Assembly: GCA_031362405.1 (NCBI GenBank)
Contig: JANLSO010000056.1
Coordinates: 2,981-66,980 of the forward strand
Direction: 5' to 3'
From: Thermoleophilia bacterium
GTDB taxonomy: Bacteria; Actinomycetota; Thermoleophilia; Miltoncostaeales; Miltoncostaeaceae
Length of the DNA stretch: 64,000 bases
Shown here: positions 1 to 64,000 of the stretch, piece after piece
How positions within the stretch are numbered: the first letter of the stretch is position 1
Layout: each line of letters begins with the position of its first letter
Notes under the pieces: generated by a model
Databases searched by the model: none
Seen by the model: the letters and a program-made list of their open reading frames with translations, nothing else
Told to the model about the DNA's origin: nothing
Translations under genes and position numbers: made by a program

Positions 1-773
1 TCGGCCAGCCACCACTTACTCAGACGCTCGGCCCTTGGATGGACCGCCTGCCTCAGAAACAATCCAAGCGCGCGGCGCGAGAGAAGACGCTCGTGGCCGA
101 TCTCCTCGGGCAGATACCAAGGTTCCATTTAATGCAGCAGGACCTTGCCCCGAGTTTCACAAACGCACTGCCGTTCTATTGGGCGGGGTTCGACGTCCGG
201 GTGCGGTACACCTATCGCATCGATGACGTCAGCGACCTCAATAAGGTCTGGTCAGAGTTCGACCAGAGGGCCCGCCGCAGTGTGAGGAAGGCCGAGCAGA
301 ACCTCGAAGTGCGTCCGAGTGAAGACATCGAACCTCTCATCAAACTGATCGACCGGACGCTCCGTCGGGCAGGCGCGCGAGCCCCGGATCCGGATCTGGT
401 TCGTCGGATCGACAGCGTTCTCGCGGGACGCGGGCGACGCAGCCTCTTCTACGCCGTCGATTCCGCAAACCGCATGCACGCGGTGGCCTACTTCGTGTGG
501 GACGACTTCACCACCTACTACCTGCTGGGGGGGCGTGACGAGGCGATGCCAGAGGTCGGGGCTCCGAGTCTCCTGATGTGGGCAGGAATCCAGGGCGCAG
601 CCCAACGCGGGCAGATCTTCGATTTCGAGGGGTCCATGCTGGCGCCGATCGAAGAGTTTTTCCGCGGCTTCGGCGGTGTGCCGACGCCCTACCTACGCGT
701 GTCTAAGATACGGGGCGCCGGTCACCTGTTGGCAGCTGCGCGAGGTGTCCGAGAGCGACGGAGGGGGCGGTGA
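1..773 (+). CDS. FemAB-like / GNAT (Acetyltransf_6-type) acyltransferase, 5' end outside window
   Basis: Frame is open from base 3 (listed ORF 39..773). Blocks ALPFYWAGFDVRVRYTYRI, YYLLGGRD, GAPSLLMWAGIQ and FDFEGSM..FFRGFGG fit FemAB-like GNAT proteins of glycan loci. Stop overlaps next start (GTGA at 770). Confidence 0.6.
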   Translation, partial: GQPPLTQTLGPWMDRLPQKQSKRAAREKTLVADLLGQIPRFHLMQQDLAPSFTNALPFYWAGFDVRVRYTYRIDDVSDLNKVWSEFDQRARRSVRKAEQNLEVRPSEDIEPLIKLIDRTLRRAGARAPDPDLVRRIDSVLAGRGRRSLFYAVDSANRMHAVAYFVWDDFTTYYLLGGRDEAMPEVGAPSLLMWAGIQGAAQRGQIFDFEGSMLAPIEEFFRGFGGVPTPYLRVSKIRGAGHLLAAARGVRERRRGR

Positions 774-2167
774 CGCCCCCGGGTTTGCTGGTCACAGTTC
801 CGCCCTCGTTTACTCCCGAGCGAGCCTGGACGGTCCGAGTGCTTTTGGGAACCGTCCTCGGGCTGCGATTCCGGATTGGCTTTGGCGATGGTCCGGGAGT
901 ACGGCTTACCTGCGACGGCGAACCGGGGACCCTCGAGCTCGCTGACGGTCTTTTTTCAGGGCCCGAAAGGAACTTGCTAGACGCCGGCTCGTTGCCGACT
1001 CTGCCTGTCGGACAATGGCGGGTCACGGCCGACCTTCCAGGAGCCGCTCTCTGCGAGGATGACCTGCCTGTGCTTTTCGGAACTGCGAAGGAAGACGGTT
1101 CGTGGTTGTCGGAGTCGTCCGGCAGTGTCCTGCACCTGTCGGCGGACCTGATCGGTGGCGCCTTCTTCCTCTTGTCCCGTCTCGAGGAGGCCATCTCGTC
1201 TCACGTCGACGTCCATTGCCGATTTCCCGGCACGTCGTCGGTCGCCTACCGGGCGGGTTTTCTTGATCGACCCATTGTCAATGAGTACGCAGAGGTCCTG
1301 TTTCAACTTATGCGTCGCCTGTGGCCACGAATCGAACGTGCCAGGCAGTCGTACAAGCTGGTCCTTAGCCACGACGTGGACCTCCCGTTCTGCCGGGACG
1401 GAGTCCCTCGCCGCGTTCTTGGGGATCTCCTTCGCCGACGTGACTCAGGGCTCGCCGTGAGGAGGGCGCTCTCGACCATGAGACCAGAACGAACCGACGA
1501 ACGGTCCGATGTCTGCTTTACCTTCGACATGATCATGGACGAGGCCGAGAAGGCCGGTGTAAGCACGGTATTCAACTTTCTCGCCGGTGGGCAGGGCGAC
1601 CCACGGAACGGCCGGTACTCCCTTTCGGAGCCTCGGGTCGGTTGGCTGATGAGGCGGATCTCCGCACGGGGGCATGAGATCGGTCTACACCCGAGCTACC
1701 ACACATATGAAGACGCCGATCGAACCGCTTGGGAGTTCGGGTCTCTCCGCGCGGCCGCGGCGCGCCTAGGGATTGTTCAAGAGCGATGGGGCGGGCGCCA
1801 GCACTATCTCCGCTGGCGTAATCCGATCACGTGGCAAAACTGGGCCGACGCGGGTCTCGACTACGACTCGACTCTGGGCTTTGCGGACACACCCGGATTT
1901 CGCTGTGGCATCTGTGTGCCCTTTCCGGTCTTCAACATCCTCGCCAGAGCGGAGTTACCGCTTGTGGAAAGACCTCTCGTGGTCATGGACGGAACTCTCC
2001 TCGACTACCAAAAGCTCCGTCCCGAAGGGGCGCTCGAGGCCATCGAACATCTCGCCCAGCGGTGCCGTCGGGTCAGCGGCCATTTCACACTGCTCTGGCA
2101 CAACGATCGGCTCGCTACCGGCGCCGGAAAGCGGCTGTTCGGGAGCTCCCTTCGCGTGGCGGGTTGA
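770..2167 (+). CDS. polysaccharide deacetylase-family protein (NodB-like C-terminal half)
   Basis: 465-aa ORF. LSHDVDLPF, NFLAGG, GHEIGLHPSYHTYED and RWRNPITW motifs resemble carbohydrate-esterase-4-like deacetylases. Translationally coupled to the upstream acyltransferase. Confidence 0.6.
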   Translation: MTPPGLLVTVPPSFTPERAWTVRVLLGTVLGLRFRIGFGDGPGVRLTCDGEPGTLELADGLFSGPERNLLDAGSLPTLPVGQWRVTADLPGAALCEDDLPVLFGTAKEDGSWLSESSGSVLHLSADLIGGAFFLLSRLEEAISSHVDVHCRFPGTSSVAYRAGFLDRPIVNEYAEVLFQLMRRLWPRIERARQSYKLVLSHDVDLPFCRDGVPRRVLGDLLRRRDSGLAVRRALSTMRPERTDERSDVCFTFDMIMDEAEKAGVSTVFNFLAGGQGDPRNGRYSLSEPRVGWLMRRISARGHEIGLHPSYHTYEDADRTAWEFGSLRAAAARLGIVQERWGGRQHYLRWRNPITWQNWADAGLDYDSTLGFADTPGFRCGICVPFPVFNILARAELPLVERPLVVMDGTLLDYQKLRPEGALEAIEHLAQRCRRVSGHFTLLWHNDRLATGAGKRLFGSSLRVAG

Positions 2168-2570
2168 GTGCGCCTCGGACAGCTCCTACCACACACTTCG
2201 AGGTGCACGCGCGCCTGGTTCCGTCGGTGCTCGATCTCGAGATGCAGGAGCCTTGGGGGCCTCGGCCCATTACGTACGCCCACAGAGGTAAGAGTGCCCC
2301 AGCGCAACGTGCGTTGTCGCATTCTTATTGGTGCTGCCTCGCGGCTGAGTTAAGGAGGGTGCAATCCGTGGCGGCACCTAAGTGCGCTTGCTTGCGTACG
2401 GACAGCCGCTATCCCGCGGGGATCCCGGTACCACGTCGGTGTGCCCGGCGCGACGGGCCCGCGTCCGGCCGGCTTCGGCGGTCGAGCCTCAAACCGGCCC
2501 GGCAATTGGCCGGGGGACGGCATCAATGCATTTGCGGCCCGGCATCGCCCGGCGCCAACACGGTGGTCTC

Positions 2571-3689
2571 ATGAGCAGCGTTCCGCGTGTCGTCCTGTTC
2601 TCGTTTCACTATCTTGGCTCGGACAGAAAGGCTGGCTTCCAGTGGATTGCGGACGCATTCTGGCGTATGGGCTGGGACGTAGTCTTTGTTACTGCCCCGA
2701 TCAGCAGAGTCTCACGCCTGAGACGGGACTTCCGGTTCGACTACCCCGTCTGCGAAGAGGCGAACCGGCTCGTACAAGTCCACGAACGGCTGCGTAGTTA
2801 CGTACTTTACACCAACTACCACCCAGTAGCTTTGCCTCACGCCTGGATGAACTGGCTCAGCGCCCCCCTTTTTGCGCGATATGGGAGAACCCCACTTAAG
2901 TCGCTTGCGGAGGCGGTGGCTGGGTCCGACCTGATGATCATTGAGAGCACACCTGCGATTCTGCTTGTTCCGCAATTGCAGAGATTGAATCCGGCCGGTC
3001 GTTTGGTCTACCGCGCCTCCGACGATCTCACGTTTCCCAACTTACGAACACACCCATCAGTTCTTAATGCCGAAGAATCCTTGGCGCCAGAATTTGATCT
3101 TATCAGCACCGCCAGTCACATCACCGTGGATCGCCTAGGCAGCGACAACGCCACGTACCACCCTCACGGCGTGGCGAAACATCTTTTCGATCGCGCCGAG
3201 ACATCCCCGTATGTGGAAGGAACTCATGTGGTGTGGGTGGGAACCAAATGGATGGATGATGCCTTCATGGAGCTTGCAGCGGCCGCATTTCCCAAATGGG
3301 AATTTCACGTGATCGGGCCGATACCCCGGACGGTGTCGCATCCCAACGTGCACTACTACGGCGAGCTTCCCTTCGAGGAGACCGTCCCGCTTATCCGCCA
3401 CGCCGACATCGGACTGTCAACGTTCCCTACACTAAAGGCGGAGGGTAGAACGCGCGACAGCATGAGAATCCATAGCCTCAAGACCACGCAGTACACCTAC
3501 TGCGGTCTTCCAATAGTGGCGCCCTCGGACCTCTTCATTGATCGGGAAAACGTGTTCTCGTACAACGTTGCAGAGCCATCGACCGTGCGGGAAGCACTGG
3601 AGGCGGCTGCGGCAGCCGGGCGCAGGCCAGAGCTAGCCGAGGGTATCCTCTCTTGGGATGATCTGGCGCAGATCCTTTTGGGTGTCTGA
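2571..3689 (+). CDS. glycosyltransferase, tentatively GumK-like (GT70-type)
   Basis: ATG at 2571 inside listed ORF 2382..3689. N-terminus PRVVLFSFHYLGSDRKAGFQWIADAFWRMGWDVVFVTAPIS resembles GumK-type glucuronosyltransferases. Codon usage is clearly atypical for this window (AGA, ATA, TTA, CTA codons, many A/T third positions). Confidence 0.5.
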   Translation: MSSVPRVVLFSFHYLGSDRKAGFQWIADAFWRMGWDVVFVTAPISRVSRLRRDFRFDYPVCEEANRLVQVHERLRSYVLYTNYHPVALPHAWMNWLSAPLFARYGRTPLKSLAEAVAGSDLMIIESTPAILLVPQLQRLNPAGRLVYRASDDLTFPNLRTHPSVLNAEESLAPEFDLISTASHITVDRLGSDNATYHPHGVAKHLFDRAETSPYVEGTHVVWVGTKWMDDAFMELAAAAFPKWEFHVIGPIPRTVSHPNVHYYGELPFEETVPLIRHADIGLSTFPTLKAEGRTRDSMRIHSLKTTQYTYCGLPIVAPSDLFIDRENVFSYNVAEPSTVREALEAAAAAGRRPELAEGILSWDDLAQILLGV

Positions 3690-3849
3690 TGATGCTCTCC
3701 GTCGCGCTGGCTTTGGCGGAGGCCATGGTCTGCGTCGGGTTCTCCGGCGTCTGAATAAGGCTCCGTGGCCGTCCTTACTGATTGCCCTTGCGGGTATCGG
3801 TCAGGGCACGCTGATTCGCTCGCCTGGGCGAAGTTAAAGTTCTGGAGGG

Positions 3850-4488
3850 TTGGTGTTGGGCCACAATATGGTCGGATTCAGGATCTCCGTGGTGTGCACT
3901 GCTAACCGGTTCAGGTCGCCTGCGGCGGCCGCATGCATGCGGGTCAAACTTGCGGAGTTCGGCGTCAGCGTGGATTCGATGGCCTCTGCGGGCCCGTCGG
4001 GGGCGCCCGCAATTTCACAGGTCGTGGCTCAGATGGCTGAGCGTGGGGTAGATCTGTCTCTGCATCGCTCCACAGCTTGGCGGCCTGGCTTGCTCGGCGA
4101 GAGTGACCTGGTCGTGTGCTTCGAGGGGCAGCACGCCGCCGTCGCTATCGTCGAGGCCGGGGCGCCTCGAGAGCGGACTTTCCTCTTGCAAGAGCTGCTT
4201 GACCTACTGCCGGCTGTTCGCCTTGGCACCCCTCCTCTTGGGGTCAGGGACGTCCACGCCCGCCTTGATCGCGCGGGCCGTTTCCGTACGGGTGATTTCT
4301 TCGATCCCCGATATCAGTACCCAGATCCGATGGAAGGACCGACGTGGAAGTACCGCACCAGAGTCACGGAGATCGCCGACCTGAGTGAGCGTCTCGCATG
4401 TCGTGTCTTCGGTTTACGGGAGGTTGGGTTCGCTGACTTCCCACCCCCCGCGCGAGGAGGGTTTCTTCGTCGGCACAGAGACCGCTGA
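3850..4488 (+). CDS. low-molecular-weight protein-tyrosine phosphatase family protein
   Basis: P-loop C-X5-R-S signature VCTANRFRSP near the N-terminus and a downstream DP motif (FFDPRY). GGAGG at 3844-3848. The exact start is ambiguous (TTG 3850, GTG 3853, ATG 3868). Confidence 0.7.
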   Translation: MVLGHNMVGFRISVVCTANRFRSPAAAACMRVKLAEFGVSVDSMASAGPSGAPAISQVVAQMAERGVDLSLHRSTAWRPGLLGESDLVVCFEGQHAAVAIVEAGAPRERTFLLQELLDLLPAVRLGTPPLGVRDVHARLDRAGRFRTGDFFDPRYQYPDPMEGPTWKYRTRVTEIADLSERLACRVFGLREVGFADFPPPARGGFLRRHRDR

Positions 4489-5019
4489 TTCCAGGCCCTT
4501 CCGGGGCCCCGCCGCCTTCATCTTTGAAGGATCCGGGTTCATAGATTCTCGCCCACCCCCTGAGGGCGCCTCGAACGGGCCCACCGGGGGCCTGAACCTC
4601 CTGATCAAAAAGGTGAACGCGCCGACCACGGCTTCAACTGGCCCGCAACCCGGCATCCCCGCCGCGCATCCGAACCCGCACTGCCCACTCGGATACGTAG
4701 CGCCAGGTTGATTGGGCGGGGCCAATGCAGACCATCTCACATCGGTGCGCTCGCCGAAGCGTTCGCCGGCACGCGCCACCATCTCGGGCGCGAAGTCGAT
4801 GCCGAGCGTCGTGCCGCCGCCGAGGCGCTCGGCCAATGCGACCGTGGTTGCTCCCGGGCCGCAGGCGATATCAAGACCCTGAGCGCCCGGGGCGGGCGCC
4901 AGCAGATCGAGTCCGCGAGCCGTTAGGTGGGCGGTGCGCTCGGCCCACATCTGCTCGTGGACGTCGGCGACCCGACCCCGCGCGGCCCGCAACCTCGTTT
5001 TCTCGGCCGACTCCTTCAT
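4414..5019 (-). CDS. class I SAM-dependent methyltransferase, probably degenerate in its C-terminal half
   Basis: ATG at 5019 preceded by AAGGAGG. Motif I is LDIACGPGATTVALAERL followed by GIDFAPEMV. After ~95 residues the translation loses methyltransferase character and overlaps the convergent phosphatase gene by 75 nt. Confidence 0.45.
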   Translation of the reverse strand: MKESAEKTRLRAARGRVADVHEQMWAERTAHLTARGLDLLAPAPGAQGLDIACGPGATTVALAERLGGGTTLGIDFAPEMVARAGERFGERTDVRWSALAPPNQPGATYPSGQCGFGCAAGMPGCGPVEAVVGAFTFLIRRFRPPVGPFEAPSGGGRESMNPDPSKMKAAGPRKGLESAVSVPTKKPSSRGGWEVSEPNLP

Positions 5020-5111
5020 TGCGTCGCCTCCTTGGAACCGGCTGCGAGCGTATTCCCGCGACCGGCCGTGAGGCAATCGGCCGGCATGGCTAGGGGCGGC
5101 GATCACCGCTG

Positions 5112-5158
5112 GCGACTCTTATAGACTAGAACATAATCGTCTTCTCTATAAGCGTCGC
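5112..5158. promoter_or_regulatory. 14-nt inverted repeat (13/14) with 19-nt spacer in an AT-rich patch; candidate operator
   Basis: GCGACTCTTATAGA (5112-5125) and TCTATAAGCGTCGC (5145-5158) are reverse complements with one mismatch. It lies about 95 nt upstream of the methyltransferase start in a locally AT-rich stretch. Confidence 0.4.
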
Positions 5159-5217
5159 ACCTGACGAATAGGCATCCGGGGGGTACCACGGCTGGCGTCT
5201 CTGGGTGTCGGCTCGCA

Positions 5218-6276
5218 TCACGAGACCCAGAGTCGGTCGAGTGGGACCGCGTAAAGGCGGTCATCAAGGCGGTACGCGTATGGGCCGGAGTGGAGCACGA
5301 CCCCTGCGAGGAACGACTCGCCTAACGAGTCTCGCAGCGTGCGAAGACCCTTGACGTCCTGGTCGCGGGCGCGGAGCCGGCCTTGATCTCGACGGCGGCG
5401 ACACCCCCGTCGTACCGCTCGAGGACCAGGTCGACCTCGGCTCCGTCGTGAGTGCGCCAGTGCCCCGTATGCGCGATCTCATCCGAGCAGGCGAGCTGCT
5501 TGTGGATCTCCCCGACGGCGAACGACTCCGTGAGGTGCCCGAGTTCCGTCAGCGCGCTGGGGGTGAGGCGGGCGAGGTTCGATGCGCCGAGCCGCAGCAT
5601 GTGGGCGGCAAGACCCGTGTCGGTGACATGGATCTTCGGGCTCGAAACTGCTCGGGCGCGCAGGGTCGTGCCCCAGGCGGGGAGGCGATACACCAAGAAG
5701 ACCGCCTCGAGCAGGCGCAGGTAGTTCTCTGCGGACGATGTCTCGAGGTCCGTATCTCGGGCGGCGCGGGAGACGTTCAGCATCTGGGCGGTTTGCCCAA
5801 CGATGCGAGCCAGGTAGCGGGGCATCCGATCGCGTTGTCTGATCCGCGAGAGTTCCACCACGTCGCGCTCCAGCACGCGAGCGAGGTAGTCGTCAAACCA
5901 ACGCGCCCGCCTTTGGCCTGGCGGCCTCGAGAGCGGAACGGGCATGCCCCCGCCCACGATCCGTTCGATGTATTCGGCCCGCGAGGTTGTCGACCGCGCC
6001 GAGACGACCATTTTGCCTGGATCGTTCAGGAGATGGTCGACGAACGTTTCGCGGACCCCATGGAGCTCGCCCTGCGAGAGAGGCCAGATCGCCATGATGT
6101 GAAGACGCCCCGTCAACGATTGCGCGGCCAAGGGAAGAGTCGCGTAGCTGGTCGAACCCGTGAGTACGAATCTCCCCGGTCGAAGTCCGCGATTCAGGTC
6201 CGCCTTGATGGCATCGAGAAGGGCAGGGGCATGTTGAAACTCGTCGATGAAGACCGGAGGTCTAGCATGAGATTCG

Positions 6277-6290
<14 letters not shown>
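5218..6290 (-). pseudogene. AAA ATPase with DUF4143 domain, 5'-truncated and frameshifted near the 3' end
   Basis: Listed ORF 5322..6290 starts directly at the Walker-B-like FIDEFQ, so the P-loop region is missing. After EIKAGSAP the conserved tail RDQDVKGLRTLRDSLGESFLAGVVLHSGPYAYRLDDRLYAVPLDRLW continues in another frame, down to a TGA at 5218. Confidence 0.7.
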
Positions 6291-9262
<2,972 letters not shown>

Positions 9263-9266
<4 letters not shown>

Positions 9267-9808
9267 CGGATGAGCTGCGGCTCGACCCGCCGGTCGAAAG
9301 CGAGCTGATCTACGACGGCAGCGTCCTCCGCCTGCGCGTGTCGCATTACCGGCGCCCCAGCGGGATGGTCGTACGGCGCGAGGTGATCGACCAGCTCGGC
9401 GCGGTGATGATCGTGCCCGTCGAACGCGACCACGTGTTGATGGTGCGCCAGCCCCGCGAGGCCGTGGAAACGTACCTCCTCGAGCTGCCAGCCGGGAAGC
9501 TTGATTCCGCCGACGAGGTGCCCGTGGAGGCGGCGAAACGCGAGCTTGCCGAAGAGGTCGGGCGTGCGGCGGGATCGTGGGAGTACCTGGGCGGCTTCTA
9601 CGCCGCACCCGCCGTGCTCACCGAGGTCATGCACTGCTACCTGGCCACCGACCTGACGATCATCGACGCCCCCCCGTTGCCCGACGAGGATGAGGAGATC
9701 GAGGTCGTCGCGGTTCCGCTTTCGGAGATCCCCGCCCTACTCGGGGAGATCCGCGACGCCAAGACCCTGATCGGCCTCATGCACCTGGCCCGAACCCTCG
9801 GTCTGTAG
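9263..9808 (+). CDS. NUDIX hydrolase (ADP-ribose pyrophosphatase-like)
   Basis: Nudix box GKLDSADEVPVEAAKRELAEEVG. ATG at 9263 overlaps the M20 stop (ATGA). Confidence 0.85.
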
Positions 9809-9814
9809 GCGAGC

Positions 9815-10204
9815 TCAGGGGATGCTGACCCGCGGGTCGACGGTGCGCCACCGGCGGTCGAAGGTCCAGACGACGTCGGCGCCGATCACCTCGGCCACGA
9901 CGAGCGCGGTCGCGTCGGGCACGCTCAGGGCGCGGTGGCGCGCCCCGAGAAACGCGGCCTCGTCGGCAATCCGCGCGGTAACGGGCACGGTGACGCACCC
10001 CATGACGAAATCCCTGGCGGCCCCCAGGGCCCGTCCGCCGACTCGCGACGGTCCAATCAGAATCTCCGCGCGCGTCGTCGCGGCCATCACGATCTCGTCG
10101 TCTGCCGCGGACGCCATGGCGGCGGCCGCCGCCGCGTGGTGGGTATCGTCGACCGCCAGCGCCGCAATCGCGACACTCGCGTCGATGACGATCAGCCGCG
10201 CCAA
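9815..10204 (-). CDS. vapC: PIN-domain toxin (VapC-like)
   Basis: 129 aa. Has the N-terminal IVIDASV acidic motif and a C-terminal DATALVVAE..VWTFD pattern of PIN nucleases. Overlaps the upstream antitoxin by 13 nt. Confidence 0.8.
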   Translation of the reverse strand: MARLIVIDASVAIAALAVDDTHHAAAAAAMASAADDEIVMAATTRAEILIGPSRVGGRALGAARDFVMGCVTVPVTARIADEAAFLGARHRALSVPDATALVVAEVIGADVVWTFDRRWRTVDPRVSIP

Positions 10205-10440
10205 CCGACGCGCACCTCATCGAGGTATCCCGGCGGGTAGGTCTCGCTGTCGAGTGTCCCCACCGCGGCCATCAATCGCGCACGCCGTTGCGCACGCTCT
10301 GCCTGCCCAGGTGGTGCGCCCATCAGCTCGTGACGAATGGCCGTTCGGATCAACTCCGCCTCACTGGTGCCGCGTTCTTTCGCCGCGACCTTGAGCTCCC
10401 GATGCAGCTCGTCGGGCAGGTACACCGTCGTCTTCATCAT
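10192..10440 (-). CDS. vapB: ribbon-helix-helix (CopG-type) antitoxin
   Basis: MMKTTVYLPDELHRELKVAAKERGTSEAELIRTAI is a classic RHH N-terminus. Lies immediately upstream of the PIN gene. Confidence 0.75.
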   Translation of the reverse strand: MMKTTVYLPDELHRELKVAAKERGTSEAELIRTAIRHELMGAPPGQAERAQRRARLMAAVGTLDSETYPPGYLDEVRVGWRG

Positions 10441-10566
10441 TGGAAGACGGTACCACACGTCTTGTATGGCATCCGCTGTGCAGAGCGTGCCAACGGCGAT
10501 CGACCTGCGGGGCGCCGAGGCCTGAGGGGCGTTGATCTCGGCGCATCATCACATCATGATGACGAG

Positions 10567-10809
10567 ATGCGAACGACAATCGATATCCCCGATCACGACC
10601 ACGCTCGATTCACTGCCCTTGCCCGCGAGCGGCGTGTGACGCTCGGTGTCCTGTTGGTCGAGCTGGCCGACCGCGGGCTGAGGAGCACCGCATCGCCTGC
10701 CGGTGATCTGCGACGAAGTCCTCGAACTGGGCTGTTGACGGTCTCGCCAGGCATCCCCATCACGCCTGAGGAAGTGCGGGCCTTCCTCGAAGACGACGGC
10801 CTGGAGTGA
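10567..10809 (+). CDS. vapB: type II antitoxin (VapB-like)
   Basis: 80-aa ORF from ATG 10567 (MRTTIDIPDHDHARFTALARERRVTLGVLLVELA). Its stop overlaps the GTG of the downstream PIN gene. A 10-nt palindrome CATCATGATG lies just upstream. Confidence 0.7.
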   Translation: MRTTIDIPDHDHARFTALARERRVTLGVLLVELADRGLRSTASPAGDLRRSPRTGLLTVSPGIPITPEEVRAFLEDDGLE

Positions 10810-11207
10810 CCTGGCTGCTGGATGCGAACGTCTTGATCGGTCTCACCGACACTGACCACACCGCACACGAGCGCTGCGAGGAGTGGTTCGTGGGCCCCGA
10901 GGTCACGCGGTTCGCCACCTGCCCGATCACGCAGAGTGCACTGGTAAGGCTTACGCTTGCGCGCCTGCCCGAGCGTGGCATCGGCGCGGCCCTCAGCGTG
11001 CTCGAGAGCGTAACGGCCGATCGCCGACACGAGTTCTGGGCCGACGATCTGCCCTTGGTCGACGTGCGGTGGGAAGGGGTTGTTGGGCATCGCCAGGTCA
11101 CCGACGCCTACCTTGCCCAGCTCGCTCGGCGACGCAGCGCCCGCCTGATCACTCTCGATGCGGGCCTCGCCACCCTGCATCCGGACGTGGCTCAGCTTGT
11201 CGTCTGA
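10806..11207 (+). CDS. vapC: PIN-domain toxin (VapC-like)
   Basis: WLLDANVLI N-terminal acidic motif, conserved HRQVTDAYLAQLA and ITLD near the C-terminus. 133 aa. Confidence 0.85.
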   Translation: MTWLLDANVLIGLTDTDHTAHERCEEWFVGPEVTRFATCPITQSALVRLTLARLPERGIGAALSVLESVTADRRHEFWADDLPLVDVRWEGVVGHRQVTDAYLAQLARRRSARLITLDAGLATLHPDVAQLVV

Positions 11208-11279
11208 AACACAGCGGGGCACCGGGACGCAAGGGCGCAAAACGCCCGGTGCCCGGGACGCAAAGACAAGAGCCTCCTA

Positions 11280-11860
11280 AAGGCCGTTCCCACCAGGGCG
11301 CCGATGGCGTAGGTGAGGGCCATTGCGGCCGCGCCCCAGGCGGCGACGCGGTAGCGGCTCGGCTCATCGGGCGCCGCCGAGCCGGGCGTCGGCGCCTCCC
11401 AGGCCGGCGAGGGCGATCAGGGTGACGACGACGGTCAACGCGATGCGTATCCCCTCCTGGGCGAGGGTGATCGCCCGCAACGGCACGGCTGCCCCGAGCG
11501 AGACCGCGGCGGCCGACGACCACGCCGCCTGCGCGGCCGGGCCACCGTGTTTTGGTCGAGTTCGCGCAGCTCACCTTCCGGGTCGTCGCGCAGCTCGCGG
11601 CTTTCCAGGCGTAGATCAGCCATCTCCGCGTCGCGCTGGGAGCTGACCGACACGAACACTCCGGCGGCCATCGACACGGCGCCCGCCACCAGGCCCGCGA
11701 GCCCGGCGGTTGCAATCGCGCTCACCGACTCGTCCGCGGCGGCGACGCCGAGTACCAGCCCGGCCGTGGAGAGAATGCCGTCGTAGGCCCCGAGCACCGA
11801 TGCCCGGGAGCCATCCCTCGCGGTGTCCCAGATGCCGTTCCTGGTGGGCGCGCGCCATCA
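11280..11860 (-). pseudogene. VIT1/CCC1-family iron/manganese transporter, multiply frameshifted with an internal deletion
   Basis: The family sequence is split over at least three frames: MARAHQERHLGHREGWL / RASVLGAYDGILSTAGLVLGVAAA..SVSSQRDAE..ELRELD / AQAAWSSAAAVSLGAAVPL..LTVVVTLIALAGLGGA / RVAAWGAAAMALTYAIGALVG. The cytoplasmic helix region between ELRELD and AQAAWS is missing. Confidence 0.75.
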
Positions 11861-11899
11861 GGTCGCCGCCTGAAAAGCCGGGCGCGCGCACACGACTTT

Positions 11900-12146
11900 T
11901 AGGGGGCGTGGGGTAGAGGTCAGGGCGACCCTCGCGGTCGGCCAGGTGCCGCAGCATCGTGTTCGATTCGACGACCAGCGCCGGCACCGTGGCGTAGGGG
12001 TGAATCGCCCGGCATCACTCGGGTCTCTCGCCGGTCAGCGGCACGATGACCGTCCGGTAGTCGAGGCCCAGCTCGCCTGACACAAAGCGCACCTTGCGCC
12101 CGTTGGATGAATCAGGGTTGTCGTAAAGAACGAGGTCTGTCGGCAC
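11900..12146 (-). pseudogene. glutathione S-transferase N-terminal-domain remnant with in-frame TGA
   Basis: DLVLYDNPDSSNGRKVRFVSGELGLDYRTVIVPLTGERPE-TGA-CRAIHPYATVPALVVESNTMLRHLADREGRPDLYP matches a GST thioredoxin-like domain. The stop sits where an aromatic residue is expected. The C-terminal GST domain is absent. Confidence 0.65.
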
Positions 12147-12699
12147 GCCGCAGACCCTCGCGCAACCACTGCGCGACGCCAACCACCCCCAACGCGATGA
12201 CCGTCCCCAGGGCCGCCCCGACGACGACATCGCTCGGAAAGTGCACCCCGAGGTACACCCGCGAGACCGCGACCAGGGTGGCGAGGGTGATGAGCGGCAC
12301 GCGAAGGCGCGGGTGAATCAGCGCAATGGCGACGGCGGCCGCGAAGGCCGTCGTCGCGTGACCCGAGGGCATCGCCGCGCTTTCGGGAATTGCGACGAGC
12401 GGATTGAGCGTCGTGTCGATGAGCGAAGGCCGTGCCCTCTCGAAAAGGCCTTTCAACGCGACCGCGGCGGCTTCACTGAGGGCGTACGCCACGACCCCGC
12501 ATATGAGCCCGAGAGGAAGACGCGACCGGCGCGCCAGGTCGGCGATCAGGCCGACTCCGAGGATCACGAGCCCCTTGAACCACCACGCGGACGCCAGCTC
12601 CATCAACCCGTCGAGGGGGGTGAAGCGCAGGTGTTGCGCAGCACGCACGAGAGCGAGGTCGGCATCGGCGATGACGTTCACGACGCGACCGTAGCCCAA
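12112..12699 (-). CDS. PAP2-family phosphatase (membrane)
   Basis: The three PAP2 motifs are present: KGLFERARP, PSGH, and SRVYLGVHFPSDVVVG. There are several hydrophobic helices. Confidence 0.85.
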   Translation of the reverse strand: MGYGRVVNVIADADLALVRAAQHLRFTPLDGLMELASAWWFKGLVILGVGLIADLARRSRLPLGLICGVVAYALSEAAAVALKGLFERARPSLIDTTLNPLVAIPESAAMPSGHATTAFAAAVAIALIHPRLRVPLITLATLVAVSRVYLGVHFPSDVVVGAALGTVIALGVVGVAQWLREGLRRADRPRSLRQP

Positions 12700-12724
12700 C
12701 CCGCAGCGGCCACATCATCGCCAC

Positions 12725-13045
12725 GGGATTCCGGACGGCTGTGTCGGTCGATTCTCATCACAGCGATCGACTGCCGGACCGACCGACACGAGCTTCGTGA
12801 TGGGTATGGAGGCCAACCACGACGACACGGTGACCGTCCGGTCGACCATCGACCTGGCCCGAAATCGCGGCTTCACCGTCGTCGCCGAAGGCGTCGAGAC
12901 CGAAGAAGCACTGGCGACGGCGAGGGCGATCGGCTGCGACCCTCCTCAGGGCTTCCTTTTGAGCCGACCGGTCCCCGTCGACCAGCTCGATCGCCGGCTA
13001 TCCGACGAATCAGGCGTCTGCGGCTCCATCGGCGCCGCGCGGTAG
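12725..13045 (+). pseudogene. EAL-domain (c-di-GMP phosphodiesterase) C-terminal remnant
   Basis: TDTSFVMGM..TVRSTIDLARNRGFTVVAEGVETEEALATARAIGCDPPQGFLLSRP is only the last third of an EAL domain. No upstream catalytic part or sensor domain is present. Confidence 0.7.
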
Positions 13046-13078
13046 GGCGTCCGGGCGGGGGGATACCCTCTGGCGAAC

Positions 13079-15163
13079 ATGAGTTCGACCGGATATCCAC
13101 GGGCCCAGAAGGCACCGCCGTTCTCTCTCGCCCATGAGGCGCAAAAAGCGCGCTCTGACGTGCGGGCGCCGCGCGACCCGTTGGCCGCCGAACCGGGTGA
13201 GCGTACGGTTTATCGTCTGCGGCCCCGCGCGGCCGACGCCGGTCTTTCTCCTCGGTTGCGCGCGTTTCTCGACACCGAACAGCAGCAGGTGGTCGCCGAG
13301 GCGACTGGCCGTACGCTCGTGCTGGCCTCAGCGGGGTCGGGAAAGACCCGAGTGATCGTCGGCCTGGTGGCCCATCTGGTCGAGCGGGGGGCCGATCCGG
13401 CGTCGATCCTCCTTGTCACGTTCACCCGGCGAGCGGCGCGTGAGATGACCCTCCGCGCGCAGGCCGCGGCCGGCGTTGACCTTGCCGCCATGACGTCCGG
13501 CACTTTCCACTCGGTGTGCCAGCGCATCCTTCGTCGGTGGGGGTCGCTGGTCGGGTTGCCGTCACCATTCACGGTTCTCGACCGTGAAGACCAGGGCGAA
13601 CTCGTGCGTCTGTCGCGCGACGAGGTTCTGTCCGGACGCGAGACCCGGCCGTCGCTTCCCCGCCCCGAATGGATCGCCCAAACCGTCGGCCTTGCGGGCG
13701 AGTCGGGCCGACCCCTGGCCCAGGTGATCGTCGACCAGAACCCGCGGCTGGTCGACCGCGTCGACGAACTCGTGGCGATCGCCGCCGGCTACGAGCAGCG
13801 CAAGCGGGCGATGGGGGCCGTCGACTACGCCGACCTGCTCATCATGGCGGCGCGCCTTTTCGAGGAACACCCGGAAGTCCGCGAACGGGTCGCCACGACC
13901 GCCGAGTGGCTGCTCGTCGACGAGCTTCATGACGTGAACCCGGTGCAGGCGGGCCTCGTCGAGGCGCTCGGGGCTGCAGGGTCGAAGGTCGTTGCGGTCG
14001 CCGACCCCGACCAGTCGATCTATGGGTGGCGGGGAGCCGATCCCGAGGTCGTCTCCCGCTTCGCCGCGGTTGCCGGTACTCACGTCGTCCACCTGGGGCG
14101 CAACTACCGTTCGTCGGCGGAGATCGTCGACTTCGCCCAGGCGAGTCTTCCCGCCGGAAACCCCTGGGGAAAGAAGCTCACGGCAATGCGACCGTCGCTC
14201 GGGGCGCGACCCGTTGTGGCGCACCTGTCGTCGGTTGGTGACGAGGCCGCCTTCGTCACCCAGCGCATCGCGGATCTCATCACCGAGGGGCGCGACCCCG
14301 GCGATATCGGGGTGCTCTACCGCGCCCACCACCACTCGGTCGACCTGCAACTGGCCCTGGCCGAGGCCGGTGTCGAGTTCGAGCTGTACTCCGGCTCTCG
14401 GTTTGTGGAGAGCGCGCACGTCAAGGATGTCCTCGCGTTCTGCCGGCTGCGCCACAACCCCCGCGACACCCTGGCGTGGAGCCGGGCGCTGCGACTTGGC
14501 GAGCGGGTGGGCGAGCGGTCGAGCGCCCGGGCCATCGAGGCGATCGGTGAATGCGACGACCTGGCCACTGCAGTTGGTCGGCTGGAGAGCATCGATGGCC
14601 CGGCCGGCCGGGGTCCGCTCCTTGACACGTTTCGCCGGGTCTCCGAGACCGACCGGCCCGAGGAGATGGTGCTGCACGTCGCCCGATCGGAGTGGTATCG
14701 CGATCACCTGACGTCGCGCTATCCGAACGCCTCCGATCGCGAGGCCGATCTCGCACGGTTGGCCGAGATCGCGGCCCGCTCAGAAGATGTCGAGCGGCTG
14801 CTGGCGGATCTCCAACTTGCCGAGCGGGTGGAGGTCGACGAAGACACCTCCGGTCCGGCGCGCCGGGTGGCCTTGTCGTCAGTCCATCAGGCCAAAGGCC
14901 TCGAGTGGCCCGTGGTCTTTGTGCTCCAGGTCGAAGCGGGCTCGTTCCCGTCGAGCTGGGCGCTCAGCGAGGGCCGGCTGGATGAAGAAGAGCGCCTCTT
15001 CTACGTGGCGGTTACCCGGGCCGCTGACGAGCTCTACATGTGCCGCCCGATCCAGGCCAAGCGCCCGTGGGATACAGGCGCCAACCGGGTGGTGATCAAC
15101 AGCGGCATGGGTTTCCTCGACCGAGACCTCTCCGGCCTCGTCCACGAATGGTCGGTCCGGTAA
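13079..15163 (+). CDS. UvrD/Rep/PcrA-family ATP-dependent DNA helicase
   Basis: Walker A is LVLASAGSGKTRV. Also present are TFTRRAAREM, DELHDVNP (DExx-like), NYRSS, and C-terminal VHQAKGLEWPVVF and LFYVAVTRA motifs. Confidence 0.9.
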   Translation: MSSTGYPRAQKAPPFSLAHEAQKARSDVRAPRDPLAAEPGERTVYRLRPRAADAGLSPRLRAFLDTEQQQVVAEATGRTLVLASAGSGKTRVIVGLVAHLVERGADPASILLVTFTRRAAREMTLRAQAAAGVDLAAMTSGTFHSVCQRILRRWGSLVGLPSPFTVLDREDQGELVRLSRDEVLSGRETRPSLPRPEWIAQTVGLAGESGRPLAQVIVDQNPRLVDRVDELVAIAAGYEQRKRAMGAVDYADLLIMAARLFEEHPEVRERVATTAEWLLVDELHDVNPVQAGLVEALGAAGSKVVAVADPDQSIYGWRGADPEVVSRFAAVAGTHVVHLGRNYRSSAEIVDFAQASLPAGNPWGKKLTAMRPSLGARPVVAHLSSVGDEAAFVTQRIADLITEGRDPGDIGVLYRAHHHSVDLQLALAEAGVEFELYSGSRFVESAHVKDVLAFCRLRHNPRDTLAWSRALRLGERVGERSSARAIEAIGECDDLATAVGRLESIDGPAGRGPLLDTFRRVSETDRPEEMVLHVARSEWYRDHLTSRYPNASDREADLARLAEIAARSEDVERLLADLQLAERVEVDEDTSGPARRVALSSVHQAKGLEWPVVFVLQVEAGSFPSSWALSEGRLDEEERLFYVAVTRAADELYMCRPIQAKRPWDTGANRVVINSGMGFLDRDLSGLVHEWSVR

Positions 15164-15167
15164 GCCG

Positions 15168-15682
15168 TCAAGGGCTCGCACAGACGACGAAGGCCGTTGG
15201 GATGATCGAAGCGTTCCCGGTGTTGCGAACGACCGAACCCCATCCGGTAGGTAGGAGTCCCGCCCGAGTCGGGCCACGTGCCATCCGGACCGAGCGCGAA
15301 GCTCCGAGAGAGATCCACAAAGTCTGCGCTGGCGCCGCCGGAGACTGCTCGCACGCCATCCGCGCAGAGGGCACTCAATGACTCGCTTGAGTTAAGGGCA
15401 AGGGGCTTTGAGGGACGGCGGTCGCGCACCACTACGCTGGTTGCTCCAGGCGCACGCTGAGGGCCCTGAACACCGGCCACCACAACGCCTTCGGCGAAGT
15501 CGGCCTTCGTGAGGGATGCGCCCAGACCGTGTTCGAGGGGACGGCGCCGTTCTTGAGCTGGGGTCTGTGCCGACGCTGCCGGGGTCGAGGGCGGTGACGG
15601 CGTACGAGGTGCCGCCGAGGGCGACGAACAGCGCGAGCAGCGCCACATGGTGTCGCCGGACATACTCATGAGCAGTGGACAT
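15168..15682 (-). pseudogene. secreted/anchored actinobacterial hypothetical protein family, at least three frameshifts
   Basis: The signal-anchor MSTAHEYVRRHHVALLALFVALGGTSYAV is followed by conserved pieces in different frames: PQLKNGAVPSNTV; GASLTKADFAEGVVVAGVQGPQ..VVVRD..CADGVRAVSGGAS; and GWGSVVRNTGNASIIPTAFVVCA. Confidence 0.6.
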
Positions 15683-15760
15683 GACGACGACACCCCTGAG
15701 TCTCGATTTGCGCGCGACGCTTGCACACCGTGATATGAACGGTCAGGCGCGCATTCCGCG

Positions 15761-16603
15761 ATGATCATCTGCCCGGGTAACGGCACGTTGACGGTCGTTA
15801 AGCAGGTCGACCATCAGAGGCAGTGCGGAGTCTTCGCGCGGGCCTGGGGCAACGAGGAGTTCTCGCGACCCCCGGCCTACGACGACCTGATCGCCGCGGC
15901 CGAGATTCACGACGAGGGCTGGCGGACCTGGGAAGAGCACCCGTGCGTCGATGCAGCCGGGCGCCCGGTCGACTTCCCCGATCTCGCCCGAGACGACCAC
16001 ATCCCCCTCTACGAGCGGGGAATCCGCGCGGCGGTTGACGCCGGGCCGCGCGTCGGCCTGATCGTGAGCCTGCACGGGCAGGGTCTGTACGAGAAGCGCC
16101 TGGGCCTCGATGGCGCAGTACCCGCACGCGAGACCCGACCGGCAGCGGAGCAGGTCTTTCTCGCGACCCAAGACGACCTTCAGGTGGGTCTCCGGGCTCA
16201 GATCGACGGCCCTGACGTCGCGGAGTGGGCGTGGGCGGGCTTCCGGCTGCTCCAGGCCTGGGACGCACTCAGCCTCTACCTCACCTGGCGTGGTCTGCCG
16301 CGAGGCGCGACGTGGACGCTGCCGCGCGTCCCGAGATACGTCGGTGACGACGGGGTAGAGGTGCGGCTACGACCCGCAGATGCGCACAGATCGGTGCCGG
16401 GCACCGATCTGTGCGCATCTGCGTGCACCGTCGACCCCTGGCCCTTTCGGGGCGACCTCGTGGAGGCTCCCGTGGCCATGCGAGCCATCCCCGATCGCAC
16501 GTACGCCAACGACAGCGATCTCGCCGAAGAACTCGATCGGCAACCGTCGAGGGTCTGGTCGCTCGCGTTGCATCCCGTCCCTCACAAGCCCCGCTCATCG
16601 TGA
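15761..16603 (+). CDS. DUF3891-family protein carrying an internal palindrome
   Basis: 280 aa. QVDHQRQCGVFARAWGN, EIHDEGWRTWE and VDPWPF blocks resemble DUF3891. Codons for ADAHRSVPGTDLCASA are contributed by the 47-nt palindrome at 16376-16422. Confidence 0.6.
   Translation: MIICPGNGTLTVVKQVDHQRQCGVFARAWGNEEFSRPPAYDDLIAAAEIHDEGWRTWEEHPCVDAAGRPVDFPDLARDDHIPLYERGIRAAVDAGPRVGLIVSLHGQGLYEKRLGLDGAVPARETRPAAEQVFLATQDDLQVGLRAQIDGPDVAEWAWAGFRLLQAWDALSLYLTWRGLPRGATWTLPRVPRYVGDDGVEVRLRPADAHRSVPGTDLCASACTVDPWPFRGDLVEAPVAMRAIPDRTYANDSDLAEELDRQPSRVWSLALHPVPHKPRSS
16376..16422. repeat. 47-nt perfect palindrome (23+1+23) inside the DUF3891 CDS
   Basis: GCAGATGCGCACAGATCGGTGCC-G-GGCACCGATCTGTGCGCATCTGC. 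Its inner 35 nt match the palindrome at 24033-24067 apart from one symmetric position pair. Confidence 0.95.
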
Positions 16604-16618
16604 CTGCGAGCAGTCGTT

Positions 16619-16650
16619 GTCAACATCCGGTGCGCGCACCGGATGTTGAC
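16619..16650. repeat. 32-nt perfect palindrome between convergent genes (terminator-like position)
   Basis: GTCAACATCCGGTGCG/CGCACCGGATGTTGAC. Lies 16 nt after the DUF3891 stop and about 90 nt from the convergent DUF429 gene end. Arm sequence is related to 62709-62749. Confidence 0.9.
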
Positions 16651-16742
16651 TTCGTGATCGGCGGCACAACGTGTTGGGTGTTGAGGTGGGCGGCGTGCGG
16701 GGTTGGCGCGGCCTCGTGACGCGCATTGTGATGACCCGCCTG

Positions 16743-17552
16743 TTAGCGCGGGTAGCTGATCGCCACCCCTTCGGCGCGCATACGCTCGACGTTGATGGCA
16801 GCCCGATCGCGCATGTCTGCGTCGGCGAGGATCGCCGTGGGAGGTTCGTCTCCTAAAATCAGGATGTGCTCGGGCGTATGGATCAGGCGGTGTGCGACGA
16901 GGGCGCAGGCGATTGCATCCAGACGTGCGGCGTCGGCGATGGCGTCCCAATCGTCGCGCGGCACCCCTGGCCACCAGTCACCGAGTTCGACGGCCTCGGA
17001 AAGAAGGTCGGCGGCAGCAACGAGGCCGTCGGGGCGCGCCCTACCCGTTCCCTTCGGGCGATATCTCGGGGCACGCGTCCCGAGCCATGCGGCTCGGTAT
17101 GCGGCGATGCCGAGGGGAACGCCATCCTCGGGGCGCCCCCGCTGCCATGACAGCTGTCGCAGCACTGCTTCGGGAAGGGTCTCGACGAGTCGCCGCTCGG
17201 GCGAGGTGAGGGCCGAGCGCAGCGCTTCGCCGCGGCAACCGCCAAAGACCTGTTGCATACGCGCGCGCGACACGGGAAAGGCGGGCATATCCAGCCAAGA
17301 AAGCAGAGTTTCGACGGTCCGTTGGCCTCGCTCATTGGGCACATGCAGCGGCGCGTCGATCGCGAACACGGCCGGCCCGGCAGGCACCGCCGACTCGATG
17401 TCGGCGTCGGTGTCGAGGATCTCCAGACGTACCAACCGGCCAGACGGATCGATTTCGGCGAGCACCGACGGCCGCGGTGTTCCGAGGAGGTCTCTTGATG
17501 GCATCAGATGCAGGCCCAGCGCAATCACGACGTGGCCTTCGGCGACGGCCAA
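16743..17552 (-). CDS. hypothetical protein, possibly DUF429 (RNase H-like fold) family
   Basis: 269-aa ORF with normal codon bias. VFAIDAPL near the N-terminus and DAIACALVA near the C-terminus resemble DUF429 proteins. The assignment is tentative. Confidence 0.45.
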   Translation of the reverse strand: MAVAEGHVVIALGLHLMPSRDLLGTPRPSVLAEIDPSGRLVRLEILDTDADIESAVPAGPAVFAIDAPLHVPNERGQRTVETLLSWLDMPAFPVSRARMQQVFGGCRGEALRSALTSPERRLVETLPEAVLRQLSWQRGRPEDGVPLGIAAYRAAWLGTRAPRYRPKGTGRARPDGLVAAADLLSEAVELGDWWPGVPRDDWDAIADAARLDAIACALVAHRLIHTPEHILILGDEPPTAILADADMRDRAAINVERMRAEGVAISYPR

Positions 17553-17618
17553 CTGGACGCCGCGCCACGGCCCCGACTAGTCTGGCCCGATAAGCAACCC
17601 TCGAGGAGTGATGGCGTC

Positions 17619-17903
17619 ATGACTGCACTGCTGCTTTTACTGGTAGCTGCCCTTGCGCCGTGGATTGTGCACCTTGCCCCGCCCCGCCAGCGGCCGCTGG
17701 CCCTTGTCGGCGTTGTCGGCGTCTTCCTTCTGTTCGGCATCTTTACGAGTGCCAACCCCATCACCGCCTGGGAAAGCTGGGTTGGCCTGGCCGCCGGCGT
17801 CATCAGCGTTGTCGCTCTCTCCGCGGCCGGCGGCAGCGCAGGACCCCGTCGACCCGCGTCACGACGCGGCACCTACGATGACGACGGCGGCAGCACCGCT
17901 TAG
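17619..17903 (+). CDS. small membrane protein
   Basis: ATG 17619 after GAGGAG. Three hydrophobic segments (LLLLLVAALAPWIV, LALVGVVGVFLLFGIF, VGLAAGVISVVALSAAG). I recognise no family. Confidence 0.5.
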   Translation: MTALLLLLVAALAPWIVHLAPPRQRPLALVGVVGVFLLFGIFTSANPITAWESWVGLAAGVISVVALSAAGGSAGPRRPASRRGTYDDDGGSTA

Positions 17904-18084
17904 TCGCGGGGCGAGAGCACGCCGAAGCCGCCATCGCTCGCGGCGTGGCCAAGGCGGTCGTCGTAGGTGACGGTGGCATCAATTTGGGGGCCAGGGTGCG
18001 TGTGGTCGCGAGATGGATCGCGTCGAGCGAGTGCAGACCTCGGTCGGGTCCATTCATCGCCGCATCGTCGGTGCAGGTCGTCAC
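17900..18084 (-). pseudogene. PIN-domain (VapC) C-terminal remnant with frameshift
   Basis: LHSLDAIHLATTRTL continues after a shift at a C5 run as GPQIDATVTYDDRLGHAASDGGFGVLSPRD-stop. The N-terminal half of the PIN domain and any antitoxin are absent. Confidence 0.65.
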
Positions 18085-18106
18085 GACGGGCCGTGACGTC
18101 GGCAGG

Positions 18107-19513
18107 TCAGGGGTCGTTGGGCTCGAGGTACTCGTCGATCACCGTCTGCGCGCGCTGCGGGTCGTTCGTGAGGATCAAACCGCGACGTAGCGCCTTCACC
18201 CCGGCGGCCTTGCTCCCGGAGGCGATCAGGGCGATGCCCTGAGCAACCTGGGCGTTGTCGTACGTCGGGTCAAGGCTCACCGCAGCTCGAGCGGCCACGA
18301 CGGCTTCGGCGGGTTTCGTGGCGCGCACCAGCGAGAAGGCCGCAAAACTCGGCGAGGCCGGGTCACCGGTGTCGATCGCCTGTGCCGCCTGGAACGCCGC
18401 GGCCGCCTCCGGATTCTTGCCGAGGGCGTCGAGGGTCACCCCGCGACCGAACTGGGCTTCGGCGAGCTTTGGGTCTTTGCGAGCCGCACGGTTGTAGGCG
18501 CCAAGGGCCTTCTTATTCTGCTTGAGCGCGACCTGCAGCTCCGCCTGGATCAGCTCGCCCGGGGCGCTGGTCTTCCAGGCCTTCGGCCAGGTGCTGATGA
18601 GCTCCTCGGCATCGGCCGGCTTGCCGGTATCGATGAGGTAGCGGGCCCGCGCGACGGCGTAGGCGTACTGCGTGGGTTCACGTTTGGCGAGCACCGTGAG
18701 TGCGGCCGCGAAGTCGGGCAGGGCGTTCCAGTCGGGCTTCACGGTCGTCCCGAATGTGAGCTGTTGGGTGCCGCGCCGCACGATGATCGGCGTATCGGTG
18801 TCGGCCTTCAGGCCTCGTAATGCAGTACCCATGGAGCCGGTCGTCAGCGTTTGTTTGCCACCGATGCTGAGGATGACATCGCCGCGGCGGATCCCGCCGG
18901 CAATCGCGTCGCCCTTGGGAGCGAGAGCCACAACCAACTGGCCGCCCTGATTGGGGACCTTCAAGCTGCGGGCGAACTGGGGCCACAGGGGCACCGTGTA
19001 GGTGTCGAGGCGGCCGCGGGGCGCGGTCAACTTCAGCGAGATGACCTTCTCGATCGGTGCCGACACGCGGTTCTTGGAGTCGGTGGCCTGCACGCGCACC
19101 CGGTACTTGCCGGCCGGGAGCTGGAAGCGCTTGTCGTTGGTGGCCTCGATCATGAAATAAACCCGCCCCGGCGCGTCGGCACCGGGTGACGCGATCGTCT
19201 TGACGAGGTCACCCGAGCTGACGGCAAACACTTGGACGCCCACCCGCGCCGATGTTGCCGTGCGGATGCCGACGAGAAAGCGGGCGTGCCCCTGCCGCAG
19301 GCTGACCACCGACGACAGCTTCAGGCCGCTGAGCTTCGGCGGCCCCGCAACGGCCGTCGGGGGTGTGATCGTCGCCGGTGCGGTTGTGGTCGTCGGGGTC
19401 GACGTCGTCGTGGGGGCCGGGTCGGGGGCCTGCCCCAAAGCGACGACGCCGGAAAGTGTCCACGTGGTGACGAAGCCACTAACGATAACGGAGAAAATGC
19501 GGGTTCGCGTCAT
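18107..19513 (-). CDS. secreted PDZ-domain and TPR-repeat protein
   Basis: Signal-like MTRTRIFSVIVSGFVTTW and a Thr/Pro-rich linker. PDZ-like GGIRRGDVILSIGGKQ. C-terminal TPR-like repeats (ALGAYNRAARKDPKLAEAQFGRGVTL...). Confidence 0.7.
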   Translation of the reverse strand: MTRTRIFSVIVSGFVTTWTLSGVVALGQAPDPAPTTTSTPTTTTAPATITPPTAVAGPPKLSGLKLSSVVSLRQGHARFLVGIRTATSARVGVQVFAVSSGDLVKTIASPGADAPGRVYFMIEATNDKRFQLPAGKYRVRVQATDSKNRVSAPIEKVISLKLTAPRGRLDTYTVPLWPQFARSLKVPNQGGQLVVALAPKGDAIAGGIRRGDVILSIGGKQTLTTGSMGTALRGLKADTDTPIIVRRGTQQLTFGTTVKPDWNALPDFAAALTVLAKREPTQYAYAVARARYLIDTGKPADAEELISTWPKAWKTSAPGELIQAELQVALKQNKKALGAYNRAARKDPKLAEAQFGRGVTLDALGKNPEAAAAFQAAQAIDTGDPASPSFAAFSLVRATKPAEAVVAARAAVSLDPTYDNAQVAQGIALIASGSKAAGVKALRRGLILTNDPQRAQTVIDEYLEPNDP

Positions 19514-19554
19514 GGCGGATGAGGTTACCAGCACCCCTGTACGCTCCGCGATCG

Positions 19555-20865
19555 ATGTCGGTCCCGCTCGCCCCTCTCGAGCTCCTCGAGCGCAGCCGAC
19601 GCGGCGAGACCGTTGACGCCGAGAGCGTCGCGTACTTCGTGCGCAACTGGTTCGGCGGCGGCGCGACCGATGCCCAGATGGCCGCGTGGTGCATGCTGGC
19701 CTGCCTGCAGGGGCTCGATTCGGCCGCCGTGGCCGCCCTCACGGCCGAGCTGATCGCCACCGGGGACCGCCTTGATCTGGGCTCGTTGGGCCCGACGGGC
19801 GACACCCATTCGACCGGCGGAGTCGGGGACACCACCACTTTGGTTGCGGTGCCGATCGCCGCCGCCCTCGGGGTGCGGGTCGCCAAGATGAGCGGCCGCG
19901 GGTTGGCGCATACAGGTGGCACCGTCGACAAATTGGAGGCCATTCCCGGGTACCAGGCCGACCTGCATCTGGCCGATTTCGTTCGGCAGATCAAGGATGT
20001 CGGCTGTGCAGTGATCTCCCAGACCGATCGGCTCACCCCGGGCGACAAACGTCTGTACGCGCTTCGCGACCAGACCGCCACGGTGCAGAGCGCCGGGCTG
20101 ATCGCCGCATCGATCATGAGCAAGAAGCTCGCGGGTGGGGCATCGGCCATCGCCCTCGACGTGAAGTGCGGCGATGGCGCGTTCTTCGCGACGCCCGAGG
20201 AGGCCCGACACGCCGCCGAGCTGATGGTCTCGCTCGCGGAGCCCTGGGGGCGGACCGTGCGTTGGATGGCCACCGACATGAGTCAGCCTCTTGGCGGCGC
20301 CGTCGGGAACGCTCTGGAGGTGCGACAGGCCGCCGCCGTGCTGCGCGGGGCGGGACCACCCGACCTGCGCGAGCTCGGCCTGCGCGTCGCGGCCGAGCTG
20401 GCCGAAGCCTCCGGTGTCGCCCCCGTCGGCGACGGCCTTGCGCGGGCCGAAGCCACGATCATCGACGGAACCGCCCTGGCCATGGCCGAGCGGTGGGTCG
20501 AGGCCCAGGGCGGCGAGCCCGCCGTGTGGACCGACGACGACGCGCTGCCGTCGGCGCCGATCCGGCTGGATGTCGTCGCCCCCCACGACGGGTGGCTGGC
20601 CGCGCTTCCGGCGCGGGCGCTCGGAGAGGCCGCCCGGCGGCTCGGTGCCGGCCGCCTGCATCCTTCGCAGAACGTCGATCCGGCGGTGGGTCTGGAATTG
20701 CGCGCCAAGGTCGGCCACGCGGTGACCGCGGGCGAGCCGGTGATCGTCGTGCACGCCCGCGATATGGCCTTGGCCGAGGCGTGTGTCGCTAACCTGGCCA
20801 CGCGCATCGTCGTCTCGCAGACACAGGTCGCCGCGCCGCCCCTCATCGTGGCGAGCGATGCCTGA
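19555..20865 (+). CDS. deoA: thymidine / pyrimidine-nucleoside phosphorylase
   Basis: HSTGGVGDTTTLVAVPIAAALGVRVAKMSGRGLAHTGGTVDKLEAIPGY and the KRLYALRD motif. ATG 19555 inside listed ORF 19519..20865. Confidence 0.92.
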   Translation: MSVPLAPLELLERSRRGETVDAESVAYFVRNWFGGGATDAQMAAWCMLACLQGLDSAAVAALTAELIATGDRLDLGSLGPTGDTHSTGGVGDTTTLVAVPIAAALGVRVAKMSGRGLAHTGGTVDKLEAIPGYQADLHLADFVRQIKDVGCAVISQTDRLTPGDKRLYALRDQTATVQSAGLIAASIMSKKLAGGASAIALDVKCGDGAFFATPEEARHAAELMVSLAEPWGRTVRWMATDMSQPLGGAVGNALEVRQAAAVLRGAGPPDLRELGLRVAAELAEASGVAPVGDGLARAEATIIDGTALAMAERWVEAQGGEPAVWTDDDALPSAPIRLDVVAPHDGWLAALPARALGEAARRLGAGRLHPSQNVDPAVGLELRAKVGHAVTAGEPVIVVHARDMALAEACVANLATRIVVSQTQVAAPPLIVASDA

Positions 20866-21703
20866 GCTTCCCGAGGTCGAGACGATCCGGCGCCAGTTGA
20901 GCGAGCGCATCCCGGGCCGCACGATCACCCGGTTCGACGTGCTCGACCCGCGCCTGACCGCCCCGGACGACCCCGAGGCCGTTGCTGCCGAGGTGGTCGG
21001 GCAGCGCATCGAAAGCGTCGAGCGGCGTGGGAAATACCTGCTCATACGGCTTTCCGGCGGGGAGACCCTCGCCGCACATCTGCGCATGACGGGTCGTCTG
21101 CATTGGCGGGCGGGCCCACCTGCCGAGGGCGAACGTTTCGTGCGCGCGGTGATCGACCTCGACGACGGTGCCACGCTGACGTTCGGCGACCAGCGCCGCT
21201 TCGGCCGGGCGTGGATCATCCCCGCGGGTACCGATGAGGCCGGCTACTGGCGCGGCCGGGTTGGCCTGGAGCCGCTCACGAAGGCGTTCACCGCCGACGA
21301 GCTTGGGCGTCTCATGGACGGGCGACGGATCGTCATCAAAGCGGCCCTTCTGAACCAGGCCCTCGTGGCGGGAATCGGAAACATGTACGCCGACGAGGCC
21401 CTCTTTCAGGCCAGGGTGCACCCCGAACGGCCCGCCGGGTCGCTGTCGCGAAGTGAACACGTGCGCCTGCACCGTGCCGTGCGCGATCGCCTGCGCGCCG
21501 CGATCGACGCCGGCGGCGCGTCGATCGACACGTACCGCGACGGCCTCGGAAACAAGGGCGAGATGCAGAACCTGCTGCGGGTCCACCTGCACGCGGGCGA
21601 GCCGTGCCCGCGGTGCCGCCAGATCATCCGAAAGACGCGCGTCGCCCAACGCGGTACCTATTGGTGCCCGCGCTGCCAGCCCCGCTTCGGAGGCTCGGCG
21701 TGA
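20858..21703 (+). CDS. mutM: formamidopyrimidine-DNA glycosylase
   Basis: MPELPEVETIRRQL N-terminus, H2TH region, and C-terminal zinc finger CPRC..YWCPRCQ. Overlaps the deoA stop. Confidence 0.95.
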   Translation: MPELPEVETIRRQLSERIPGRTITRFDVLDPRLTAPDDPEAVAAEVVGQRIESVERRGKYLLIRLSGGETLAAHLRMTGRLHWRAGPPAEGERFVRAVIDLDDGATLTFGDQRRFGRAWIIPAGTDEAGYWRGRVGLEPLTKAFTADELGRLMDGRRIVIKAALLNQALVAGIGNMYADEALFQARVHPERPAGSLSRSEHVRLHRAVRDRLRAAIDAGGASIDTYRDGLGNKGEMQNLLRVHLHAGEPCPRCRQIIRKTRVAQRGTYWCPRCQPRFGGSA

Positions 21704-22653
21704 CCTGGGTCGACGGGGTTCGGGTCGGCCATTGGACCGACGCCGAAGCCGGTACGGGCTGCACGGTGATCGTCCCCCCGCCGGGGACCCTCGGCTCGGT
21801 CGACGTCCGTGGTGGTGGGCCGAGCACGCGTGAGACCGAGCTGCTGTCGCCGATGACGAGCGTCGAGCACGTGACGGCGGTCCTTCTGACCGGCGGCAGT
21901 GCGTTTGGCCTCTCGGCGGCGGGCGGGGTGATGCGGTTCTGTGAAGAGCAGGGCCTCGGCCACCAGGCCGGTGCGGCGAGGGTTCCCATCGTGCCGACCG
22001 CGGTGATCTACGACCTCGGGATTACCGCCAACGCCCGCCGGCCGGGCCCCGACGATGCGTACGCCGCCTGCCAGGCCCTGACTGAGGGGCCGCCGCAGAT
22101 GGGCAGCGTCGGCGCGGGTACCGGCGCGACGGTCGGCAAGCTGATGGGCCAATCCGGATGGTGCAAGGGGGGCCTTGGGGTGAGCACGGTGCGCCTGCCT
22201 GGTGGGATGACGGTCGCGGCGATCGCCGTGGTGAACGCGTTCGGTGATGTCCTCGATGAGGCGGGCGAGGTTCTTGCCGGGGCATGGACACCCGAGCGCG
22301 GCTTCATCCGTTCGTCCCGCTATGCGCTGACCGAAGGCCCGGCCCATCCCCGGTTGGCGGCCGACTTCAACACGACCCTCGTCTGCGTGCTGACCGACGG
22401 AACGCTGACCAAGGTCGAGGCCGCCCAGGTCGCACGGATGGCCTCGGCGGGATTGTGCCGGGCGGTGTCACCGGTGCACACGCCGTTCGACGGCGACGTC
22501 GTCTTTTGCCTGTCGACTCGCCAGGGGCCCGCGAGCGCCTTCGCGTGCGGCATCGCCGCGGCAGAGGTGACGTCGGAGGCGATCCGTGCCGGTGTCCGTG
22601 CCGCCACGAGCCTGCGCGGAGTTCCGACCGCCGAGCAGCGCCGCCAGATTTAG
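21700..22653 (+). CDS. P1/S58-family aminopeptidase (DmpA/BapA-like)
   Basis: GVRVGHWTDAEAGTGCTVIV..DVRGGGPSTRETELL and LLTGGSAFGL motifs. GTG overlaps the mutM stop (GTGA). Confidence 0.8.
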   Translation: MTWVDGVRVGHWTDAEAGTGCTVIVPPPGTLGSVDVRGGGPSTRETELLSPMTSVEHVTAVLLTGGSAFGLSAAGGVMRFCEEQGLGHQAGAARVPIVPTAVIYDLGITANARRPGPDDAYAACQALTEGPPQMGSVGAGTGATVGKLMGQSGWCKGGLGVSTVRLPGGMTVAAIAVVNAFGDVLDEAGEVLAGAWTPERGFIRSSRYALTEGPAHPRLAADFNTTLVCVLTDGTLTKVEAAQVARMASAGLCRAVSPVHTPFDGDVVFCLSTRQGPASAFACGIAAAEVTSEAIRAGVRAATSLRGVPTAEQRRQI

Positions 22654-22913
22654 GCGGCGCGCCCCAGAAGCGTGTCGAGCTCACCGCTCTTGTCGAGGGC
22701 GGAGAGGTCGTCCCAGCCACCGATGGGCGTGTCGTCGATGATGATCTGCGGCACGGTGCGCCGACCGGTCAGCTCGACCAGCGCCTCCCGGGCAGAGTTG
22801 TCCGAAAGGCCGATGTGGCGCTCTTCGAACTCCACGCCCTTGGTTTCGAGAAGTCGCTTGGCCCGGGCGCAGTAGGGGCAGCGGTCGCCGGTGTACATCA
22901 CGATATTAGGCAT
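22650..22913 (-). CDS. glutaredoxin
   Basis: 87 aa. Active site CPYC (MYTGDRCPYCARAKRLL), plus TVPQIIIDD and GGWDDL motifs. Its stop codon overlaps the convergent S58 stop (TTAG). Confidence 0.9.
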   Translation of the reverse strand: MPNIVMYTGDRCPYCARAKRLLETKGVEFEERHIGLSDNSAREALVELTGRRTVPQIIIDDTPIGGWDDLSALDKSGELDTLLGRAA

Positions 22914-22970
22914 ACCCCCAAGGGTACCAGACACGCTTCGGCTGGCCGAAGGGGGTGCCATCATCCAGCC

Positions 22971-23753
22971 ATGCCGACCTTCGAAACCGACGCGGTCGTG
23001 CTGCGGGGGATCCGCTACGGCGAGGCGGATACCGTTTTGACCTTGCTCACCCGCGAGCACGGGCTCGCTTCGGCGATGGCCAAGGGTGCGCGCAAGACCA
23101 CCTCAAAGCTCGGTGGGCGCCTCCAGCCGGGAGTCTGGGTGCGCCTCACCCTGGTCCGCGGCCGCGGCGACATGCACACGATCCGCGGTGCGTCGGTTGT
23201 GCAGGCGCATGCCGGGCTGTGGGTCGAGGGCTACCGGTTACAGGCGGCGAGCTCGGTCCTGGAGGCGGCGATGAGGACGCTCCCCGAAGGCCAAGAAGAC
23301 GAGGCCGCCTTCACCCTTGTTGTGCGCACGCTGGAGCACCTCGCCACGGCGATTCCGCTGGAGGGGCCGGCCCGGCTGGACCCCCTGGTGCTGAGCGCCC
23401 AGGCAAAGCTCCTTGTGGTGGCCGGACTGGTGCCGCGGCTGGGCTCGTGCGCCTCGTGCGGAGCGCCCCCGCCCCTAGTCGGCTTCTCGGCGCGGATGGG
23501 CGGTGCGCTGTGCCATGACTGCGCGGTCTCGGGGGAGCCGTTCTCCGACCACTCCCGCGAAGGTCTAGCCGCGCTGCTCGGGAACCCCTTGGCGGAGGCC
23601 CGCCGACTGATCGATCCACCGGCCGCTCTGGGGATCGAGCGCGTGATCGGGCTCCTGCTCCACGAACACATGGGGGTGGAATTACGCTCCGCTACGCCGG
23701 TTGAAGGCTCGTGGCGCGCGCGTTCAAAGGCGATAGGTCCCCGCCGAAGGTAG
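22971..23753 (+). CDS. recO: DNA repair protein RecO
   Basis: FETDAVVLRGIRYGEADTVLTLLTREHGL OB-fold N-terminus and zinc motif CASCGA..CHDC. ATG 22971 inside listed ORF 22284..23753. Confidence 0.9.
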   Translation: MPTFETDAVVLRGIRYGEADTVLTLLTREHGLASAMAKGARKTTSKLGGRLQPGVWVRLTLVRGRGDMHTIRGASVVQAHAGLWVEGYRLQAASSVLEAAMRTLPEGQEDEAAFTLVVRTLEHLATAIPLEGPARLDPLVLSAQAKLLVVAGLVPRLGSCASCGAPPPLVGFSARMGGALCHDCAVSGEPFSDHSREGLAALLGNPLAEARRLIDPPAALGIERVIGLLLHEHMGVELRSATPVEGSWRARSKAIGPRRR

Positions 23754-23768
23754 GGGTGCCGCTGCACG

Positions 23769-24041
23769 GTGAGGAGGCTCTATCCGTCCATCTCAAGGCC
23801 TGGACTGTTAGCACCGCCGGGCGTCGAACGCTCAGACATCGTGGATCAGATTCGCAAGCTCGCCGAGCTCCGCGACGCGGGAATCCTCACCGAGGTGGAG
23901 TTCGACGCGAAGAAGGTCGAGCTGCTCGCCAAGTTGGAGGGATCTGAGATCCGCACGAGAGCCAGCGTGCGGAGTGGTGGACATGACAGTCCCGCTCCGC
24001 GCTTGCACGTCTGGCGTTTCCAAATCTTCTTAGGCGCATAG
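23769..24041 (+). CDS. SHOCT-domain small protein
   Basis: IVDQIRKLAELRDAGILTEVEFDAKKVELLAKL is a SHOCT motif. The start is uncertain (GTG 23769 or 23839). An unusual 34-residue tail after the domain runs into the 24033 palindrome. Confidence 0.55.
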   Translation: MRRLYPSISRPGLLAPPGVERSDIVDQIRKLAELRDAGILTEVEFDAKKVELLAKLEGSEIRTRASVRSGGHDSPAPRLHVWRFQIFLGA

Positions 24042-24067
24042 ATCGGTGCCGGGCACCGATCTATGCG
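24033..24067. repeat. 35-nt perfect palindrome (17+1+17), twin of the 16376 element
   Basis: GCGCATAGATCGGTGCC-G-GGCACCGATCTATGCGC. Sits between the convergent SHOCT and acyl-CoA ligase genes and overlaps the SHOCT ORF stop codon. Confidence 0.95.
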
Positions 24068-24126
24068 CAGGGACTCAGGCTGCCCCCCCGGCATCCAGAG
24101 GGCTGCCATAGGAAGGACCGTTCTGT

Positions 24127-24196
24127 GAGTACCGCATTTTACGCAGCGATGAGTACCGCTTTTACGCAGTGCCGAGTACCGCTTTTCTGCAGCGGT
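24127..24196. repeat. three tandem 23-24-nt direct repeats
   Basis: GAGTACCGCATTTTACGCAGCGAT / GAGTACCGCTTTTACGCAGTGCC / GAGTACCGCTTTTCTGCAGCGGT. The last unit abuts the stop codon of the minus-strand ligase gene. Confidence 0.85.
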
Positions 24197-25725
24197 CAGC
24201 CCGGGGGCGTATCCCAGTAGGGCGCTCGCAGGAGGAACTTCTGGATCTTTCCGGTGGCGGTACGGGGTAGGGAATCGCGCACCTCGACCCGTGTCGGGCA
24301 CTTGAAGGTCGCCATCCGCGACTTGGCGTGCGCGATGAGGTCGGCCTCCGAAGCAGTGAGTCCGCCGCCGAGCACGACCAGGGCCATGACCGTCTCGCCC
24401 CAGCGCTCGTGGGGGACGCCGATCACGGCGACCTCGACGACGGCCGGATGGTCGCGCAGGCAGTCCTCTACTTCGATCGAGGAGATGTTCTCCCCGCCGG
24501 AGATGATGACGTCCTTCTTGCGGTCGGTGATCAGCAGGTGGTGCGCGTCGTTGAGTTCACCTCCATCACCGGTGTGGAGCCATCCTCCGTCGAGGGCCCG
24601 CGCGGTGGCGTCGGGATCGTCCCAGTAGGCCTCGAGCACATGGTTCGAGCGGGCGAGAACCTCGCCGTGCTCGTCGACGCGGATGCTCACGCCGATCAGC
24701 TCCATCCCTTGGCGCGAGAGCCGGGCGGCGCGCTGGTCGGGGGTGAGGTCATCCGACTCGGGCCCCGCCCGGTTGATGGTGATGACCGGCGAGCTCTCGG
24801 TGAGGCCGTAGCCGTGGATCAACTCCCACCCGAGTTCTTCCTCGACCCGTCGGATCGTCGAAGTAGGCGGCGAAGCGCCGCCGGTCATCACGCGCATTCG
24901 GCCATGCTGGGGCGTCTCCTCACCCCGCGCTCGCGTCGCGACCCCGGCCGCGAGGACCGCGTCGATCACGGCGGGCGCACACGCGGTGAGCGTCACGCCC
25001 TCGGCGGAGATCCGACGCAGAATCTCCAAGCCGTCGACCTTCCTCTGCATCACCTGGCGCGCGCCCATCGCGGCCAGGCCATAGGGGAGACCCCACCCGT
25101 TGCAGTGAAAGAGCGGCTGAGTCTGCAGGTACACATCGCGGGCCGACACTCCAAGGTGCCAGCCGAAGCTCACCGCGTGCAGCCAGAGGGTGCGATGGGT
25201 GAGCTGCACGCCCTTCGGCCGGGCGGTGGTCCCCGAGGTGTAGTTGATCGAGGCGGTGGCGTCCTCGTCCGGCTCCCAGCTGGTGGGGCGCTGGTCGCTC
25301 TCGGCGAAGAGCGCGGCGTCCGCGACGCCGTCCATCAGGATCGTCTCGATGCCATCGAGATCGCCGAGGGAGGCCGCGATCTCGGGATCAATCAGCACCA
25401 CCCGTGAGCCCGAGTGACGAACGATGTAGGCGATCTCCGTGGCGTTGAGCCGGAAGTTGATCGGCACCAGCACCCGCCCGTGGGCGCTCACGCCGAAAAG
25501 GGAGACGACGAAACGTGCGGAGTTGGGGCTGACGATCGCGACCCGCTCGCCGAGGCCCACGCCCACGCGCTCAAGCTCGCGCGCCATTCCCCACGATCGG
25601 CGCTGGAGTCCGGCGAACGAGACCTCACCAAGGCTCGCCGGGCCGGGTTCGTCGACGATGGCCACACGATCGCCGTGGAGGCCGGCGCGATCGATGAAAT
25701 CCAGCAGTGTCAGCGGAACTTTCAT
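24196..25725 (-). CDS. AMP-dependent acyl-CoA synthetase/ligase (FadD-like)
   Basis: AMP-binding signature INYTSGTTARPKGV, plus GYGLTES, WLHTGDGG and C-terminal RTATGKIQK. Confidence 0.9.
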   Translation of the reverse strand: MKVPLTLLDFIDRAGLHGDRVAIVDEPGPASLGEVSFAGLQRRSWGMARELERVGVGLGERVAIVSPNSARFVVSLFGVSAHGRVLVPINFRLNATEIAYIVRHSGSRVVLIDPEIAASLGDLDGIETILMDGVADAALFAESDQRPTSWEPDEDATASINYTSGTTARPKGVQLTHRTLWLHAVSFGWHLGVSARDVYLQTQPLFHCNGWGLPYGLAAMGARQVMQRKVDGLEILRRISAEGVTLTACAPAVIDAVLAAGVATRARGEETPQHGRMRVMTGGASPPTSTIRRVEEELGWELIHGYGLTESSPVITINRAGPESDDLTPDQRAARLSRQGMELIGVSIRVDEHGEVLARSNHVLEAYWDDPDATARALDGGWLHTGDGGELNDAHHLLITDRKKDVIISGGENISSIEVEDCLRDHPAVVEVAVIGVPHERWGETVMALVVLGGGLTASEADLIAHAKSRMATFKCPTRVEVRDSLPRTATGKIQKFLLRAPYWDTPPG

Positions 25726-26120
25726 GGCGTCCTCTCGTTGATCGGCACCCTATGCCCGGTCGATGCGCAGTTGCCAGAAGGAGGCCAGATGGACGTCGTT
25801 TCGATTCGCGACAACAATCCCTAGGGATTAGGGATTCTTCTGTCGCGTGTCTCCAAGCCAAGCTGCGTTCAAGACAAGCAACCCGAACTGACAGCTCAGC
25901 CTCGCCGGCGTAGGCGTTTCCTTGGATGAAATGGATCTCCCCGCAAACCGCACTTCCGCGCGCCCCGCCCCGATGGGGCACGTCGGCCGAGCCCTCCGCC
26001 GCGCGGGGAGTGAGCCGGGGAGCTTGATTGGGGCTGCCGACGATGCCGTGAGCACTGCTCACCGACGCAGCCGGCTACCCCGCGTGCGGTACCTCGGCAC
26101 GCACATGCTACTGTCTGCGC

Positions 26121-26372
26121 ATGTTGACCCGCCGTGTCCACGTGCTCTTCGACGATGCACGCTTCAGCAGAATCGAACGCGAGGCCAAGTCGCGCAAAGT
26201 CTCTGTAGCAGAGGTGATTCGGGAGGCTGTCGACTATCGGCTGCCCCCGACCTGGCCGAGTCGCAGCGAGGCCGGAGAGCGGATTCTCCGAGCAGATCCA
26301 ATGGATGTTCCCGATGACCCGGCGGACCTCAAGCGTGAGATCGCCGATGCGCACGACCGCTTCGGAGAGTGA
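26121..26372 (+). CDS. vapB: ribbon-helix-helix antitoxin (VapB-like)
   Basis: 83 aa. VHVLFDDARFSRIEREAKSRKVSVAEVIREAVD has an RHH pattern. The stop overlaps the downstream PIN gene start. Confidence 0.7.
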   Translation: MLTRRVHVLFDDARFSRIEREAKSRKVSVAEVIREAVDYRLPPTWPSRSEAGERILRADPMDVPDDPADLKREIADAHDRFGE

Positions 26373-26791
26373 TCGTCCTTGATACCTCCGTGCTGGTCTA
26401 CGCCGTCGGTGACGCCCATCCGCTGAAGGTTCCGTGCCAAGGTCTGATCGGTCTGATCATGCAGGGCGCGCTCGAGGCAACGACAACGCCCGAGGTGATC
26501 CAGGAGTTCGTCCACGTGCGTTCGCGTCGACGATCGCGGGAGAACGCAGTCGGCTTCGCTCGGGATTTCGCGGGCCTTTTGCAGCCGTTGACCCTTGTCG
26601 AGGACACCGATCTGCGTGCCGGGCTTGAGATCTTCGAACAGGTGCCCGAGATCGGATCGTTTGACGCGGTCCTCGCTGCCGTCGCGAGACGCATCGGTGC
26701 AACCCGGCTCGTCTCAGCGGATCGTCGGTTCGGGTCTGTGCTCGGCCTGGCGTGGGAGCAGCCCAACGCATTCTGGGAACGGGTTCGCTGA
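26369..26791 (+). CDS. vapC: PIN-domain toxin (VapC-like)
   Basis: IVLDTSVLVYA N-terminal acidic motif, EVIQEF, FDAVLAAVA and SADRRF motifs. 140 aa. Confidence 0.85.
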   Translation: MIVLDTSVLVYAVGDAHPLKVPCQGLIGLIMQGALEATTTPEVIQEFVHVRSRRRSRENAVGFARDFAGLLQPLTLVEDTDLRAGLEIFEQVPEIGSFDAVLAAVARRIGATRLVSADRRFGSVLGLAWEQPNAFWERVR

Positions 26792-26860
26792 ACGAAGAGT
26801 TCGGTCGAGACCACTAAACTCGGCGGTCTCCCGACCCCCTCCAAGGAGCACCGTTCGACC

Positions 26861-27722
<862 letters not shown>

Positions 27723-27730
<8 letters not shown>

Positions 27731-29810
27731 CCTTCTGATCGAGTTCGGCTGCGAAGAGCTTCCGTCGAGCGCCTGCCGGGAGATCCTCGAGCAGGCATCC
27801 GGCCTTGCCACCCAGGCCCTGACGGCCGCCCGGCTGCCGGACGGCGCCGTCACCGTGTGGGTCGCTCCACGCCGGTTCGCGATCCACATTGCAGGCCTCC
27901 CAGAGACGCGCGAGGGCCGAGCCGTCTCCCACCGGGGCCCGGCCGAGCAAGCGGCGTTTGGGCCTGATGGCGCTCCGACCAAAGCCGCCGAAGGCTTCGC
28001 GCGGTCGCAGGGGCTCACCGCCGCCGACCTCGTCGTACGCGAAGACCAGGGCCGCAACTTCGTCTATGCCGACCGTGACGAGCCGGCGGTGGCGGTCTCC
28101 GATCTGGTCCCGGGTGTCGCCGCCGCCATCCTCGATGGCATTCGCCTCGGCAAGACGATGCGCTGGGGCGACGGCACCGGCCTGCGGTTCTCGCGGCCCG
28201 TGCGGTGGATCGTCGCCAAGCTCGGCGACAAGACGGTGCCCTTCACGCTGCACGACCTCGTGGCGGGCGATGTCTCCCAAGGCCACCGGTTCCTCGGCGC
28301 GCCGACGGCGATCGCCTCGGCGTCGAGCTACCGGGACGACCTTCGCGCCCAGGGGGTCGTTGCCGACCAGGCCGAGCGGCGGGCCGAGATCGTCGCCGGG
28401 CTCGATGCGGCCGCGACGGCTGAGGGCTGCGCGTGGAGCGACCCGGGCGGCAAGCTCGCGGAGGTCTTATTCCTGGTGGAGCGTCCGAGCGTGATCGTCG
28501 GCGACATCAACCCCGATCACCTGCGCCTGCCCGAGCGGGTGCTCGTGACCGCAATGCAGAGCCACCAGCGCTATTTCCCGCTGACGACGCCCGACGGAGC
28601 CCTTCATCCGCGGTTTCTCGCGGTCTCGAACGGTGATCCTGCCCACGCGGCGGTGATCACGCGGGGCAACGCCGGTGTGCTCGAAGCCCGGCTGCAAGAC
28701 GCCGCGTTCAGCTTCGACAGGGACCTCGAAGCGGGGCTCGACGCCCTCGACGCGCGGCTCGATTCGATCGTCTTCCACAAACGCCTCGGATCGATGGCCC
28801 AAAAGCGTGATCGCCTGACGAACATCGCCGAGCTCATCGCGCTGAAGGCCGGTCTCGATGCGACGACCGCAACGACGGCCGCCCGCGCGGCCCAACTCTC
28901 AAAGGTCGATCAAGGCGCCGTGCTCGTCGCCGAGTTCGCCGAGCTGCAGGGCGAGGTCGCCGGAGACTACGCGGAGCTCTGGGGTGAGAGCACCGATGTC
29001 GCCCAGGCGATCCGCGAGCACTACCTGCCCCAAGGCCCGGGCTCGCCGCTTCCCACGAGCGGGGCCGGCCAGGTTGTGGCCCTCGCAGAGAAGATCGACA
29101 GCCTTACGGGGGCCTTCTACGTGAACGAGATCCCGACGGGATCCAAAGACCCGTACGGCCTGCGCCGCGCGGCGGCGGGTCTGACCCGGATTCTCCTCGA
29201 GACCGGCTGGGAAATCGATCCCCAGACCCTGTTCTCGGCGACCGCCGACGACCTGCGCACCAGCGGGGCGGATCTCATCCTCGATGACGAGACCGCCCTG
29301 CCGCACCTCAAGAGTTTCCTTGCCGACCGGCTCGCGTTCCACCTCTCCGAGGAGGGCGTCGACGCGGAGAGCGTCGCGGCCGCCCAGGGCGCCGACGTCG
29401 GCGGCGTCGTGGCAACGGCGCGGTGGGCGAAAGGTATCGCCGCGGCACGCGACACCGAAGGCCTGAAAACGGCAGGCACAGCGTCTACTCGCCTGGTTCG
29501 ATTGGCGGCCAAGGGCCCCGACGGCGGGGCGTTCGTTTCGGCCGCAGACGCCGACGAGGACGCGCTCCACCACGCGATCACAGTGGCGGGACCGCTGGTC
29601 GAGGCGGCACGTGAACACGCGGACGTCGAGGTCGCCCTTGCCGATCTCGTGCCGCTGGTTTCCGCTGTCGACCGTTTCTTTGTCGACGTAATGGTCAATA
29701 GTGATAACGAGGCGGCCCGCGCCCGACGGTACGCCCTCGTGCGTGAGGCCCGCGACGTCTTCCTGCGGGTGGCCGACTTCACCAAGCTGACCGACGGGAG
29801 CGCACGGTGA
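27723..29810 (+). CDS. glyS: glycine--tRNA ligase beta subunit
   Basis: [18 protein letters not shown]-terminus and size (about 695 aa) typical of GlyS. Overlaps the glyQ stop by 8 nt. Confidence 0.93.
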
Positions 29811-32476
29811 CTACCACCGCAACCACCAAGCGGGTCTACGACTTCGCTGAAGGGTCGCGGGAGATGCGCGACCTGCTCGGTGGCAAGGGCGCCAACGTGG
29901 CAGAGATGACGCGCCTCGGCCTGCCGGTGCCCGCCGGCTTCACGATCACCACTGAGACCTGCATCGCCTACCTGGCCAGCGAGCACCAGTTCCCCGCCGG
30001 GCTCGACGACGAGGTATCCGAACACCTGGCCCGCTTGGAGACTCAGGCCGCAAAGAAGCTCGGCGACCCGGACAACCCCCTGCTGGTGTCGGTGCGCTCG
30101 GGTGCCCGGTTCTCAATGCCCGGAATGATGGACACCGTTCTGAACCTCGGCCTGAACGACCGCAGCGTCGAGGGCTTGGCCGCACGCACCGGCAACGCGC
30201 GGTTTGCCTACGACTCGTACCGACGTTTCATCCAGATGTACGGCGACGTGGTGTCGGAGGTCGACCGCGCCTATTTCGAGGGGGCGCTGACGACGTTGAA
30301 GGCCGAGCGTGGCGTCGAAACCGACGTAGAGCTGACCGCCAACGACCTCGAGGGTCTCGTCGAGACCTACCGCGGGATCTACCGCGAGCACAAAGGCGAC
30401 GATTTCCCCCAAGACCCACGCGCCCAGCTCGACGGCGCTGTCCGCGCAGTGTTCGAATCGTGGGACAACCGCCGCGCCCGCGACTATCGCCGACTCAACC
30501 GAATCCCCCACGACCTCGGTACCGCGGTCAACGTGCAGCAAATGGTCTTCGGCAACAGCGGCCCCCAGTCGGCGACCGGCGTCGCGTTCACCCGCAGTAA
30601 CGTCACCGGCGACCCGTCAGAGCCTTTCGGCGACTTCCTCGTCAACGCCCAGGGCGAGGACGTCGTCGCCGGAATTCGCACTCCCCTGCCGCTCACCGAG
30701 CTGCGCGACGTACTGCCCGACGCCTACGCCGCGCTGATCGAGACGATGGGAATGCTCGAGCGTACGTATCGCAACATGCAAGACGTCGAGTTCACGATCG
30801 AAGACGGCCGCCTGTTCATGCTGCAGACCCGCAACGGCAAGCGCAGCGCCCAGGCGATGGCGCGGATTGCCGTCGATCTCGTTGACGAGGGCCTGGTGAC
30901 GGCCGCCGATTCGATGTCGACGCTCGTCGACGCGCATCAGGTACGCCAGCTCCTGCTTCCTCAACTCGACCTCGCCAGGGCCCCGGAATCGGTGGCCTGC
31001 GGGGTCGCCGCATCGCCTGGCGCGGCGACCGGAGCGCTCGCCTTCACCGCCGACGATGCCGAAAGGCGGGCCCGTGACGGGGAGGCGGTGATCCTCGTGC
31101 GCGACGAGACGACGCCCGACGATTTCCACGGGATGGTCGCCGCCGAGGGCATCCTCACCGCCCATGGCGGCAAGACCAGCCACGCGGCGATCGTTGCCGT
31201 CGGAATGGGCACGCCCGCGGTCTGCGGGGTCGGGGCCCTGGAGATCGACGAGAAGAAGGGCATCCTGCGGGTGGCCGGGCAGCTGCTGACCCGCGGCGAC
31301 CAGATCACGATCGACGGCACCGGCGGACAGGTCTTCGTCGGCCACGCCCCGCTGGTGCCACCCGACCCGAACAACCCGTATCTCGTGCGGATCCTCGAAT
31401 GGTCGGACGAGTTCCGAAAGATCGTCGTCCGTGCCAACGCCGACACCCCCGACGACGCCGAACGGGCCCGCGCGTTCGGGGCCGAGGGAATCGGCCTGTG
31501 CCGCACCGAGCATATGTTCGCGGGTGACGATCGGCTGCCGATCGTGCGCGAGATGATCCTCGCCGACGACGAGGCAGATCGGCTCGCGTCGTTGGCAAAG
31601 CTGAGGGTCTTCCAGGAGCGCGATTTCGAGGGGATCTTCGCGGCGATGGCGGGCCTGCCGGTGACGATCCGACTGCTCGATCCGCCGCTGCACGAGTTCC
31701 TTCCCGACTACACCGAGCTTCGCCTTCGCGTCGAGCGCGCCCGGATCATCGGTGTGCCCGACATCGACGCCGACCTGCAGCTACCCCGCGTCGAGAAACT
31801 CAAAGAGGTCAACCCGATGCTCGGGACCCGCGGGTGCCGCCTCGGCATCGAGTGGCCCGACGTCTACCGGATGCAGGTCGCGGCGATCATGACCGCCGCC
31901 TGCCGAGTCAAAAAGGCATCAGGCGCGGCACCGATCGTGGAGATCATGATTCCGCTCGTTGGCTTCGAGGAGGAGCTGCGGATCATGCGCGAGCAGGTCG
32001 TCGACGTCTGCGAAACCGTCCTGGCAGAACAGGGCGAAAGCATCGACTACCTCGTCGGCACCATGATCGAGCTGCCGCGGGCGGCATTGGTCGCCGACAA
32101 GATCGCCGGCCACGCCGACTTCTTTTCGTTCGGCACGAACGACCTCACCCAGACCACGCTCGGTTTCTCGCGTGACGATGCGGAGAACAAGTTCCTCACC
32201 CACTACCTGCAGATGAACGTCATCCCCTCGAACCCGTTCGAGACGATCGATGTCGACGGAGTCGGGGCGCTGGTCGCGATGGCCACCGAGCTGTCGCGCG
32301 GCGTAAAGCCGGGCATCAAACTGGGGATCTGCGGCGAGCACGGTGGCGATCCCGACTCCGTGCGGTTCTTTGCCCAGACCGGGCTCGACTACGTGTCGTG
32401 CTCACCGTTCCGTGTGCAGACCGCGCGCATCGCAGGGGCCCAGGCCGCACTCGAGGCCGGTGGCTCGATGGCGTGA
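29807..32476 (+). CDS. ppdK: pyruvate, phosphate dikinase
   Basis: 889 aa. N-terminal VYDFAEGSREMRDLLGGKGANVAEM, phosphohistidine region GGKTSHAAIVA, and PEP-utilising C-terminus GICGEHGGDP. GTG overlaps the glyS stop. Confidence 0.95.
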   Translation: MTTTATTKRVYDFAEGSREMRDLLGGKGANVAEMTRLGLPVPAGFTITTETCIAYLASEHQFPAGLDDEVSEHLARLETQAAKKLGDPDNPLLVSVRSGARFSMPGMMDTVLNLGLNDRSVEGLAARTGNARFAYDSYRRFIQMYGDVVSEVDRAYFEGALTTLKAERGVETDVELTANDLEGLVETYRGIYREHKGDDFPQDPRAQLDGAVRAVFESWDNRRARDYRRLNRIPHDLGTAVNVQQMVFGNSGPQSATGVAFTRSNVTGDPSEPFGDFLVNAQGEDVVAGIRTPLPLTELRDVLPDAYAALIETMGMLERTYRNMQDVEFTIEDGRLFMLQTRNGKRSAQAMARIAVDLVDEGLVTAADSMSTLVDAHQVRQLLLPQLDLARAPESVACGVAASPGAATGALAFTADDAERRARDGEAVILVRDETTPDDFHGMVAAEGILTAHGGKTSHAAIVAVGMGTPAVCGVGALEIDEKKGILRVAGQLLTRGDQITIDGTGGQVFVGHAPLVPPDPNNPYLVRILEWSDEFRKIVVRANADTPDDAERARAFGAEGIGLCRTEHMFAGDDRLPIVREMILADDEADRLASLAKLRVFQERDFEGIFAAMAGLPVTIRLLDPPLHEFLPDYTELRLRVERARIIGVPDIDADLQLPRVEKLKEVNPMLGTRGCRLGIEWPDVYRMQVAAIMTAACRVKKASGAAPIVEIMIPLVGFEEELRIMREQVVDVCETVLAEQGESIDYLVGTMIELPRAALVADKIAGHADFFSFGTNDLTQTTLGFSRDDAENKFLTHYLQMNVIPSNPFETIDVDGVGALVAMATELSRGVKPGIKLGICGEHGGDPDSVRFFAQTGLDYVSCSPFRVQTARIAGAQAALEAGGSMA

Positions 32477-33447
32477 TCCGAAAGGATCTCGCCGCTCTCT
32501 GCCTTGCGGTCGTCGCGCTGGTCGCGGGGTGTTCGAGCGAGACCCCGCCCCCACCCGGCCCCGCGCCGGAGGGTGGCCGACCTTTCGCCGACTCCAGCTT
32601 CTGGAACACGCCGCTCGACGCCGACGCGCCGCTCGACCCGGCGTCCGACGCGATCACCGCTGATCTGCGGCGCCAGGTCGAGGCCTACGGTGCGTGGATG
32701 AACACCGACCGCTTCAGCACGCCGGTCTACGTCGTGCCCGACGATGCGCCGACGGTCGCGGTGTCGATGGGAATCCCGGATCCGAAACTCCAGTCACGCG
32801 TCGAGGCGGTGCCGATCCCGGAGACCGCGGTTCCGGCACGGGGTACCGATCGGCACCTGGTGATCTGGCAGCCGGGCCGCGACGTCATATGGGAGTTCTG
32901 GCAGGCCGCGCGCGCGCCGGGCGGGCCCTGGACGGCCCAGTGGGGCGGCAGGCTCGACCGGGTCTCGGCGAGTGACGGTGTCTTCGCCGCGCCGTACGGG
33001 GCGTCCGCGACGGGCCTGGCGATGATCGGAGGCATGGTCCTGCTCGACGAGGCCCGAGCGGGCCGTATCGACCACGCCATCGCGCTTGCCGTTCCCGAGG
33101 TGCGCGCCAACGTCATCCGGGAGCCGGCGCAACGCGGCGACGGCACATCCGATTCTTCGGCGTCTGTTCCCGAGGGCGCACGGTTTCGCCTCGACCCGGC
33201 GTTGGATCTCGACAGCCTGGACCTGCCGCCCTTCACCCGGATGCTCGCCGACGCCGCTCAGACGTACGGAATCGTGGTGCGCGACGTCTCGGGTGTCGTC
33301 AGCTTCTACGGTGAAGATCCTCTGCCGACCGGAAGCGGGGCCTTCGAGAACGCCTTCGGTGGGCTCCCCCCATCCGAGATCGCCGGAGCGTTCCCGTGGG
33401 AGCACCTGCAACTCCTCCCGCCGCTGGCCGACGTGAAGCGAGGATGA
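32473..33447 (+). CDS. lipoprotein of unknown function (paralog of 45216..46244)
   Basis: GTG 32473 overlaps the ppdK stop. Lipobox LVAGCS. Conserved blocks shared with the paralog: SFWN.PL, DRHLVIWQP, WEFW, GRIDHAIALAVPEVR, EGARFRLDPALD, YGIVVRD, FYGEDP. Confidence 0.7.
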   Translation: MIRKDLAALCLAVVALVAGCSSETPPPPGPAPEGGRPFADSSFWNTPLDADAPLDPASDAITADLRRQVEAYGAWMNTDRFSTPVYVVPDDAPTVAVSMGIPDPKLQSRVEAVPIPETAVPARGTDRHLVIWQPGRDVIWEFWQAARAPGGPWTAQWGGRLDRVSASDGVFAAPYGASATGLAMIGGMVLLDEARAGRIDHAIALAVPEVRANVIREPAQRGDGTSDSSASVPEGARFRLDPALDLDSLDLPPFTRMLADAAQTYGIVVRDVSGVVSFYGEDPLPTGSGAFENAFGGLPPSEIAGAFPWEHLQLLPPLADVKRG

Positions 33448-33678
33448 ACGGGCGATCTCAGGCGTGCGGGCGGTATACCTGGGCTTTCGCTCCGTCCGGT
33501 TCAAAGCCCAGGCTGCGGTAGACGCGGCCCGCGGCGTTGGTCGCCTCGGTCCTGTGCCCCAGCACCGCAAGGTCGGTTGCCCAACCGGGTGGGAGAGAAG
33601 ACATCCGCGAAAGGCTAGGCCGGCGCCGTCATCCAAGTAGGCAGAACGCGGGCTGCCCAGGGCCACCGCCGCCAGGAC

Positions 33679-33722
33679 GGGAAATGTCATAACCGGTGTC
33701 TGGCACCGGTTATGACATTTCC
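33679..33722. repeat. 44-nt palindrome (19-nt arms, short centre)
   Basis: GGAAATGTCATAACCGGTG-tctgg-CACCGGTTATGACATTTCC. Lies at the 3' end of the second DUF4143 pseudogene. Confidence 0.9.
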
Positions 33723-33744
33723 CCGGTGGCATGACGCACTGCGC

Positions 33745-34640
33745 CACAGGCTGGAGCGAGGAATAGCCCAGATGCGATCCCCCATCGGCGGCGTGTTTGC
33801 GCCTGGGTAAAGCACGAGCGCACGCGCAAAACGGTTGCCGAGCGCGGATTAAAACGTCGGAGCCCGGCCACCTGGCGGACTCTCGGTGTTGACGTGGCCT
33901 TGATCTCGATCCCGCGACCCGGCCGGTGGCGCGATCCTCGACGACGAGGTCGATGTCGTCGCCATCTCTGTCGCGGAAGTGCAACAGGTCGACCGCGATT
34001 TGGCGCCAGGTCACCTGCTTTCGTAGCTCGTTCACGACGAACATCTCCAGTAGTGCTTTGGCTATGGTCCCGGGGAGGTCGGTGGAAGATCGTGCGCTCC
34101 GACCCGCGTAGCCCGCGCCGCCAGCTCGGTATCGACCACATGGACTCCTGATCGCCGCTGGAGGTCGTCTCCCGTCGAAAGCTGGGCATTTCGCGCGATG
34201 CGACGTCGTCGATGTAACGGACGTCCGGGCTCGCCGGCGGGTTGAAACTCGTCGATGTCCCGCGGGGGATGGGAGGTGTCCAATAGGCAAAACGCTCATC
34301 AGGGAGTCCTCGAAGCTCGACGGTCGCCGTCCGCTGGACCGGCAGAACGCGGGCTGAGGGGTCCGGGGCAGAGGGTGGCCGCTCAAGTATTTTGGCCCTC
34401 GTGCCGAGAGACCTCGCGAGCGACGCACAACCGCAAACATGTGAAAGCGGTGGGAGATGACGCGAACCGACCAGGGTTCGAGCATGCCACTCGGGGATCG
34501 CCACGACTTCCAAGATTGGGTGGGCGAGGTGACGTCCGAGATACAGGTCCGCGAGCGCGGACCGAGCGGCACCGGCAGAGACCGCACCCAGGCTGACGGT
34601 CCCGAGCGGCATGAGCCGATCCCTCGGCGGTTGTTCTCCT
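33745..34640 (-). pseudogene. second DUF4143-type ATPase, heavily degraded
   Basis: Family pieces are scattered over all three minus frames: IDEFQ; VHVVDTELAA; ALLEMFVVNELRKQVTW..LLHFRDRDGDDIDLVVED; GIEIKATS; and LGNRFARALVLYPGANTPPMGDRIWAIPRSSLW. These compare with the equivalent blocks of 5218..6290. The recognisable pieces lie within 33760-34290; the upper boundary is uncertain. Confidence 0.55.
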
Positions 34641-34643
34641 GGC

Positions 34644-35639
34644 TCACCGGAGTGGCGAGCCGCTGACCTTCCGCTCTTTGATGCGTCCGACGAGATAACC
34701 CGCGGTAGCGCACGCGAGCCCCGCGACGATGGCGCCGGAGCGGAGTATCCCGTTTCGATCGCGCCCCGTGAGGCTGTCGCACACGCCGCGGGCGACGCCT
34801 CGAGGAAGCACCACCCGGGCGTGAGCCCGCTCCGACTCAAGCCCGTCACCACTTCCGACGAGCCGCGACAATTGCGCTTTTGAGAGGCCCTCGATGTAGC
34901 AGCGCGAGACGAAGTACGACCAGGTCGACCGAGCGGCGGGTACCTTGTGAGCCACACGGGCTGTGGGCTCGTAGAGCATCACCCCGCCACGGCGCTGACG
35001 CGCGCGAATCGAGAACTCCGTGTCGTCGTTTCCAAATGGCCGTGCACCGACCCGACCCGATTCGGATCGGAAGCCTCCGACCTCCGCGATGACATCTCGT
35101 CGGAACGACATGTTCGCGCCGATGAGGTTTCGTACCCCGGCGGTCTGTTCGGGCAGCCCGGTGTAGGTGCAGCCGACCACCCAGTTGAACTCGCCGGGAA
35201 AGAAGTTGGGGCGGCCGACCTGCCAAACCGGATCGATCCCACCCCCGGTGCCGACGACCCCGGGGTCGGTGTAGCCGACAACCAGCCGCGCGAGCCAGGT
35301 CGGCTCCGCGACGGCATCGTCGTCGAGGAACGCCACGATGTCCGAGCGGCAGTGCCCAGAACCGGTGTTGCGGGCACCGGACAGACCTCGGTCGCCGGCG
35401 TTGGGTACCGCCACGACGTGGGGAAGAGCGTCGCGCACGCGGTCGAGAAGGCCCGGATTGTGGTCAACGACCACGACCGTCTCGAGCGGGGCGAGGGTCT
35501 GCTCATCGACCGACGCCACCGCCTCGAGGAGATCGTTCCAGCGATCGTCCGTATACGCGCTGATGACCACCGAGATCGTTGATGGCACGCGCGCTCGGCC
35601 GACCTCTTCATCGACGGTGTCGAGGTGCGACAGACTCAC
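34644..35639 (-). CDS. family 2 glycosyltransferase
   Basis: ISVVISAYTDDRWNDLLEAVASV, LSGARNTG and FLDDDAV (DXD) motifs. GTG 35639 overlaps the stop of the upstream gene (GTGA), which I prefer over the listed start at 35720. Confidence 0.85.
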   Translation of the reverse strand: MSLSHLDTVDEEVGRARVPSTISVVISAYTDDRWNDLLEAVASVDEQTLAPLETVVVVDHNPGLLDRVRDALPHVVAVPNAGDRGLSGARNTGSGHCRSDIVAFLDDDAVAEPTWLARLVVGYTDPGVVGTGGGIDPVWQVGRPNFFPGEFNWVVGCTYTGLPEQTAGVRNLIGANMSFRRDVIAEVGGFRSESGRVGARPFGNDDTEFSIRARQRRGGVMLYEPTARVAHKVPAARSTWSYFVSRCYIEGLSKAQLSRLVGSGDGLESERAHARVVLPRGVARGVCDSLTGRDRNGILRSGAIVAGLACATAGYLVGRIKERKVSGSPLR

Positions 35640-36373
35640 CCGCCAACACTCGACTCGTTCAGTGCCCGACCGGAGATCGCCGGTGCGGACGCCAGCGGCT
35701 GGCGCGCGCGCTCGCGCCACAAGGTGCGCAAGACGCGAAGCCCGTCACGAAACGTATTCAGGTTGCTCTGGCCGTGGATCCGGCAGTCTTCGAAGCTCGG
35801 CACCTCGACGACCACCAGGCCCGCCCGAGCGATGCGGACGTTGATCAACGTCTCGACCTCAAAGCCGCTGCAATCGACGTCCATGTGCGGCAGGCAGCCC
35901 GCCCAGAAAGCGTTGTAGCCGTAGCAGAGGTCCGAGTACGTCGATCCGTAGACCCGGTTTGCGACCCGGGTCAGCACCCAGTTACCGGCCTTGCGCATCA
36001 GCGTTATGTCCGCGCTACCGCCACCGGCCATGAACCGAGAGCCCTTGGCGAAGTCGGCCCCCGCGCGCAGCGCCGCCACGTAGGTCGCAATCTCCTCGGG
36101 CCGCTGAGAGCCGTCGGCGTCGATCATGACGATGATGTCGCCTCGGCAGGCCGCAAAGCCCGCCGCCAAGGCGTCGCCCTTGCCGCGGCCCGGTTGACCC
36201 AGAATCCGAACCTCCGGATACAGATCACGTGCCACCTCGACAGTTCCGTCGGTCGATGCGCCGTCCACGAGAACGATTTCGTAGATGTCGTCGGGCAGGC
36301 GCGCGAAGACGTGCGGGAGGTTCTTCGCCTCGTTCAACGTGGGGATGACAACGCTCACACGTGGCGCAAGCAT
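35636..36373 (-). CDS. polyprenyl-phosphate sugar synthase-like GT2 (Dpm1/Ppm1-like)
   Basis: VSVVIPTLNEAKNL, VLVDGASTDGT, GKGDAL, IVMIDADGS, and GSRF..GG..YGYNAF match dolichyl/polyprenyl-phosphate glycosyltransferases. ATG 36373. Confidence 0.75.
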   Translation of the reverse strand: MLAPRVSVVIPTLNEAKNLPHVFARLPDDIYEIVLVDGASTDGTVEVARDLYPEVRILGQPGRGKGDALAAGFAACRGDIIVMIDADGSQRPEEIATYVAALRAGADFAKGSRFMAGGGSADITLMRKAGNWVLTRVANRVYGSTYSDLCYGYNAFWAGCLPHMDVDCSGFEVETLINVRIARAGLVVVEVPSFEDCRIHGQSNLNTFRDGLRVLRTLWRERARQPLASAPAISGRALNESSVGG

Positions 36374-36785
36374 CGTCTGCTCAGGATGGGGCCAGGGCGA
36401 TCTCGTGTCGTCCCGTCGTGCGACCATTATTCGTCTCCCTCGGGCACCGGTGATTACTGCCGCAACCGCAAGAATCTGACTCTTCGACCCTTCGCGCCTC
36501 GCTATTGCACCCTGAGAGTCTCGGCCGCGCCCCCCCCGTTCGGTCAGGGAGGCATCCCTCACATGTGGACAACCCCCGTTCTTCACGTAAAAAAAACATG
36601 AGATCAGCGGCTGCCGCTCGGGGCGGGGGCGCTAAGGTCCCTCTCGCCCGCCAGGGCCGGTGCGGCCAGCGGGTAGCCACGTCCGGCGCCGGCGGTCATG
36701 CCCGAGGCGGGCCGGACGCGCGAGCTGTGCCCGGTTAGGCCGGGCCTTCGCGAGGCCGCCGTAACGCGACCGAGGTGTCACCTAC

Positions 36786-38048
36786 ATGGCTGGTGGTTCT
36801 TCAGCGCGCCCCCGCCGCGACCCCGGTCGGCCCACACGGCTCACGGCGCCCGTGACCGTCCGACAGATCAACGCTGGCGAGCCGGCGGCTGAGATCGCGC
36901 TGGGCCACGCTCGCGATGGAAGCCCCTACCGAGGCCTGGCCGCCGTGATCACCCGGGACGGCCGACCTGTCGGGTTTGTCACCCTTCCCGCCTCAGACGG
37001 GCGAGTGTCCGCTGAGCGTCTGCGACAGGCGATCGAGGATCTCACGCCGACCACCACGACCCTCCCGCATCGCAGCGTTTCGCGACCGGCCGGCACGGTC
37101 GTCGTCACGACCTGCAACTCGCCGACGTCACTCATCCGCACCATCGATTCCATTGTCCCCGGCCTTGCCGTCGACGACCGCGTGTTGGTAGTTGAAAATC
37201 GCCCGGACGGTTCCGTGGTGAAGGCTGCGCTTCACGAAGCTTTCGGCGGTGATCCCCGGATCGGGTACATCGAGGAACGGCGTCCCGGGCTCGGCCGTGC
37301 CCGCAACGCCGCCCTTGCGGTCTGCCAAACCGAGTTCATCGCGTTTACCGACGACGATGTGATTGTCGACCCGGCCTGGAGCCAGTGTCTGTTCGACACG
37401 CTCTGGAGCGATGCTGCGACCGCGGTCGTGACCGGGCTGATCGTTCCGCTTTCGCTGGAGACCCCATCGCAGATCACGCTCGAGGAGTTCGCCGGCTTTG
37501 CGAAGGGCTTTGAGCGGCGCCGCTTCGATATGGCCGATCGGCCGAAGGATCCACTGTTTCCGTTCGCTGCCGGGCAGTTCGGTTCGGGGGCGAACATTGC
37601 GTGCCGCGTATCCATGCTCCGGGGTATCGGCGGGTACGACGACGCGCTCGGCACCGGCACGCCTGCGCGCGGGGGAGAGGACCTCGACCTGTTTACGAGA
37701 GCCCTGCTGGCGGGGCACGCGTTGATCTACGAGCCGGCCGCGTTCGTCTGGCACGAGCACCCCGATACGCCGAGGCGGTTGCGCCGCCAGACCTTCGCGT
37801 ACGGGGCGGCGCTGTCGGCAACCATCACCAAGCAGCTCGTGGTCGGACAGCATCGACGTGAGCTGCTGCGGCGCGTCCCGGCCGGCCTTCGTTACCTCGC
37901 GAGCCCCGATTCGGTGAAGAACGAACGAAAGAGCGCCTCCTATCCACGCCACCTGACGGTTCTCGAATTGGCAGGGATGCTCGTCGGGCCCGTCGGCTAC
38001 CTGCGCAGCCGGGCCGCGACCCGAAGGGCGAACCGCGCGTGCGCCTGA
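36786..38048 (+). CDS. family 2 glycosyltransferase with N-terminal extension
   Basis: VVVTTCNSPTSLIRTIDSI, GLGRARNAA and FTDDDVIVDPAW (DXD) motifs. About 110-residue N-terminal region of unknown function. Confidence 0.85.
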   Translation: MAGGSSARPRRDPGRPTRLTAPVTVRQINAGEPAAEIALGHARDGSPYRGLAAVITRDGRPVGFVTLPASDGRVSAERLRQAIEDLTPTTTTLPHRSVSRPAGTVVVTTCNSPTSLIRTIDSIVPGLAVDDRVLVVENRPDGSVVKAALHEAFGGDPRIGYIEERRPGLGRARNAALAVCQTEFIAFTDDDVIVDPAWSQCLFDTLWSDAATAVVTGLIVPLSLETPSQITLEEFAGFAKGFERRRFDMADRPKDPLFPFAAGQFGSGANIACRVSMLRGIGGYDDALGTGTPARGGEDLDLFTRALLAGHALIYEPAAFVWHEHPDTPRRLRRQTFAYGAALSATITKQLVVGQHRRELLRRVPAGLRYLASPDSVKNERKSASYPRHLTVLELAGMLVGPVGYLRSRAATRRANRACA

Positions 38049-39796
38049 TTCCTCGGGGGACAGACTCCGCGACCCACTTCCTGCGCAGTGCCTACAGCCT
38101 CGTCATCAACACGGCCGCCACGGGTCTGCTCGGGGTGGCTTTCTGGATCGCGGCCGCCCGCCTTTTCCCCATCGAGACCGTGGGTCGCGACAGCGTTTTG
38201 ATCGTCACGATGATGACGCTCTCGACCATCTGCCAGTTCAACATGGTCAACCTGTTCGTGCGCTTTCTTCCCCAGCAGACCCGGCCCGCCCGGCTGATCC
38301 TGATCGGATACGGGGTGAGTTGCGGGCTCGCAATCGTTCTCGGCTCGGGCGCGATGCTCCTGATGCCGCGCGTATCCGATGACCTGGCCGGGCTGGGATT
38401 CGATTCCGGCCTTGGTTGGCTGTGGGTCGCCAGCCTGGCCCTTTGGGGCATCTTCTGCCTTCAGGACGCCGCGCTGACCGGCTTGCGTCAGGCGCCGTGG
38501 ATTCCCGTGGAGAACACCGCTTTCGGCCTCGCAAAACTCCTTTGCCTGCCGCTGTTTTTGGCCGTCGGCGCGACGAACGGAATCTTCCTGGCCTGGGTGC
38601 TGCCCATGGCGCTCCTGCTGATTCCGGTCAACGCGATCGTGTTCGGGCGGGCCACGTCCCGGCACGTACCCGCCGCGCGAGAGGAGGGGGACCCCGGGCT
38701 CCGTAGCCCGGAGTTGCGCAGGTACCTGCTTCTCGACTACACCGCGGCCACGTTCATCCAGGGGCTCTACACCGTGCTCCCCCTCCTTGTGCTGGCGATC
38801 CTGGGGAGCGCGAACAACGCATATTTCTGGATTCCGTTCTCCCTGGTCACGGCGATCGACATGATGAGCCTGAGCGTCGCGACATCGATGACCGTCGAGG
38901 GCGCCTACGCGCAATCGGAACTCGCTCAGCTGGCGCGGACCGCCGTCCGGCGCTTCGCAGTGTTCGTGCTCGGCGCGGCGGCGGTCCTCATCATCGCGGC
39001 ACCGCTCGTGCTCGCGCCGTTCGGCGCGGAGTACGTCGCCCGCGGCAGCGGCCCCCTTCGCGTGCTGGCCATCGGCGTGGTGTGCCACGGGGTGATCGAG
39101 TTGTTCGTGGGGCTGGCCAGGGTGCGGCGCCACGGTCGCGGTCTGGCGCTCTTGGGGATCGCCCGATGCGTACTCGCCCTGCTCTTGTGCGGCCTGCTCG
39201 GCGCGCGGTTCGGCGTGATGGGCGTGGCGGTCGGGTGGTCGACGATGAGCGTCATCGTGGCGCTTGCCGTGCTGCCCTCGGTTGTGCGCGTGCTCTCCGT
39301 TGACGGCTCGAAGGATGCGCCACCGGTGCGCCTCGCGACCGCCCGCGCCCGAGCCGCCGCCGGCCGCGTATGGGCGCGCAGTGGGCCGTATGAGCGTGTT
39401 GCCCTTGTCTCGAGCGCTCTTGGCCTGATCGCCGCCAGCGGCATCCTCCCCTCGGTTCCTGCATTTCTGCTCCTTCTCGGTTTCGTCATGACCGCCCCGG
39501 GTGCCGTCGCATTGGTGCTCGTCTGGCGACTCGGCACGCCACCGGAGTCGACGATCGGTGTTGTCGCCGGCATTGGCCTTGGCGTGCTGGTGGTGCTCGC
39601 GCAGTCGATGCTCTGGCTCGGGGCCTGGTACACGCGCGGCTGGTTGGGTCTCCTTGCGCTCGCGTGTTTGGCGATCCTCGCCACCCGGGCACTGTCGCGG
39701 CCGCTCTGGCCGGCAGGAGGCACGCTGGATCTTGCGGCCCGCCTCCGTCGCGTGGTCCCTTTCACCTCGCGCACGGACGTCGAGGGCAACCAATGA
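38039..39796 (+). CDS. polysaccharide biosynthesis/export membrane protein (Wzx/MOP flippase-like)
   Basis: 585 aa and almost entirely hydrophobic helices (12 or more). The N-terminal SAYSLVINTAATGLLGVAFWIAAARLF is typical of the polysaccharide biosynthesis protein family. Overlaps neighbours on both sides. Confidence 0.65.
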   Translation: MRLIPRGTDSATHFLRSAYSLVINTAATGLLGVAFWIAAARLFPIETVGRDSVLIVTMMTLSTICQFNMVNLFVRFLPQQTRPARLILIGYGVSCGLAIVLGSGAMLLMPRVSDDLAGLGFDSGLGWLWVASLALWGIFCLQDAALTGLRQAPWIPVENTAFGLAKLLCLPLFLAVGATNGIFLAWVLPMALLLIPVNAIVFGRATSRHVPAAREEGDPGLRSPELRRYLLLDYTAATFIQGLYTVLPLLVLAILGSANNAYFWIPFSLVTAIDMMSLSVATSMTVEGAYAQSELAQLARTAVRRFAVFVLGAAAVLIIAAPLVLAPFGAEYVARGSGPLRVLAIGVVCHGVIELFVGLARVRRHGRGLALLGIARCVLALLLCGLLGARFGVMGVAVGWSTMSVIVALAVLPSVVRVLSVDGSKDAPPVRLATARARAAAGRVWARSGPYERVALVSSALGLIAASGILPSVPAFLLLLGFVMTAPGAVALVLVWRLGTPPESTIGVVAGIGLGVLVVLAQSMLWLGAWYTRGWLGLLALACLAILATRALSRPLWPAGGTLDLAARLRRVVPFTSRTDVEGNQ

Positions 39797-41661
39797 CCAC
39801 CGCTGCAGTCCTCGCGCGGACCGTCCCGCCGCGCGACTCGCCGGCGGCTCGCGTCGTTGCCCATGCCGCGGTCGTCATCGCCGCGACCGTGCTGTGGCTG
39901 GTCGCCCTTTCGCAGACCGAACTCGAGCAGATGCGCGGCCTGGGATTGATCGATGCCCTTCCTCCCACCTACTTCGCGGCAGTCCTCTTGGCGGTTTCGG
40001 GCGCGATCGCCGCGTTCATCGGCCGATCGGCGATGCCACGCGCGTTCTTCGTCCACCTCGGAGTGCTGATCGTCTTCCTGCATGGGACCACCGCGGTGCT
40101 CTATGACGAACCGCGCTACCCGTGGGTCTACAAGCATCTCGGGGTCATCGACTACATCCAGATGCACGGCGGCGTCGACCGCTCCATCGACATCTACAAC
40201 AACTGGCCGGGCTTCTTCGCCAGCAATGCTCTGCTGTCGGGAGCGACGGGTATCGAGCCTTCCGTCTACGCGCCGTGGGCACAGGTCTTTTTCAGCGCTC
40301 TCACCGTCGCGGCGACGCTTTTCGCCATCCGGCCCCTGGTCGACGACCGCCGCCAGCAGATGCTGGTCGTGCTGCTCGTCGTCCTCGGCGATTGGATCGG
40401 TCAGAACTACCTCGCCCCCCAAGCCTTGGCATTTCCGTTGATGCTCGTCGTCCTTGGCTTCTGGCTGCGGCTTGCCCCCGGCGAGGGCGGCAGCAGTCTC
40501 GCGCGGGCGACGACGGGGGCCTGGGTTCGCATCAGCGCCCGAACCCGAGCCCCTCGGCGCGTCGATGCGCGGCCGGCCGCGACTGATCACCAACGTATCG
40601 GCACCGGGGTGGCGCTCGCGCTGGCCGCCGCCCCGGCGCTGGCGGTGGTCCTCACACACCAGCTTTCGCCCATCGTGCTCATCGTGTCCACCGTGATGCT
40701 CGCGCTCGTCACCGGCCGGCGCCTGGGTATCGCGATCGCCGGGCTGGTTGCCGCAGAGGTCGTCTGGATCGCCTTGGCATGGCCCTACCTGAACAACCGC
40801 ATCTCATTGGTCGAGTTCGGCGGAGTTCCCACCGCTGCCCCGGTCACGACCGCTCCGTCCTTACCCCACGCGGACCTCACCGCCCTGTCTGCGCGTATGG
40901 TCGTCGCCGTCATGGGCCTGCTCGTCATCGCCGGGTGCCTGCGCCGGCTGCGCCACGGCAAGGAAGTCGCCGCGCCGCTCGCGCTGATCGCCGCGCCCCT
41001 GCTGATCGTGCCGCTCCAGTCCTATGGGGGAGAGGGTGGTCTGCGGGCCTACCTGTTCGCCCTGCCGTGGCTCGCCGTCCTCGCGTCTGACGCCCTCATC
41101 GGGATCGACCTGTGGTTGCGCCCTGCCGGCGAGCGCGCGACAACGCGCGCGCGGATCGCCGGAGCCATCGGGCTCGGGGCGGCGGTCAGCGTGGTTTCGG
41201 CGCTTACCCTGGTGGCCTACTTCGGCCTCGAGTTGGAGAACTACGTGGGCTCGGAAGACGTGCGCGCCAGCCGCTGGTTCGAGCAGACGGCGCCCGACGG
41301 TGCCGTGCTCGCCTTCCTGGCGCCCGGGTTTCCCGAGCGTATCGCCGGGCGCTACGCCGAGCTCGCGGTGAGTGCCTCATCGTTCAGCCCGTCGTTGACC
41401 GAGGACCCGTACACGCGGAATCGACTTCTTCGACGATCGACGCGGATGGAGGCCATCCGCGGGTTGATGAACGTCCTGCCGCAACGCGATCGCTACCTCG
41501 CGATCGGGCCGAGCCAGACTCGGCCGGTCGAGTTGCACGGCGTCCTGCCACGCGATGTCACTGCAGCGATCCCCCGCGAGCTGCGGGCGGCCCGCGATTT
41601 CCTGGTCGTCTACGACCGAGGCGGAACCGTGATCTTCCGCTACATCCCGGGGCGCGCATGA
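39793..41661 (+). CDS. large polytopic membrane protein, possible GT-C-type glycosyltransferase or polymerase
   Basis: ATG 39793 overlaps the previous stop (ATGA). Multi-helix N-terminal two thirds with YDEPRYPWVYKH and IYNNWPGFF loop motifs, then a soluble C-terminal region. No family confidently recognised. Confidence 0.45.
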   Translation: MTTAAVLARTVPPRDSPAARVVAHAAVVIAATVLWLVALSQTELEQMRGLGLIDALPPTYFAAVLLAVSGAIAAFIGRSAMPRAFFVHLGVLIVFLHGTTAVLYDEPRYPWVYKHLGVIDYIQMHGGVDRSIDIYNNWPGFFASNALLSGATGIEPSVYAPWAQVFFSALTVAATLFAIRPLVDDRRQQMLVVLLVVLGDWIGQNYLAPQALAFPLMLVVLGFWLRLAPGEGGSSLARATTGAWVRISARTRAPRRVDARPAATDHQRIGTGVALALAAAPALAVVLTHQLSPIVLIVSTVMLALVTGRRLGIAIAGLVAAEVVWIALAWPYLNNRISLVEFGGVPTAAPVTTAPSLPHADLTALSARMVVAVMGLLVIAGCLRRLRHGKEVAAPLALIAAPLLIVPLQSYGGEGGLRAYLFALPWLAVLASDALIGIDLWLRPAGERATTRARIAGAIGLGAAVSVVSALTLVAYFGLELENYVGSEDVRASRWFEQTAPDGAVLAFLAPGFPERIAGRYAELAVSASSFSPSLTEDPYTRNRLLRRSTRMEAIRGLMNVLPQRDRYLAIGPSQTRPVELHGVLPRDVTAAIPRELRAARDFLVVYDRGGTVIFRYIPGRA

Positions 41662-41722
41662 TCTCGCGCGAACGTTGCGCCCCTACGTCCATTGTTCGGT
41701 ATGCGGTGCGAGGGGGTCGACG

Positions 41723-42793
41723 ATGAAGGTGCGAGTGATCCGTCCCGACGAGCTGAGCGCCTCGGATATCGAGAGCTGGCGCGCAATCCAGACACGGGCG
41801 GGACTCAATAACCCGTTCTTGTCGCCCGAGTTCGCCCAGGCCGTCGGCCGCCACCGTGCCGACGCGCGCGTCGGTGTGATGGACGACGGCAGCGGGGCGG
41901 TGGGCTTCTTCGCTTTCGAGAAACGTCGATGGCGGATCGGCAAGGCGATCGGAGCAGGCGTCAACGACTGCCAGGCCGTGGTGGTCGATCCCGGTCTCGA
42001 GTGGAGCGCCGCCGAGCTCGTCACGGCCTGCGACCTCGTCGTATGGGAATACAGCCATCTGATGGCCGAGCAACCGCAGTTCGTGCCCTATCACGCTGCT
42101 GTGGTGCCGTCGCCGATCATGGATCTCACCGACGGCTTCGAGGCTTTTTGCAAAGCGGTCAGCGAGAATTCCAAGTCGTGGATTTCAAAGGCCCGCCGCG
42201 GCGTCCGCCGCCTCGAGCCGAGGTTCGGGCCGGTGCGGCTCGAGTACGACGATTCCGATCCGGCCGCCCACCGCACGGTGCTCGAGTGGAAATCGAATCA
42301 GTACCGCCGCACCGGTCGACCCGACCCGATCACGCGCCCGTGGGTATCGGCGCTCCTGGCCGATCTGTTGGTGGGAGGTACGGATACTTTCCGGTGCCTC
42401 TGCACGTCTCTCTACTCGGGCGAACGGCTTGTTGCCGGGCAGATAAACCTCCATTCGCCGCGGGTCGTGGCCGGGTGGATCATTGCGTACGACCCCGAGG
42501 TCGCAAGCGCCGGTGCGGGCAACCTCTCCGACCTCATGATGGCCGAGGCCGCCGCTGAGCGCGGCGTCGACTACATCGACCTGGGAAAAGGCGACAACTT
42601 CAAGAAGGGATCCCTCGGCACCCGTGAGCTGCGGGTCGCCGAGGGGTGGGTGGAGCGCCGAAGCATGGTCACGGTGGCACGCCGGGTGACGCGAACGCCC
42701 GTGCGCGCGACGCATGACTTCATTGTTCGCAATCCCCCCGTGCGGGCCGCGGTGAAGCGCGGCCTTCGTGTGGTGGGAGGTCTTCGACGATGA
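41723..42793 (+). CDS. CelD/BcsL-like GNAT acyltransferase (Acetyltransf_6-type)
   Basis: SWRAIQTRAGLNNPFLSPEFAQAV N-terminus and YIDLGKGDNFKK C-terminal pattern, as in cellulose-biosynthesis CelD-like proteins. Confidence 0.6.
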   Translation: MKVRVIRPDELSASDIESWRAIQTRAGLNNPFLSPEFAQAVGRHRADARVGVMDDGSGAVGFFAFEKRRWRIGKAIGAGVNDCQAVVVDPGLEWSAAELVTACDLVVWEYSHLMAEQPQFVPYHAAVVPSPIMDLTDGFEAFCKAVSENSKSWISKARRGVRRLEPRFGPVRLEYDDSDPAAHRTVLEWKSNQYRRTGRPDPITRPWVSALLADLLVGGTDTFRCLCTSLYSGERLVAGQINLHSPRVVAGWIIAYDPEVASAGAGNLSDLMMAEAAAERGVDYIDLGKGDNFKKGSLGTRELRVAEGWVERRSMVTVARRVTRTPVRATHDFIVRNPPVRAAVKRGLRVVGGLRR

Positions 42794-42997
42794 CCCCGCC
42801 GATCGGACGATCGATGCGTCTGAAGCACCCCCGATCGGGGGTTGTCGCGCCACACAGACCCCCCCGATACTCGCCTCCCATTCGGCTCAGGGACGACGAC
42901 GAGCCCTCCGACAACGCAGAGTGATCGTGACGCCCCTTCGAGATACCCATGACGAACCTACGCGGCGCAATCGACCACATCGCGCTGAGGGCTCGCG

Positions 42998-43879
42998 GTG
43001 AGCCCCGCCCTGCCCACGGACAGAGCACGAACAGCGATCCCTGTGGTGGTTTTCCATTCGGTTCGCGACTGCTCAGGAGAACCGATCTGGACCCTGCCAC
43101 GGGAAACGTTTCGGCGGCACATCCGCGCGATCGCCGAGAGTGGTCGCACCAGCATCAGTTTCGGCGATCTCGCCGATGGCCTCGCCGGTCGCCAGCCCAT
43201 GGCCCAGCATTCGGTCGTGGTGACCTTCGACGACGGATTTGCCGACAACCTCGATGCCGTGGCCATCTGCGATGAATACCGGCTGCACGTAAGCGCCTTC
43301 ATCACGACCGACTACCTCGGTCGTGACGCCATGCTCACCCCCGCGCAAGCCCGCGAGCTGGCGGCCCAGGCGAACGTCGAGGTGGGATCCCACACCGTCA
43401 GCCATCGTCGTCTCGACGAGCTGACACGCAGCGAGATCAACCGGGAGCTGCGCGACAGTCGAGAGCGCCTCGAGGACATTCTCTCGGGCCCGGTGTCGAC
43501 GTTGGCGTATCCGTACGGCAACTACGACGAGCGGGTCAAGCGGATCGCGGCGGCGGCCGGGTACCGAGGTGCCGCTGCCGTACGAATGGCGCTTTCGCAT
43601 CCCGCCGACGACCCCTTTGCGGTCGCCCGCCACCTCATCAGTACCCGTACCACCGACGCCGAGTTGGCCGACATCCTCGCGGGCCGGGGTCGGCTGGCCG
43701 CGCGCCACGAGCGACTCGTGACGCGCGGCTACCGCTGGGCACGCCGGGGCCGCGCGATCGCCTGGCAGGGGACCCGGCACGGGCCCATCGCGAAGCGGCT
43801 AGCCGGAGGGCCCGATGGTCGTTCCGCCGACCTCGGCGCCCGCGGGGCTCGACCCGAACAGGGAGCGGAAGAGCACTGA
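42998..43879 (+). CDS. polysaccharide deacetylase (NodB/CE4)
   Basis: VVTFDDGFADN (motif 1), VGSHTVSHRRL (motif 2) and LAYPYGNYD (motif 3). Confidence 0.88.
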   Translation: MSPALPTDRARTAIPVVVFHSVRDCSGEPIWTLPRETFRRHIRAIAESGRTSISFGDLADGLAGRQPMAQHSVVVTFDDGFADNLDAVAICDEYRLHVSAFITTDYLGRDAMLTPAQARELAAQANVEVGSHTVSHRRLDELTRSEINRELRDSRERLEDILSGPVSTLAYPYGNYDERVKRIAAAAGYRGAAAVRMALSHPADDPFAVARHLISTRTTDAELADILAGRGRLAARHERLVTRGYRWARRGRAIAWQGTRHGPIAKRLAGGPDGRSADLGARGARPEQGAEEH

Positions 43880-45130
43880 GGATTGCGGATACGTGTCGTC
43901 GTCGATGCGGTGACGACCGAGTTCGGACTGCTGCTTGTTGAAGTACACCATCCATTCCACGGCGTGAGCGCGGGCGAAATCGGCCATGCCCTGAATGAAG
44001 ATCGGGTTGTCGCCTCCACCCGCTCGTGCTCGTGGCACCAGGCCGAACTCCGGGATGACCAGGGGTCGGTCGTAGCGAGCGGCAAGGTCGCCGTACCACT
44101 CGAGCCCGTGGTCTCCGGTCAGCAGATGGTTCCAACACCTCGTCTGGCGGGCGACGATGTCTGCCGCAACGGCGTGGTCGGGTATCGGATAGGTGTCCGG
44201 CAGGAAGCAGATGTCGTAAACGTCGACCCCGATGGCATCGACCACGTCGGCCCCGGGCCAGGCGCGTTCCGCCGGCCAGTTGTCGGGGTCGACGGGTCCC
44301 AGTGCGGGGTTCCACACGAAGGTGAAGTGGGCCCCGGGTACGGAGCGCATGGTTGTGACGATCCGACGGTAGTAGGCCTTCCATGCGTCCGGATCTGACC
44401 GGGCGCTCCACGGCTGCCAGTCGCCGGAGAATTCCCAGCCGGGTCGTAGGACCGCCCTCGCCTGCCCGCCCGCGACGAGCCGTTCGCCGAGCTCGCGGAA
44501 GTAGCCGTCGTAGGCGCCGGATGCGCCTTCCTGAAGCGTCCCGCCCTGCTCGCGGGGAATCATCACCAGCGAGTAGGCGATTCGGGCGCCCACATTGCGC
44601 CACGCATCGACAAGCCACCAGGGGTTGGCGATGGCCCTCCAACGCAGCTCTTCGAGGCCGTCCGAGGCAACCACCGGCCGGCGGCCGAGCCACCCGGCGA
44701 ACCGCTCGAATCCGTCGCGGTCTCCCGGCCCGATGTAGACCCCGATCGGGATGCGAGCGTTGGAGGTTGGCCTGGCGACGGCGGCCGCAGGGGGCAGCGC
44801 AGGAGGGTCAGCGACGAGGAGAGCCGCGGCGCCGGCGACGCAGATGATCGCGATCACGGCCCCAACGATGACGCGCGCACGAGGTGGGCGACGTGTCGCC
44901 AGCGCCGGCGACCCGCCCAATCCCCGTCGACCGACATCGCGCGTGTCCTGCCCGGGAGGATCGGCAACCCGTGATTCCCGAGCCGCGCGTGGGGGGAGCC
45001 TCGCCCTCACGCCCACACTCTGTTCGAAGGAAGGTCTGCCGACATGCGCCCAGGTGCGCGTTGTGGTCGCATCACGCTCCCCCTTGCCGATCGGCCGTCG
45101 TACATCTGCGGGGTGCTCCACCAGGACCAT
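43799..45130 (-). CDS. membrane-anchored glycoside hydrolase, GH26-like
   Basis: TM anchor VIVGAVIAIICVAGAAALLV followed by LRPGWEFSGDWQPW, DAIGVDVYD and LVIPEFG motifs resembling GH26-type (mannanase-like) TIM-barrel hydrolases. The start is uncertain (ATG 45130 chosen; listed ORF reaches 45424). Confidence 0.6.
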   Translation of the reverse strand: MVLVEHPADVRRPIGKGERDATTTRTWAHVGRPSFEQSVGVRARLPPRAARESRVADPPGQDTRDVGRRGLGGSPALATRRPPRARVIVGAVIAIICVAGAAALLVADPPALPPAAAVARPTSNARIPIGVYIGPGDRDGFERFAGWLGRRPVVASDGLEELRWRAIANPWWLVDAWRNVGARIAYSLVMIPREQGGTLQEGASGAYDGYFRELGERLVAGGQARAVLRPGWEFSGDWQPWSARSDPDAWKAYYRRIVTTMRSVPGAHFTFVWNPALGPVDPDNWPAERAWPGADVVDAIGVDVYDICFLPDTYPIPDHAVAADIVARQTRCWNHLLTGDHGLEWYGDLAARYDRPLVIPEFGLVPRARAGGGDNPIFIQGMADFARAHAVEWMVYFNKQQSELGRHRIDDDTYPQSSVLFRSLFGSSPAGAEVGGTTIGPSG

Positions 45131-45215
45131 TCCTGAGGTCGACAGCAGGGGCGGCGGCGCGGAGTGCCGTCGTCGCGTAGTCGTCGGTGCCAGCGGCCAA
45201 TGAACGGCGCGATGT

Positions 45216-46244
45216 CTATCGACGCCCGGCCGGAGCGATCCGCACGTCGTAGTCCCAGTTCTGCCAGCAGCAGAACGGGCGGGGCGGAAGCATCTGAAGG
45301 CGGTCCCACGGGAAGGATTCGATAACGCCCTCGCGGTCGGCATCACCGATGAGCGCGGTAAAGCGGTCAACGCCCACCCCGCGGGGATCCTCTCCGTAGA
45401 AGGCCACCGCGCCTGCGTGATCACGGACGACGATGCCGTACCGCTGGGCGGCTTTCGCCATCATCCGCGCAAGAGGATGCAGGCCCAGGCCGTCGATGTC
45501 GAGAGCGGGGTCGAGCCGAAAACGTGCCCCTTCGAGCGGGGCGCTGGGGTCAGACGATGATCCGTCGGTTCGCGTTGCCGGCAACGTCAGTGTCTCGCGC
45601 CTCACCTCGGGCACCGCAAGCGCCAGAACGTGGTCGATACGGCCCTTGCGAAGGTCGCGCGCGGTGACGAGCCCTCCCACCGCCGGCAGGCCCGATGCAG
45701 TCGCCCCGTACGGCGCCTCGATGATTCCCGCCGAACGTGAGACCTGGGGGATCTTCGCTCCGTGGCGGGCTTCGGGGCCGTGAGGGCCGTTCTGGAAAAC
45801 CCAGAACTCCCACATCGTGTCGCTGCTCGGCTGCCAGATCACGATGTGAGCGTCGGTCCCGTCGGCTGGCCTGGCGTTCGGTGGCACGGGCGCCTTGGCC
45901 CACCTGTTCGGGCTGTCGGCACGTGGTGATCCACCGTCGCTGTCGCGCACAACGACCTGCGGTACGTTCGGCCCCACGGTGAAGACCGGGATGCTGAACT
46001 TCTCGATGTTCATCCACGGACCGCCGTAGGCGTCTTTTTGGCGAATCAACTCCGCAACGACGGCCCCGGACGTCGGGGCGATGGTCTGATTCGTGGCGAG
46101 AGGTCGGTTCCAGAAGCTCGTTGGGGAAAACCATTGCGGTTCAACGACAGGTGTCTTCGTCGCGGTTGCGCCGCCTGCCACCGACAACGCGACGAGGAGC
46201 GCGAGGCTCAGGCCGGCGGTCAGCCATCGAAAGAGTATGCGCAT
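45216..46244 (-). CDS. secreted protein of unknown function (paralog of 32473..33447)
   Basis: Signal peptide MRILFRWLTAGLSLALLVALSVAGG. Shares SFWN.PL, DAHIVIWQP, WEFW, GRIDHVLALAVPEVR, EGARFRLDPALD, YGIVVRD and FYGEDP with the ppdK-linked lipoprotein. Confidence 0.7.
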   Translation of the reverse strand: MRILFRWLTAGLSLALLVALSVAGGATATKTPVVEPQWFSPTSFWNRPLATNQTIAPTSGAVVAELIRQKDAYGGPWMNIEKFSIPVFTVGPNVPQVVVRDSDGGSPRADSPNRWAKAPVPPNARPADGTDAHIVIWQPSSDTMWEFWVFQNGPHGPEARHGAKIPQVSRSAGIIEAPYGATASGLPAVGGLVTARDLRKGRIDHVLALAVPEVRRETLTLPATRTDGSSSDPSAPLEGARFRLDPALDIDGLGLHPLARMMAKAAQRYGIVVRDHAGAVAFYGEDPRGVGVDRFTALIGDADREGVIESFPWDRLQMLPPRPFCCWQNWDYDVRIAPAGRR

Positions 46245-46282
46245 GGCCCGCAGACTAACCGGGCGGTGGGGCGCACCGGCAA

Positions 46283-47341
46283 ATGACCGTTCGGTACGGT
46301 CTCGCATCACCAGTGGCAACCTCAAATACAGCCCCCGACACTCCACTCATCGCCGTCATCACGCCCGTGTTCCGCGGTGCGCGCCATCTCGCGGACTGCC
46401 TGGAGGCGGTCCGTCGGCAGGAGCATCAGAACTGGTGCCACATCGTCGTCGACAACGCGAGTGACGACGACACCCGCGCTATCGCCGCGACGGCCGCAGC
46501 CGAGGATGCACGGGTACAACTGGTCACCCACGACCTCTACGTCCCGATGCTCGACAACTGGAACCGGGCGCTCCTCGAATGCCCCGCCGACGCGGAGTAC
46601 GTGATGCAGGTCGGCGCGGATGACCTCATCGCCGACGACTGCTTCACCCGGATGCTCGATGTGGGCCTGCAGTACCCCTCGGCCCAGCTGATCGCGGCGT
46701 ACCGCAGTGATGGCAGCATCACTTTGCCGGCCGCGTTCGACGAGAGCATCGAGCTCATCGCCGGAGTCGAGGTGGCCAGGGAAGTCTTGCTTGGTGGCAC
46801 CGACGTGATCGGCTCGCCGAGCAACGTGATGATGCGAGGCGATGCGATCCCGATCGGCACACCGATGTACGACGGTCGCGCGTGGCCACCCGGTATGACC
46901 AACGCCCCGGCCCGCTGGGCGGTCGACAAGGAGCCGTTCCTGCGCATGCTCGACGGGGGTTACGTTGCCTTCACCCACGGTGTGCTGACCATGTCACGCC
47001 AAGATGACGGCGGCGCAACATCGGTGACCGAAGATCTGCGGACCCACTGCGCCGGTGACTTGGAGCTCCTTCTGCGGTTCGCGGAACGTTTCTTGACCCG
47101 GGCGGAGCTTCGCCGGCGCGCCCGGGTTCTCGCGGTCCGCTATTCGGCGATCATTGCCAACCAGGCCCTTCGCCGCGGGCGGCGCCACGATGAGCGCTTC
47201 GTGGAGTACCACTCCCGTGCGCTTGCCCACCTGGCTCCGGTGCTGCGCGAGCAGGGCGCGCCGGAGGCGGCGACCGCGTTGCGTGCCGCGCGGCGAATGC
47301 TGGTCGCGCGGTCAGCCGCGCCAGGCCAAACGGTGACGTAG
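46283..47341 (+). CDS. family 2 glycosyltransferase
   Basis: IAVITPVFRGARHLADCLEAVRRQ, VVDNASDDDT and VGADDL (DXD-like) motifs. Confidence 0.8.
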   Translation: MTVRYGLASPVATSNTAPDTPLIAVITPVFRGARHLADCLEAVRRQEHQNWCHIVVDNASDDDTRAIAATAAAEDARVQLVTHDLYVPMLDNWNRALLECPADAEYVMQVGADDLIADDCFTRMLDVGLQYPSAQLIAAYRSDGSITLPAAFDESIELIAGVEVAREVLLGGTDVIGSPSNVMMRGDAIPIGTPMYDGRAWPPGMTNAPARWAVDKEPFLRMLDGGYVAFTHGVLTMSRQDDGGATSVTEDLRTHCAGDLELLLRFAERFLTRAELRRRARVLAVRYSAIIANQALRRGRRHDERFVEYHSRALAHLAPVLREQGAPEAATALRAARRMLVARSAAPGQTVT

Positions 47342-48223
47342 ACCCGCCGCGACGCGTTGTGCGGCGACGCTGAACGGCGAGGCTTCGCGGTGCCCGTCGA
47401 CGACGGCCCGCATCGTTGGCACCAGCGCGCGCATCAGCACGTCGTCAAGTCGATGCCGTCGCGTCACGGAGATTCCCGGGACGCGTCCGCTGGCGGCGAG
47501 CGCGAGGCGCAGGGCGCGGGGCTGCGTACGTCCGCGCGAAAAGGCCCGCGCGTGCGCAAACGCCGCCGGATGCCGTGCCCTCAGGGCGGCGACGAGATCA
47601 CCGTGTCGTGATCGGTCAGCGGCGAGCCGCCGGGGCGTTGCGTGTTGGCGGTAGCGCGCATGAGGGCGGCCGATATGGCCTCCCTTCCAGCCCTGCTCGG
47701 CGATCGAGAGCCAGAGATCCCAGTCTTCGTACCCGAGGTCGAGGCTCCAACCGCCGGCGATCTCGATCGCCTCCCGACGGTAGAGCGAGCTGTTGGGCAT
47801 CCGGTTGACGCGGGTCAGCAAGACCGGGTCGAGCGTCGGCCAGGTGGGGAAGACCCCGCAATAGGCACCGAACGCCTCGATGTCGCCCCATGCGGCGCCG
47901 AGCGTCGGGTCGCTGTCGAGCCGGTCGGCGAGGTCGCTCAACACGTTCGCACACAGCTCGTCGTCAGCATCCAAGGGGAGCACGTAGGGAGCGGTGGTCA
48001 TCTCGAGGCCACGGGTGCGCGCGGCGCAGACGCCGGGCTCGCGCACCCGCTCTACGTGCACTCCTGCGCGCTGCAGCGCGTCCAACAGGGCGAGCGTTTC
48101 GGGGTCGGTTGATGCCGAGTCGACCACGACCAGCTCGTGCGGCTCCTGGTCGCGCAGCGAGGCGATGGCATCGGGCACGAAGGCGCCGTCGTTGTGGCAG
48201 GGGATGATCACCGTGACTCTCAT
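47312..48223 (-). CDS. family 2 glycosyltransferase
   Basis: ATG 48223. VTVIIPCHNDGAFVPDAIASL, VVVDSASTD, LPLDADDEL and EDWDLWL motifs. Confidence 0.85.
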   Translation of the reverse strand: MRVTVIIPCHNDGAFVPDAIASLRDQEPHELVVVDSASTDPETLALLDALQRAGVHVERVREPGVCAARTRGLEMTTAPYVLPLDADDELCANVLSDLADRLDSDPTLGAAWGDIEAFGAYCGVFPTWPTLDPVLLTRVNRMPNSSLYRREAIEIAGGWSLDLGYEDWDLWLSIAEQGWKGGHIGRPHARYRQHATPRRLAADRSRHGDLVAALRARHPAAFAHARAFSRGRTQPRALRLALAASGRVPGISVTRRHRLDDVLMRALVPTMRAVVDGHREASPFSVAAQRVAAGLRHRLAWRG

Positions 48224-49653
48224 AAGCCTGCCCTTTCCCGAGGTATTGCCTCGGTTGAGGCGCTCAGCCATGGCACGCCGGCGGCGACGACGCCCGCCCA
48301 CATCATCACCATCAGGTTCGGGAAGGCCTGCGACAGCGGGGCGAACATCGCGACAACCGCCCAGGAGGTTGCGACCGCCACCAGTCCGATGCCCCAGGCG
48401 TAGAGCTGGGGGTCGCCACGCGCCAGGATCGGGCCGAGCACCGCCAGCCCGAACGCGGCCGCCCACAAGAAAACGCCGAGCAGCCCGAGTTGGGCGGCGT
48501 AGAGGAGGTAGACGTTGTGTACGACGAGACCCTCGCCCTGCTGCGGGTACGTGTCGGCCTGTCGGAAGTAGTCGGGGCTCTCGGCCGCGAACGTCGCCCA
48601 TCCGAAACCGATCAGTGGCCGTTCGTCAACCATCCCGACCGCGGCGGTGACCATGTTGCGTCGATCCCAGACCGGGCTCTCATCGGCGGCCCGCGACTGG
48701 ATGTTCGACGACAGCGCGGGCACGGTCGCCAGGGCAACGGCAAGTACGACCACGAGGCATGCGAGGGCGGGAAGCAGGTAACGGCGCAGCCGTCGCGCGG
48801 CGAGCATGGCAAGGGCTGCACCCAGAATCGCGGCGATCCACGCCGAGCGCGTCAGCGTCAGCAGGATGCCCAGCGCACACAGCGCCAGCGTCGCCCACGC
48901 AATGAGGCGCCATCGGCCGCGCCAACACGTCAAGGCAACCGCGGCCGCCGCCCCGCACATCACCATGGCCAACCCGTTGGCGCTGGCCTCCACGAACGGT
49001 CCGCGCGAGCGGCCGAAGTGGATCCCGACGGTCGGGTCGGTGATGTAGCCGGGGAATACGAACGCGGTAAGGCCGACCGATTCGGCGATCGCCGTGAGGC
49101 TGAGGTAGAGGCCGACGGCAACCAACGTGCCGATCAAGATCGCCCGCTGACGCACGGTTCGAAACGCGAACGGCGCCACCAGAAATACGAGGAATGGAAC
49201 GATCCCGAACCGATCGAGCAGGGCGTAGACCGACGCGGTGTCGGTGGTACCGGCCCAGACCGCGGACAGGATGGCGTAGAGCGCTGCGAGTACCAAGAGC
49301 ACATGGACAAACTGGAGGCGAAGTGGGGCTCGGTGGCCGAGGCCGGGGGCCCGCAACGCGACGGCGATCACTCCGAACAAGAGAATCAGGCGGTCGGGCC
49401 CGATGGGAAAGCCGAGCGACGCCCAGTTGCCCGAGAACATCGTGGCGGCGGCCCCGAGACTGAGCGTCCACGCGGGGTCGGCATGCCACGCGATCACCGC
49501 CAAGGCGCCCGCCGTGACGAGGCCCAGGAGGAGGGTCAGCGACGGCGCGCGGTCGGCCCTGGTCGATGCGACCGCTGCGAGTGCCCACACCGCGACGACG
49601 CCGACGCCCAGACCGACGACGGGCAGGCGCCGGGGAGCCGCCCGCGCGATCAC
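48220..49653 (-). CDS. O-antigen ligase/polymerase-family membrane protein (Wzy-like)
   Basis: About 10-12 helices with an LTLTRSAWIAAILGAALA loop motif typical of the O-antigen ligase (Wzy_C) family. GTG 49653 lies one nt after the upstream Wzz-like stop. Confidence 0.65.
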   Translation of the reverse strand: MIARAAPRRLPVVGLGVGVVAVWALAAVASTRADRAPSLTLLLGLVTAGALAVIAWHADPAWTLSLGAAATMFSGNWASLGFPIGPDRLILLFGVIAVALRAPGLGHRAPLRLQFVHVLLVLAALYAILSAVWAGTTDTASVYALLDRFGIVPFLVFLVAPFAFRTVRQRAILIGTLVAVGLYLSLTAIAESVGLTAFVFPGYITDPTVGIHFGRSRGPFVEASANGLAMVMCGAAAAVALTCWRGRWRLIAWATLALCALGILLTLTRSAWIAAILGAALAMLAARRLRRYLLPALACLVVVLAVALATVPALSSNIQSRAADESPVWDRRNMVTAAVGMVDERPLIGFGWATFAAESPDYFRQADTYPQQGEGLVVHNVYLLYAAQLGLLGVFLWAAAFGLAVLGPILARGDPQLYAWGIGLVAVATSWAVVAMFAPLSQAFPNLMVMMWAGVVAAGVPWLSASTEAIPRERAGL

Positions 49654-49654
49654 G

Positions 49655-50605
49655 CTAGTCGCGGCTGCGCGCGGCGTGTCGGGGCACGTACGTGCTGGGG
49701 GAGGGGGCGAGGTAGGCGAGTGCCGCGCCGAGAGCGAGGCCGGCGAGTAGCCCGGTGAAAAGGAGCTTTTGGAGTGTGGAGGAGCGATCGTTTGTCGCTC
49801 CTCGGGCTGGATCGATGACCCGCACAAAGTTCACGCCGCTGATGCCCTGTGTGCTGGCGCGGTACTGCGCCCGCAGAGTGTCGGCACGCAGTCGCAGAAG
49901 AGCGGCGTTGGTACCCAGCCGCGCGAATCTCACGCGCTCGGCTTGGCTGATGCGCTTGCCGTCAGGGCTTGGGCGTCGCTTGGCATCGACGCGTGCCTTA
50001 CTGAGCCGCTGGTTCGCCAGACCCAGCCGAAACGTCGCCCGCGTGAGGGCGCGCTCGATGCCCCGATCTTCGCGGTCGCGAGCGATACCGGCGTTGTTGT
50101 AGGCGATGAACGCCCGCGCCGCGGCGTTCGCCGTTGCCACCGCGTTCTCCTCGCTCGTCCCCGTCGCGAAGATCCGGAAAAGGGGGCTCTCCGGAATCGG
50201 TGCCGCGGTGATGCGCCCGGCGACCCGGTCGACCGGGAGCTCGAGCGCTCTCGCGGTACGCGCCACGACCGGTGAGGAACCCACCACTCGGCTATAGCCG
50301 ACGGCGAGCGATTGCACGCCGGCGGCAAAGCCGGGAAGAGCAAGAAGATCGCCGTCCTGGCGTCCAACGTTCAAGCGCGTCTCCGCGCTGTACGTCGGGG
50401 TACGCGTGAGCCCAACGACGACGGCGAGGCCCATGAGCACGACAACGGGCAGGATGACGCGCAGTGGGTTCGCACGGACGGCGTCCATCAACGAGCGCCG
50501 GGGCGGGAGCGCGGCGTCGGAGAGATCGTTACGCGGGTCAGTGGGGCTGATCGTCGGCTCCTCAGGTGGTGCGGCATGAGACCGAGTAGAGATTCGGCGT
50601 CTCAT
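49655..50605 (-). CDS. polysaccharide chain-length determinant (Wzz/PCP-like), no kinase domain
   Basis: N-terminal TM (LRVILPVVVLMGLAVVVGL), a long helical periplasmic-type region and a C-terminal TM (LLFTGLLAGLALGAALAYL). There is no Walker motif tail. Confidence 0.6.
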   Translation of the reverse strand: MRRRISTRSHAAPPEEPTISPTDPRNDLSDAALPPRRSLMDAVRANPLRVILPVVVLMGLAVVVGLTRTPTYSAETRLNVGRQDGDLLALPGFAAGVQSLAVGYSRVVGSSPVVARTARALELPVDRVAGRITAAPIPESPLFRIFATGTSEENAVATANAAARAFIAYNNAGIARDREDRGIERALTRATFRLGLANQRLSKARVDAKRRPSPDGKRISQAERVRFARLGTNAALLRLRADTLRAQYRASTQGISGVNFVRVIDPARGATNDRSSTLQKLLFTGLLAGLALGAALAYLAPSPSTYVPRHAARSRD

Positions 50606-50689
50606 CGGCACGGAGGCAGTTTGCTTTACCGAAGGGGACGAACTGCCGATGACGCCGTCGATGCAGCAATATGGAAATCTAGCGAACCG

Positions 50690-51922
50690 ATGAAAATCGC
50701 CTACATCACGTCGCTCTATCCTTCCCTGTCGCACAGCTTCATCCTTCGCGAGGTGATCGGGCTGCGGCGCCACGGGGTCGACGTGAGCACGGTCAGCATC
50801 CGGCGCACCCCATCCGAGCTGCTCCTCTCGGCTGACGAACGTGCCGAGGGCGTGTCCACCCATGTGGTCCTTCCGCCGTCGCAGCGTGGCCTTGTCCGTG
50901 CCTTCGCCCGGGCGCTGACCCGCCGCCCCGGTGTGCTTGCGGGAATGGTGCGCGACGCACTCGGCTCGTTCGCCGGGTCGGGTCCGCGTGGTGCCCTATG
51001 GCAGCTTTTCTACGTGGCCGAAGCGGTGCTTGTCTGGGACTGGTGCCTGCATAAGGACGTGCGCCACCTGCACGCTCACTTCGCAAACGTCGGCTCCGAC
51101 GTGGCGATGCTCACCGCGCGGCTCGGCGGCCACGACCGTGGGTGGTCGTGGAGCTTCACGATGCATGGCGCCACCGAGTTCTTCGATGTCGGTGCGCACC
51201 GGCTGCCGCAAAAGACCCGCGATGCGCTCTTTGTCTCGTGCATCAGCGACTTCTGTCGCAGCCAGATGATGAAGCTCACGCCCCGTGAGCATTGGTCCGA
51301 TTTCGAGATCGTCCACTGCGGCGTCGACCCCACGGTCTACGACTACATCCCGCGCACGCGCGAACCCGACGCGCCCCTTGCCATTCTCTGTGTCGGCCGG
51401 CTGGTCTCCGACAAGGGCCAGGCGCTCCTCATCGAGGCTGTCCAGCTGTTGGCCGAACGGGGCCTTGCGGCAACGTTGACGTTGGTCGGCGACGGCCCGG
51501 ATCGCGCCGTCCTCGAGTGTGCGGCCGCCGAACTGGGGGTCGCCGACCGCGTCGTTTTTGCCGGGGCCATCGGGCAGGACGACATCATGCGTTTCTACGC
51601 CGACGCCGACGTGTTCTGTCTGCCGAGCTTCGCCGAGGGTGTCCCGGTGGTGCTCATGGAGGCGATGGCAACCGGGCTGCCCGTCGTTGCGACGCTCATC
51701 GCGGGTGTCGGCGAGCTTGTCGAACAAGGGGTCTCCGGGTGGCTGGCACGCCCCGGGCGCGCCGAGCTACTGGTCGACGCGCTCATGCTTCTTCGCGACC
51801 CTCTCGCTCGCGATCTGATGGGCCGTGAAGGACGAAAGACGGTCGTGAGTCGGTACGACGCCGATGCGCAGGCAGCCATCCTCGCGGGCGTCTTCGCCGC
51901 CCGCGTAGGCGAGCAGAGGTGA
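50690..51922 (+). CDS. family 4 glycosyltransferase (WcaL-like)
   Basis: MKIAYITSLYPSLSHSFILREV N-terminus. GT4 C-terminal signature CLPSFAEGVPVVLMEAMATGLPVVAT. Confidence 0.85.
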   Translation: MKIAYITSLYPSLSHSFILREVIGLRRHGVDVSTVSIRRTPSELLLSADERAEGVSTHVVLPPSQRGLVRAFARALTRRPGVLAGMVRDALGSFAGSGPRGALWQLFYVAEAVLVWDWCLHKDVRHLHAHFANVGSDVAMLTARLGGHDRGWSWSFTMHGATEFFDVGAHRLPQKTRDALFVSCISDFCRSQMMKLTPREHWSDFEIVHCGVDPTVYDYIPRTREPDAPLAILCVGRLVSDKGQALLIEAVQLLAERGLAATLTLVGDGPDRAVLECAAAELGVADRVVFAGAIGQDDIMRFYADADVFCLPSFAEGVPVVLMEAMATGLPVVATLIAGVGELVEQGVSGWLARPGRAELLVDALMLLRDPLARDLMGREGRKTVVSRYDADAQAAILAGVFAARVGEQR

Positions 51923-53112
51923 ATCGAGCCGCGACCGGGGCCTTCCTTGCCGCCGCGTCGGTGCCGTTCATCGTGTGGTGGGGCACGTGGGCAGCTGCCG
52001 CCGCCTCGGGCCTGGGTTCGGTACGTCGTGCCGAGCATCTGGCTGCTCCCGACGTCGCCGGGCGCCTTGATGTGATCATCCCCGCCCACGACGAGGAGAG
52101 GGCGCTTCCGCAGCTGCTCGCGAGCCTCGCCGGGCAGCCGGGTATCGGGACGGTCATCGTCGTCGCCGACCACTGCTCCGACCATACCGCCAACGCCGCG
52201 CGGGCCGCGGGCGCAACGGTGATCGAGCGCGATTCGGGAGCACGGGGAAAGCCCGCCGCCCTCCGCGACGCGCTGGCCTGGTACGCCCATCAGCCCGATC
52301 ACGCCGATGGCGTGGCCTTTGTTGACGCCGACTGCGTCTGCTCGCCGGGCTTCGCCGCATGGATCGTCTCCCGTTTACGTGACTACCCGGTGGTGCAGGT
52401 CGCCAACGTGGTCGTCGGGGGCGACGACGATGCCGCCGCGGGCGGGGTCGAGCTCGGCATGTGGCTACGCAACCTGCTGCGCCCCGCCGGGCTGTCGCGC
52501 TGGGGGGTTCCGGTGGCTCTGTCGGGCACCGGCTTTGCCGTGCGCAGCGATCGTCTGGAACTGATTCAGCTGGAGGACGATCTCACCGAAGACCTACGTC
52601 TGTCGCGAGAGCTGTGGGCCCGCGGTGTGCCGATCGGGTTTGTGCCCGAAGCACGCGTGACCTCCGATGTGCCGCCCGACCGGGCGAGCCTCACCGCGCA
52701 ACGCGAACGCTGGGAAGGGGAGAGCGGTGCGCAGGCGGGCCTGGCGACGCTCGCCCGCTCGGTGCTGCGCCGTCGCGACTGGCGAGCGGGCGTGGCCCTC
52801 GTCGATACCTCGGCGCCGCCGCTGGCCAAGAGCCTCATCGGCTGGATGGGACTCGTCGGTCTTACCGGTGCGGCGGTCGCCGTGCGTGCGGCCCGTCCGA
52901 GTGCCCTGCACGCGCCTCTCCTCGCGGGCGGCCTGCTTGCGACCTACTTGGCAGTTGGTGCGACGGCGGCGCACGGGCCCGCCGGGGCGTGGCAGCTGGC
53001 CCGCCGAGCGCCCGGGTTCCTCCTGTGGAAAGTGCGTTTCTACGCGGGCCGCGACGAACAGCCCCGCCAATGGCAGCGAACGCCGCGCACCGCGCAGGGG
53101 GAAGACGCATGA
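51919..53112 (+). CDS. membrane family 2 glycosyltransferase
   Basis: DVIIPAHDEERAL, VVADHCSDHT, GKPAAL and FVDADC (DXD) motifs, plus a C-terminal membrane region. GTGA overlap with the upstream gene. Confidence 0.8.
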   Translation: MNRAATGAFLAAASVPFIVWWGTWAAAAASGLGSVRRAEHLAAPDVAGRLDVIIPAHDEERALPQLLASLAGQPGIGTVIVVADHCSDHTANAARAAGATVIERDSGARGKPAALRDALAWYAHQPDHADGVAFVDADCVCSPGFAAWIVSRLRDYPVVQVANVVVGGDDDAAAGGVELGMWLRNLLRPAGLSRWGVPVALSGTGFAVRSDRLELIQLEDDLTEDLRLSRELWARGVPIGFVPEARVTSDVPPDRASLTAQRERWEGESGAQAGLATLARSVLRRRDWRAGVALVDTSAPPLAKSLIGWMGLVGLTGAAVAVRAARPSALHAPLLAGGLLATYLAVGATAAHGPAGAWQLARRAPGFLLWKVRFYAGRDEQPRQWQRTPRTAQGEDA

Positions 53113-54131
53113 GGGTGCTTTTGACCGGTCATGAGGGCTACATCGGTGCGGTCGCAGGCGAGGTTCTACGCGAGGCGGGCCATGAGGTCGTCGGGCTCGA
53201 CCTCGGTTGGTTCCGGGGCTGCGATCTCGGGCCGAATCCGGGTGGTGACGGACCGCGACGCGATGTGCGAGACGTCACGGAGGCCGATCTCGAGGGCATC
53301 CAGGGCATCGTGCACCTGGCCGCGGTCAGCAACGACCCGATCGGCCAATTGAACCCCGATGTCACCTACGCCATCAACCACCGGGCATCGGTCCGCCTGG
53401 CCGAGTTGGCCAAGAAGGCCGGCGTCGAACGGTTCGTGTTCTTCTCCTCGTGCAGCCTCTACGGCTCGGCGGGAGACAACATCCTGGACGAGACCGCCGG
53501 ATTCGCACCCCTCACCGCCTACGGAGAGAGCAAGGTCTTTGCCGAGCGCGACATCGCCCCGCTGGCCGACGACGACTTCACACCGACGTTTCTGCGCAAC
53601 GCGACCGTGTTCGGGGCCTCGCCTCGGCTGCGGGGCGACGTGGTCGTCAACAACCTGACCGGTGTGGCGCACACCACCGGAAACATCCACATGCGCAGCG
53701 ACGGAACCCCGTGGCGACCGCTCGTGCACGTGCGCGACGTGTGCCGCGTGGCCGCGGCCGTCCTCGAAGCGCCCCGCGAGCGGGTGCATAACGAGGCCAT
53801 CAACGTGGGGCGGACCGATCAGAACCTGCGGATCTTCGAGGTCGCGGAGATCGTCAAGGCGGCGATTCCCGGTACCGAGATCACCTTCGCCGATGACGCC
53901 GGGCCCGACCTTCGCTGCTACCGGGTCGATTGCTCCAAACTCGTCGACCTGCTTCCCGAGGCCGCCCCGCAGATGACCGTCTCGGATGGAGTCGCCGAGC
54001 TTCTGGCCTGGTTCAACCGGTACGGCCTGGCAGACGGCGCCATCGACGGCTCGCAGTTCACCCGGCTTCGCCGCATCGACGAACTTGCCGCGGCCGGGTC
54101 GATCGACAGCGATCTGCGCTGGATCGGATGA
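53109..54131 (+). CDS. NAD-dependent epimerase/dehydratase (extended SDR)
   Basis: Rossmann motif VLLTGHEGYIG and catalytic YGESK. ATGA overlap with the upstream gene. Confidence 0.85.
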   Translation: MRVLLTGHEGYIGAVAGEVLREAGHEVVGLDLGWFRGCDLGPNPGGDGPRRDVRDVTEADLEGIQGIVHLAAVSNDPIGQLNPDVTYAINHRASVRLAELAKKAGVERFVFFSSCSLYGSAGDNILDETAGFAPLTAYGESKVFAERDIAPLADDDFTPTFLRNATVFGASPRLRGDVVVNNLTGVAHTTGNIHMRSDGTPWRPLVHVRDVCRVAAAVLEAPRERVHNEAINVGRTDQNLRIFEVAEIVKAAIPGTEITFADDAGPDLRCYRVDCSKLVDLLPEAAPQMTVSDGVAELLAWFNRYGLADGAIDGSQFTRLRRIDELAAAGSIDSDLRWIG

Positions 54132-55420
54132 TCCCTCAGGCGGCGACGGGCGCAGGCGCGCGGATGATGACGCTGATGGCGCGGGTCTTCGACGAGCCGC
54201 GTTCGCTCACCGGAGACGGTGTGCGGCGCACCCTGGCGGCGATCGCCGAGCGTGTTCCCGTCAGGGTAACCGAGGTTCCCTCCGGGACGCCGCTCTTCGA
54301 CTGGACGGCGCCCGACGAGTGGACGGTCCGTGCGGCGCGGATCACCGGGCCCGACGGGGCGACGGTCGTCGACGGCGCCGACTCACCGCTTCACCTGCTC
54401 GGGTACAGCACGGCCGTCGACGCGCGGATGAGCCGTACGGAGCTACTGCCGCACCTGCATTCGCTACCCGCCCGGCCCGATGCGGTCCCCTTTCGGACCA
54501 GCTACTGGGAGCGTGCCTGGGGTTTCTGCCTGGCGCAGCGGGTTGTCGACGCTCTGCCCGAAGGCGACTTCGCGGTTCTTATCGATGCCGACCTCGCACC
54601 CGGATCGATGACCTACGGCGAGATTGTGATCCCCGGCACGAGCCCTGAAACCGTTCTCGTCAGCACGCCAATCTGCCATCCCGGTCTGGCAAACGACAAC
54701 CTTTCGGGAGTCGCCCTGCTCGCCGAGCTCGGGACGGTGCTCGCGGCGAGCGGTCCCCACCGGCTGTCGTACCGGCTGCTGCTGTCACCGGGAACCGTCG
54801 GTCCGCTGGCCTGGCTCGCCGCCAACGGCGATCTCCTTCCGCACGTCGTCGCAGGCTTTGGCGTGATGTGCGTCGGCGACGCCGGACCCATCACCTACAA
54901 GCGCAGCCGCCGCGGCGACACGCTCACCGACGGGGCCGCGGCCCTCGCGCTGCGTGATCTCGGGGTCGCGCACGACCTGCGTGACTTCTCGCCGTGGGGC
55001 GGAGATGAACGGCAGTTCTGCTCGCTCGGCGTCGACCTCCCCATTGGTGCACTGTCACGCACCCCACCCGGGGAGTACCCCGAAAACCACACGTCCGACG
55101 ATGATCTGAACTTCGTGAGTGCCGACCACCTCGAGGCGAGCCTGCAGGCGACGTTGTCCATCCTCCGCGTCATCGACGGCGACGAATGCCTGCGAAACAC
55201 CTCGCCGATGGGCGAACCGCAGCTGGGTCGGCGGGGCCTGACACGGCGTCAGGGAGGGCAGAAGGGCGATGCGCACGAGGCCGCCATGCTCTGGGCCTTG
55301 AGCATGGGCGACGGCCAGACCCCGCTGAGCAAGGTCGCCGTACGCTCGGGAATCGCGTTCGACGTGGTGCGGGTGGCGGCCGACGATCTGCTCGGCGCGG
55401 GGCTTCTCAGTGCTGTCTGA
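54128..55420 (+). CDS. DUF4910 / aminopeptidase-like domain protein of polysaccharide loci
   Basis: CHPGLANDNLSGVALLAELG and YPENHTSDDDL motifs match the aminopeptidase-like DUF4910 family that accompanies sugar C-methyltransferases. ATGA overlap with the upstream gene. Confidence 0.65.
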   Translation: MIPQAATGAGARMMTLMARVFDEPRSLTGDGVRRTLAAIAERVPVRVTEVPSGTPLFDWTAPDEWTVRAARITGPDGATVVDGADSPLHLLGYSTAVDARMSRTELLPHLHSLPARPDAVPFRTSYWERAWGFCLAQRVVDALPEGDFAVLIDADLAPGSMTYGEIVIPGTSPETVLVSTPICHPGLANDNLSGVALLAELGTVLAASGPHRLSYRLLLSPGTVGPLAWLAANGDLLPHVVAGFGVMCVGDAGPITYKRSRRGDTLTDGAAALALRDLGVAHDLRDFSPWGGDERQFCSLGVDLPIGALSRTPPGEYPENHTSDDDLNFVSADHLEASLQATLSILRVIDGDECLRNTSPMGEPQLGRRGLTRRQGGQKGDAHEAAMLWALSMGDGQTPLSKVAVRSGIAFDVVRVAADDLLGAGLLSAV

Positions 55421-55898
55421 CGTCCCAGCCGTACGGAACAGAATCTCCGAAGGGGTCGTGCCGTGTGGTCCGGTTCGCATCGTGGACGTGCGTGGCGCAG
55501 TTGGCGACGAGCGCGAACGGAGACGACAGCCCTTTCATCCCGTTGCGCAGGCCGGGTGGGATCACCACCAGGCTGTGGTTGTCGGGACCCAGCAGAATCT
55601 CCACCAGGCTCCCCTGCGTGGGCGAATCGGGCCGCGGATCGAAGACAACGATCTTCACCCGGCCGTGCACGCAGGCGTAGTTGAGGGTCATGTCGGCGTG
55701 CTCGTGCCACCCCTTCACCACGCCGTCGTAGATCGTCGTGAAGTAGATCTCGCCGAACTCGCGAAAGTGCGGGTCGTCGCTGCGCAGCATGTGGAGGATC
55801 GTGCCGCGCTCATCCGGGATACGCCGAAGCGGCACGACGAGCAAGTCGTGGATCGGGTTGCCGATGAGAACAGTGGCTCCGTCGGGCAGGTCGGTCAT
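55407..55898 (-). CDS. cupin-fold NDP-sugar 3,5-epimerase-like protein (RmlC family)
   Basis: 163 aa. DERGTILHMLR and FGEIYFTTIYDGVVKGWHEH resemble the dTDP-4-dehydrorhamnose 3,5-epimerase-like family. Confidence 0.7.
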   Translation of the reverse strand: MTDLPDGATVLIGNPIHDLLVVPLRRIPDERGTILHMLRSDDPHFREFGEIYFTTIYDGVVKGWHEHADMTLNYACVHGRVKIVVFDPRPDSPTQGSLVEILLGPDNHSLVVIPPGLRNGMKGLSSPFALVANCATHVHDANRTTRHDPFGDSVPYGWDVRQH

Positions 55899-55974
55899 CG
55901 GCTCTCTGGTGGGGCTCGGTTGGTCGCGGGGATCGCGGCGGGCCGGACGCTACCGATTCGAGAGGCCTGACACC

Positions 55975-57222
55975 GTGAGTGCTCCCACGCCACCCGCGAA
56001 CCACCCGCCGTGCCGGTTCTGCGCCGCGCCGCTGACGCGCAGCGTCGTCGACCTCGGCATGTCGCCCCTGTGCGAGACGTTCCTCACGGCCGACGAGCTG
56101 AACCACGTCGAGCGGTTCTACCCCCTGCACGTGCGCGTCTGCGACGAGTGCCACCTCGTGCAGCTCGAGCAGTACGTCTCGCCGGACGAGATCTTCAGCG
56201 AATACGCGTATTTCTCGTCGTACTCCGATTCGTGGGTTGCGCACGCCAAGGCTCATGCCGAGCGGATGATCGGCATCCTGGACCTCGATGAGACCAGCTC
56301 GGTCGTTGAGGTGGCCAGCAACGACGGCTACCTGCTCCAGCACTTCGTGGCGCGGGGAATTCCGGTGGTCGGGGTCGAGCCGGCCGCGAACGTCGCGGCG
56401 GTCGCGGCCGAGAAGGGGATTCCCACCCGGGTGGCGTTCTTCGGTCGTGACGAGGCCACCGCGATGGTCGCCGACGGTATCCGCGCGGATCTTTTGTGCG
56501 CCAACAACGTTCTGGCACACGTCCCCGACATCAACGACTTCGTCGCCGGTATCGCGATCGTGCTCGGCCCCGATGGTGTTGCGACGCTCGAGTTCCCGCA
56601 TCTGGCCCGGCTGATCGCCGAAACCCAATACGACACGATCTACCACGAGCACTTCTCGTATCTGTCGCTGATGGCCGCCCACCGGATCATGAACGCCCAT
56701 GGCCTTCAGATCTTCGACGTCGAGCAGCTGCCGTCGCACGGCGGATCGCTGCGAGTTCACGTGGGCCACGCCGGCCGCTTCCCTGAAACCGATCGCGTCC
56801 GGGCGCTGACGCGTCTCGAACAGGTTCACGGGTTCGATACGCCGCGGCCCTACGAGGCCTTCGGCGCGGCGGTCGAGGCCAGCAAGCGCGCCCTTCTGAC
56901 GATGCTGATCGCCGCCCGGGAGAATGGAGAACAGGTCGCCGCGTACGGTGCGCCCGGAAAGGGCAACACGCTGCTCAACTACTGCGGCATCCGGTCAGAG
57001 CTGATCTCCTACGCCGTCGACCGCAACCCGTACAAGCATGGGCGCTACACACCGGGTACCCACATCCCGATCTTCGCGCCTGAGCATCTCGCCGAAACGA
57101 AGCCCGACCTCATCGTGATACTGCCCTGGAACCTGCGCAAAGAGATCGCCGCTCAGCTCGCCTACACCGCCGAGTGGGGCGCGCGTCTGGTCGTGCCGAT
57201 CCCCCGCGCGACCGTCCTCTAG
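55975..57222 (+). CDS. NDP-hexose C-methyltransferase (TylCIII-like; Zn-ribbon + SAM MTase + C-MT C-terminal domain)
   Basis: CRFCAAPL..DLGMSPLCETF..RVCDECHLVQL zinc-binding N-terminus, SAM motif VVEVASNDGYLL, NNVLAHVPD and HEHFSY motifs. GTG 55975. Confidence 0.8.
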   Translation: MSAPTPPANHPPCRFCAAPLTRSVVDLGMSPLCETFLTADELNHVERFYPLHVRVCDECHLVQLEQYVSPDEIFSEYAYFSSYSDSWVAHAKAHAERMIGILDLDETSSVVEVASNDGYLLQHFVARGIPVVGVEPAANVAAVAAEKGIPTRVAFFGRDEATAMVADGIRADLLCANNVLAHVPDINDFVAGIAIVLGPDGVATLEFPHLARLIAETQYDTIYHEHFSYLSLMAAHRIMNAHGLQIFDVEQLPSHGGSLRVHVGHAGRFPETDRVRALTRLEQVHGFDTPRPYEAFGAAVEASKRALLTMLIAARENGEQVAAYGAPGKGNTLLNYCGIRSELISYAVDRNPYKHGRYTPGTHIPIFAPEHLAETKPDLIVILPWNLRKEIAAQLAYTAEWGARLVVPIPRATVL

Positions 57223-58005
57223 ATGAAGGTCGTGCTTTTCTGCGGAGGCAAGGGCCTGCGCATGCAAGAGGCGTCGCGGCGGATCCCCAAACCGATGGTC
57301 CGCATCGGCGACCGCCCGGTGCTCTGGCACGTCATGAAGTACTACGCACATTTTGGCCACACCGAGTTCATCCTCTGCCTGGGCCACAAGTCAGAGGTCA
57401 TCAAGGAGTACTTCCTCACCTACGACGAGGCATTCAGCAACGACTTCGTACTGAGCCACGGTGGCCGCCAGGTGAACCTGCTGGGCGAGGACATCGCCGA
57501 CTGGAAGATCTCGTTCGTCCACACCGGCTACTCGGCCTCGGTGGGGGAACGCCTTGCACGGGTGCGCGAGCACATCGGCGACGACCCATACTTTCTGGCC
57601 AACTACGGCGACGTCCTTACTGACGCGCCGCTTCCCGAGGTCATCGACGACGTCGTCAGCCGCGGGGTGGTGGCAGGCTTCTTGTCGGTTGCTCCGAGCT
57701 ACAGCTTTCATAGCGTTCAGACCGACGCGACCGGGGTTGTCGAGGGGGTCCACGATGTTCGCGAGGCCGGTATCCGCATCAACGGGGGCCACTTCGTTCT
57801 GCGCAACGACCTCTTCGACTACATGCGCCCGGGTGACGAACTCGTGACCGATACGTTCACCCGCCTGATCGCCGAGCGCCAGGTCGTCGCCTGGCATCAC
57901 GACGGTTTCTGGGCGCCGATGGACACGCTCAAAGAACAGCAGGAACTCGAAGCCATGGTCGAGGCCGGGGGCGGCCCGTGGAGGCTCTGGGAGCCGTCGG
58001 CGTGA
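57223..58005 (+). CDS. rfbF: glucose-1-phosphate cytidylyltransferase
   Basis: MKVVLFCGGKGLRMQE..IPKPMVRIGDRPVLWHVMKYYAHFGHTEFILCLGHK and GFWAPMDTLKE are near-canonical RfbF motifs. Confidence 0.92.
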   Translation: MKVVLFCGGKGLRMQEASRRIPKPMVRIGDRPVLWHVMKYYAHFGHTEFILCLGHKSEVIKEYFLTYDEAFSNDFVLSHGGRQVNLLGEDIADWKISFVHTGYSASVGERLARVREHIGDDPYFLANYGDVLTDAPLPEVIDDVVSRGVVAGFLSVAPSYSFHSVQTDATGVVEGVHDVREAGIRINGGHFVLRNDLFDYMRPGDELVTDTFTRLIAERQVVAWHHDGFWAPMDTLKEQQELEAMVEAGGGPWRLWEPSA

Positions 58006-58661
58006 TCGATCTTCGCCTCGGCCAGCTGGGGGAGGTGCTCGCTATCGGCGCGCACTCCGACGACATCGAGATCGGCTGCGGCGGAACGCTTCTGGCGATC
58101 GCCGCGGCGAACCCGCAGGCGCGCTTTACCTGGGTGGTGCTGACCGGCGACGAGGGTCGCCAATGCGAGGCGCGCGCGAGCGCGGAGGCCTTCTTCGGCG
58201 ATGGCCGCGCGCCACGGCTCGTGCTCGGACGTCTGCGCGACGGGCACCTGCCCCACGAACCCGCCGCCAAAGCCCTGTTCGAGCAGGCGAAGGTCGACGC
58301 CTCACCCGATGTCGTGTTCACCCACCAGCGCGACGATCTCCACCAGGATCACCGCGTCGCCGCCGAGTTGGCGCTGCAGACGTTCCGCGACCACCTCGTG
58401 CTCGGGTACGAAGTGCCCAAGTACGACGGCGACCTCGGCGCACCGAACCTGCTCGTGCCGCTGACCTCCGCGCAGGTCGACCGTAAGGTGGGCCACCTGA
58501 TGGACCACTTCGCCTCCCAGCGCGCCAAACGGTGGTTCACCGACGACCTCTTTCGCGCCCTGATGCGGCTCCGCGGCATGGAGGCCAACGCGCCAGACGG
58601 GCATGCGGAGGGCTTCTACGCGCACAAGGTCATCGTTCAGCCCGGGTCGCCCCCTGTCTGA
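58002..58661 (+). CDS. PIG-L (LmbE-like) family deacetylase
   Basis: AIGAHSDDIEIGCGGTL and HQDH motifs. GTG 58002 overlaps the rfbF stop (GTGA); the alternative start is 57978. Confidence 0.8.
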   Translation: MIDLRLGQLGEVLAIGAHSDDIEIGCGGTLLAIAAANPQARFTWVVLTGDEGRQCEARASAEAFFGDGRAPRLVLGRLRDGHLPHEPAAKALFEQAKVDASPDVVFTHQRDDLHQDHRVAAELALQTFRDHLVLGYEVPKYDGDLGAPNLLVPLTSAQVDRKVGHLMDHFASQRAKRWFTDDLFRALMRLRGMEANAPDGHAEGFYAHKVIVQPGSPPV

Positions 58662-60162
58662 ACGAGAGTCGTTTCGGCAGTCGCTCAGCCACGGCCTGGG
58701 GAGCTTCGCGTCGGTTGCCCTGCTGGGCCTGGTGACGAGCGTGGTCATCGCCCGCATCTACGGCGTCGAGGTGATCGGCCAATTCGCGATTGCAACCGCC
58801 CCGGTCGCTGCGGTGACGTACCTCTCGACCGCGCAAGAGCAGGCCGCACTGATCCGCGAGCTCACCACGCTCTCGTCCCGTGCGCCGCGCGTCACGGGTC
58901 TGTTTGCGGCCGTATTCGCGTTCTCGTGCACCCTCTCAGCGGTGGTCGGCGCGATCGTGCTCGGCGTGGTCGCATGGCTGTTCAACGGCCCGATCGACCG
59001 CCCCGAGCTGGTGTGGCCCGCCGTCGCCCAGATGGCCGGCTACGTCTTCGTCACCAACACCTGCTGGAACTGCGATTCAGTGCTGGCGGCGTTTCGCCAG
59101 GGGCGGGCGCTGTTTTGGATCCGGTTGGTGCAGGCCCTGACCTTCTTTGCCATCGCCGTGGTCGCGGGAATCGTGTCGAACACTGTCTGGGGCCTGGTGC
59201 TCGCGACGGTTGGCTCGTGGACCGTCGGCCTCGCATTCCGCACACGGGCGCTGCGCCGGATCATGCGCTTCCGCGTTCCCCGTGAGGAGATCCGTGCCGG
59301 CTTTCGGACGTTGCCGGGGTTGATCCGCTTCGGCATCCGCGCCGCTCCGGGAACCCTGGTCGGGGGCGTTTCGGCCGAGTCGGGAACGTGGATTCTCGGC
59401 GTCACGAGCCCGATCGCATCGGTGGGAGCCTGGGATCGAGCCCGCCAGTTGGCCGGTCGCCTGCGCGAGGGAACGATCCGTATGAACGAGATGCTCCTGC
59501 CGACCCTCGTCGAGCGACGCGACGCCGACCGCGATGGGCACGATCGCGCGCTGGTCGACTCCGCCCGCTACGCCGCCGCGGGATTGCTCCTGTTCGCGGC
59601 GGTCGGTGGGGGCGCCGCCCGTGGGGTGATGGGCGTGTTCGGCCCGCGCTTTGATGAAGGGGCCACCGCACTTGCCCTGTTACTGGTCGTGGAGGCGTTG
59701 GTCGCGGTGGCGGCGGTGTTCGTCAGCACCCTCTACGCAGCCGATAAGCCCCTGGTGACGACGGCCGCGAACGTGGCGGCAATGGCGGTGACCGTCGGTG
59801 CGGGCATCCCGTTGGCTCTACGGCTCGGGGTCACCGGACCGGCCCTGGCCGCGTTGGCGGGCCAGTTCGTTCTCATTGGCGTGATGCTTCCGTACGTGGC
59901 ACGCGAGTTGGTGGCGCCCTTACGGGTGGTCTGGCCCGTGCGATGCCTCGTTTCGATCCTCGCGGCGTACGGCGCAGGCTTCGCCGGCGCCCGCATCGTC
60001 GATGACTGGCTCCGTGGCCCGGCGGGAGCCCTCGCCGCCCTGGGCGTTGGCGCGATCGCCTACCTCGTGGCGCTCGTCGCGACCGGCGGTCTGCTGGCCC
60101 GCGACCGCCAGCGCATCTCCGCCGGCATCGACCTCATCCGCGGGCGCCCCGCCTCCAGCTAG
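58603..60162 (+). CDS. polysaccharide biosynthesis/export membrane protein (second Wzx/MOP flippase-like)
   Basis: About 14 hydrophobic helices. N-terminal SFASVALLGLVTSVVIARIYG is typical of the family. The start is uncertain (listed start overlaps PIG-L by 59 nt). Confidence 0.65.
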   Translation: MRRASTRTRSSFSPGRPLSERESFRQSLSHGLGSFASVALLGLVTSVVIARIYGVEVIGQFAIATAPVAAVTYLSTAQEQAALIRELTTLSSRAPRVTGLFAAVFAFSCTLSAVVGAIVLGVVAWLFNGPIDRPELVWPAVAQMAGYVFVTNTCWNCDSVLAAFRQGRALFWIRLVQALTFFAIAVVAGIVSNTVWGLVLATVGSWTVGLAFRTRALRRIMRFRVPREEIRAGFRTLPGLIRFGIRAAPGTLVGGVSAESGTWILGVTSPIASVGAWDRARQLAGRLREGTIRMNEMLLPTLVERRDADRDGHDRALVDSARYAAAGLLLFAAVGGGAARGVMGVFGPRFDEGATALALLLVVEALVAVAAVFVSTLYAADKPLVTTAANVAAMAVTVGAGIPLALRLGVTGPALAALAGQFVLIGVMLPYVARELVAPLRVVWPVRCLVSILAAYGAGFAGARIVDDWLRGPAGALAALGVGAIAYLVALVATGGLLARDRQRISAGIDLIRGRPASS

Positions 60163-60376
60163 GCAATCGCTCTACGGCGCCAGCCGATTGAGGTGCGAGG
60201 GGCTACAACTGATGGGCAGGGAGGTCTCTCGAGGGCAGCGCCGGGGATGGCATCGTCGTAGATCAACTCCTTCTTCCGGTGGAAGTTGCCGTGCTGTTGC
60301 GAATTTCACGTCCACGTTTCGATGAAAAACGCCAGACACTCGGATCCGACGACCAAGGTGGTGCCCCATCAGCGGC

Positions 60377-61261
60377 ATGATTGTCCCAACAGTGCATGAA
60401 AATGGCGTTCCCGTCACTGCGACCGCCTACGCGCAGATCGACCACCGGCCGGGCCGCGTCGAGCTGATGGGCATGCTGGTCGATCCGGTTTCCGAGAGTG
60501 AAGCGGTCGATTTCGTTCTGACCTCCCTGGAGAACGGCGACGGCGGAACGATCGTCACGCCGAACCTTGACCACCTGCGCCAGTTCGTCGCCGATCCTGA
60601 GGTCCGTCGGGTCTACGACACCGCAGAGCTCGTGGTCGCCGATGGGATGCCGGTCGTGTGGGCGTGTCGTCTGCAGGGCACGCCGCTGCCCGAACGGGTG
60701 GCCGGCTCTGACCTCATCCTGACCCTGTCGGAGGGTGCGGCCCAGGGGGGACATACCGTGTTCCTGCTCGGAGGAAACCCAGGCGTCGCCGAGCATGCCG
60801 CGGATGAGCTGCGCCAAAACTCGCCAGGGTTGCGGATTGCGGGGACGGATTGCCCGCCGATGGGATTCGAAAGTGACCCGGTCGAATTGGAGCGGGTTCG
60901 GTCCGTGTTGGCCGCGGCCACACCCGACATCGTCTTCATCGGCGTCAGCTTCCCCCGGTCGGCCCACATTGCCGAGATGCTGCGCCGCGATTTTCCCCGC
61001 ACCTGGTTCGTCGGGGTCGGCATCTCGCTGAGCTTCGTCGCCGGTGAGATCAGCCGCGCACCGAAGATGCTGCAGACCTTGGGGCTCGAGTGGACGCATC
61101 GGCTGGTCCAAGAACCTGCCCGCCTGTTCGAGCGATACATCATGCGCGACCTTCCTTTTGCCGGCCGAGTGGTCGCTCACTCGGTGCGCCAGCGCCTTCG
61201 CGGTGGGGCGCTCGCACCCCTGACCACGCGCCGTCCACGGGTGCCGACCACGCCGCAGTAA
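60377..61261 (+). CDS. WecB/TagA/CpsF-family glycosyltransferase (GT26)
   Basis: IVTPNLDHL, LVVADGMPVVWA, VFLLGG, IVFIGVSFPRS and GLEWTHRL motifs. The start may be internal (MGMLVDPV). Confidence 0.85.
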   Translation: MIVPTVHENGVPVTATAYAQIDHRPGRVELMGMLVDPVSESEAVDFVLTSLENGDGGTIVTPNLDHLRQFVADPEVRRVYDTAELVVADGMPVVWACRLQGTPLPERVAGSDLILTLSEGAAQGGHTVFLLGGNPGVAEHAADELRQNSPGLRIAGTDCPPMGFESDPVELERVRSVLAAATPDIVFIGVSFPRSAHIAEMLRRDFPRTWFVGVGISLSFVAGEISRAPKMLQTLGLEWTHRLVQEPARLFERYIMRDLPFAGRVVAHSVRQRLRGGALAPLTTRRPRVPTTPQ

Positions 61262-61324
61262 GAACGGCGCCCAGCGCGGCCGGGTGGTGGCCCGCGGCCT
61301 GCCAGCCGTCGATAAAGTGCGGCG

Positions 61325-62038
61325 ATGACTGACGCTTCCTCACCCGCGCCGCTGGCCGATCGTCTGGTGCAATCGCTCGCCGAGAACCGTGCCCGGCTCG
61401 AGCAGTTGATGACCCAGGAGAGTTCCCGGGCCATCCACGAGGAGTTCCTGCTCGCCGAGTCGGGCACGCTGCCCGATCGCGAGACCCGGCTTCAGCGTGC
61501 GCGCTCGACGAGTGCCCGGGCATGGCTGCGCCATCTGGCGGCATCGGTCGCCGAGGAATGGCAGGCGGCGCCCGCGGGCCTTCACGAGCCGCTCGAGCAG
61601 CACATCATGCGGGGCATCGAGCGCTTCGAGGCGCTCAGCCTCGAGGAGGAGGCCGCCCTCGAGCGCGAGGGGTTGTCGGGCGACCCGCAGGCCAACACTC
61701 GGCGCGTGACCCTCGGCGCCTACATGCGACTGTTCGCCGAAGGCGTCGGCGAGCATGGTTCGCCCGATGGGGAGAGTGGCCCGGAGTTCGGCAAGCGCGT
61801 CACGCTCGTGATGCGTCGTGAAGCGTCGCGACGCCGACAGGTCGAAAAGGAAGCATTCGAGGCCTGGAGCGGCAGCGACATGAAGGGCATCGAAGACACC
61901 AAGGTGACCGCTGCTCCGCCCGAGACCAAGAACATCCGGGTTGTCGAGGCCGCCGCATGCTGGTCGTACGTACGGATCCTCGCCGACTCCTTGGGCGAGG
62001 TTCTCGACGCCATCCCGCCGGCACCGGCCCCGGGCTGA
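61325..62038 (+). CDS. hypothetical protein (helical, acidic)
   Basis: 237-aa ORF with genome-typical codon bias. No motif recognised. Confidence 0.5.
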   Translation: MTDASSPAPLADRLVQSLAENRARLEQLMTQESSRAIHEEFLLAESGTLPDRETRLQRARSTSARAWLRHLAASVAEEWQAAPAGLHEPLEQHIMRGIERFEALSLEEEAALEREGLSGDPQANTRRVTLGAYMRLFAEGVGEHGSPDGESGPEFGKRVTLVMRREASRRRQVEKEAFEAWSGSDMKGIEDTKVTAAPPETKNIRVVEAAACWSYVRILADSLGEVLDAIPPAPAPG

Positions 62039-62049
62039 CCACCCCCGCC

Positions 62050-62658
62050 GTGTTGACGCGCTTCGTCGACGAGCACCCCTTCGGCCTTGGCTGGATCTCT
62101 CCCCAGCCGGCCTTCATGCAGCGCTGCTCGCACGCACTCGTTGACGACGGCGGCGCGGTGTGGTGGATCGACCCCGTCGACGAGCCCCTCGGCGTCGAGC
62201 GCGCCCTGCGCCTCGGCCCCCCGGCCGGAGTGATCCAGCTCCTCGATCGTCACAACCGCGACTGCGCGGCCCTCGCGAAACGGTTCGGTGTACCGCACCA
62301 CCGGCTGCCGAAAACCGGGCCGACGGGAAGCCCGTTCGAGGTAAGGCGCGTCGTCAACATCCCCGGCTGGCGCGAGATCGCTCTCTGGTGGCCCGAACGC
62401 GAAGTTCTGGTGGTCGCCGACTGCCTGGGAACAGCCTCGTACTTCTTGGCTGCCCGAGACGCCATCGGCCCGCACCCGATGCTGCGGATGTTCCCGCCCA
62501 AAGCCCTTGGCCGCCTCGGCGCCCGACAGGTTCTCTGCGGCCACGGCCCCGGCCTTCACGGCGACGACGTTGCGGACCGGCTTACCTCGGCCCTGAGACG
62601 CTCCCGCCGGCGCATCCCCGCCTGGCTCGTCGGCCTGCTGCGCGGCCGCGGAAAGTAG
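62050..62658 (+). CDS. conserved actinobacterial hypothetical protein
   Basis: GTG 62050 inside listed ORF 61957..62658. CSHALVDDGGAVWWIDP, VIQLLDRHNRDCA and ALWWPEREVLVVADCLGT blocks resemble a conserved family of unknown function. Confidence 0.5.
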   Translation: MLTRFVDEHPFGLGWISPQPAFMQRCSHALVDDGGAVWWIDPVDEPLGVERALRLGPPAGVIQLLDRHNRDCAALAKRFGVPHHRLPKTGPTGSPFEVRRVVNIPGWREIALWWPEREVLVVADCLGTASYFLAARDAIGPHPMLRMFPPKALGRLGARQVLCGHGPGLHGDDVADRLTSALRRSRRRIPAWLVGLLRGRGK

Positions 62659-62708
62659 ACATGCGAGCCACGAGGCCCCACCACCTGACACTTTGTGCTG
62701 CAAGATCA

Positions 62709-62749
62709 CAATGTCAACATCTGGTGCCCGGCATCAGATGTTGACATTG
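62709..62749. repeat. 41-nt palindrome (20+1+20, one G/T mismatch) between convergent genes
   Basis: CAATGTCAACATCTGGTGCC-C-GGCATCAGATGTTGACATTG. Arms are related to 16619-16650 (GTCAACATCYGGTGC) and 33679-33722 (AATGTCA..GGTG). Confidence 0.9.
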
Positions 62750-62775
62750 ACGGCTCCGCATGGGGACGAGTCGGC

Positions 62776-63069
62776 TTAGAGGTCCTCGCCGTCGGGTCCG
62801 AGCGCGCGGGACCGGCGGCGGCCGATAACGAATGCGCACCCCATGATGAGCAGGACGCCGATGATCGCGCCCCAGGGGAGTTCGTCGGTGGTCCCGGTGA
62901 TCAACGCGATGGCGAAGACCCCGATGATCATCACTGAGCCCAGGATGAGGACGCCGCGGAGCATGTTCGGAGCGCGGCCGTCGTCGTCGGGCGTCGAATC
63001 GTCGCCCGTCGGCGTCTGGTCAGGTTCACGAAGCGGAGGAGGTCTGCGGCGCGGCGGGGGTTTCGTCAC
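62776..63069 (-). CDS. small membrane protein
   Basis: 97 aa. Pro/Arg-rich N-terminus followed by two hydrophobic helices (LRGVLILGSVMIIGVFAIALI, GAIIGVLLIMGCAFVIG). Confidence 0.5.
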   Translation of the reverse strand: MTKPPPRRRPPPLREPDQTPTGDDSTPDDDGRAPNMLRGVLILGSVMIIGVFAIALITGTTDELPWGAIIGVLLIMGCAFVIGRRRSRALGPDGEDL

Positions 63070-63101
63070 CCCGCGAGCCTAGCGGCGGGTACTCTGCGGC
63101 A

Positions 63102-64000
63102 GTGAGCACAACCGCATCCCCGGGGCAGCCCGCGCAGGCGCTGCGCGATTTGGTGGTGGGGTCGGTGCGGCCGGACTGGAAGCCCAGCATTTTCGGTGCG
63201 CTGTGGGGAGTCATCGTCGGCAGCCTTGCATCGGGCTTCTTTATGGGCGCGGTCGTCGTACTGGTGCACGGGGTGAGCGGGAAGCCGGTCCCCGACGCGA
63301 TCTTCACGGCATTGGAACCGCTGGGCTACTTCACCGTCGTTCCGATGGTGACGGCGATCGGGATCGACGTGATCTGTCGGCGCGAAGCATTCTGGCTGTC
63401 GACGGGCCGTCGGCCCGCGGTGGAGTTGACCGTTATCACCTCGCTCATCGCACCGAGCTCGGCTGTCTGGATTCAGTGGTTCGACGCAGGCACCATCTTC
63501 GGGGTTCTTGCGGCAAGCACGGTGATCTTGAGGCTTGGCACGGTGCCCGTTTCGGCGGCCCCAAAGTGGTTTCTCCTGCGCTCGCGCACAGAGAGAGCGG
63601 GGGTGGTGCTCGCCGCGCTGACGATCGCCGCCGGGGGCGTGGTTGCGTACGAAATCGCGCGCCCGGCAATCGGTACGACGGTCCTTCCCACGGGCAGGCC
63701 GATTGCCATCACCTCGAACGACGGACGTTCTGTCTACGGATTCGACATCGATAACAGGCTTCTCAGCAGGGTGACCGTTCTCGACGTCGATGGGTTCGAT
63801 CGAGAGTTCATGCATCTCGAGCGTGGCAATGCTCGGGCGCCTTTCGCCATCGGCGGCCGCGCGAGCACGTCGGTGCTGCTCGTTGTCGACCCCTCGGAAT
63901 GCCAAACGACGAGCCTTTCCGGGGTGAGTGTTCGGTACCGGGTCCTCTCTATCGAACGAACGACCCGCATAACGCTCCCGCAGACAATCAGCTTTCGCTG
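63102..64000 (+). CDS. membrane protein, 3' end outside window (not in the supplied ORF track)
   Basis: GTG 63102 opens a frame with no stop to base 64000. G/C-ending codons predominate. Several helices (IFGALWGVIVGSLASGFFMGAVVVLV, YFTVVPMVTAIGIDVI, VVLAALTIAAGGVVAY). The overlapping listed minus ORF 63066..63905 is Arg-rich shadow-like. Confidence 0.5.
   Translation, partial: MSTTASPGQPAQALRDLVVGSVRPDWKPSIFGALWGVIVGSLASGFFMGAVVVLVHGVSGKPVPDAIFTALEPLGYFTVVPMVTAIGIDVICRREAFWLSTGRRPAVELTVITSLIAPSSAVWIQWFDAGTIFGVLAASTVILRLGTVPVSAAPKWFLLRSRTERAGVVLAALTIAAGGVVAYEIARPAIGTTVLPTGRPIAITSNDGRSVYGFDIDNRLLSRVTVLDVDGFDREFMHLERGNARAPFAIGGRASTSVLLVVDPSECQTTSLSGVSVRYRVLSIERTTRITLPQTISFR

Follow-up and report, generated by a model that had tools for sequence, protein, structure and literature searches.

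The palindromes and their neighbouring genes

The window analysed here, a contiguous stretch of 64 kb of DNA, contains exactly five long palindromes (c1 to c5) of 32-49 nt with arms of 16-24 nt; the arms of its remaining palindromes, with one mismatch at most, do not exceed 15 nt. The source is an uncultured soil-type actinobacterium, Thermoleophilia-like in its affinities. The palindromes and the genes in or between which they are found are as follows:

15761..16603, + strand: DUF3891 gene (Pfam PF13030, E 9.5e-39; alignment A1), frame intact, host of c1
16375-16423: c1, subfamily A, 24+1+24, perfect, inside the DUF3891 gene
16619-16650: c2, subfamily B, 16+16, perfect, in the DUF3891/DUF429 gap
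16743..17552, - strand: DUF429 gene, convergent partner at c2
23754..24041, + strand: small SHOCT-domain ORF (PF09851), an open frame given from stop to stop, ending in the left arm of c3
24034-24068: c3, subfamily A, 17+1+17, perfect, its left arm containing the TAG stop of the SHOCT-domain ORF
24196..25725, - strand: AMP-binding (acyl-CoA ligase) gene, convergent partner at c3
33679-33723: c4, B-like, centre GGTGTCTGGCACC, perfect arms of 20 nt around a 5-nt loop, or alternatively 22+1+22 with one T/G
61957..62658, + strand: hypothetical protein gene upstream of c5
62709-62749: c5, subfamily B, 20+1+20, one G/T
62776..63069, - strand: gene of a small predicted membrane protein, convergent partner at c5

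All five palindromes announced in the earlier note were present, part of its coordinates being off by one. Perfect arms in 20 dinucleotide-preserving shuffles were 12 nt long at most, and none attained 14 nt. The hairpins were predicted to be stable on either strand (about -26 to -51 kcal/mol, z -4.4 to -8.6), with that of c1 as RNA reaching -50.6/-51.5 kcal/mol (z -7.9/-7.4). Their G+C contents range from 49 to 67%, four of the five falling under the ~68% of the genome, a composition more in keeping with inherited sequence than with stability selection alone.

With respect to their neighbours, c2 begins 15 nt past the DUF3891 stop and ends 92 nt short of the end of the convergent DUF429 gene, and the convergent acyl-CoA ligase gene ends 127 nt from c3. 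The fourth copy is flanked on one side by the end of a + strand gene (32398-33447). On the other side it overlaps the 3' end of a decayed pseudogene, a DUF4143 ATPase read from the - strand. c5 begins 50 nt past the stop at 62658, and 26 nt separate its far side from the end of the 62776-63069 gene; the database model of the gene ending at 62658 is 202 aa long, which would place its start near 62050. An identical c5 copy was found in L070, an independent Logan assembly of the source organism (1.8 kb).

Kinship and anatomy of the copies

A common 35-nt core, GCGCAYAGATCGGTGCCGGGCACCGATCTRTGCGC, is present in c1 and c3 with a single difference, C-G vs T-A, that is compensated on both arms. TGTCAACATCYGGTGC (15 nt per arm) is held in common by c2 and c5, as is AATGTCA...GGTG by c4 and c5, and these pairwise similarities had been described correctly beforehand. 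All five copies possess a GGTGCC-N-GGCACC-like centre, of which GGTG...G.A.C is invariant in alignment A2, with a spacing that varies to the extent that the central base is absent in c2. The apical core CGGTGCC-N-GGCACCG is kept, while the lower stem varies by subfamily yet is almost perfectly paired. A covariance model built from alignment A2 scored c1 to c5 at 41-58 bits (58 for c1) and the rest of the 64 kb at 12.7 bits or below; neither this model, with filters off, nor mismatch-tolerant motif searches revealed a sixth or degenerate copy in the window. Columns 9-23 were paired in 6/6 aligned sequences, 10 pairs having changed on both sides, although there is some circularity in this evidence, palindromy being the property by which the copies were detected. 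Judged from these alignments, the copies are paralogous and their pairing has been preserved via changes on both arms. The shared cores and the covariance scores bear out the proposal of the earlier note that the five are related copies of one family and not independent hairpins.

It is scarcely credible that the five are ordinary independent terminator-like hairpins with a coincidental or convergent resemblance, given that the near-identity over 35 nt in c1/c3 and over 15 nt per arm in c2/c5 excludes convergence, c1 lies in a coding sequence, where terminators are not selected, and the G+C content of the arms is below that of the genome. The paralogy of the copies contradicts this reading outright, and an assembly artefact is countered by the identical c5 in L070. 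What speaks for it is that the gene ends of high-G+C Actinomycetota often bear long G+C-rich hairpins lacking T-tracts, that unrelated hairpins were observed at other junctions in L067/L068, L069, and L070, and that the 21-nt A-core was also found in long palindromes of unrelated phyla, so that such a centre may evolve easily.

In GTDB genomes, among which the source genome is not included, this A-core 21-mer occurred 10 times, always in unrelated taxa, and an unrelated Phycisphaerales genome has repeat-like palindromes with the identical 13-nt centre. The exact A-type 29-mer pattern had no match in a metagenome collection (the source genome likewise not being included), the B-type pattern returned no family member from metagenome or viral contig collections, and a comparison with Rfam 15 was negative both at the gathering threshold and with E relaxed to 5. 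Outside the palindromes, the core heptamer was not enriched in the window, with CGGTGCC found 21 times vs 20.8 expected and GGCACCG 23 times vs 16.1. An uptake-signal-like or Chi-like word was rejected on the grounds that the single-copy core oligomer is without strong over-representation in the window.

The lack of enrichment also weighs against the copies being double-stranded DNA sites at which a homodimer (a regulator, nucleoid protein, or topoisomerase) would read a 6-N-6 repeat, the arms promoting cruciform extrusion. The conserved 13-bp dyad is of a size typical for dimeric helix-turn-helix proteins, the Watson-Crick pairs found nearly throughout are as expected of a constraint on both DNA strands, and the REP/BIME elements of E. 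coli bind gyrase and IHF. The copies nevertheless reside at gene ends rather than promoters, their 16-24 bp arms far exceed the needs of an operator, and the centre spacing is not constant, c2 being devoid of a central base, all of which renders this reading very unlikely.

Insertion sites and transcript ends

Within the DUF3891 gene, c1 constitutes an in-frame addition of 33 nt (~11 aa), the insertion ends being approximate at the available divergence, and the conserved DUF3891 residues downstream of it are retained (alignment A1). The extra residues were missing from all 11 aligned DUF3891 homologues, and c1 was missing from the orthologous DNA of four relatives (L001, L002, L067, and L068) in which the neighbouring helicase is 90-94% identical in protein. 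With c1 lacking in every homologue examined as well as in the corresponding DNA of close relatives, the view of this copy as a lineage-specific insertion is upheld. In an AlphaFold2 model of the protein (pLDDT 89.4), inserted residues ~206-220 are coil, modelled less confidently than any other part of it, and the added residues are predicted, with low confidence, to make up a loop between two strands. A repeat family of this kind explains odd in-frame insertions such as the 11 extra DUF3891 residues.

In the c2, c3, and c5 regions, occupancy by family members differs among close relatives, some having the site filled and some having it vacant. The c2 ortholog present in L001 differs by a compensated change (AT to AA / AT to TT) and is longer by one centre base; L002, L067, and L068 have no family member there. 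The orthologous gap at the c3 site of L072 holds a family member in which the centre and core are the same and the arms differ; these differing arms could reflect either independent insertions or fast compensated divergence. In the c5 region, two family members are situated downstream of the orthologous gene in L077 and none in L071, and no family members were found in the more distant relatives examined. Orthologous sites had been put forward earlier as a check on the family, and they displayed either related hairpins with the same centre or nothing, not unrelated hairpins, an outcome that favours the family. As read from these alignments, new copies arise at new sites, c1 having done so in a coding sequence and c2 in only part of the clade, and the near-identical cores of c1 and c3 would represent recent copying.

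All four intergenic copies (c2 to c5) were located in gaps between convergent gene ends. Such gaps comprise ~28% of the intergenic DNA, giving p ~0.006 for 4/4 on approximate gene calls. The terminator-like position, with four copies at convergent 3' ends and one in a coding sequence, is as the earlier note had it, and so is the absence of T-tracts from all copies: none follows c1 to c5 on either strand, nor is there an upstream A-tract. A terminator scan of 19.5 kb (15.5-35 kb) called none of c1 to c4; it returned 8 hairpin-plus-T-tract terminators vs 7.8 expected from shuffles, which is no excess. Convergent gaps of the non-overlapping type were without a family member in five of nine cases, and these had no clean hairpin either.

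The placement and conserved core could be explained by selection for termination between convergent genes, if the copies are factor-assisted bidirectional terminators or RNA 3'-end structures in which a lineage-specific protein reads GGUGCC-N-GGCACC on the RNA hairpin, c1 being an accident. Beyond the 4/4 placement, the proponents of this reading may point to c3, which overlaps a stop codon as do copies of TRIT (Tuberculosis Rho-independent terminator), to the core that is kept while the arms vary at orthologous sites, and to the canonical terminators, which are no commoner than in shuffles, such that another signal may be needed; a factor of this type was proposed by the TRIT authors (PMC3152330). 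It is still considered unlikely. The host gene of c1 is intact and conserved and carries the copy in its sense strand, 180 nt ahead of the stop; the five vacant convergent gaps have to be accounted for, and close relatives manage without a hairpin at the corresponding junctions, where their genes abut or overlap. Furthermore, mycobacterial RNA polymerase requires a U-tract in vitro (PMC3993855). That c1 is carried within an apparently intact gene argues against the hairpin alone being an efficient terminator, and we infer that the copies are not strong stand-alone terminators.

The explanation regarded as probable is that c1 to c5 are lineage-restricted REP-/TRIT-like dispersed hairpin repeats that have been copied and are tolerated, or perhaps used, at convergent 3' ends. 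Whole palindromes would have been copied into new places, either by an unlinked enzyme acting on single-stranded hairpins, for example a Y1 transposase of the IS200/IS605 or RAYT type, or by a replication template-switch process. A Pfam scan of ~60 ORFs detected no transposase, RAYT, or integrase genes in the window, and no target-site duplication or target motif was common to the copies, only trivial 2-nt matches being seen at c3 and c2. Two processes, singly or together, may keep the palindromy perfect: selection for pairing and template switching within the hairpin (quasipalindrome correction). Copies would persist chiefly between convergent 3' ends, being harmless there, and for each of the two transcripts the hairpin at the 3' end probably works as a pause site, a partial terminator, or a shield against 3'-exonucleases. 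Dispersal across the genome is an extrapolation from five copies, as 64 kb plus 1.8 kb (L070) were read.

A bolder and quite improbable proposal is that the apex GGTGCC-N-GGCACC, borne on a long stem, perfectly paired and free to vary, serves an undescribed Thermoleophilia factor as its recognition element, this factor being responsible for either U-tract-independent bidirectional termination or 3'-processing, or for hairpin copying of a non-RAYT kind. The former would correspond to the additional machinery that was once suggested for TRIT; with the latter, new palindromes would be seeded, on occasion within genes, and their symmetry maintained. In either event, the 13-nt centre shared with the Phycisphaerales palindromes would hint at a wider, unrecognised class. 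In practical terms, such families flag gene ends and mark synteny-break points for annotation, and the present one bears on how transcripts end in high-G+C Actinomycetota without canonical terminators. The scope is a few copies from a single uncultured lineage; the mechanism is a proposal.

Comparison with known repeats and terminators

Canonical intrinsic terminators resemble c2 to c5 in being stable, G+C-containing hairpins placed shortly past stops and between convergent genes. They differ in that c1 to c5 are without T- or A-tracts, have stems 2-4 times longer than usual, and are paralogous; a canonical intrinsic terminator was rejected, the required 7-9 nt U-rich tract being missing at all five copies. 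Rickettsia palindromic elements (RPE) are likewise palindromic selfish repeats that enter genes in-frame with a tolerated peptide, as c1 does here. They are nonetheless 100-150 bp in length, are borne by alpha-proteobacterial endosymbionts, and are unrelated in sequence, and membership was ruled out by the 32-49 nt size and the mostly intergenic copies despite the in-frame 33 nt of c1. MITEs (Correia, ERIC, Nezha) are similar in being small, non-autonomous, and dispersed, with inverted-repeat ends and an occasional co-option as terminators or RNA processing sites. MITEs possess an internal segment and target-site duplications, whereas c1 to c5 each consist of one hairpin only, the arms meeting at a 0-5 nt loop so that the whole element is the inverted repeat. 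The MITE label of the earlier note was abandoned for this lack of an internal segment between terminal repeats and of any shared target duplication or motif.

REP/REPIN elements of Proteobacteria are mobilised by RAYT (Y1) transposases, which are typically flanked by REPs. They are comparable in being short (20-40 nt) dispersed palindromes, mostly extragenic and often between convergent genes, that form stable hairpins, lack target duplications, and fall into subfamilies within a genome. The designation as REP-like, also made beforehand, holds for the short hairpin unit, which c1 to c5 exhibit at 32-49 nt (near-perfect where REPs are imperfect), but not for the GTAG head: the GT[AG]G head is not shared, the copies here starting with GCGCA, GTCAAC, CAATG, and GGGAAA. 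In addition, the conserved part is the apex here and the base in REP, and a REP-bearing genome has a cognate RAYT (Y1, PF01797) and tens to hundreds of mostly extragenic copies. The 64-kb window has five copies, four of them extragenic, and no RAYT gene.

Last of these is TRIT, described in Mycobacterium by Gardner et al. (2011), with 147 palindromic copies in one genome that occupy the ends of genes, frequently overlap the stop codon, and are confined to one genus (PMC3152330). TRIT and the c1-c5 family alike belong to Actinomycetota, are sequence-conserved hairpins of one lineage, and depart from the canonical hairpin-plus-U-tract model. As compared by description and not by sequence model, the likeness extends to the stop codon contained in c3 and to the convergent termini at c2 to c5; both TRIT and c2 to c5 are palindromic at gene termini and therefore bidirectional. 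The in-frame copy in a coding sequence and the filled and empty orthologous sites seen here do not feature in the cited part of the TRIT description (PMC3152330), and TRIT is reported only from Mycobacterium with its 147 copies, as opposed to five in 64 kb in Thermoleophilia. Set beside these systems, the family adds one more example to a known kind of bacterial repeat and is not a new kind of system; it extends the REP and TRIT theme to Thermoleophilia.

Kinship and pairing of the five palindromes

Five long palindromes, each with a CGGTGCC-N-GGCACCG-like core on a lower stem of more variable arms, were established by three agreeing routes, namely direct reading, a repeat finder, and a separate palindrome scan. 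All five had been listed in the earlier note, whose coordinates were off by at most one base. They fall into subfamily A (c1 and c3) and subfamily B (c2 and c5), with c4 being B-like.

The five palindromes, with window coordinates, lengths of arm, centre and arm, and position
c1, 16375-16423: 24+1+24, perfect, CGCAGATGCGCACAGATCGGTGCC G GGCACCGATCTGTGCGCATCTGCG; within the DUF3891 gene (15761-16603; PF13030, E 9.5e-39), sense strand
c2, 16619-16650: 16+16, perfect, GTCAACATCCGGTGCG CGCACCGGATGTTGAC; begins 15 nt past the DUF3891 stop
c3, 24034-24068: 17+1+17, perfect, GCGCATAGATCGGTGCC G GGCACCGATCTATGCGC; TAG stop of a SHOCT-domain ORF inside the left arm
c4, 33679-33723: 22+1+22, one T/G, GGGAAATGTCATAACCGGTGTC T GGCACCGGTTATGACATTTCCC; adjoins a frameshifted DUF4143 ATPase pseudogene at the pseudogene's 3' end
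c5, 62709-62749: 20+1+20, one G/T, CAATGTCAACATCTGGTGCC C GGCATCAGATGTTGACATTG; two convergent stops at distances of 50 nt and 26 nt

The palindrome scan found no arms longer than 15 nt elsewhere in the window, and perfect arms of 14 nt or more were absent from 20 dinucleotide-preserving shuffles. RNA of either strand is predicted to fold into a single long hairpin for every copy (-26 to -51 kcal/mol, z -4.4 to -8.6). Two palindromes outside the family, GCCGCGCGCCACGAGCGACTCGTGACGCGCGGC (43697-43729, where two convergent genes overlap) and CGCCCTCACGCGACGCGCGTGAGGGCG (3345-3371 of the Logan assembly contig L070, about 27 nt beyond the window end), indicate that the genome has unrelated hairpins too.

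Aligned on their centres together with one ortholog (alignment A2), all copies share GGTG...G.A.C. A 35-nt core is common to c1 and c3, its sole difference (C-G versus T-A) being altered on both arms; TGTCAACATCYGGTGC is common to c2 and c5, and the AATGTCA and centre of c4 match c5. The five copies and one ortholog were used to build a covariance model, which, run over the window with filters off, scored c1-c5 at 41-58 bits and the next best match in the 64 kb at 12.7 bits, and mismatch-tolerant motif searches of the window found no sixth or decayed copy. The alignment, the 35-nt core, and the model scores thus uphold the earlier suggestion that these are related copies and not independent hairpins, and sequence comparison shows the palindromes to be a paralogous, lineage-restricted family with predicted hairpin-forming capacity.

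Columns 9-23 of the alignment are paired in all six sequences, with both-side changes in 10 of those pairs; since the copies had been selected for palindromy, this count is circular in part. No such circularity affects the one compensated difference that separates c1 from c3, for which the expectation under two independent substitutions is about 1% by our own estimate. As judged from the aligned copies, pairing is shown to be maintained within the family.

Gene context and the copy within the DUF3891 gene

The window comes from an 80.9-kb NCBI contig of an uncultured organism. Homologues of three window proteins belong, where named, to Thermoleophilia, Miltoncostaeaceae or Gaiellaceae, and G+C content is about 68%. 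A Pfam search of about 60 ORFs in the window identified housekeeping genes (CTP synthase, UvrD-like helicase, DUF3891, Fpg, RecO, GlyQS, and PPDK) and no transposase, RAYT or integrase genes; a tRNA gene search found none. A cluster of polysaccharide-synthesis genes, about 27 kb long, occupies 34.6-61.3 kb.

As the earlier note had placed them, one copy lies in a coding sequence and the rest between gene ends. Intergenic copies occur only at convergent gene ends: all four lie in convergent-gene gaps, which constitute 28% of intergenic DNA (p ~0.006, on approximate gene calls), and four of the nine non-overlapping convergent gaps are occupied, the remaining five being without a clean hairpin.

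The exception is c1. Alignment with 11 homologues (52-77% identity) revealed 11 extra residues, HRSVPGTDLCA, unique to the window protein, and the orthologous DNA of the relatives' contigs L001, L002, and L067 is continuous across the c1 site; L002, L067, and L068 come from close relatives, the neighbouring helicase being 90-94% identical in protein. The frame remains open past c1, with the downstream conserved PWPF, V, R, and Y retained, and in an AlphaFold2 model (pLDDT 89.4, pTM 0.88) the extra residues lie in a coil flanked by strands 202-205 and 221-225, where confidence is the lowest in the protein. The insertion evidence and the loop together indicate that a palindrome nearly identical to c3 was copied into the gene, where it persists as a loop extension, and at least one copy is thereby shown to derive from a recent copy-and-insert event. 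At both ends of c1, the outermost 7 nt prolong the palindrome into former coding sequence. Two solutions fit the alignments to L001, L002, and L067, namely an insert of 33 nt and a 31+6-nt arrangement seeded by a GCGCAT that was already present; divergence is too high for a choice between them.

Several further observations concern the surroundings of the copies. The SHOCT domain is normally protein-terminal; in the ORF at 23754-24041 it is followed by about 40 further residues to the TAG within c3, and the palindrome may have taken the place of the original stop. No intact gene is present in the 1.2 kb at 33448-34643, which contain two remnants:

33458-33604, - strand: GNAT-like C-terminal fragment
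33910-34270, - strand: DUF4143 ATPase pseudogene, divided between two frames (E 4e-7 by tblastn with the intact paralogue, 5322-6290)

Sharing AATGTCA...TGACATT, c4 and c5 flank the polysaccharide-synthesis cluster (34644-61261; GT2, GT1, WecG, Wzy-like, and flippase genes), and synteny with the relative L071 stops exactly at the c5 position; the two palindromes may be the borders of a replaceable glycan island. Inside this cluster, AT skew falls to -0.32 over 38039-41661, where two long ORFs with no Pfam match (38039-39796 and 39664-41661) probably encode polytopic membrane proteins. Other modules in the window are as follows:

10806-11207: confirmed PIN (VapC-type) toxin gene, with a small upstream partner ORF (region 9777-11207)
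9777-10220: ORF that is PIN-like by eye only, no Pfam match
26369-26791: second confirmed PIN (VapC-type) toxin gene, with a small upstream partner ORF (26052-26791)
11435-11797, - strand: VIT1-family ORF, probably a truncated gene because only profile positions 6-88 of 214 are covered

The second PIN module belongs to a segment of about 3 kb between recO and glyQ (SHOCT ORF, c3, acyl-CoA ligase, and VapBC) that is absent from the relative L069.

Orthologous sites and wider searches

The comparison with orthologous regions of relatives that the earlier note had proposed revealed family members in L001, L072, and L077 and empty sites in L002, L067, L068, and L071.

State of the orthologous sites
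c2 site, L001: filled, GTCAACAACCGGTGCC C GGTACCGGTTGTTGAC, 55 bits; same arms, compensated change, one extra centre base
c2 site, L002, L067, L068: empty; two genes abut or overlap there
c3 site, L072 (ligase 89% identical): filled, CTGTCACCAACGGTGCC A GGCACCGGGTGTGACAG, 26 bits, 14/17 pairs; same core, quite different arms
c5 site, L070 (independent Logan assembly of the same organism, 5.1-kb contig reached via the gene adjoining c5, 99.97% identity): filled, copy identical
c5 region, L077 (75% protein identity): filled, two family members 3' of the orthologous gene, one of 20 bits and one with the core only
c5 site, L071 (75% protein identity): empty; synteny breaks there

No family member was found in the more distant L069 (20.8 kb; DUF3891 about 52% protein identity) or in L073-L076 (ligase 72% identical), so the family is confined to a narrow clade. 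Within this clade, the compared sequences show sites to have been gained, lost or replaced, and the core is, on the same comparison, far more strongly conserved than the arms. At 2813-2926 of L071, 3' of the ortholog of the gene preceding c5, lies an inverted repeat of 18 nt, CCCGGGACGTGACATGAC ... GTCATGTCATGTCCCGGG, whose arms enclose a 77-nt spacer, in place of a family palindrome; these arms resemble the TGACAT of B-type arms.

In 596 Gb of GTDB genomes, the 21-mer of the A core occurs 10 times, none from the source organism. Four of the 10 match the pattern only, inside ORFs, and roughly half correspond to longer palindromes from taxa that are unrelated (Actinomycetospora, an Actinomycetota MAG, Pirellula, and, in several copies, a Phycisphaerales MAG). 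Given the enormous hairpin pool in this collection, such palindromes are treated as possible chance resemblances; no homology is claimed for matches in other phyla, which may reflect chance sampling. The Phycisphaerales MAG, binchicken_co203_625, has several palindromes built on TGATYGGTGCCTGGCACCRATCA (L038 6052-6084; L041 2407-2481), two of them adjacent between convergent genes; these form a repeat family of their own that has the 13-nt centre in common.

Metagenome and viral contig collections, neither of which includes the samples of the close relatives, were searched as well. In the metagenome contigs, the A-type 29-mer had no match and the B-type two-arm pattern gave chance matches only, at 21 non-palindromic loci and at L051, a palindrome of another type whose centre differs. 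The same B-type pattern gave 32 chance matches in viral contigs, all without the GGTG..CACC centre. Rfam yielded no match to the palindromes, whether at the gathering threshold or with E allowed up to 5.

Nature of the family and comparison with known repeats

The MITE-like label of the earlier note fails on the defining features, as the copies lack both an internal segment and a target duplication. An uptake-signal-like or Chi-like word is ruled out, since outside the palindromes the core heptamer is not in excess. A promoter was considered because the c5 arms carry TTGACA, the sigma-70 -35 consensus, outward on both strands (62740-62745 and the mirror position), with the near-match TTGACT in c2 (16642-16647 and the mirror position), but it was rejected: a promoter scan of 15.5-35 kb called no site, and no -10 box was seen at the correct spacing beside c5.

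A canonical terminator likewise fails on its defining features. On neither strand does a T-run follow any of the copies, in agreement with the earlier note, and a simple terminator scan of 15.5-35 kb called 8 sites against 7.8 expected, c1-c4 not among them. A strong terminator role is further opposed by the position of c1 within an intact gene, by several convergent junctions without a family member, and by close relatives that have no hairpin at the same junctions.

We infer that whole palindromes would be copied, through template switching or through an unlinked activity acting on single-stranded hairpins. Arm symmetry would then be upheld by selection or by quasipalindrome correction, a known mutation class. 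Copies would survive where harmless, probably serving there as 3'-end hairpins for both convergent transcripts. Of most interest are the genic copy, which is in frame and whose loop extension recalls the Rickettsia palindromic elements, and the conserved apex on a variable stem.

Of the REP-like label given earlier, only a functional resemblance to REP/REPIN stands, the GTAG head being absent from the window copies; no literature on REP, RAYT or REPIN in Actinobacteria was found. The Mycobacterium terminator motif TRIT comprises 147 palindromic bidirectional copies at gene termini, overlapping stops, in one genus only (PMC3152330), and is the closest known kind within the same phylum. With the MITE and canonical terminator readings failing and TRIT being nearest, the family is placed among the lineage-specific palindromic repeats at gene ends.

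Follow-up and report, generated by a model that had tools for sequence, protein, structure and literature searches.

A perfect palindrome in a DUF3891 gene of a Thermoleophilia-like actinobacterium is probably a REP-type repeat inserted in frame

The DUF3891 gene and its palindrome

The window, which denotes the whole 64-kb stretch of DNA that was analysed, contains a DUF3891 gene whose coding sequence encloses a long perfect palindrome, and four related hairpins lie outside this gene (Table 1).

Table 1. Positions of the DUF3891 gene, its palindrome and the related hairpins in the 64-kb window
Feature	Position	Strand	Description
DUF3891 host gene, 280 aa	15761..16603	+	Pfam PF13030, E = 9.5e-39
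Perfect palindrome, 49 nt	16375..16423		24 + 1 + 24 nt, in frame, codons 205/206 to 221
35-nt repeat core GCGCACAGATCGGTGCCGGGCACCGATCTGTGCGC	16382..16416		common to the copy at 24034-24068
33 nt missing from L001 and L002	16388..16420	+	DNA alignment, gap as placed by the aligner
Related hairpin, 32 nt, perfect (GTCAACATCCGGTGCG/CGCACCGGATGTTGAC)	16619..16650		16 nt past the DUF3891 stop codon
Second copy of the 35-nt core	24034..24068		convergent SHOCT ORF (23769-24041) on one side, acyl-CoA synthetase (24196-25725) on the other
Related hairpin GGGAAATGTCATAACCGGTG TCTGG CACCGGTTATGACATTTCCC	33679..33723		stretch without a clear gene
Related hairpin CAATGTCAACATCTGGTGCC C GGCATCAGATGTTGACATTG	62709..62749		between convergent ORFs 61957-62658 (+) and 62776-63069 (-)

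The palindrome is composed of two 24-nt arms (CGCAGATGCGCACAGATCGGTGCC and GGCACCGATCTGTGCGCATCTGCG) that are 100% complementary and are separated by a single nucleotide (G16399). The initial annotation had placed a 47-nt palindrome at 16376–16422 in the reading frame of a DUF3891 gene. Its sequence is as described there, but one more base pairs on each side, and the full length is 49 nt. The ORF and its Pfam match bear out the gene assignment, and the proposed coding capacity of about 16 codons corresponds to residues A206–A221 (ADAHRSVPGTDLCASA), beyond which the conserved VDPWPF...R241...Y248 tail stays in frame. The 23-nt arm occurs at only two sites in the window with up to three mismatches permitted, and no match is found in any of 100 dinucleotide-preserving shuffles. 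As single-stranded DNA, the 49-mer folds with −32.4 kcal/mol (z = −11.1), and a 111-nt mRNA context yields −75.1 kcal/mol compared with −45.8 kcal/mol for shuffles (z = −8.7). Owing to the self-complementarity of the DNA, the same peptide is encoded on the opposite strand; the centre codon reads CCG in one direction and CCC in the other, which gives proline both times. The minus-strand ORF 16276..16509 does include HADAHRSVPGTDLCASAG, as had been pointed out initially, but this sharing is an automatic effect of symmetry and is no evidence for a gene.

A search of a large protein collection returned 256 DUF3891 homologues at E ≤ 1e-5. The AlphaFold2 model of the window protein, generated from 24 sequences, has a mean pLDDT of 93.6 and a pTM of 0.91. 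A Foldseek comparison of the model with the PDB gave no neighbour at E ≤ 0.001, and the fold thus offers no clue to the function. Faint matches are seen to chains of the HD-domain 5'-deoxynucleotidase YfbR (E ∼1.3), and the invariant H18, H50-D51, H80 and H105 residues of DUF3891 would suit a putative metal-binding site.

A lineage-specific gain of 33 nt

In an alignment of the best 120 of the 256 homologues, the P205–C222 loop comprises 18 residues in the window protein only, whereas it comprises 6–8 residues in the other 119 sequences (7 residues in 115, 6 in three and 8 in one). Eleven columns of the alignment are occupied by no residue in any of these 119 homologues. The uniqueness of the insertion to this genome, for which the initial annotation had suggested such a comparison, is thereby confirmed against these 119 homologues, but its size is 11 residues (33 nt) instead of the ∼16 expected, since the ends of the palindrome fall on codons that the homologues have as well.

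The two closest DUF3891 homologues, L001 (JGI sample 3300081714) and L002 (sample 3300081566), are encoded on contigs that are syntenic with the window, with amino acid identities of 95–98% for the helicase, 88% for the DUF429 protein and 92% for the product of the next gene. Exactly 33 nt are extra in the window when the DNA is aligned, with high identity on either side. The site reads GAT / GCGCAC...ATCT (39 nt) / GCGTGC in the window, GAT / GACGGC / GCATGC in L001 and GGT / CGGGAG / ATATGT in L002. The interval 16388..16420 reflects the aligner's choice, and the true borders within the palindrome are not fixable; since the element is palindromic and the host loop differs between the relatives, neither exact borders nor a target-site duplication can be defined. 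The insertion is derived and lineage-specific and amounts to a net 33 nt, and the reading frame is therefore kept. The only possible duplication is 2 nt long (AT...AT at the 16375 copy and AG...AG at the 24034 copy), which is within chance. A MITE, expected to measure 70–300 bp and to show both terminal inverted repeats and duplications of its target site, was considered and rejected, as the unit measures only 33–49 nt and its flanks are inverted, not direct.

In the structure model, residues 206–220 form the turn that joins the β-strands of residues 199–205 and 221–225, and the model confidence dips only at this turn (pLDDT <50 for residues 209–213). The same turn is tight in DUF3891 homologues and consists of four residues. 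The 11 added residues are thus modelled as an extension of the turn of a β-hairpin.

The DUF3891 dN/dS values (Nei-Gojobori) are 0.22 for the window versus L001, 0.16 for the window versus L002 and 0.25 for L001 versus L002, both of which are insertion-free; such pairwise values mix times, and the period after the insertion is not separable within them. At 0.16–0.25, the values indicate purifying selection without visible decay of the gene, which from its sequence still looks functional. DUF3891 shares 75–77% amino acid identity with its L001 and L002 orthologues, compared with 88–98% for the flanking helicase, DUF429 and next gene, and its dN/dS of 0.16–0.25 compares with 0.03–0.16 in the neighbouring genes at 13079–15163, 16743–17552 and 17508–17903. 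Because this divergence is raised in all comparisons, it is a property of the gene itself and not of the insertion, and DUF3891 is a fast-evolving gene irrespective of the insertion.

The 11-residue loop (AHRSVPGTDLC) adds a cysteine and a histidine, and the insertion could have been kept because the loop confers a new property on the protein. The purifying selection on the gene would agree with such a role, as would the predicted exposure of the loop at the β-hairpin tip. The peptide is, on the other hand, simply what the repeat gives in one of its three frames, and the same DNA gives PGTD in a chance ORF at another locus (L003). The loop is also the part of the model with low confidence, and it occurs in one sequence only, so that its conservation cannot be shown. 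We regard a selected new property as very unlikely.

Related hairpins in the window and beside RAYT genes in other bacteria

The 35-nt core of the intragenic palindrome and its second copy are identical at 33 of 35 bases. They differ by C/T in the left arm and by G/A in the right, a symmetrical and compensating pair of changes that leaves both copies perfect palindromes. All five strong hairpins of the window have the apex GGTGC(C/G)-N-(C/G)GCACC in common, and the three hairpins other than the 35-nt copies (16619, 62709 and 33679) carry ATC(N) ahead of the apex. The 64 kb contain the 35-mer twice and the same-apex hairpin five times. As DNA, the window hairpins fold with −16.5 to −32.4 kcal/mol (z of −7.5 to −11.1). 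Three of the four extragenic copies (16619, 24034 and 62709) are situated between convergent genes, the one at 16619 facing DUF429, and the 16375 copy is the only intragenic one among the five. A search of the whole window against Rfam at gathering thresholds matched no family.

L001 has the hairpin at 16619 in the same place, altered by compensating T>A / A>T substitutions, and L002 lacks it. In L049, whose acyl-CoA synthetase is 89% identical to that of the window, the orthologous intergenic region is without the copy found in the window and contains other hairpins, whose apex is GGTGCCTGGCACC. The repeat family thus undergoes turnover between close relatives. L049 originates from the same JGI sample as L002, and its imperfect hairpins (∼2310–2360 and 2445–2481; TCTGTCACACCCGGTGCC T GGCACCGTTGGTGACAGA; the second at the contig end) sit elsewhere than the 24034 copy of the window. 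No empty site for the 24034 copy could be delimited in L049, as the sequence between the genes has diverged too far. The TAG stop codon of the SHOCT ORF falls within the 24034 copy, and the repeat may have shifted the stop of this ORF by analogy with GTAG REPs (PMC3733652). The ORF encodes 90 aa, with the SHOCT domain at residues 26–49 followed by 41 more residues. The sequence at 24126–24194, which lies between the 24034 copy and the acyl-CoA synthetase stop codon, repeats a unit of 23 nt three times in tandem (consensus TGAGTACCGCTTTTACGCAGCGA, with 84% matches), and about two of these units are kept in L049.

The positions of the extragenic hairpins and the one compensating change suggest that these copies probably serve as 3'-end hairpins between convergent genes, either as transcript ends or as stabilisers. 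Actinobacteria use 'I-shaped' terminators, which are hairpins without a U-tract at the 3' ends of genes. The window hairpins resemble such terminators in having perfect, G+C-rich stems that sit between convergent genes and are not followed by a T-run. A sequence-specific common apex or a near-identical recurrence is not expected of 'I-shaped' terminators, however, and the 16375 copy is located inside an ORF that reads through.

The intragenic hairpin could itself be a selected regulator, acting as an attenuator or terminator, as an RNase-processing or mRNA-stabilising site or as a ribosome-pausing signal for the DUF3891 C-terminus; an intragenic attenuator had been the alternative offered by the initial annotation. 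The very high stability of the mRNA stem speaks for such a function, as do the related hairpins at gene 3' ends, which could end or stabilise transcripts, and the compensating change in the extragenic 16619 hairpin. The sequence downstream of the stem (TGCACCGTCGACC), however, lacks the T/U run of an intrinsic terminator or attenuator, and a promoter and terminator scan of 15000–25000 found nothing at the palindrome (16375–16440). The hairpin is missing in both syntenic relatives and in all 119 homologues and is therefore no conserved feature of the DUF3891 gene; past the hairpin, the ORF stays in frame through its conserved C-terminal motifs. A regulatory role has a very low probability on these grounds, and the attenuator proposal is not upheld.

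The inner part of the palindrome recurs beyond the window. The 21-nt core GATCGGTGCCNGGCACCGATC was detected at only 10 loci in a scan of one genome per species, and the 23-mer AGATCGGTGCCNGGCACCGATCT was detected in 29 metagenome contigs, twelve of which come from one sample. The flanks directly outside the 23-mer are unrelated at most of the metagenome loci, although some loci are mutually orthologous according to the clustering of flanking ORFs. This clustering replaced a classification of copy positions by ORF and GC3, which proved too noisy. As the copies were retrieved by exact match, conservation at the metagenome sites is unusable as evidence of selection. The 23-nt palindrome is located within ∼150 nt of a contig end at seven of the retrieved loci (L027, L028, L039, L040, L041, L019 and L006), which fits dispersed repeats that break assemblies and suggests that the true copy number in the organisms concerned is higher than counted. 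In L003, a Solirubrobacteraceae MAG, the 21-nt core with a central G (5234–5254) is positioned at or just before the extreme 5' end of a gene whose N-terminus appears TetR-like by eye; its longest ORF would start inside the palindrome with MPGTD.

A palindrome could also result from faulty assembly or sequencing, for instance from a chimeric fold-back, and the window belongs to a metagenome-type contig of 80,920 nt. The palindrome is nevertheless short and in frame with collinear gene sequence on either side, a second independent copy lies on the same contig, and the core is found in many independent assemblies. An artefact is therefore extremely unlikely.

Three of the 10 loci with the 21-nt core (L008, L011 and L006) carry it just upstream of a Y1_Tnp gene. 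The L008 gene belongs to the IS200-like transposase family (PF01797, E = 2.7e-12), and the Y1_Tnp protein contains an HVH (HUH-type) motif and the tyrosine motif YIPRNPV. JGI names for the homologues are 'REP element-mobilizing transposase RayT' or 'REP-associated tyrosine transposase'. RAYT-like genes are positioned at 1540–2157 in L008, 3824–4441 in L011 and 5900–6650 in L042 and are also present in L044–L047. The L042–L047 orthologues represent one conserved locus of epimerase, RAYT, glgC and glgE, which in several uncultured bacteria consists of an NAD-dependent epimerase, the RAYT, a glgC-like NTP transferase and glgE; L013 has the epimerase and the palindrome, yet no RAYT match. Hairpins with GGTGCCAGGCACC are located on either side of the RAYT orthologues in L042–L047, with AGATCGGTGCCAGGCACCGATC or ATCCGGTGCCAGGCACCGG upstream and, for example, CGCGGTGCCAGGCACCGGGG downstream. 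The RAYT-proximal 5' hairpin of L008 and L042 is accompanied by GTAG 16–18 nt upstream and CTAC 8 nt downstream. The central base of the core is G in the window copies and A or T in the RAYT-flanking and most other copies. The core thus flanks Y1 transposase genes in other bacteria in the same layout as in REPtrons (PMC3733652, PMC3337134). A tblastn search with three RAYT proteins found no RAYT gene in the 64-kb window. When the window proteins were compared by tblastn with the RAYT-bearing loci, one 34% helicase match was obtained, which is uninformative.

Origin and consequences of the intragenic copy

The 33-nt gap in two syntenic relatives and the membership in a repeat family support the initial reading of the palindrome as an in-frame insertion tolerated by the protein, and the inserted element is probably a REP-type repeat. 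Like REPs, which are short (20–40 nt), G+C-rich stem-loop palindromes in several dispersed copies (PMC3116915, PMC3337134, PMC3733652), the element here is a short G+C-rich stem-loop palindrome (a 35-nt core, or 49 nt with the local extension) with mostly extragenic copies. Further likenesses to REP/RAYT systems are that most copies are downstream of ORFs or between convergent genes, that one copy gives a TAG stop, that in other bacteria the core flanks genes for Y1 transposases with the name RayT and that this transposase is found at a single conserved locus, which agrees with the vertical inheritance of RAYTs. The window copies differ from known REPs in that they are perfect palindromes with a 1-nt centre. 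A GTAG/CTAC or CGTC/GACG tag next to the stem, which is typical of the best-studied classes of REPs (PMC3733652), is not common to the flanks of the five window hairpins, and the CGTC located 6 nt past the 49-mer belongs to conserved sequence of the gene and occurs in L001 as well. The window copies are single perfect palindromes and lack the doublet layout of REPINs (PMC3337134); doublets or extra half-sites are observed at only some metagenome loci (L030, L013, L017 and L026). The host is a Thermoleophilia-like actinobacterium, unlike the well-studied REP hosts, which are Proteobacteria.

Di Nocera, De Gregorio and Rocco (2013, PMC3733652) described REPs that reside wholly within ORFs as well as REPs that give TAG stop codons. 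The short peptides added by intragenic REPs occupy loops or linkers, and these REPs are for this reason presumed to be neutral (PMC3733652). The DUF3891 copy is comparable, as the unit lies wholly inside the ORF for a known protein and adds a short peptide. In contrast to the documented intragenic REPs, which are GTAG- or CGTC-tagged, more than half of which are dimers of 20–30 aa and many of which are in replication and repair genes (PMC3733652), it is one untagged unit, and its contribution to the DUF3891 protein is 11 aa. Rickettsia palindromic elements (RPEs) are in-frame selfish repeats in functional genes (PMC10969869), and the DUF3891 case resembles them as a palindromic repeat placed in frame in a functional gene with the frame and the protein kept. 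RPEs differ in that they are ∼100–150 bp long, encode a conserved peptide of 30–50 aa, form Rickettsia-specific families and have dozens of genic insertions per genome (PMC10969869), whereas the present unit of 33–49 nt, from an actinobacterium-like host, has one intragenic copy in the 64-kb window.

Several observations stand against the reading as a REP-type repeat. The 64 kb contain no RAYT gene and only two copies of the 35-mer. The window copies lack the tag and the doublet layout of the best-studied REP classes, and their centre is G where the RAYT-flanking copies have A or T. The 35-nt core by itself shifts the frame, and the net gain of 33 nt therefore requires that 2 nt were lost or that the mobile unit measures 33 nt. 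In addition, the palindrome runs 7 bp past the shared core into codons that partly match the ancestral ones: the left outer arm CCGCAGAT resembles CCGGCGAT of L001, and on the right only ATCT is clearly new. Simple insertion does not predict this 7-bp outer stem. A fixed outer boundary of the repeat unit was also rejected, as the copies have only the inner core in common.

These outer bases, in which the right arm has GCG where L001 has GCA, and the perfection of the palindrome are the features that favour an origin in place by a replication template switch (strand-switch or quasi-palindrome correction) without any mobile element. Template switching is an established route to perfect palindromes (Ripley-type models). 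An origin of this kind does not account for the central 35 nt, which agree at 33 of 35 bases with a second locus at a distance of 7.6 kb, or for the inner 21–23 nt, which recur in many unrelated contexts including RAYT genes, and the site in the relatives (GACGGC and CGGGAG) provides no seed for the core. It is very unlikely as the source of the whole palindrome, although template switching could account for the outer 7-bp extension alone.

If the palindrome is a REP-type insertion, three readings fit the extension. A 33-nt unit may have entered at the exact centre of a prior 16-nt palindrome, CGCAGATGCATCTGCG, which would preserve the usual 7-residue loop P-A-D-A-S-A-C; a 35-nt unit may have been inserted with the loss of 2 nt; or the palindrome may have been lengthened later by intrastrand template switching. 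At least three extra copy-specific paired bases are present in five of the 28 independent metagenome copies of the 23-mer, compared with ∼0.4 expected by chance. These extra pairs may mark subfamilies whose stems are longer, or they may result from one of the three processes. A broader and rather doubtful proposal is that hairpins of this family grow by copying their flanks across the dyad or prefer the centres of short existing palindromes or hairpin loops. Such growth or central insertion would account for the 7-bp extension, the net gain of 33 nt and the extra paired bases; if it were true, REP-type repeats would actively rewrite neighbouring coding sequence into palindrome.

For the favoured reading as an inserted REP-type repeat, the following course of events is proposed. 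A short G+C-rich hairpin repeat that is dispersed in the genome would have entered the DUF3891 coding sequence. Because the same core adjoins RAYT-type transposase genes in other bacteria, a Y1 (IS200-like) transposase of this type, encoded elsewhere in the genome, may spread the family via single-stranded hairpin DNA. Natural selection would have kept only an insertion with a length that is a multiple of three in a tolerant loop, and the event presumably survived because its net length is a multiple of three and its site is the tip of a β-hairpin. The passenger would add a very stable mRNA stem and a cruciform-prone DNA site, and the intragenic copy is most likely neutral or slightly costly, without a selected function.

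The DUF3891 insertion is a new example of a documented kind of event, which here concerns a new lineage and a REP variant without a tag, and it leaves existing knowledge of REP-type elements unchanged. It provides a clean and datable case, since the empty sites in syntenic relatives set the event at a net 33 nt, and the confident structure model offers a plausible explanation of how the protein tolerates a REP-type hairpin in its coding sequence. For annotation, it is a warning that odd loop insertions of 10–20 residues in high-G+C genomes can stem from repeats. The case extends intragenic REP-type events to an uncultured Thermoleophilia-like actinobacterium and points to a REP family with the apex GGTGCC-N-GGCACC that lacks the GTAG/CGTC tag yet is RAYT-associated in other uncultured bacteria.

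Follow-up and report, generated by a model that had tools for sequence, protein, structure and literature searches.

The window, a 64,000-nucleotide stretch of the genome of a Thermoleophilia bacterium, contains two genes, P1 and P2, which encode members of an uncharacterized protein family (Table 1). P1 follows the gene of pyruvate phosphate dikinase and is located at the left edge of the glycan locus that also holds P2. The stretch downstream of P1 marks the junction between the ppdK–P1 unit and the glycan locus. Both open reading frames are real and have a strong third-position GC content, 0.84 for P1 and 0.78 for P2, similar to 0.86 for ppdK, and the same P2 gene has been called in an independent assembly. 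The GTG start codon of P1 shares the tetranucleotide GTGA with the TGA stop codon of ppdK, and the sequence GGTGG is located 10 nucleotides upstream of P1. The overlap described in the initial annotation is real.

Table 1 Genes and segments of the window around P1 and P2.
Feature	Position	Strand	Description
ppdK	29807..32476	+	Pyruvate phosphate dikinase; stop codon overlaps P1 start (GTGA)
P1	32473..33447	+	324-residue lipoprotein: lipobox LVAGC, Pro-rich linker, then domain of ~285 residues; uncharacterized family
Stretch of ~1.2 kb from P1 to first glycosyltransferase	33450..34640		No clear codon periodicity; weak DUF4143 remnant
Left half of glycan locus	34644..43879		Three GT2 genes, Acetyltransf_6 acyltransferase, NodB polysaccharide deacetylase, two large ORFs
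Large ORF	38039-39796		Left half of glycan locus; no Pfam match
Large ORF	39664-41661		Left half of glycan locus; no Pfam match
GH26-like gene (PF02156)	43799..44857	-	Directly downstream of P2, 358-nt gap
P2	45216..46244	-	342-residue paralog (from ATG) with N-terminal signal or anchor segment
Right half of glycan locus	46283..60162		Glycosyltransferases, Wzy_C, Wzz-like, epimerase, DUF4910, flippase
GT2	46283-47341	+	Right half of glycan locus
GT2	47312-48223	-	Right half of glycan locus
Wzy_C polymerase	48220-49653	-	Right half of glycan locus
Wzz-like gene	49655-50488	-	Right half of glycan locus
GT4, GT2, epimerase, DUF4910	Beyond 50488		Right half of glycan locus
Flippase	58603-60162	+	Right half of glycan locus

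The products of P1 and P2 are true paralogs, both with a predicted export signal. They can be aligned by BLASTP over 284 residues with 49% identity, five gaps, and an E value of 6e-87, and the eight sequence blocks that the initial annotation had quoted as shared are all found in both proteins. The similarity extends over the entire mature protein and does not stem from low-complexity segments. The lipobox of P1 and the signal segment of P2 bear out the earlier description of two paralogous secreted proteins, in which the minus strand of P2 was left unstated. An N-terminal hydrophobic segment is present in 221 of 265 family members.

Comparison of P1, P2, and the paralogs C173 and C92 with Pfam-A and NCBIfam yielded nothing above the curated cut-offs, with chance-level matches only (E values of 0.24–0.74), and none of the database homologs among the matches listed carries a precomputed Pfam domain. 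Searches of PDB sequences with phmmer and with a profile returned nothing below an E value of 1.7. The AlphaFold models of P1 (pLDDT of 89.8, pTM of 0.84) and of the C92 paralog (pLDDT of 82.2) are confident, and the P1 model is a mixed alpha+beta domain with short antiparallel strands according to DSSP. Foldseek comparison of these two independent models to the PDB, a check proposed in the initial annotation, provided no structural relative, with best E values of 1.9 and 0.38 and TM scores below 0.2. Weak PDB matches of both models to YopJ/PopP2, Lem17, and DUF820 nucleases (E values of 0.4–8, TM scores of about 0.1) were rejected; the family has no conserved cysteine. There are no beta-helix structures among the Foldseek PDB matches of the two models, and no similarity of the domain to known glycoside hydrolase (GH), PL, or CE folds was found, which counts against its being a glycanase. 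Literature searches on actinophage tail domains and on Thermoleophilia exopolysaccharides (EPS) returned nothing about the family. It is absent from curated families and has no solved structural relative. The initial annotation had recognized no domain in the two proteins, and its view of them as a new family stands because P1 and P2 belong to no characterized family.

The domain fold recurs in phage tail proteins. The profile phrog_17388, annotated as a minor tail protein, matches P1 with an E value of 4.2e-13 (residues 36–277) and P2 with an E value of 2.7e-9; the match covers only positions 194–427 of the 702 in the profile, and a scan of the organism's own genome agrees. A Foldseek search of BFVD identified the minor tail protein of Gordonia phage Guillaume (E value of 1.8e-20, TMq of 0.69), a 749-residue protein with a central domain homologous to P1 and P2, and a phage protein annotated as a "parallel beta-helix repeat" also contains the domain. 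A homolog from Microcystis phage Mae-JY09 is encoded two genes after the tape-measure gene, and an IMG/VR contig carries three tandem copies of the domain beside virion structural genes. A tblastn search of a phage collection gave no match for P1 or for the IMG/VR homolog and a match to one Microcystis phage for the distant paralog; a homology search with the viral homolog as the query returned only itself. The phage proteins of the phrog_17388 type are 700–1000 residues long, contain N- and C-terminal regions that are missing from P1 and P2, and have no function assigned to the domain. By contrast, P1 and P2 consist only of an export signal and the domain and are encoded in a chromosomal glycan locus without phage genes, which differs from both the full phrog_17388 architecture and a tail module.

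The family is large, with 9,524 matching clusters at 50% identity and a member in approximately one quarter of the sampled genomes of the phylum. The close subfamily, to which the copies in the window belong, is concentrated in soil Thermoleophilia. Its copies share 45–55% identity with each other, which indicates fast diversification, and over half of the 80 loci surveyed contain two or three diverged copies. Two other genera of the same taxonomic family also have two-copy loci. A deep split into two types, with one copy of each per locus, was considered and rejected, as even the best bipartition splits just 7 of the 43 pairs. A distant subfamily, represented in the same genome by the copy on contig C92, is highly conserved, with 65–79% identity across many genomes, and occurs in 24% of the sampled genomes of the phylum. 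Its members are not located in glycan or EPS loci, which counts against a glycan-cleaving enzyme.

The association with glycan genes, which the initial annotation had based on one locus, holds far beyond the window in a survey of distribution and neighborhoods. A Wzy, Wzz, or flippase gene is located within 10 kb in 34 of the 52 relatives with full flanks (65%), and when GT2 and GT4 genes are also counted the number rises to 48 of 52; the corresponding values for random windows are 5.8% and 19.8%, where the control is limited to 21-kb windows from the organism's own genome and the loci themselves supplied the profiles. In Wzy-type loci, the enrichment of the window-type subfamily is approximately 11-fold. 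The four homologs that were looked up are all in polysaccharide-synthesis loci, with glycosyltransferases in all four, Wzy together with Wzz in three, and sulfotransferases in three. A single conserved partner gene was sought and dismissed; the neighbors are generic EPS genes.

The immediate neighbors of P1 and P2 are less general. The initial annotation had presented P1 as fused to the ppdK operon; however, the arrangement is a local, lineage-specific accident. Of the 80 loci (79 besides the window), just one apart from the window itself has ppdK near family copies; this relative is present twice (L014 and L092), and its ppdK is 8 kb from the nearest copy. A functional link of P1 to ppdK or glyS was rejected because the adjacency is missing from all relatives but one. 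The GH26-like gene was correctly noted beside P2, on the same strand. It is like P2 in its operon direction, its relation to glycans, and its membrane-anchored or secreted product, but the sequence is unrelated, and P1 and P2 do not match PF02156. GH26 genes neighbor family members at none of the 76 other loci.

Residues W44, D126, E141, H201, R239, and D271 (P1 numbering) are invariant down to approximately 25% identity, phage copies included, and the five charged residues are candidates for the active site. The domain is found in fusions with Ig-like repeats, PKD domains, and Laminin_G_3 lectin domains, and is usually the sole candidate catalytic module in these proteins. The invariant Asp, Glu, His, Arg, and Asp, together with secretion and the fusions to Ig-like or lectin domains, favor a glycan-cleaving enzyme, hydrolase or lyase, which would act on the cell's own surface polysaccharide and be reused by phages in tail tips. 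We give this reading an even chance of being correct. Catalysis is suggested by the genomic context, the conserved charged residues, and the phage homology, and the polymer of the locus itself is the presumed substrate. Both proteins are extracytoplasmic and belong to a large single-domain family of approximately 285 residues. The domain would cut the surface polysaccharide made by the cell's own Wzx/Wzy system and so trim, release, or turn over chains, and in phage tail tips it would serve to cut or grip the matching glycan of the host surface. Because P2 already has a GH26-like neighbor, a second glycanase might seem redundant.

Glycanases encoded in EPS loci include PslG (GH39), BcsZ (GH8), PelA (GH166), AlgL (PL5), and ExoK (GH16). 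These enzymes are extracytoplasmic, are encoded in polysaccharide synthesis operons, and cleave nascent or released polymer. All of them belong to Pfam and CAZy families with solved structures, whereas P1 and P2 match none of these families by HMM or fold. The stewartan EPS cluster of Pantoea stewartii encodes the glycanase WceF, which has a phage tailspike-like fold (PMC7949094). Like P1 and P2, WceF is secreted, is encoded in an EPS locus, has relatives in phage tail proteins, and has been proposed to trim the polymer of its own cell (PMC7949094). However, WceF forms a trimer with a right-handed parallel beta-helix fold (PMC7949094), whereas no PDB fold, beta-helix or other, corresponds to the models of P1 and C92, and no sequence relation of WceF to P1 and P2 was found.

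Wall-degrading domains are frequent in phage tail-tip proteins, and the position of the Mae-JY09 homolog just after the tape-measure gene would suit a hydrolase of peptidoglycan or of a secondary cell-wall polymer. Such an enzyme would serve phages in wall penetration and cells in wall remodeling, and some copies would merely be near glycan loci. One bacterial family member is fused to Peptidase_M23, a cell-wall enzyme, which counts against a glycanase, and the conservation and occurrence of the C92-type subfamily outside EPS loci are housekeeping-like. However, the concentration of the window-type subfamily in Wzy-type loci speaks for another role, its fast divergence resembles that of glycan-specific genes and not of peptidoglycan enzymes, and no known peptidoglycan-hydrolase fold was matched in the PDB. 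We regard a cell-wall hydrolase as unlikely.

The domain contains many conserved tryptophans (W44, W132, W140, W143, W153, and W309), is positioned at the tip of long, adhesin-like stalks of Ig-like repeats, and has no recognizable catalytic fold. These features are consistent with a non-catalytic module that binds glycans or serves as a scaffold, holding, organizing, or anchoring the polymer at the cell surface and recognizing receptors in phage tails. Since a beta-helix, the usual fold of depolymerases, is already present in one phage homolog, the domain might act otherwise there. Nevertheless, Asp, Glu, His, Arg, and Asp are strictly retained across thousands of clusters and down to approximately 25% identity, a pattern that suits an active or metal site better than a binding surface, and approximately 285 residues are many for a carbohydrate-binding module. 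Binding without catalysis is improbable in our estimate.

The invariant His, Asp, Glu, and Arg set would also suit an enzyme that alters the polymer but leaves its backbone intact, such as an extracytoplasmic esterase, epimerase, or sulfatase-like enzyme, or a transferase that links the polymer to the wall. Tailoring genes are abundant in the loci: sulfotransferases are present in 15 of the 52, and genes of acetyltransferases, deacetylases, and methyltransferases are found as well. However, none of these tailoring genes accompanies the family constantly, and a role in phage tails suits cleavage or binding more than epimerization or ligation. We consider the probability of a modifying enzyme low. 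The role of wall attachment is already filled by two bona fide LCP-family ligases, whose genes are located elsewhere in the genome, and an LCP-like ligase is unlikely; neither P1 nor P2 matches PF03816 (LCP, LytR-CpsA-Psr ligases).

The glycan-cleaving enzyme has a broader form, which we put forward tentatively, at somewhat below even chances. P1 and P2 may be founding members of a new family of carbohydrate-active enzymes that has an unseen fold, common to the Wzy-type loci of soil Actinomycetota and phage tail tips, in which diverged co-located copies may have distinct specificities that track a variable polymer, sulfated in some loci. A glycanase activity would add a new family and a new fold to CAZy, give a role to an unannotated gene that recurs in polysaccharide loci of the abundant Thermoleophilia of soil, and explain a class of tail proteins in actinophages and cyanophages. 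The enzyme would also provide a tool for cutting otherwise intractable polysaccharides of soil bacteria, some of them probably sulfated. If the domain is instead a glycan binder or a cell-wall cutter, it would fill a gap in the understanding of how monoderm actinobacteria handle Wzy-made polymers.

P1 and P2, two exported proteins encoded at the glycan locus of the window, belong to a real, large and uncharacterised family, whose confidently predicted fold has no solved relative. The two proteins are 49% identical over 284 residues with only five gaps (BLASTP, E 6e-87), far above chance, and all eight motif blocks listed as shared in the initial annotation are present in both. The N terminus of P1, VIRKDLAALCLAVVALVAGCSS, combines a positively charged start with a hydrophobic core and a V-A-G-C lipobox; a proline-rich linker comes next. 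A GGTGG sequence is located 10 nt 5' of the start codon. The open frame of P2 extends to position 46346, and an identical 342-residue gene has been called in an independent metagenome assembly. The third-position GC content is 0.84 for P1, 0.78 for P2 and 0.86 for ppdK. The 358 nt separating P2 from the neighbouring GH26-like gene (44858-45215) lack coding periodicity in the frame of the long ORF (0.68/0.76/0.67). Therefore, the GH26-like gene probably starts at 44857, which is also the call in the independent assembly, and not at 45130 or 45424.

Coordinates of P1, P2 and selected relatives
Feature	Location	Strand	Description
P1	32473-33447	+	ORF, 324 aa
P2	45216-46244	-	342 aa from ATG at 46244; signal or anchor segment
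Paralog on contig C173 of the same genome	locus L003, 937-2406		489 aa; unannotated N-terminal domain of ~150 aa and (Thr-Pro)n (Pro/Thr) linker before the conserved domain
Paralog on contig C92 of the same genome (G000)	C92, 9189-9896 (locus L004, 1375-2346)	- (L004)	distant copy
Three tandem paralogs on an IMG/VR contig	locus L097, 3615-8846		707, 616 and 412 aa; each with a Sec-type signal peptide

Searches of P1 and P2 against Pfam-A, NCBIfam and PDB sequences returned nothing meaningful, and neither did a 40-sequence profile compared with the PDB. The AlphaFold2 model of P1, built from the 40-sequence alignment, is confident (pLDDT 89.8, pTM 0.84) and has an alpha+beta organization with short antiparallel strands; Foldseek found no corresponding structure in the PDB (best E 1.9, TM <0.2). 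The C92 paralog, the most distant in the genome (27-30% identical over ~240 residues), was modelled with a pLDDT of 82.2 and again had no match in the PDB (best E 0.38). Since the sequence, profile and two-model fold searches were all empty, P1 and P2 fall in no characterised family, as had been proposed from the sequence. Their similarity is not limited to low-complexity segments.

A word-indexed search identified at least 454 relatives, all called hypothetical and none with a Pfam domain; the only one with a named organism is from Thermoleophilaceae. When 1.84 billion cluster representatives were scanned in full with HMMER, 9,524 clusters matched at E<=1e-3, of which 1,832 also reached E<=1e-30. 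The broad profile, which covers the whole superfamily, matches 73 genomes (24%) in an even sample of 301 from across the phylum. The best 76 loci from a species-representative genome collection are all from MAGs, most of them labelled Solirubrobacterales, Solirubrobacteraceae, Thermoleophilaceae or Thermoleophilia, and a minority just Actinomycetes or Actinomycetota.

The genome carrying the window encodes four copies: two in the window, one on C173 and a distant one on C92. Among 25 searched genomes of the same taxonomic family, the distribution of the window type is patchy, with close copies (E ~1e-100 or better) in this genome and three other genera, and one intermediate match in a further genus; a genome usually has two to six copies. 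The C92 paralog has the motifs DRH, WTSADAAGLP, HALRFT and YGMILADNGS and belongs to a subfamily that is highly conserved: the top matches listed are 65-79% identical, and all 8,000 of the 8,000 scored candidates in its search were above threshold. A C92-type homolog on a 3.1-Mb contig is outside any glycan locus, and no recognisable glycan locus is present within the 3.9 kb examined around the C173 paralog.

Two or three copies occur in 46 of 80 loci. The nearest relative of a copy is in another genome, and not in the same locus, in 75 of 95 cases, and pairs of copies match up between related genomes (for example, L028 with L072 and L048 with L053). Therefore, the duplicates are old and maintained. 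A single deep split of the copies into two groups was rejected, as no bipartition separated more than 7 of the 43 pairs. Syntenic two-copy loci are found in two other genera of the same taxonomic family (genomes G008 and G014).

P1 had been described as fused to the ppdK operon. The GTG start codon of P1 does overlap the ppdK stop codon, as GTGA; however, among the loci examined only the window and G014 have ppdK in the vicinity of a copy, and in G014 the distance to the nearest copy is 8 kb, without overlap. Therefore, the translational coupling is real in this genome and lineage-specific. P1, at the left border of the glycan locus, is best read as its edge gene. P1 and the first GT2 gene are ~1.2 kb apart (33450-34640). 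Codon periodicity is not clear in this stretch, where GC at the three codon positions is ~0.62-0.69, and its sole match is a weak DUF4143 remnant (E 3e-6). The stretch is probably a decayed gene where the ppdK-P1 unit meets the glycan locus.

P2 is positioned within a Wzx/Wzy-type locus that includes GT2s, Acetyltransf_6, a NodB deacetylase, the GH26-like gene, Wzy_C, a Wzz-like gene, GT4, an epimerase, DUF4910 and a flippase. All four homologs on long contigs are in loci with polysaccharide-synthesis genes, including glycosyltransferases in all four, Wzy together with Wzz in three and a flippase in two; sulfotransferases are present in three, and in their place the fourth carries PAPS-reductase genes. 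HMMs derived from the annotated long-contig genes were scanned over the 76 fetched loci. Wzy, Wzz or a flippase is within 10 kb of a copy in 34 of 52 loci with full flanks (65%), compared with 5.8% of 21-kb windows drawn at random from the own genome; with GT2 or GT4 included, the values are 48 of 52 (92%) and 19.8%, and for sulfotransferases 15 of 52 (29%) and 2.3%. The contrast is somewhat inflated, since a single genome served as control and the HMMs came from the same loci on which they were tested, but it is still large. The nearest neighbours of copies are GT2, GT4, Wzz and NTP_transf_5, with no constant partner gene among the homolog-bearing loci. The GH26-like gene that the initial annotation placed beside P2 is present, but it is unique to the window among the loci examined.

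Homolog-bearing Wzy-type loci such as L016, L017 and L019 have between one and three genes for sulfotransferases, in some cases accompanied by PAPS reductase or CysN-like genes. The presence of sulfotransferase genes in many such loci suggests sulfated surface polysaccharides in soil Solirubrobacterales; the window's own glycan locus has none. NTP_transf_5 recurs in 31 of 76 glycan loci, and in L018 (12205-14459) and L019 (16942-19206) it is directly 3' of an unannotated gene of ~350 aa. In L016 (19222-21215), a lasso-peptide-like set of PqqD, Transglut_core3, an HPr-kinase-like gene and asparagine synthase adjoins the homolog-bearing locus.

Relatives are also encoded by phages. Residues 36-277 of P1 match positions 194-426 of the 702-position phrog_17388, 'minor tail protein' (E 4e-13). 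Foldseek gave five strong matches among predicted viral structures, including a 760-aa protein annotated 'parallel beta-helix repeat'; the minor tail protein of Gordonia phage Guillaume was matched with E 1.8e-20 and TMq 0.69. Microcystis phage Mae-JY09 encodes a 365-aa homolog two genes past its tape-measure gene, and the tandem IMG/VR copies are directly 5' of a GIY-YIG-like gene and virion structural genes. These homologs indicate that the domain is used at phage tail tips, whose proteins bind or degrade host envelope polymers. The link of the family to both Wzy-type glycan loci and phage tails is established.

An N-terminal hydrophobic segment is present in 221 of 265 members and a lipobox-like motif in 53. 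Longer members add Big_3_5 (5-20 copies), Big_13, PKD, Laminin_G_3, RTX repeats or DUF4082, and one has Peptidase_M23; in fused members the domain is usually the sole candidate catalytic module. Residues W44, D126, E141, H201, P218-A219, G235, R239, G266 and D271 are invariant or nearly so down to ~25% identity, phage copies included; proteins of the window type also conserve H128, R221 and D223. The three close copies of the genome retain all these positions.

The initial annotation had suggested a glycan-active enzyme family. The proteins are indeed uncharacterised, exported and tied to glycan loci, and the family is plausibly enzymatic, with a putative hydrolase or lyase activity. The best fit, to which we give an even chance, is a glycan-cleaving enzyme: the exported domain would cleave the polymer made by its own glycan locus. 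This is argued for by export, by invariant carboxylates, histidine and arginine amid many conserved tryptophans, by rapid sequence diversification inside variable glycan loci, by Ig-like and lectin partner domains, and by the use in phage tail tips. The invariant arginine with aspartate and glutamate would suit metal-assisted beta-elimination, and the two carboxylates would suit hydrolysis. Three other roles are each improbable, and equally so. A cell-wall hydrolase would be consistent with the fusion of one member to Peptidase_M23, with the place of the domain at the tail tip and with the housekeeping character of the C92 subfamily. Glycan binding without catalysis would account for the tryptophan-rich surface, for the placement of the domain on the end of Ig-like stalks and for its occurrence in a phage protein that already has a beta-helix. 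The third is a modifying enzyme that does not cleave. The genome has two LCP genes elsewhere, which makes a role as wall ligase unlikely.

A glycan-cleaving role would resemble those of PslG, BcsZ and AlgL. It would also have a conceptual counterpart in an EPS cluster of Pantoea stewartii, whose tailspike-like glycanase WceF is proposed to trim the cell's own polymer (PMC7949094). The fold of P1 and P2, however, is unrelated to those of all these proteins and unsolved. Functionally, P1 and P2 would be EPS-locus glycan-processing proteins with phage relatives, a kind that is already known.
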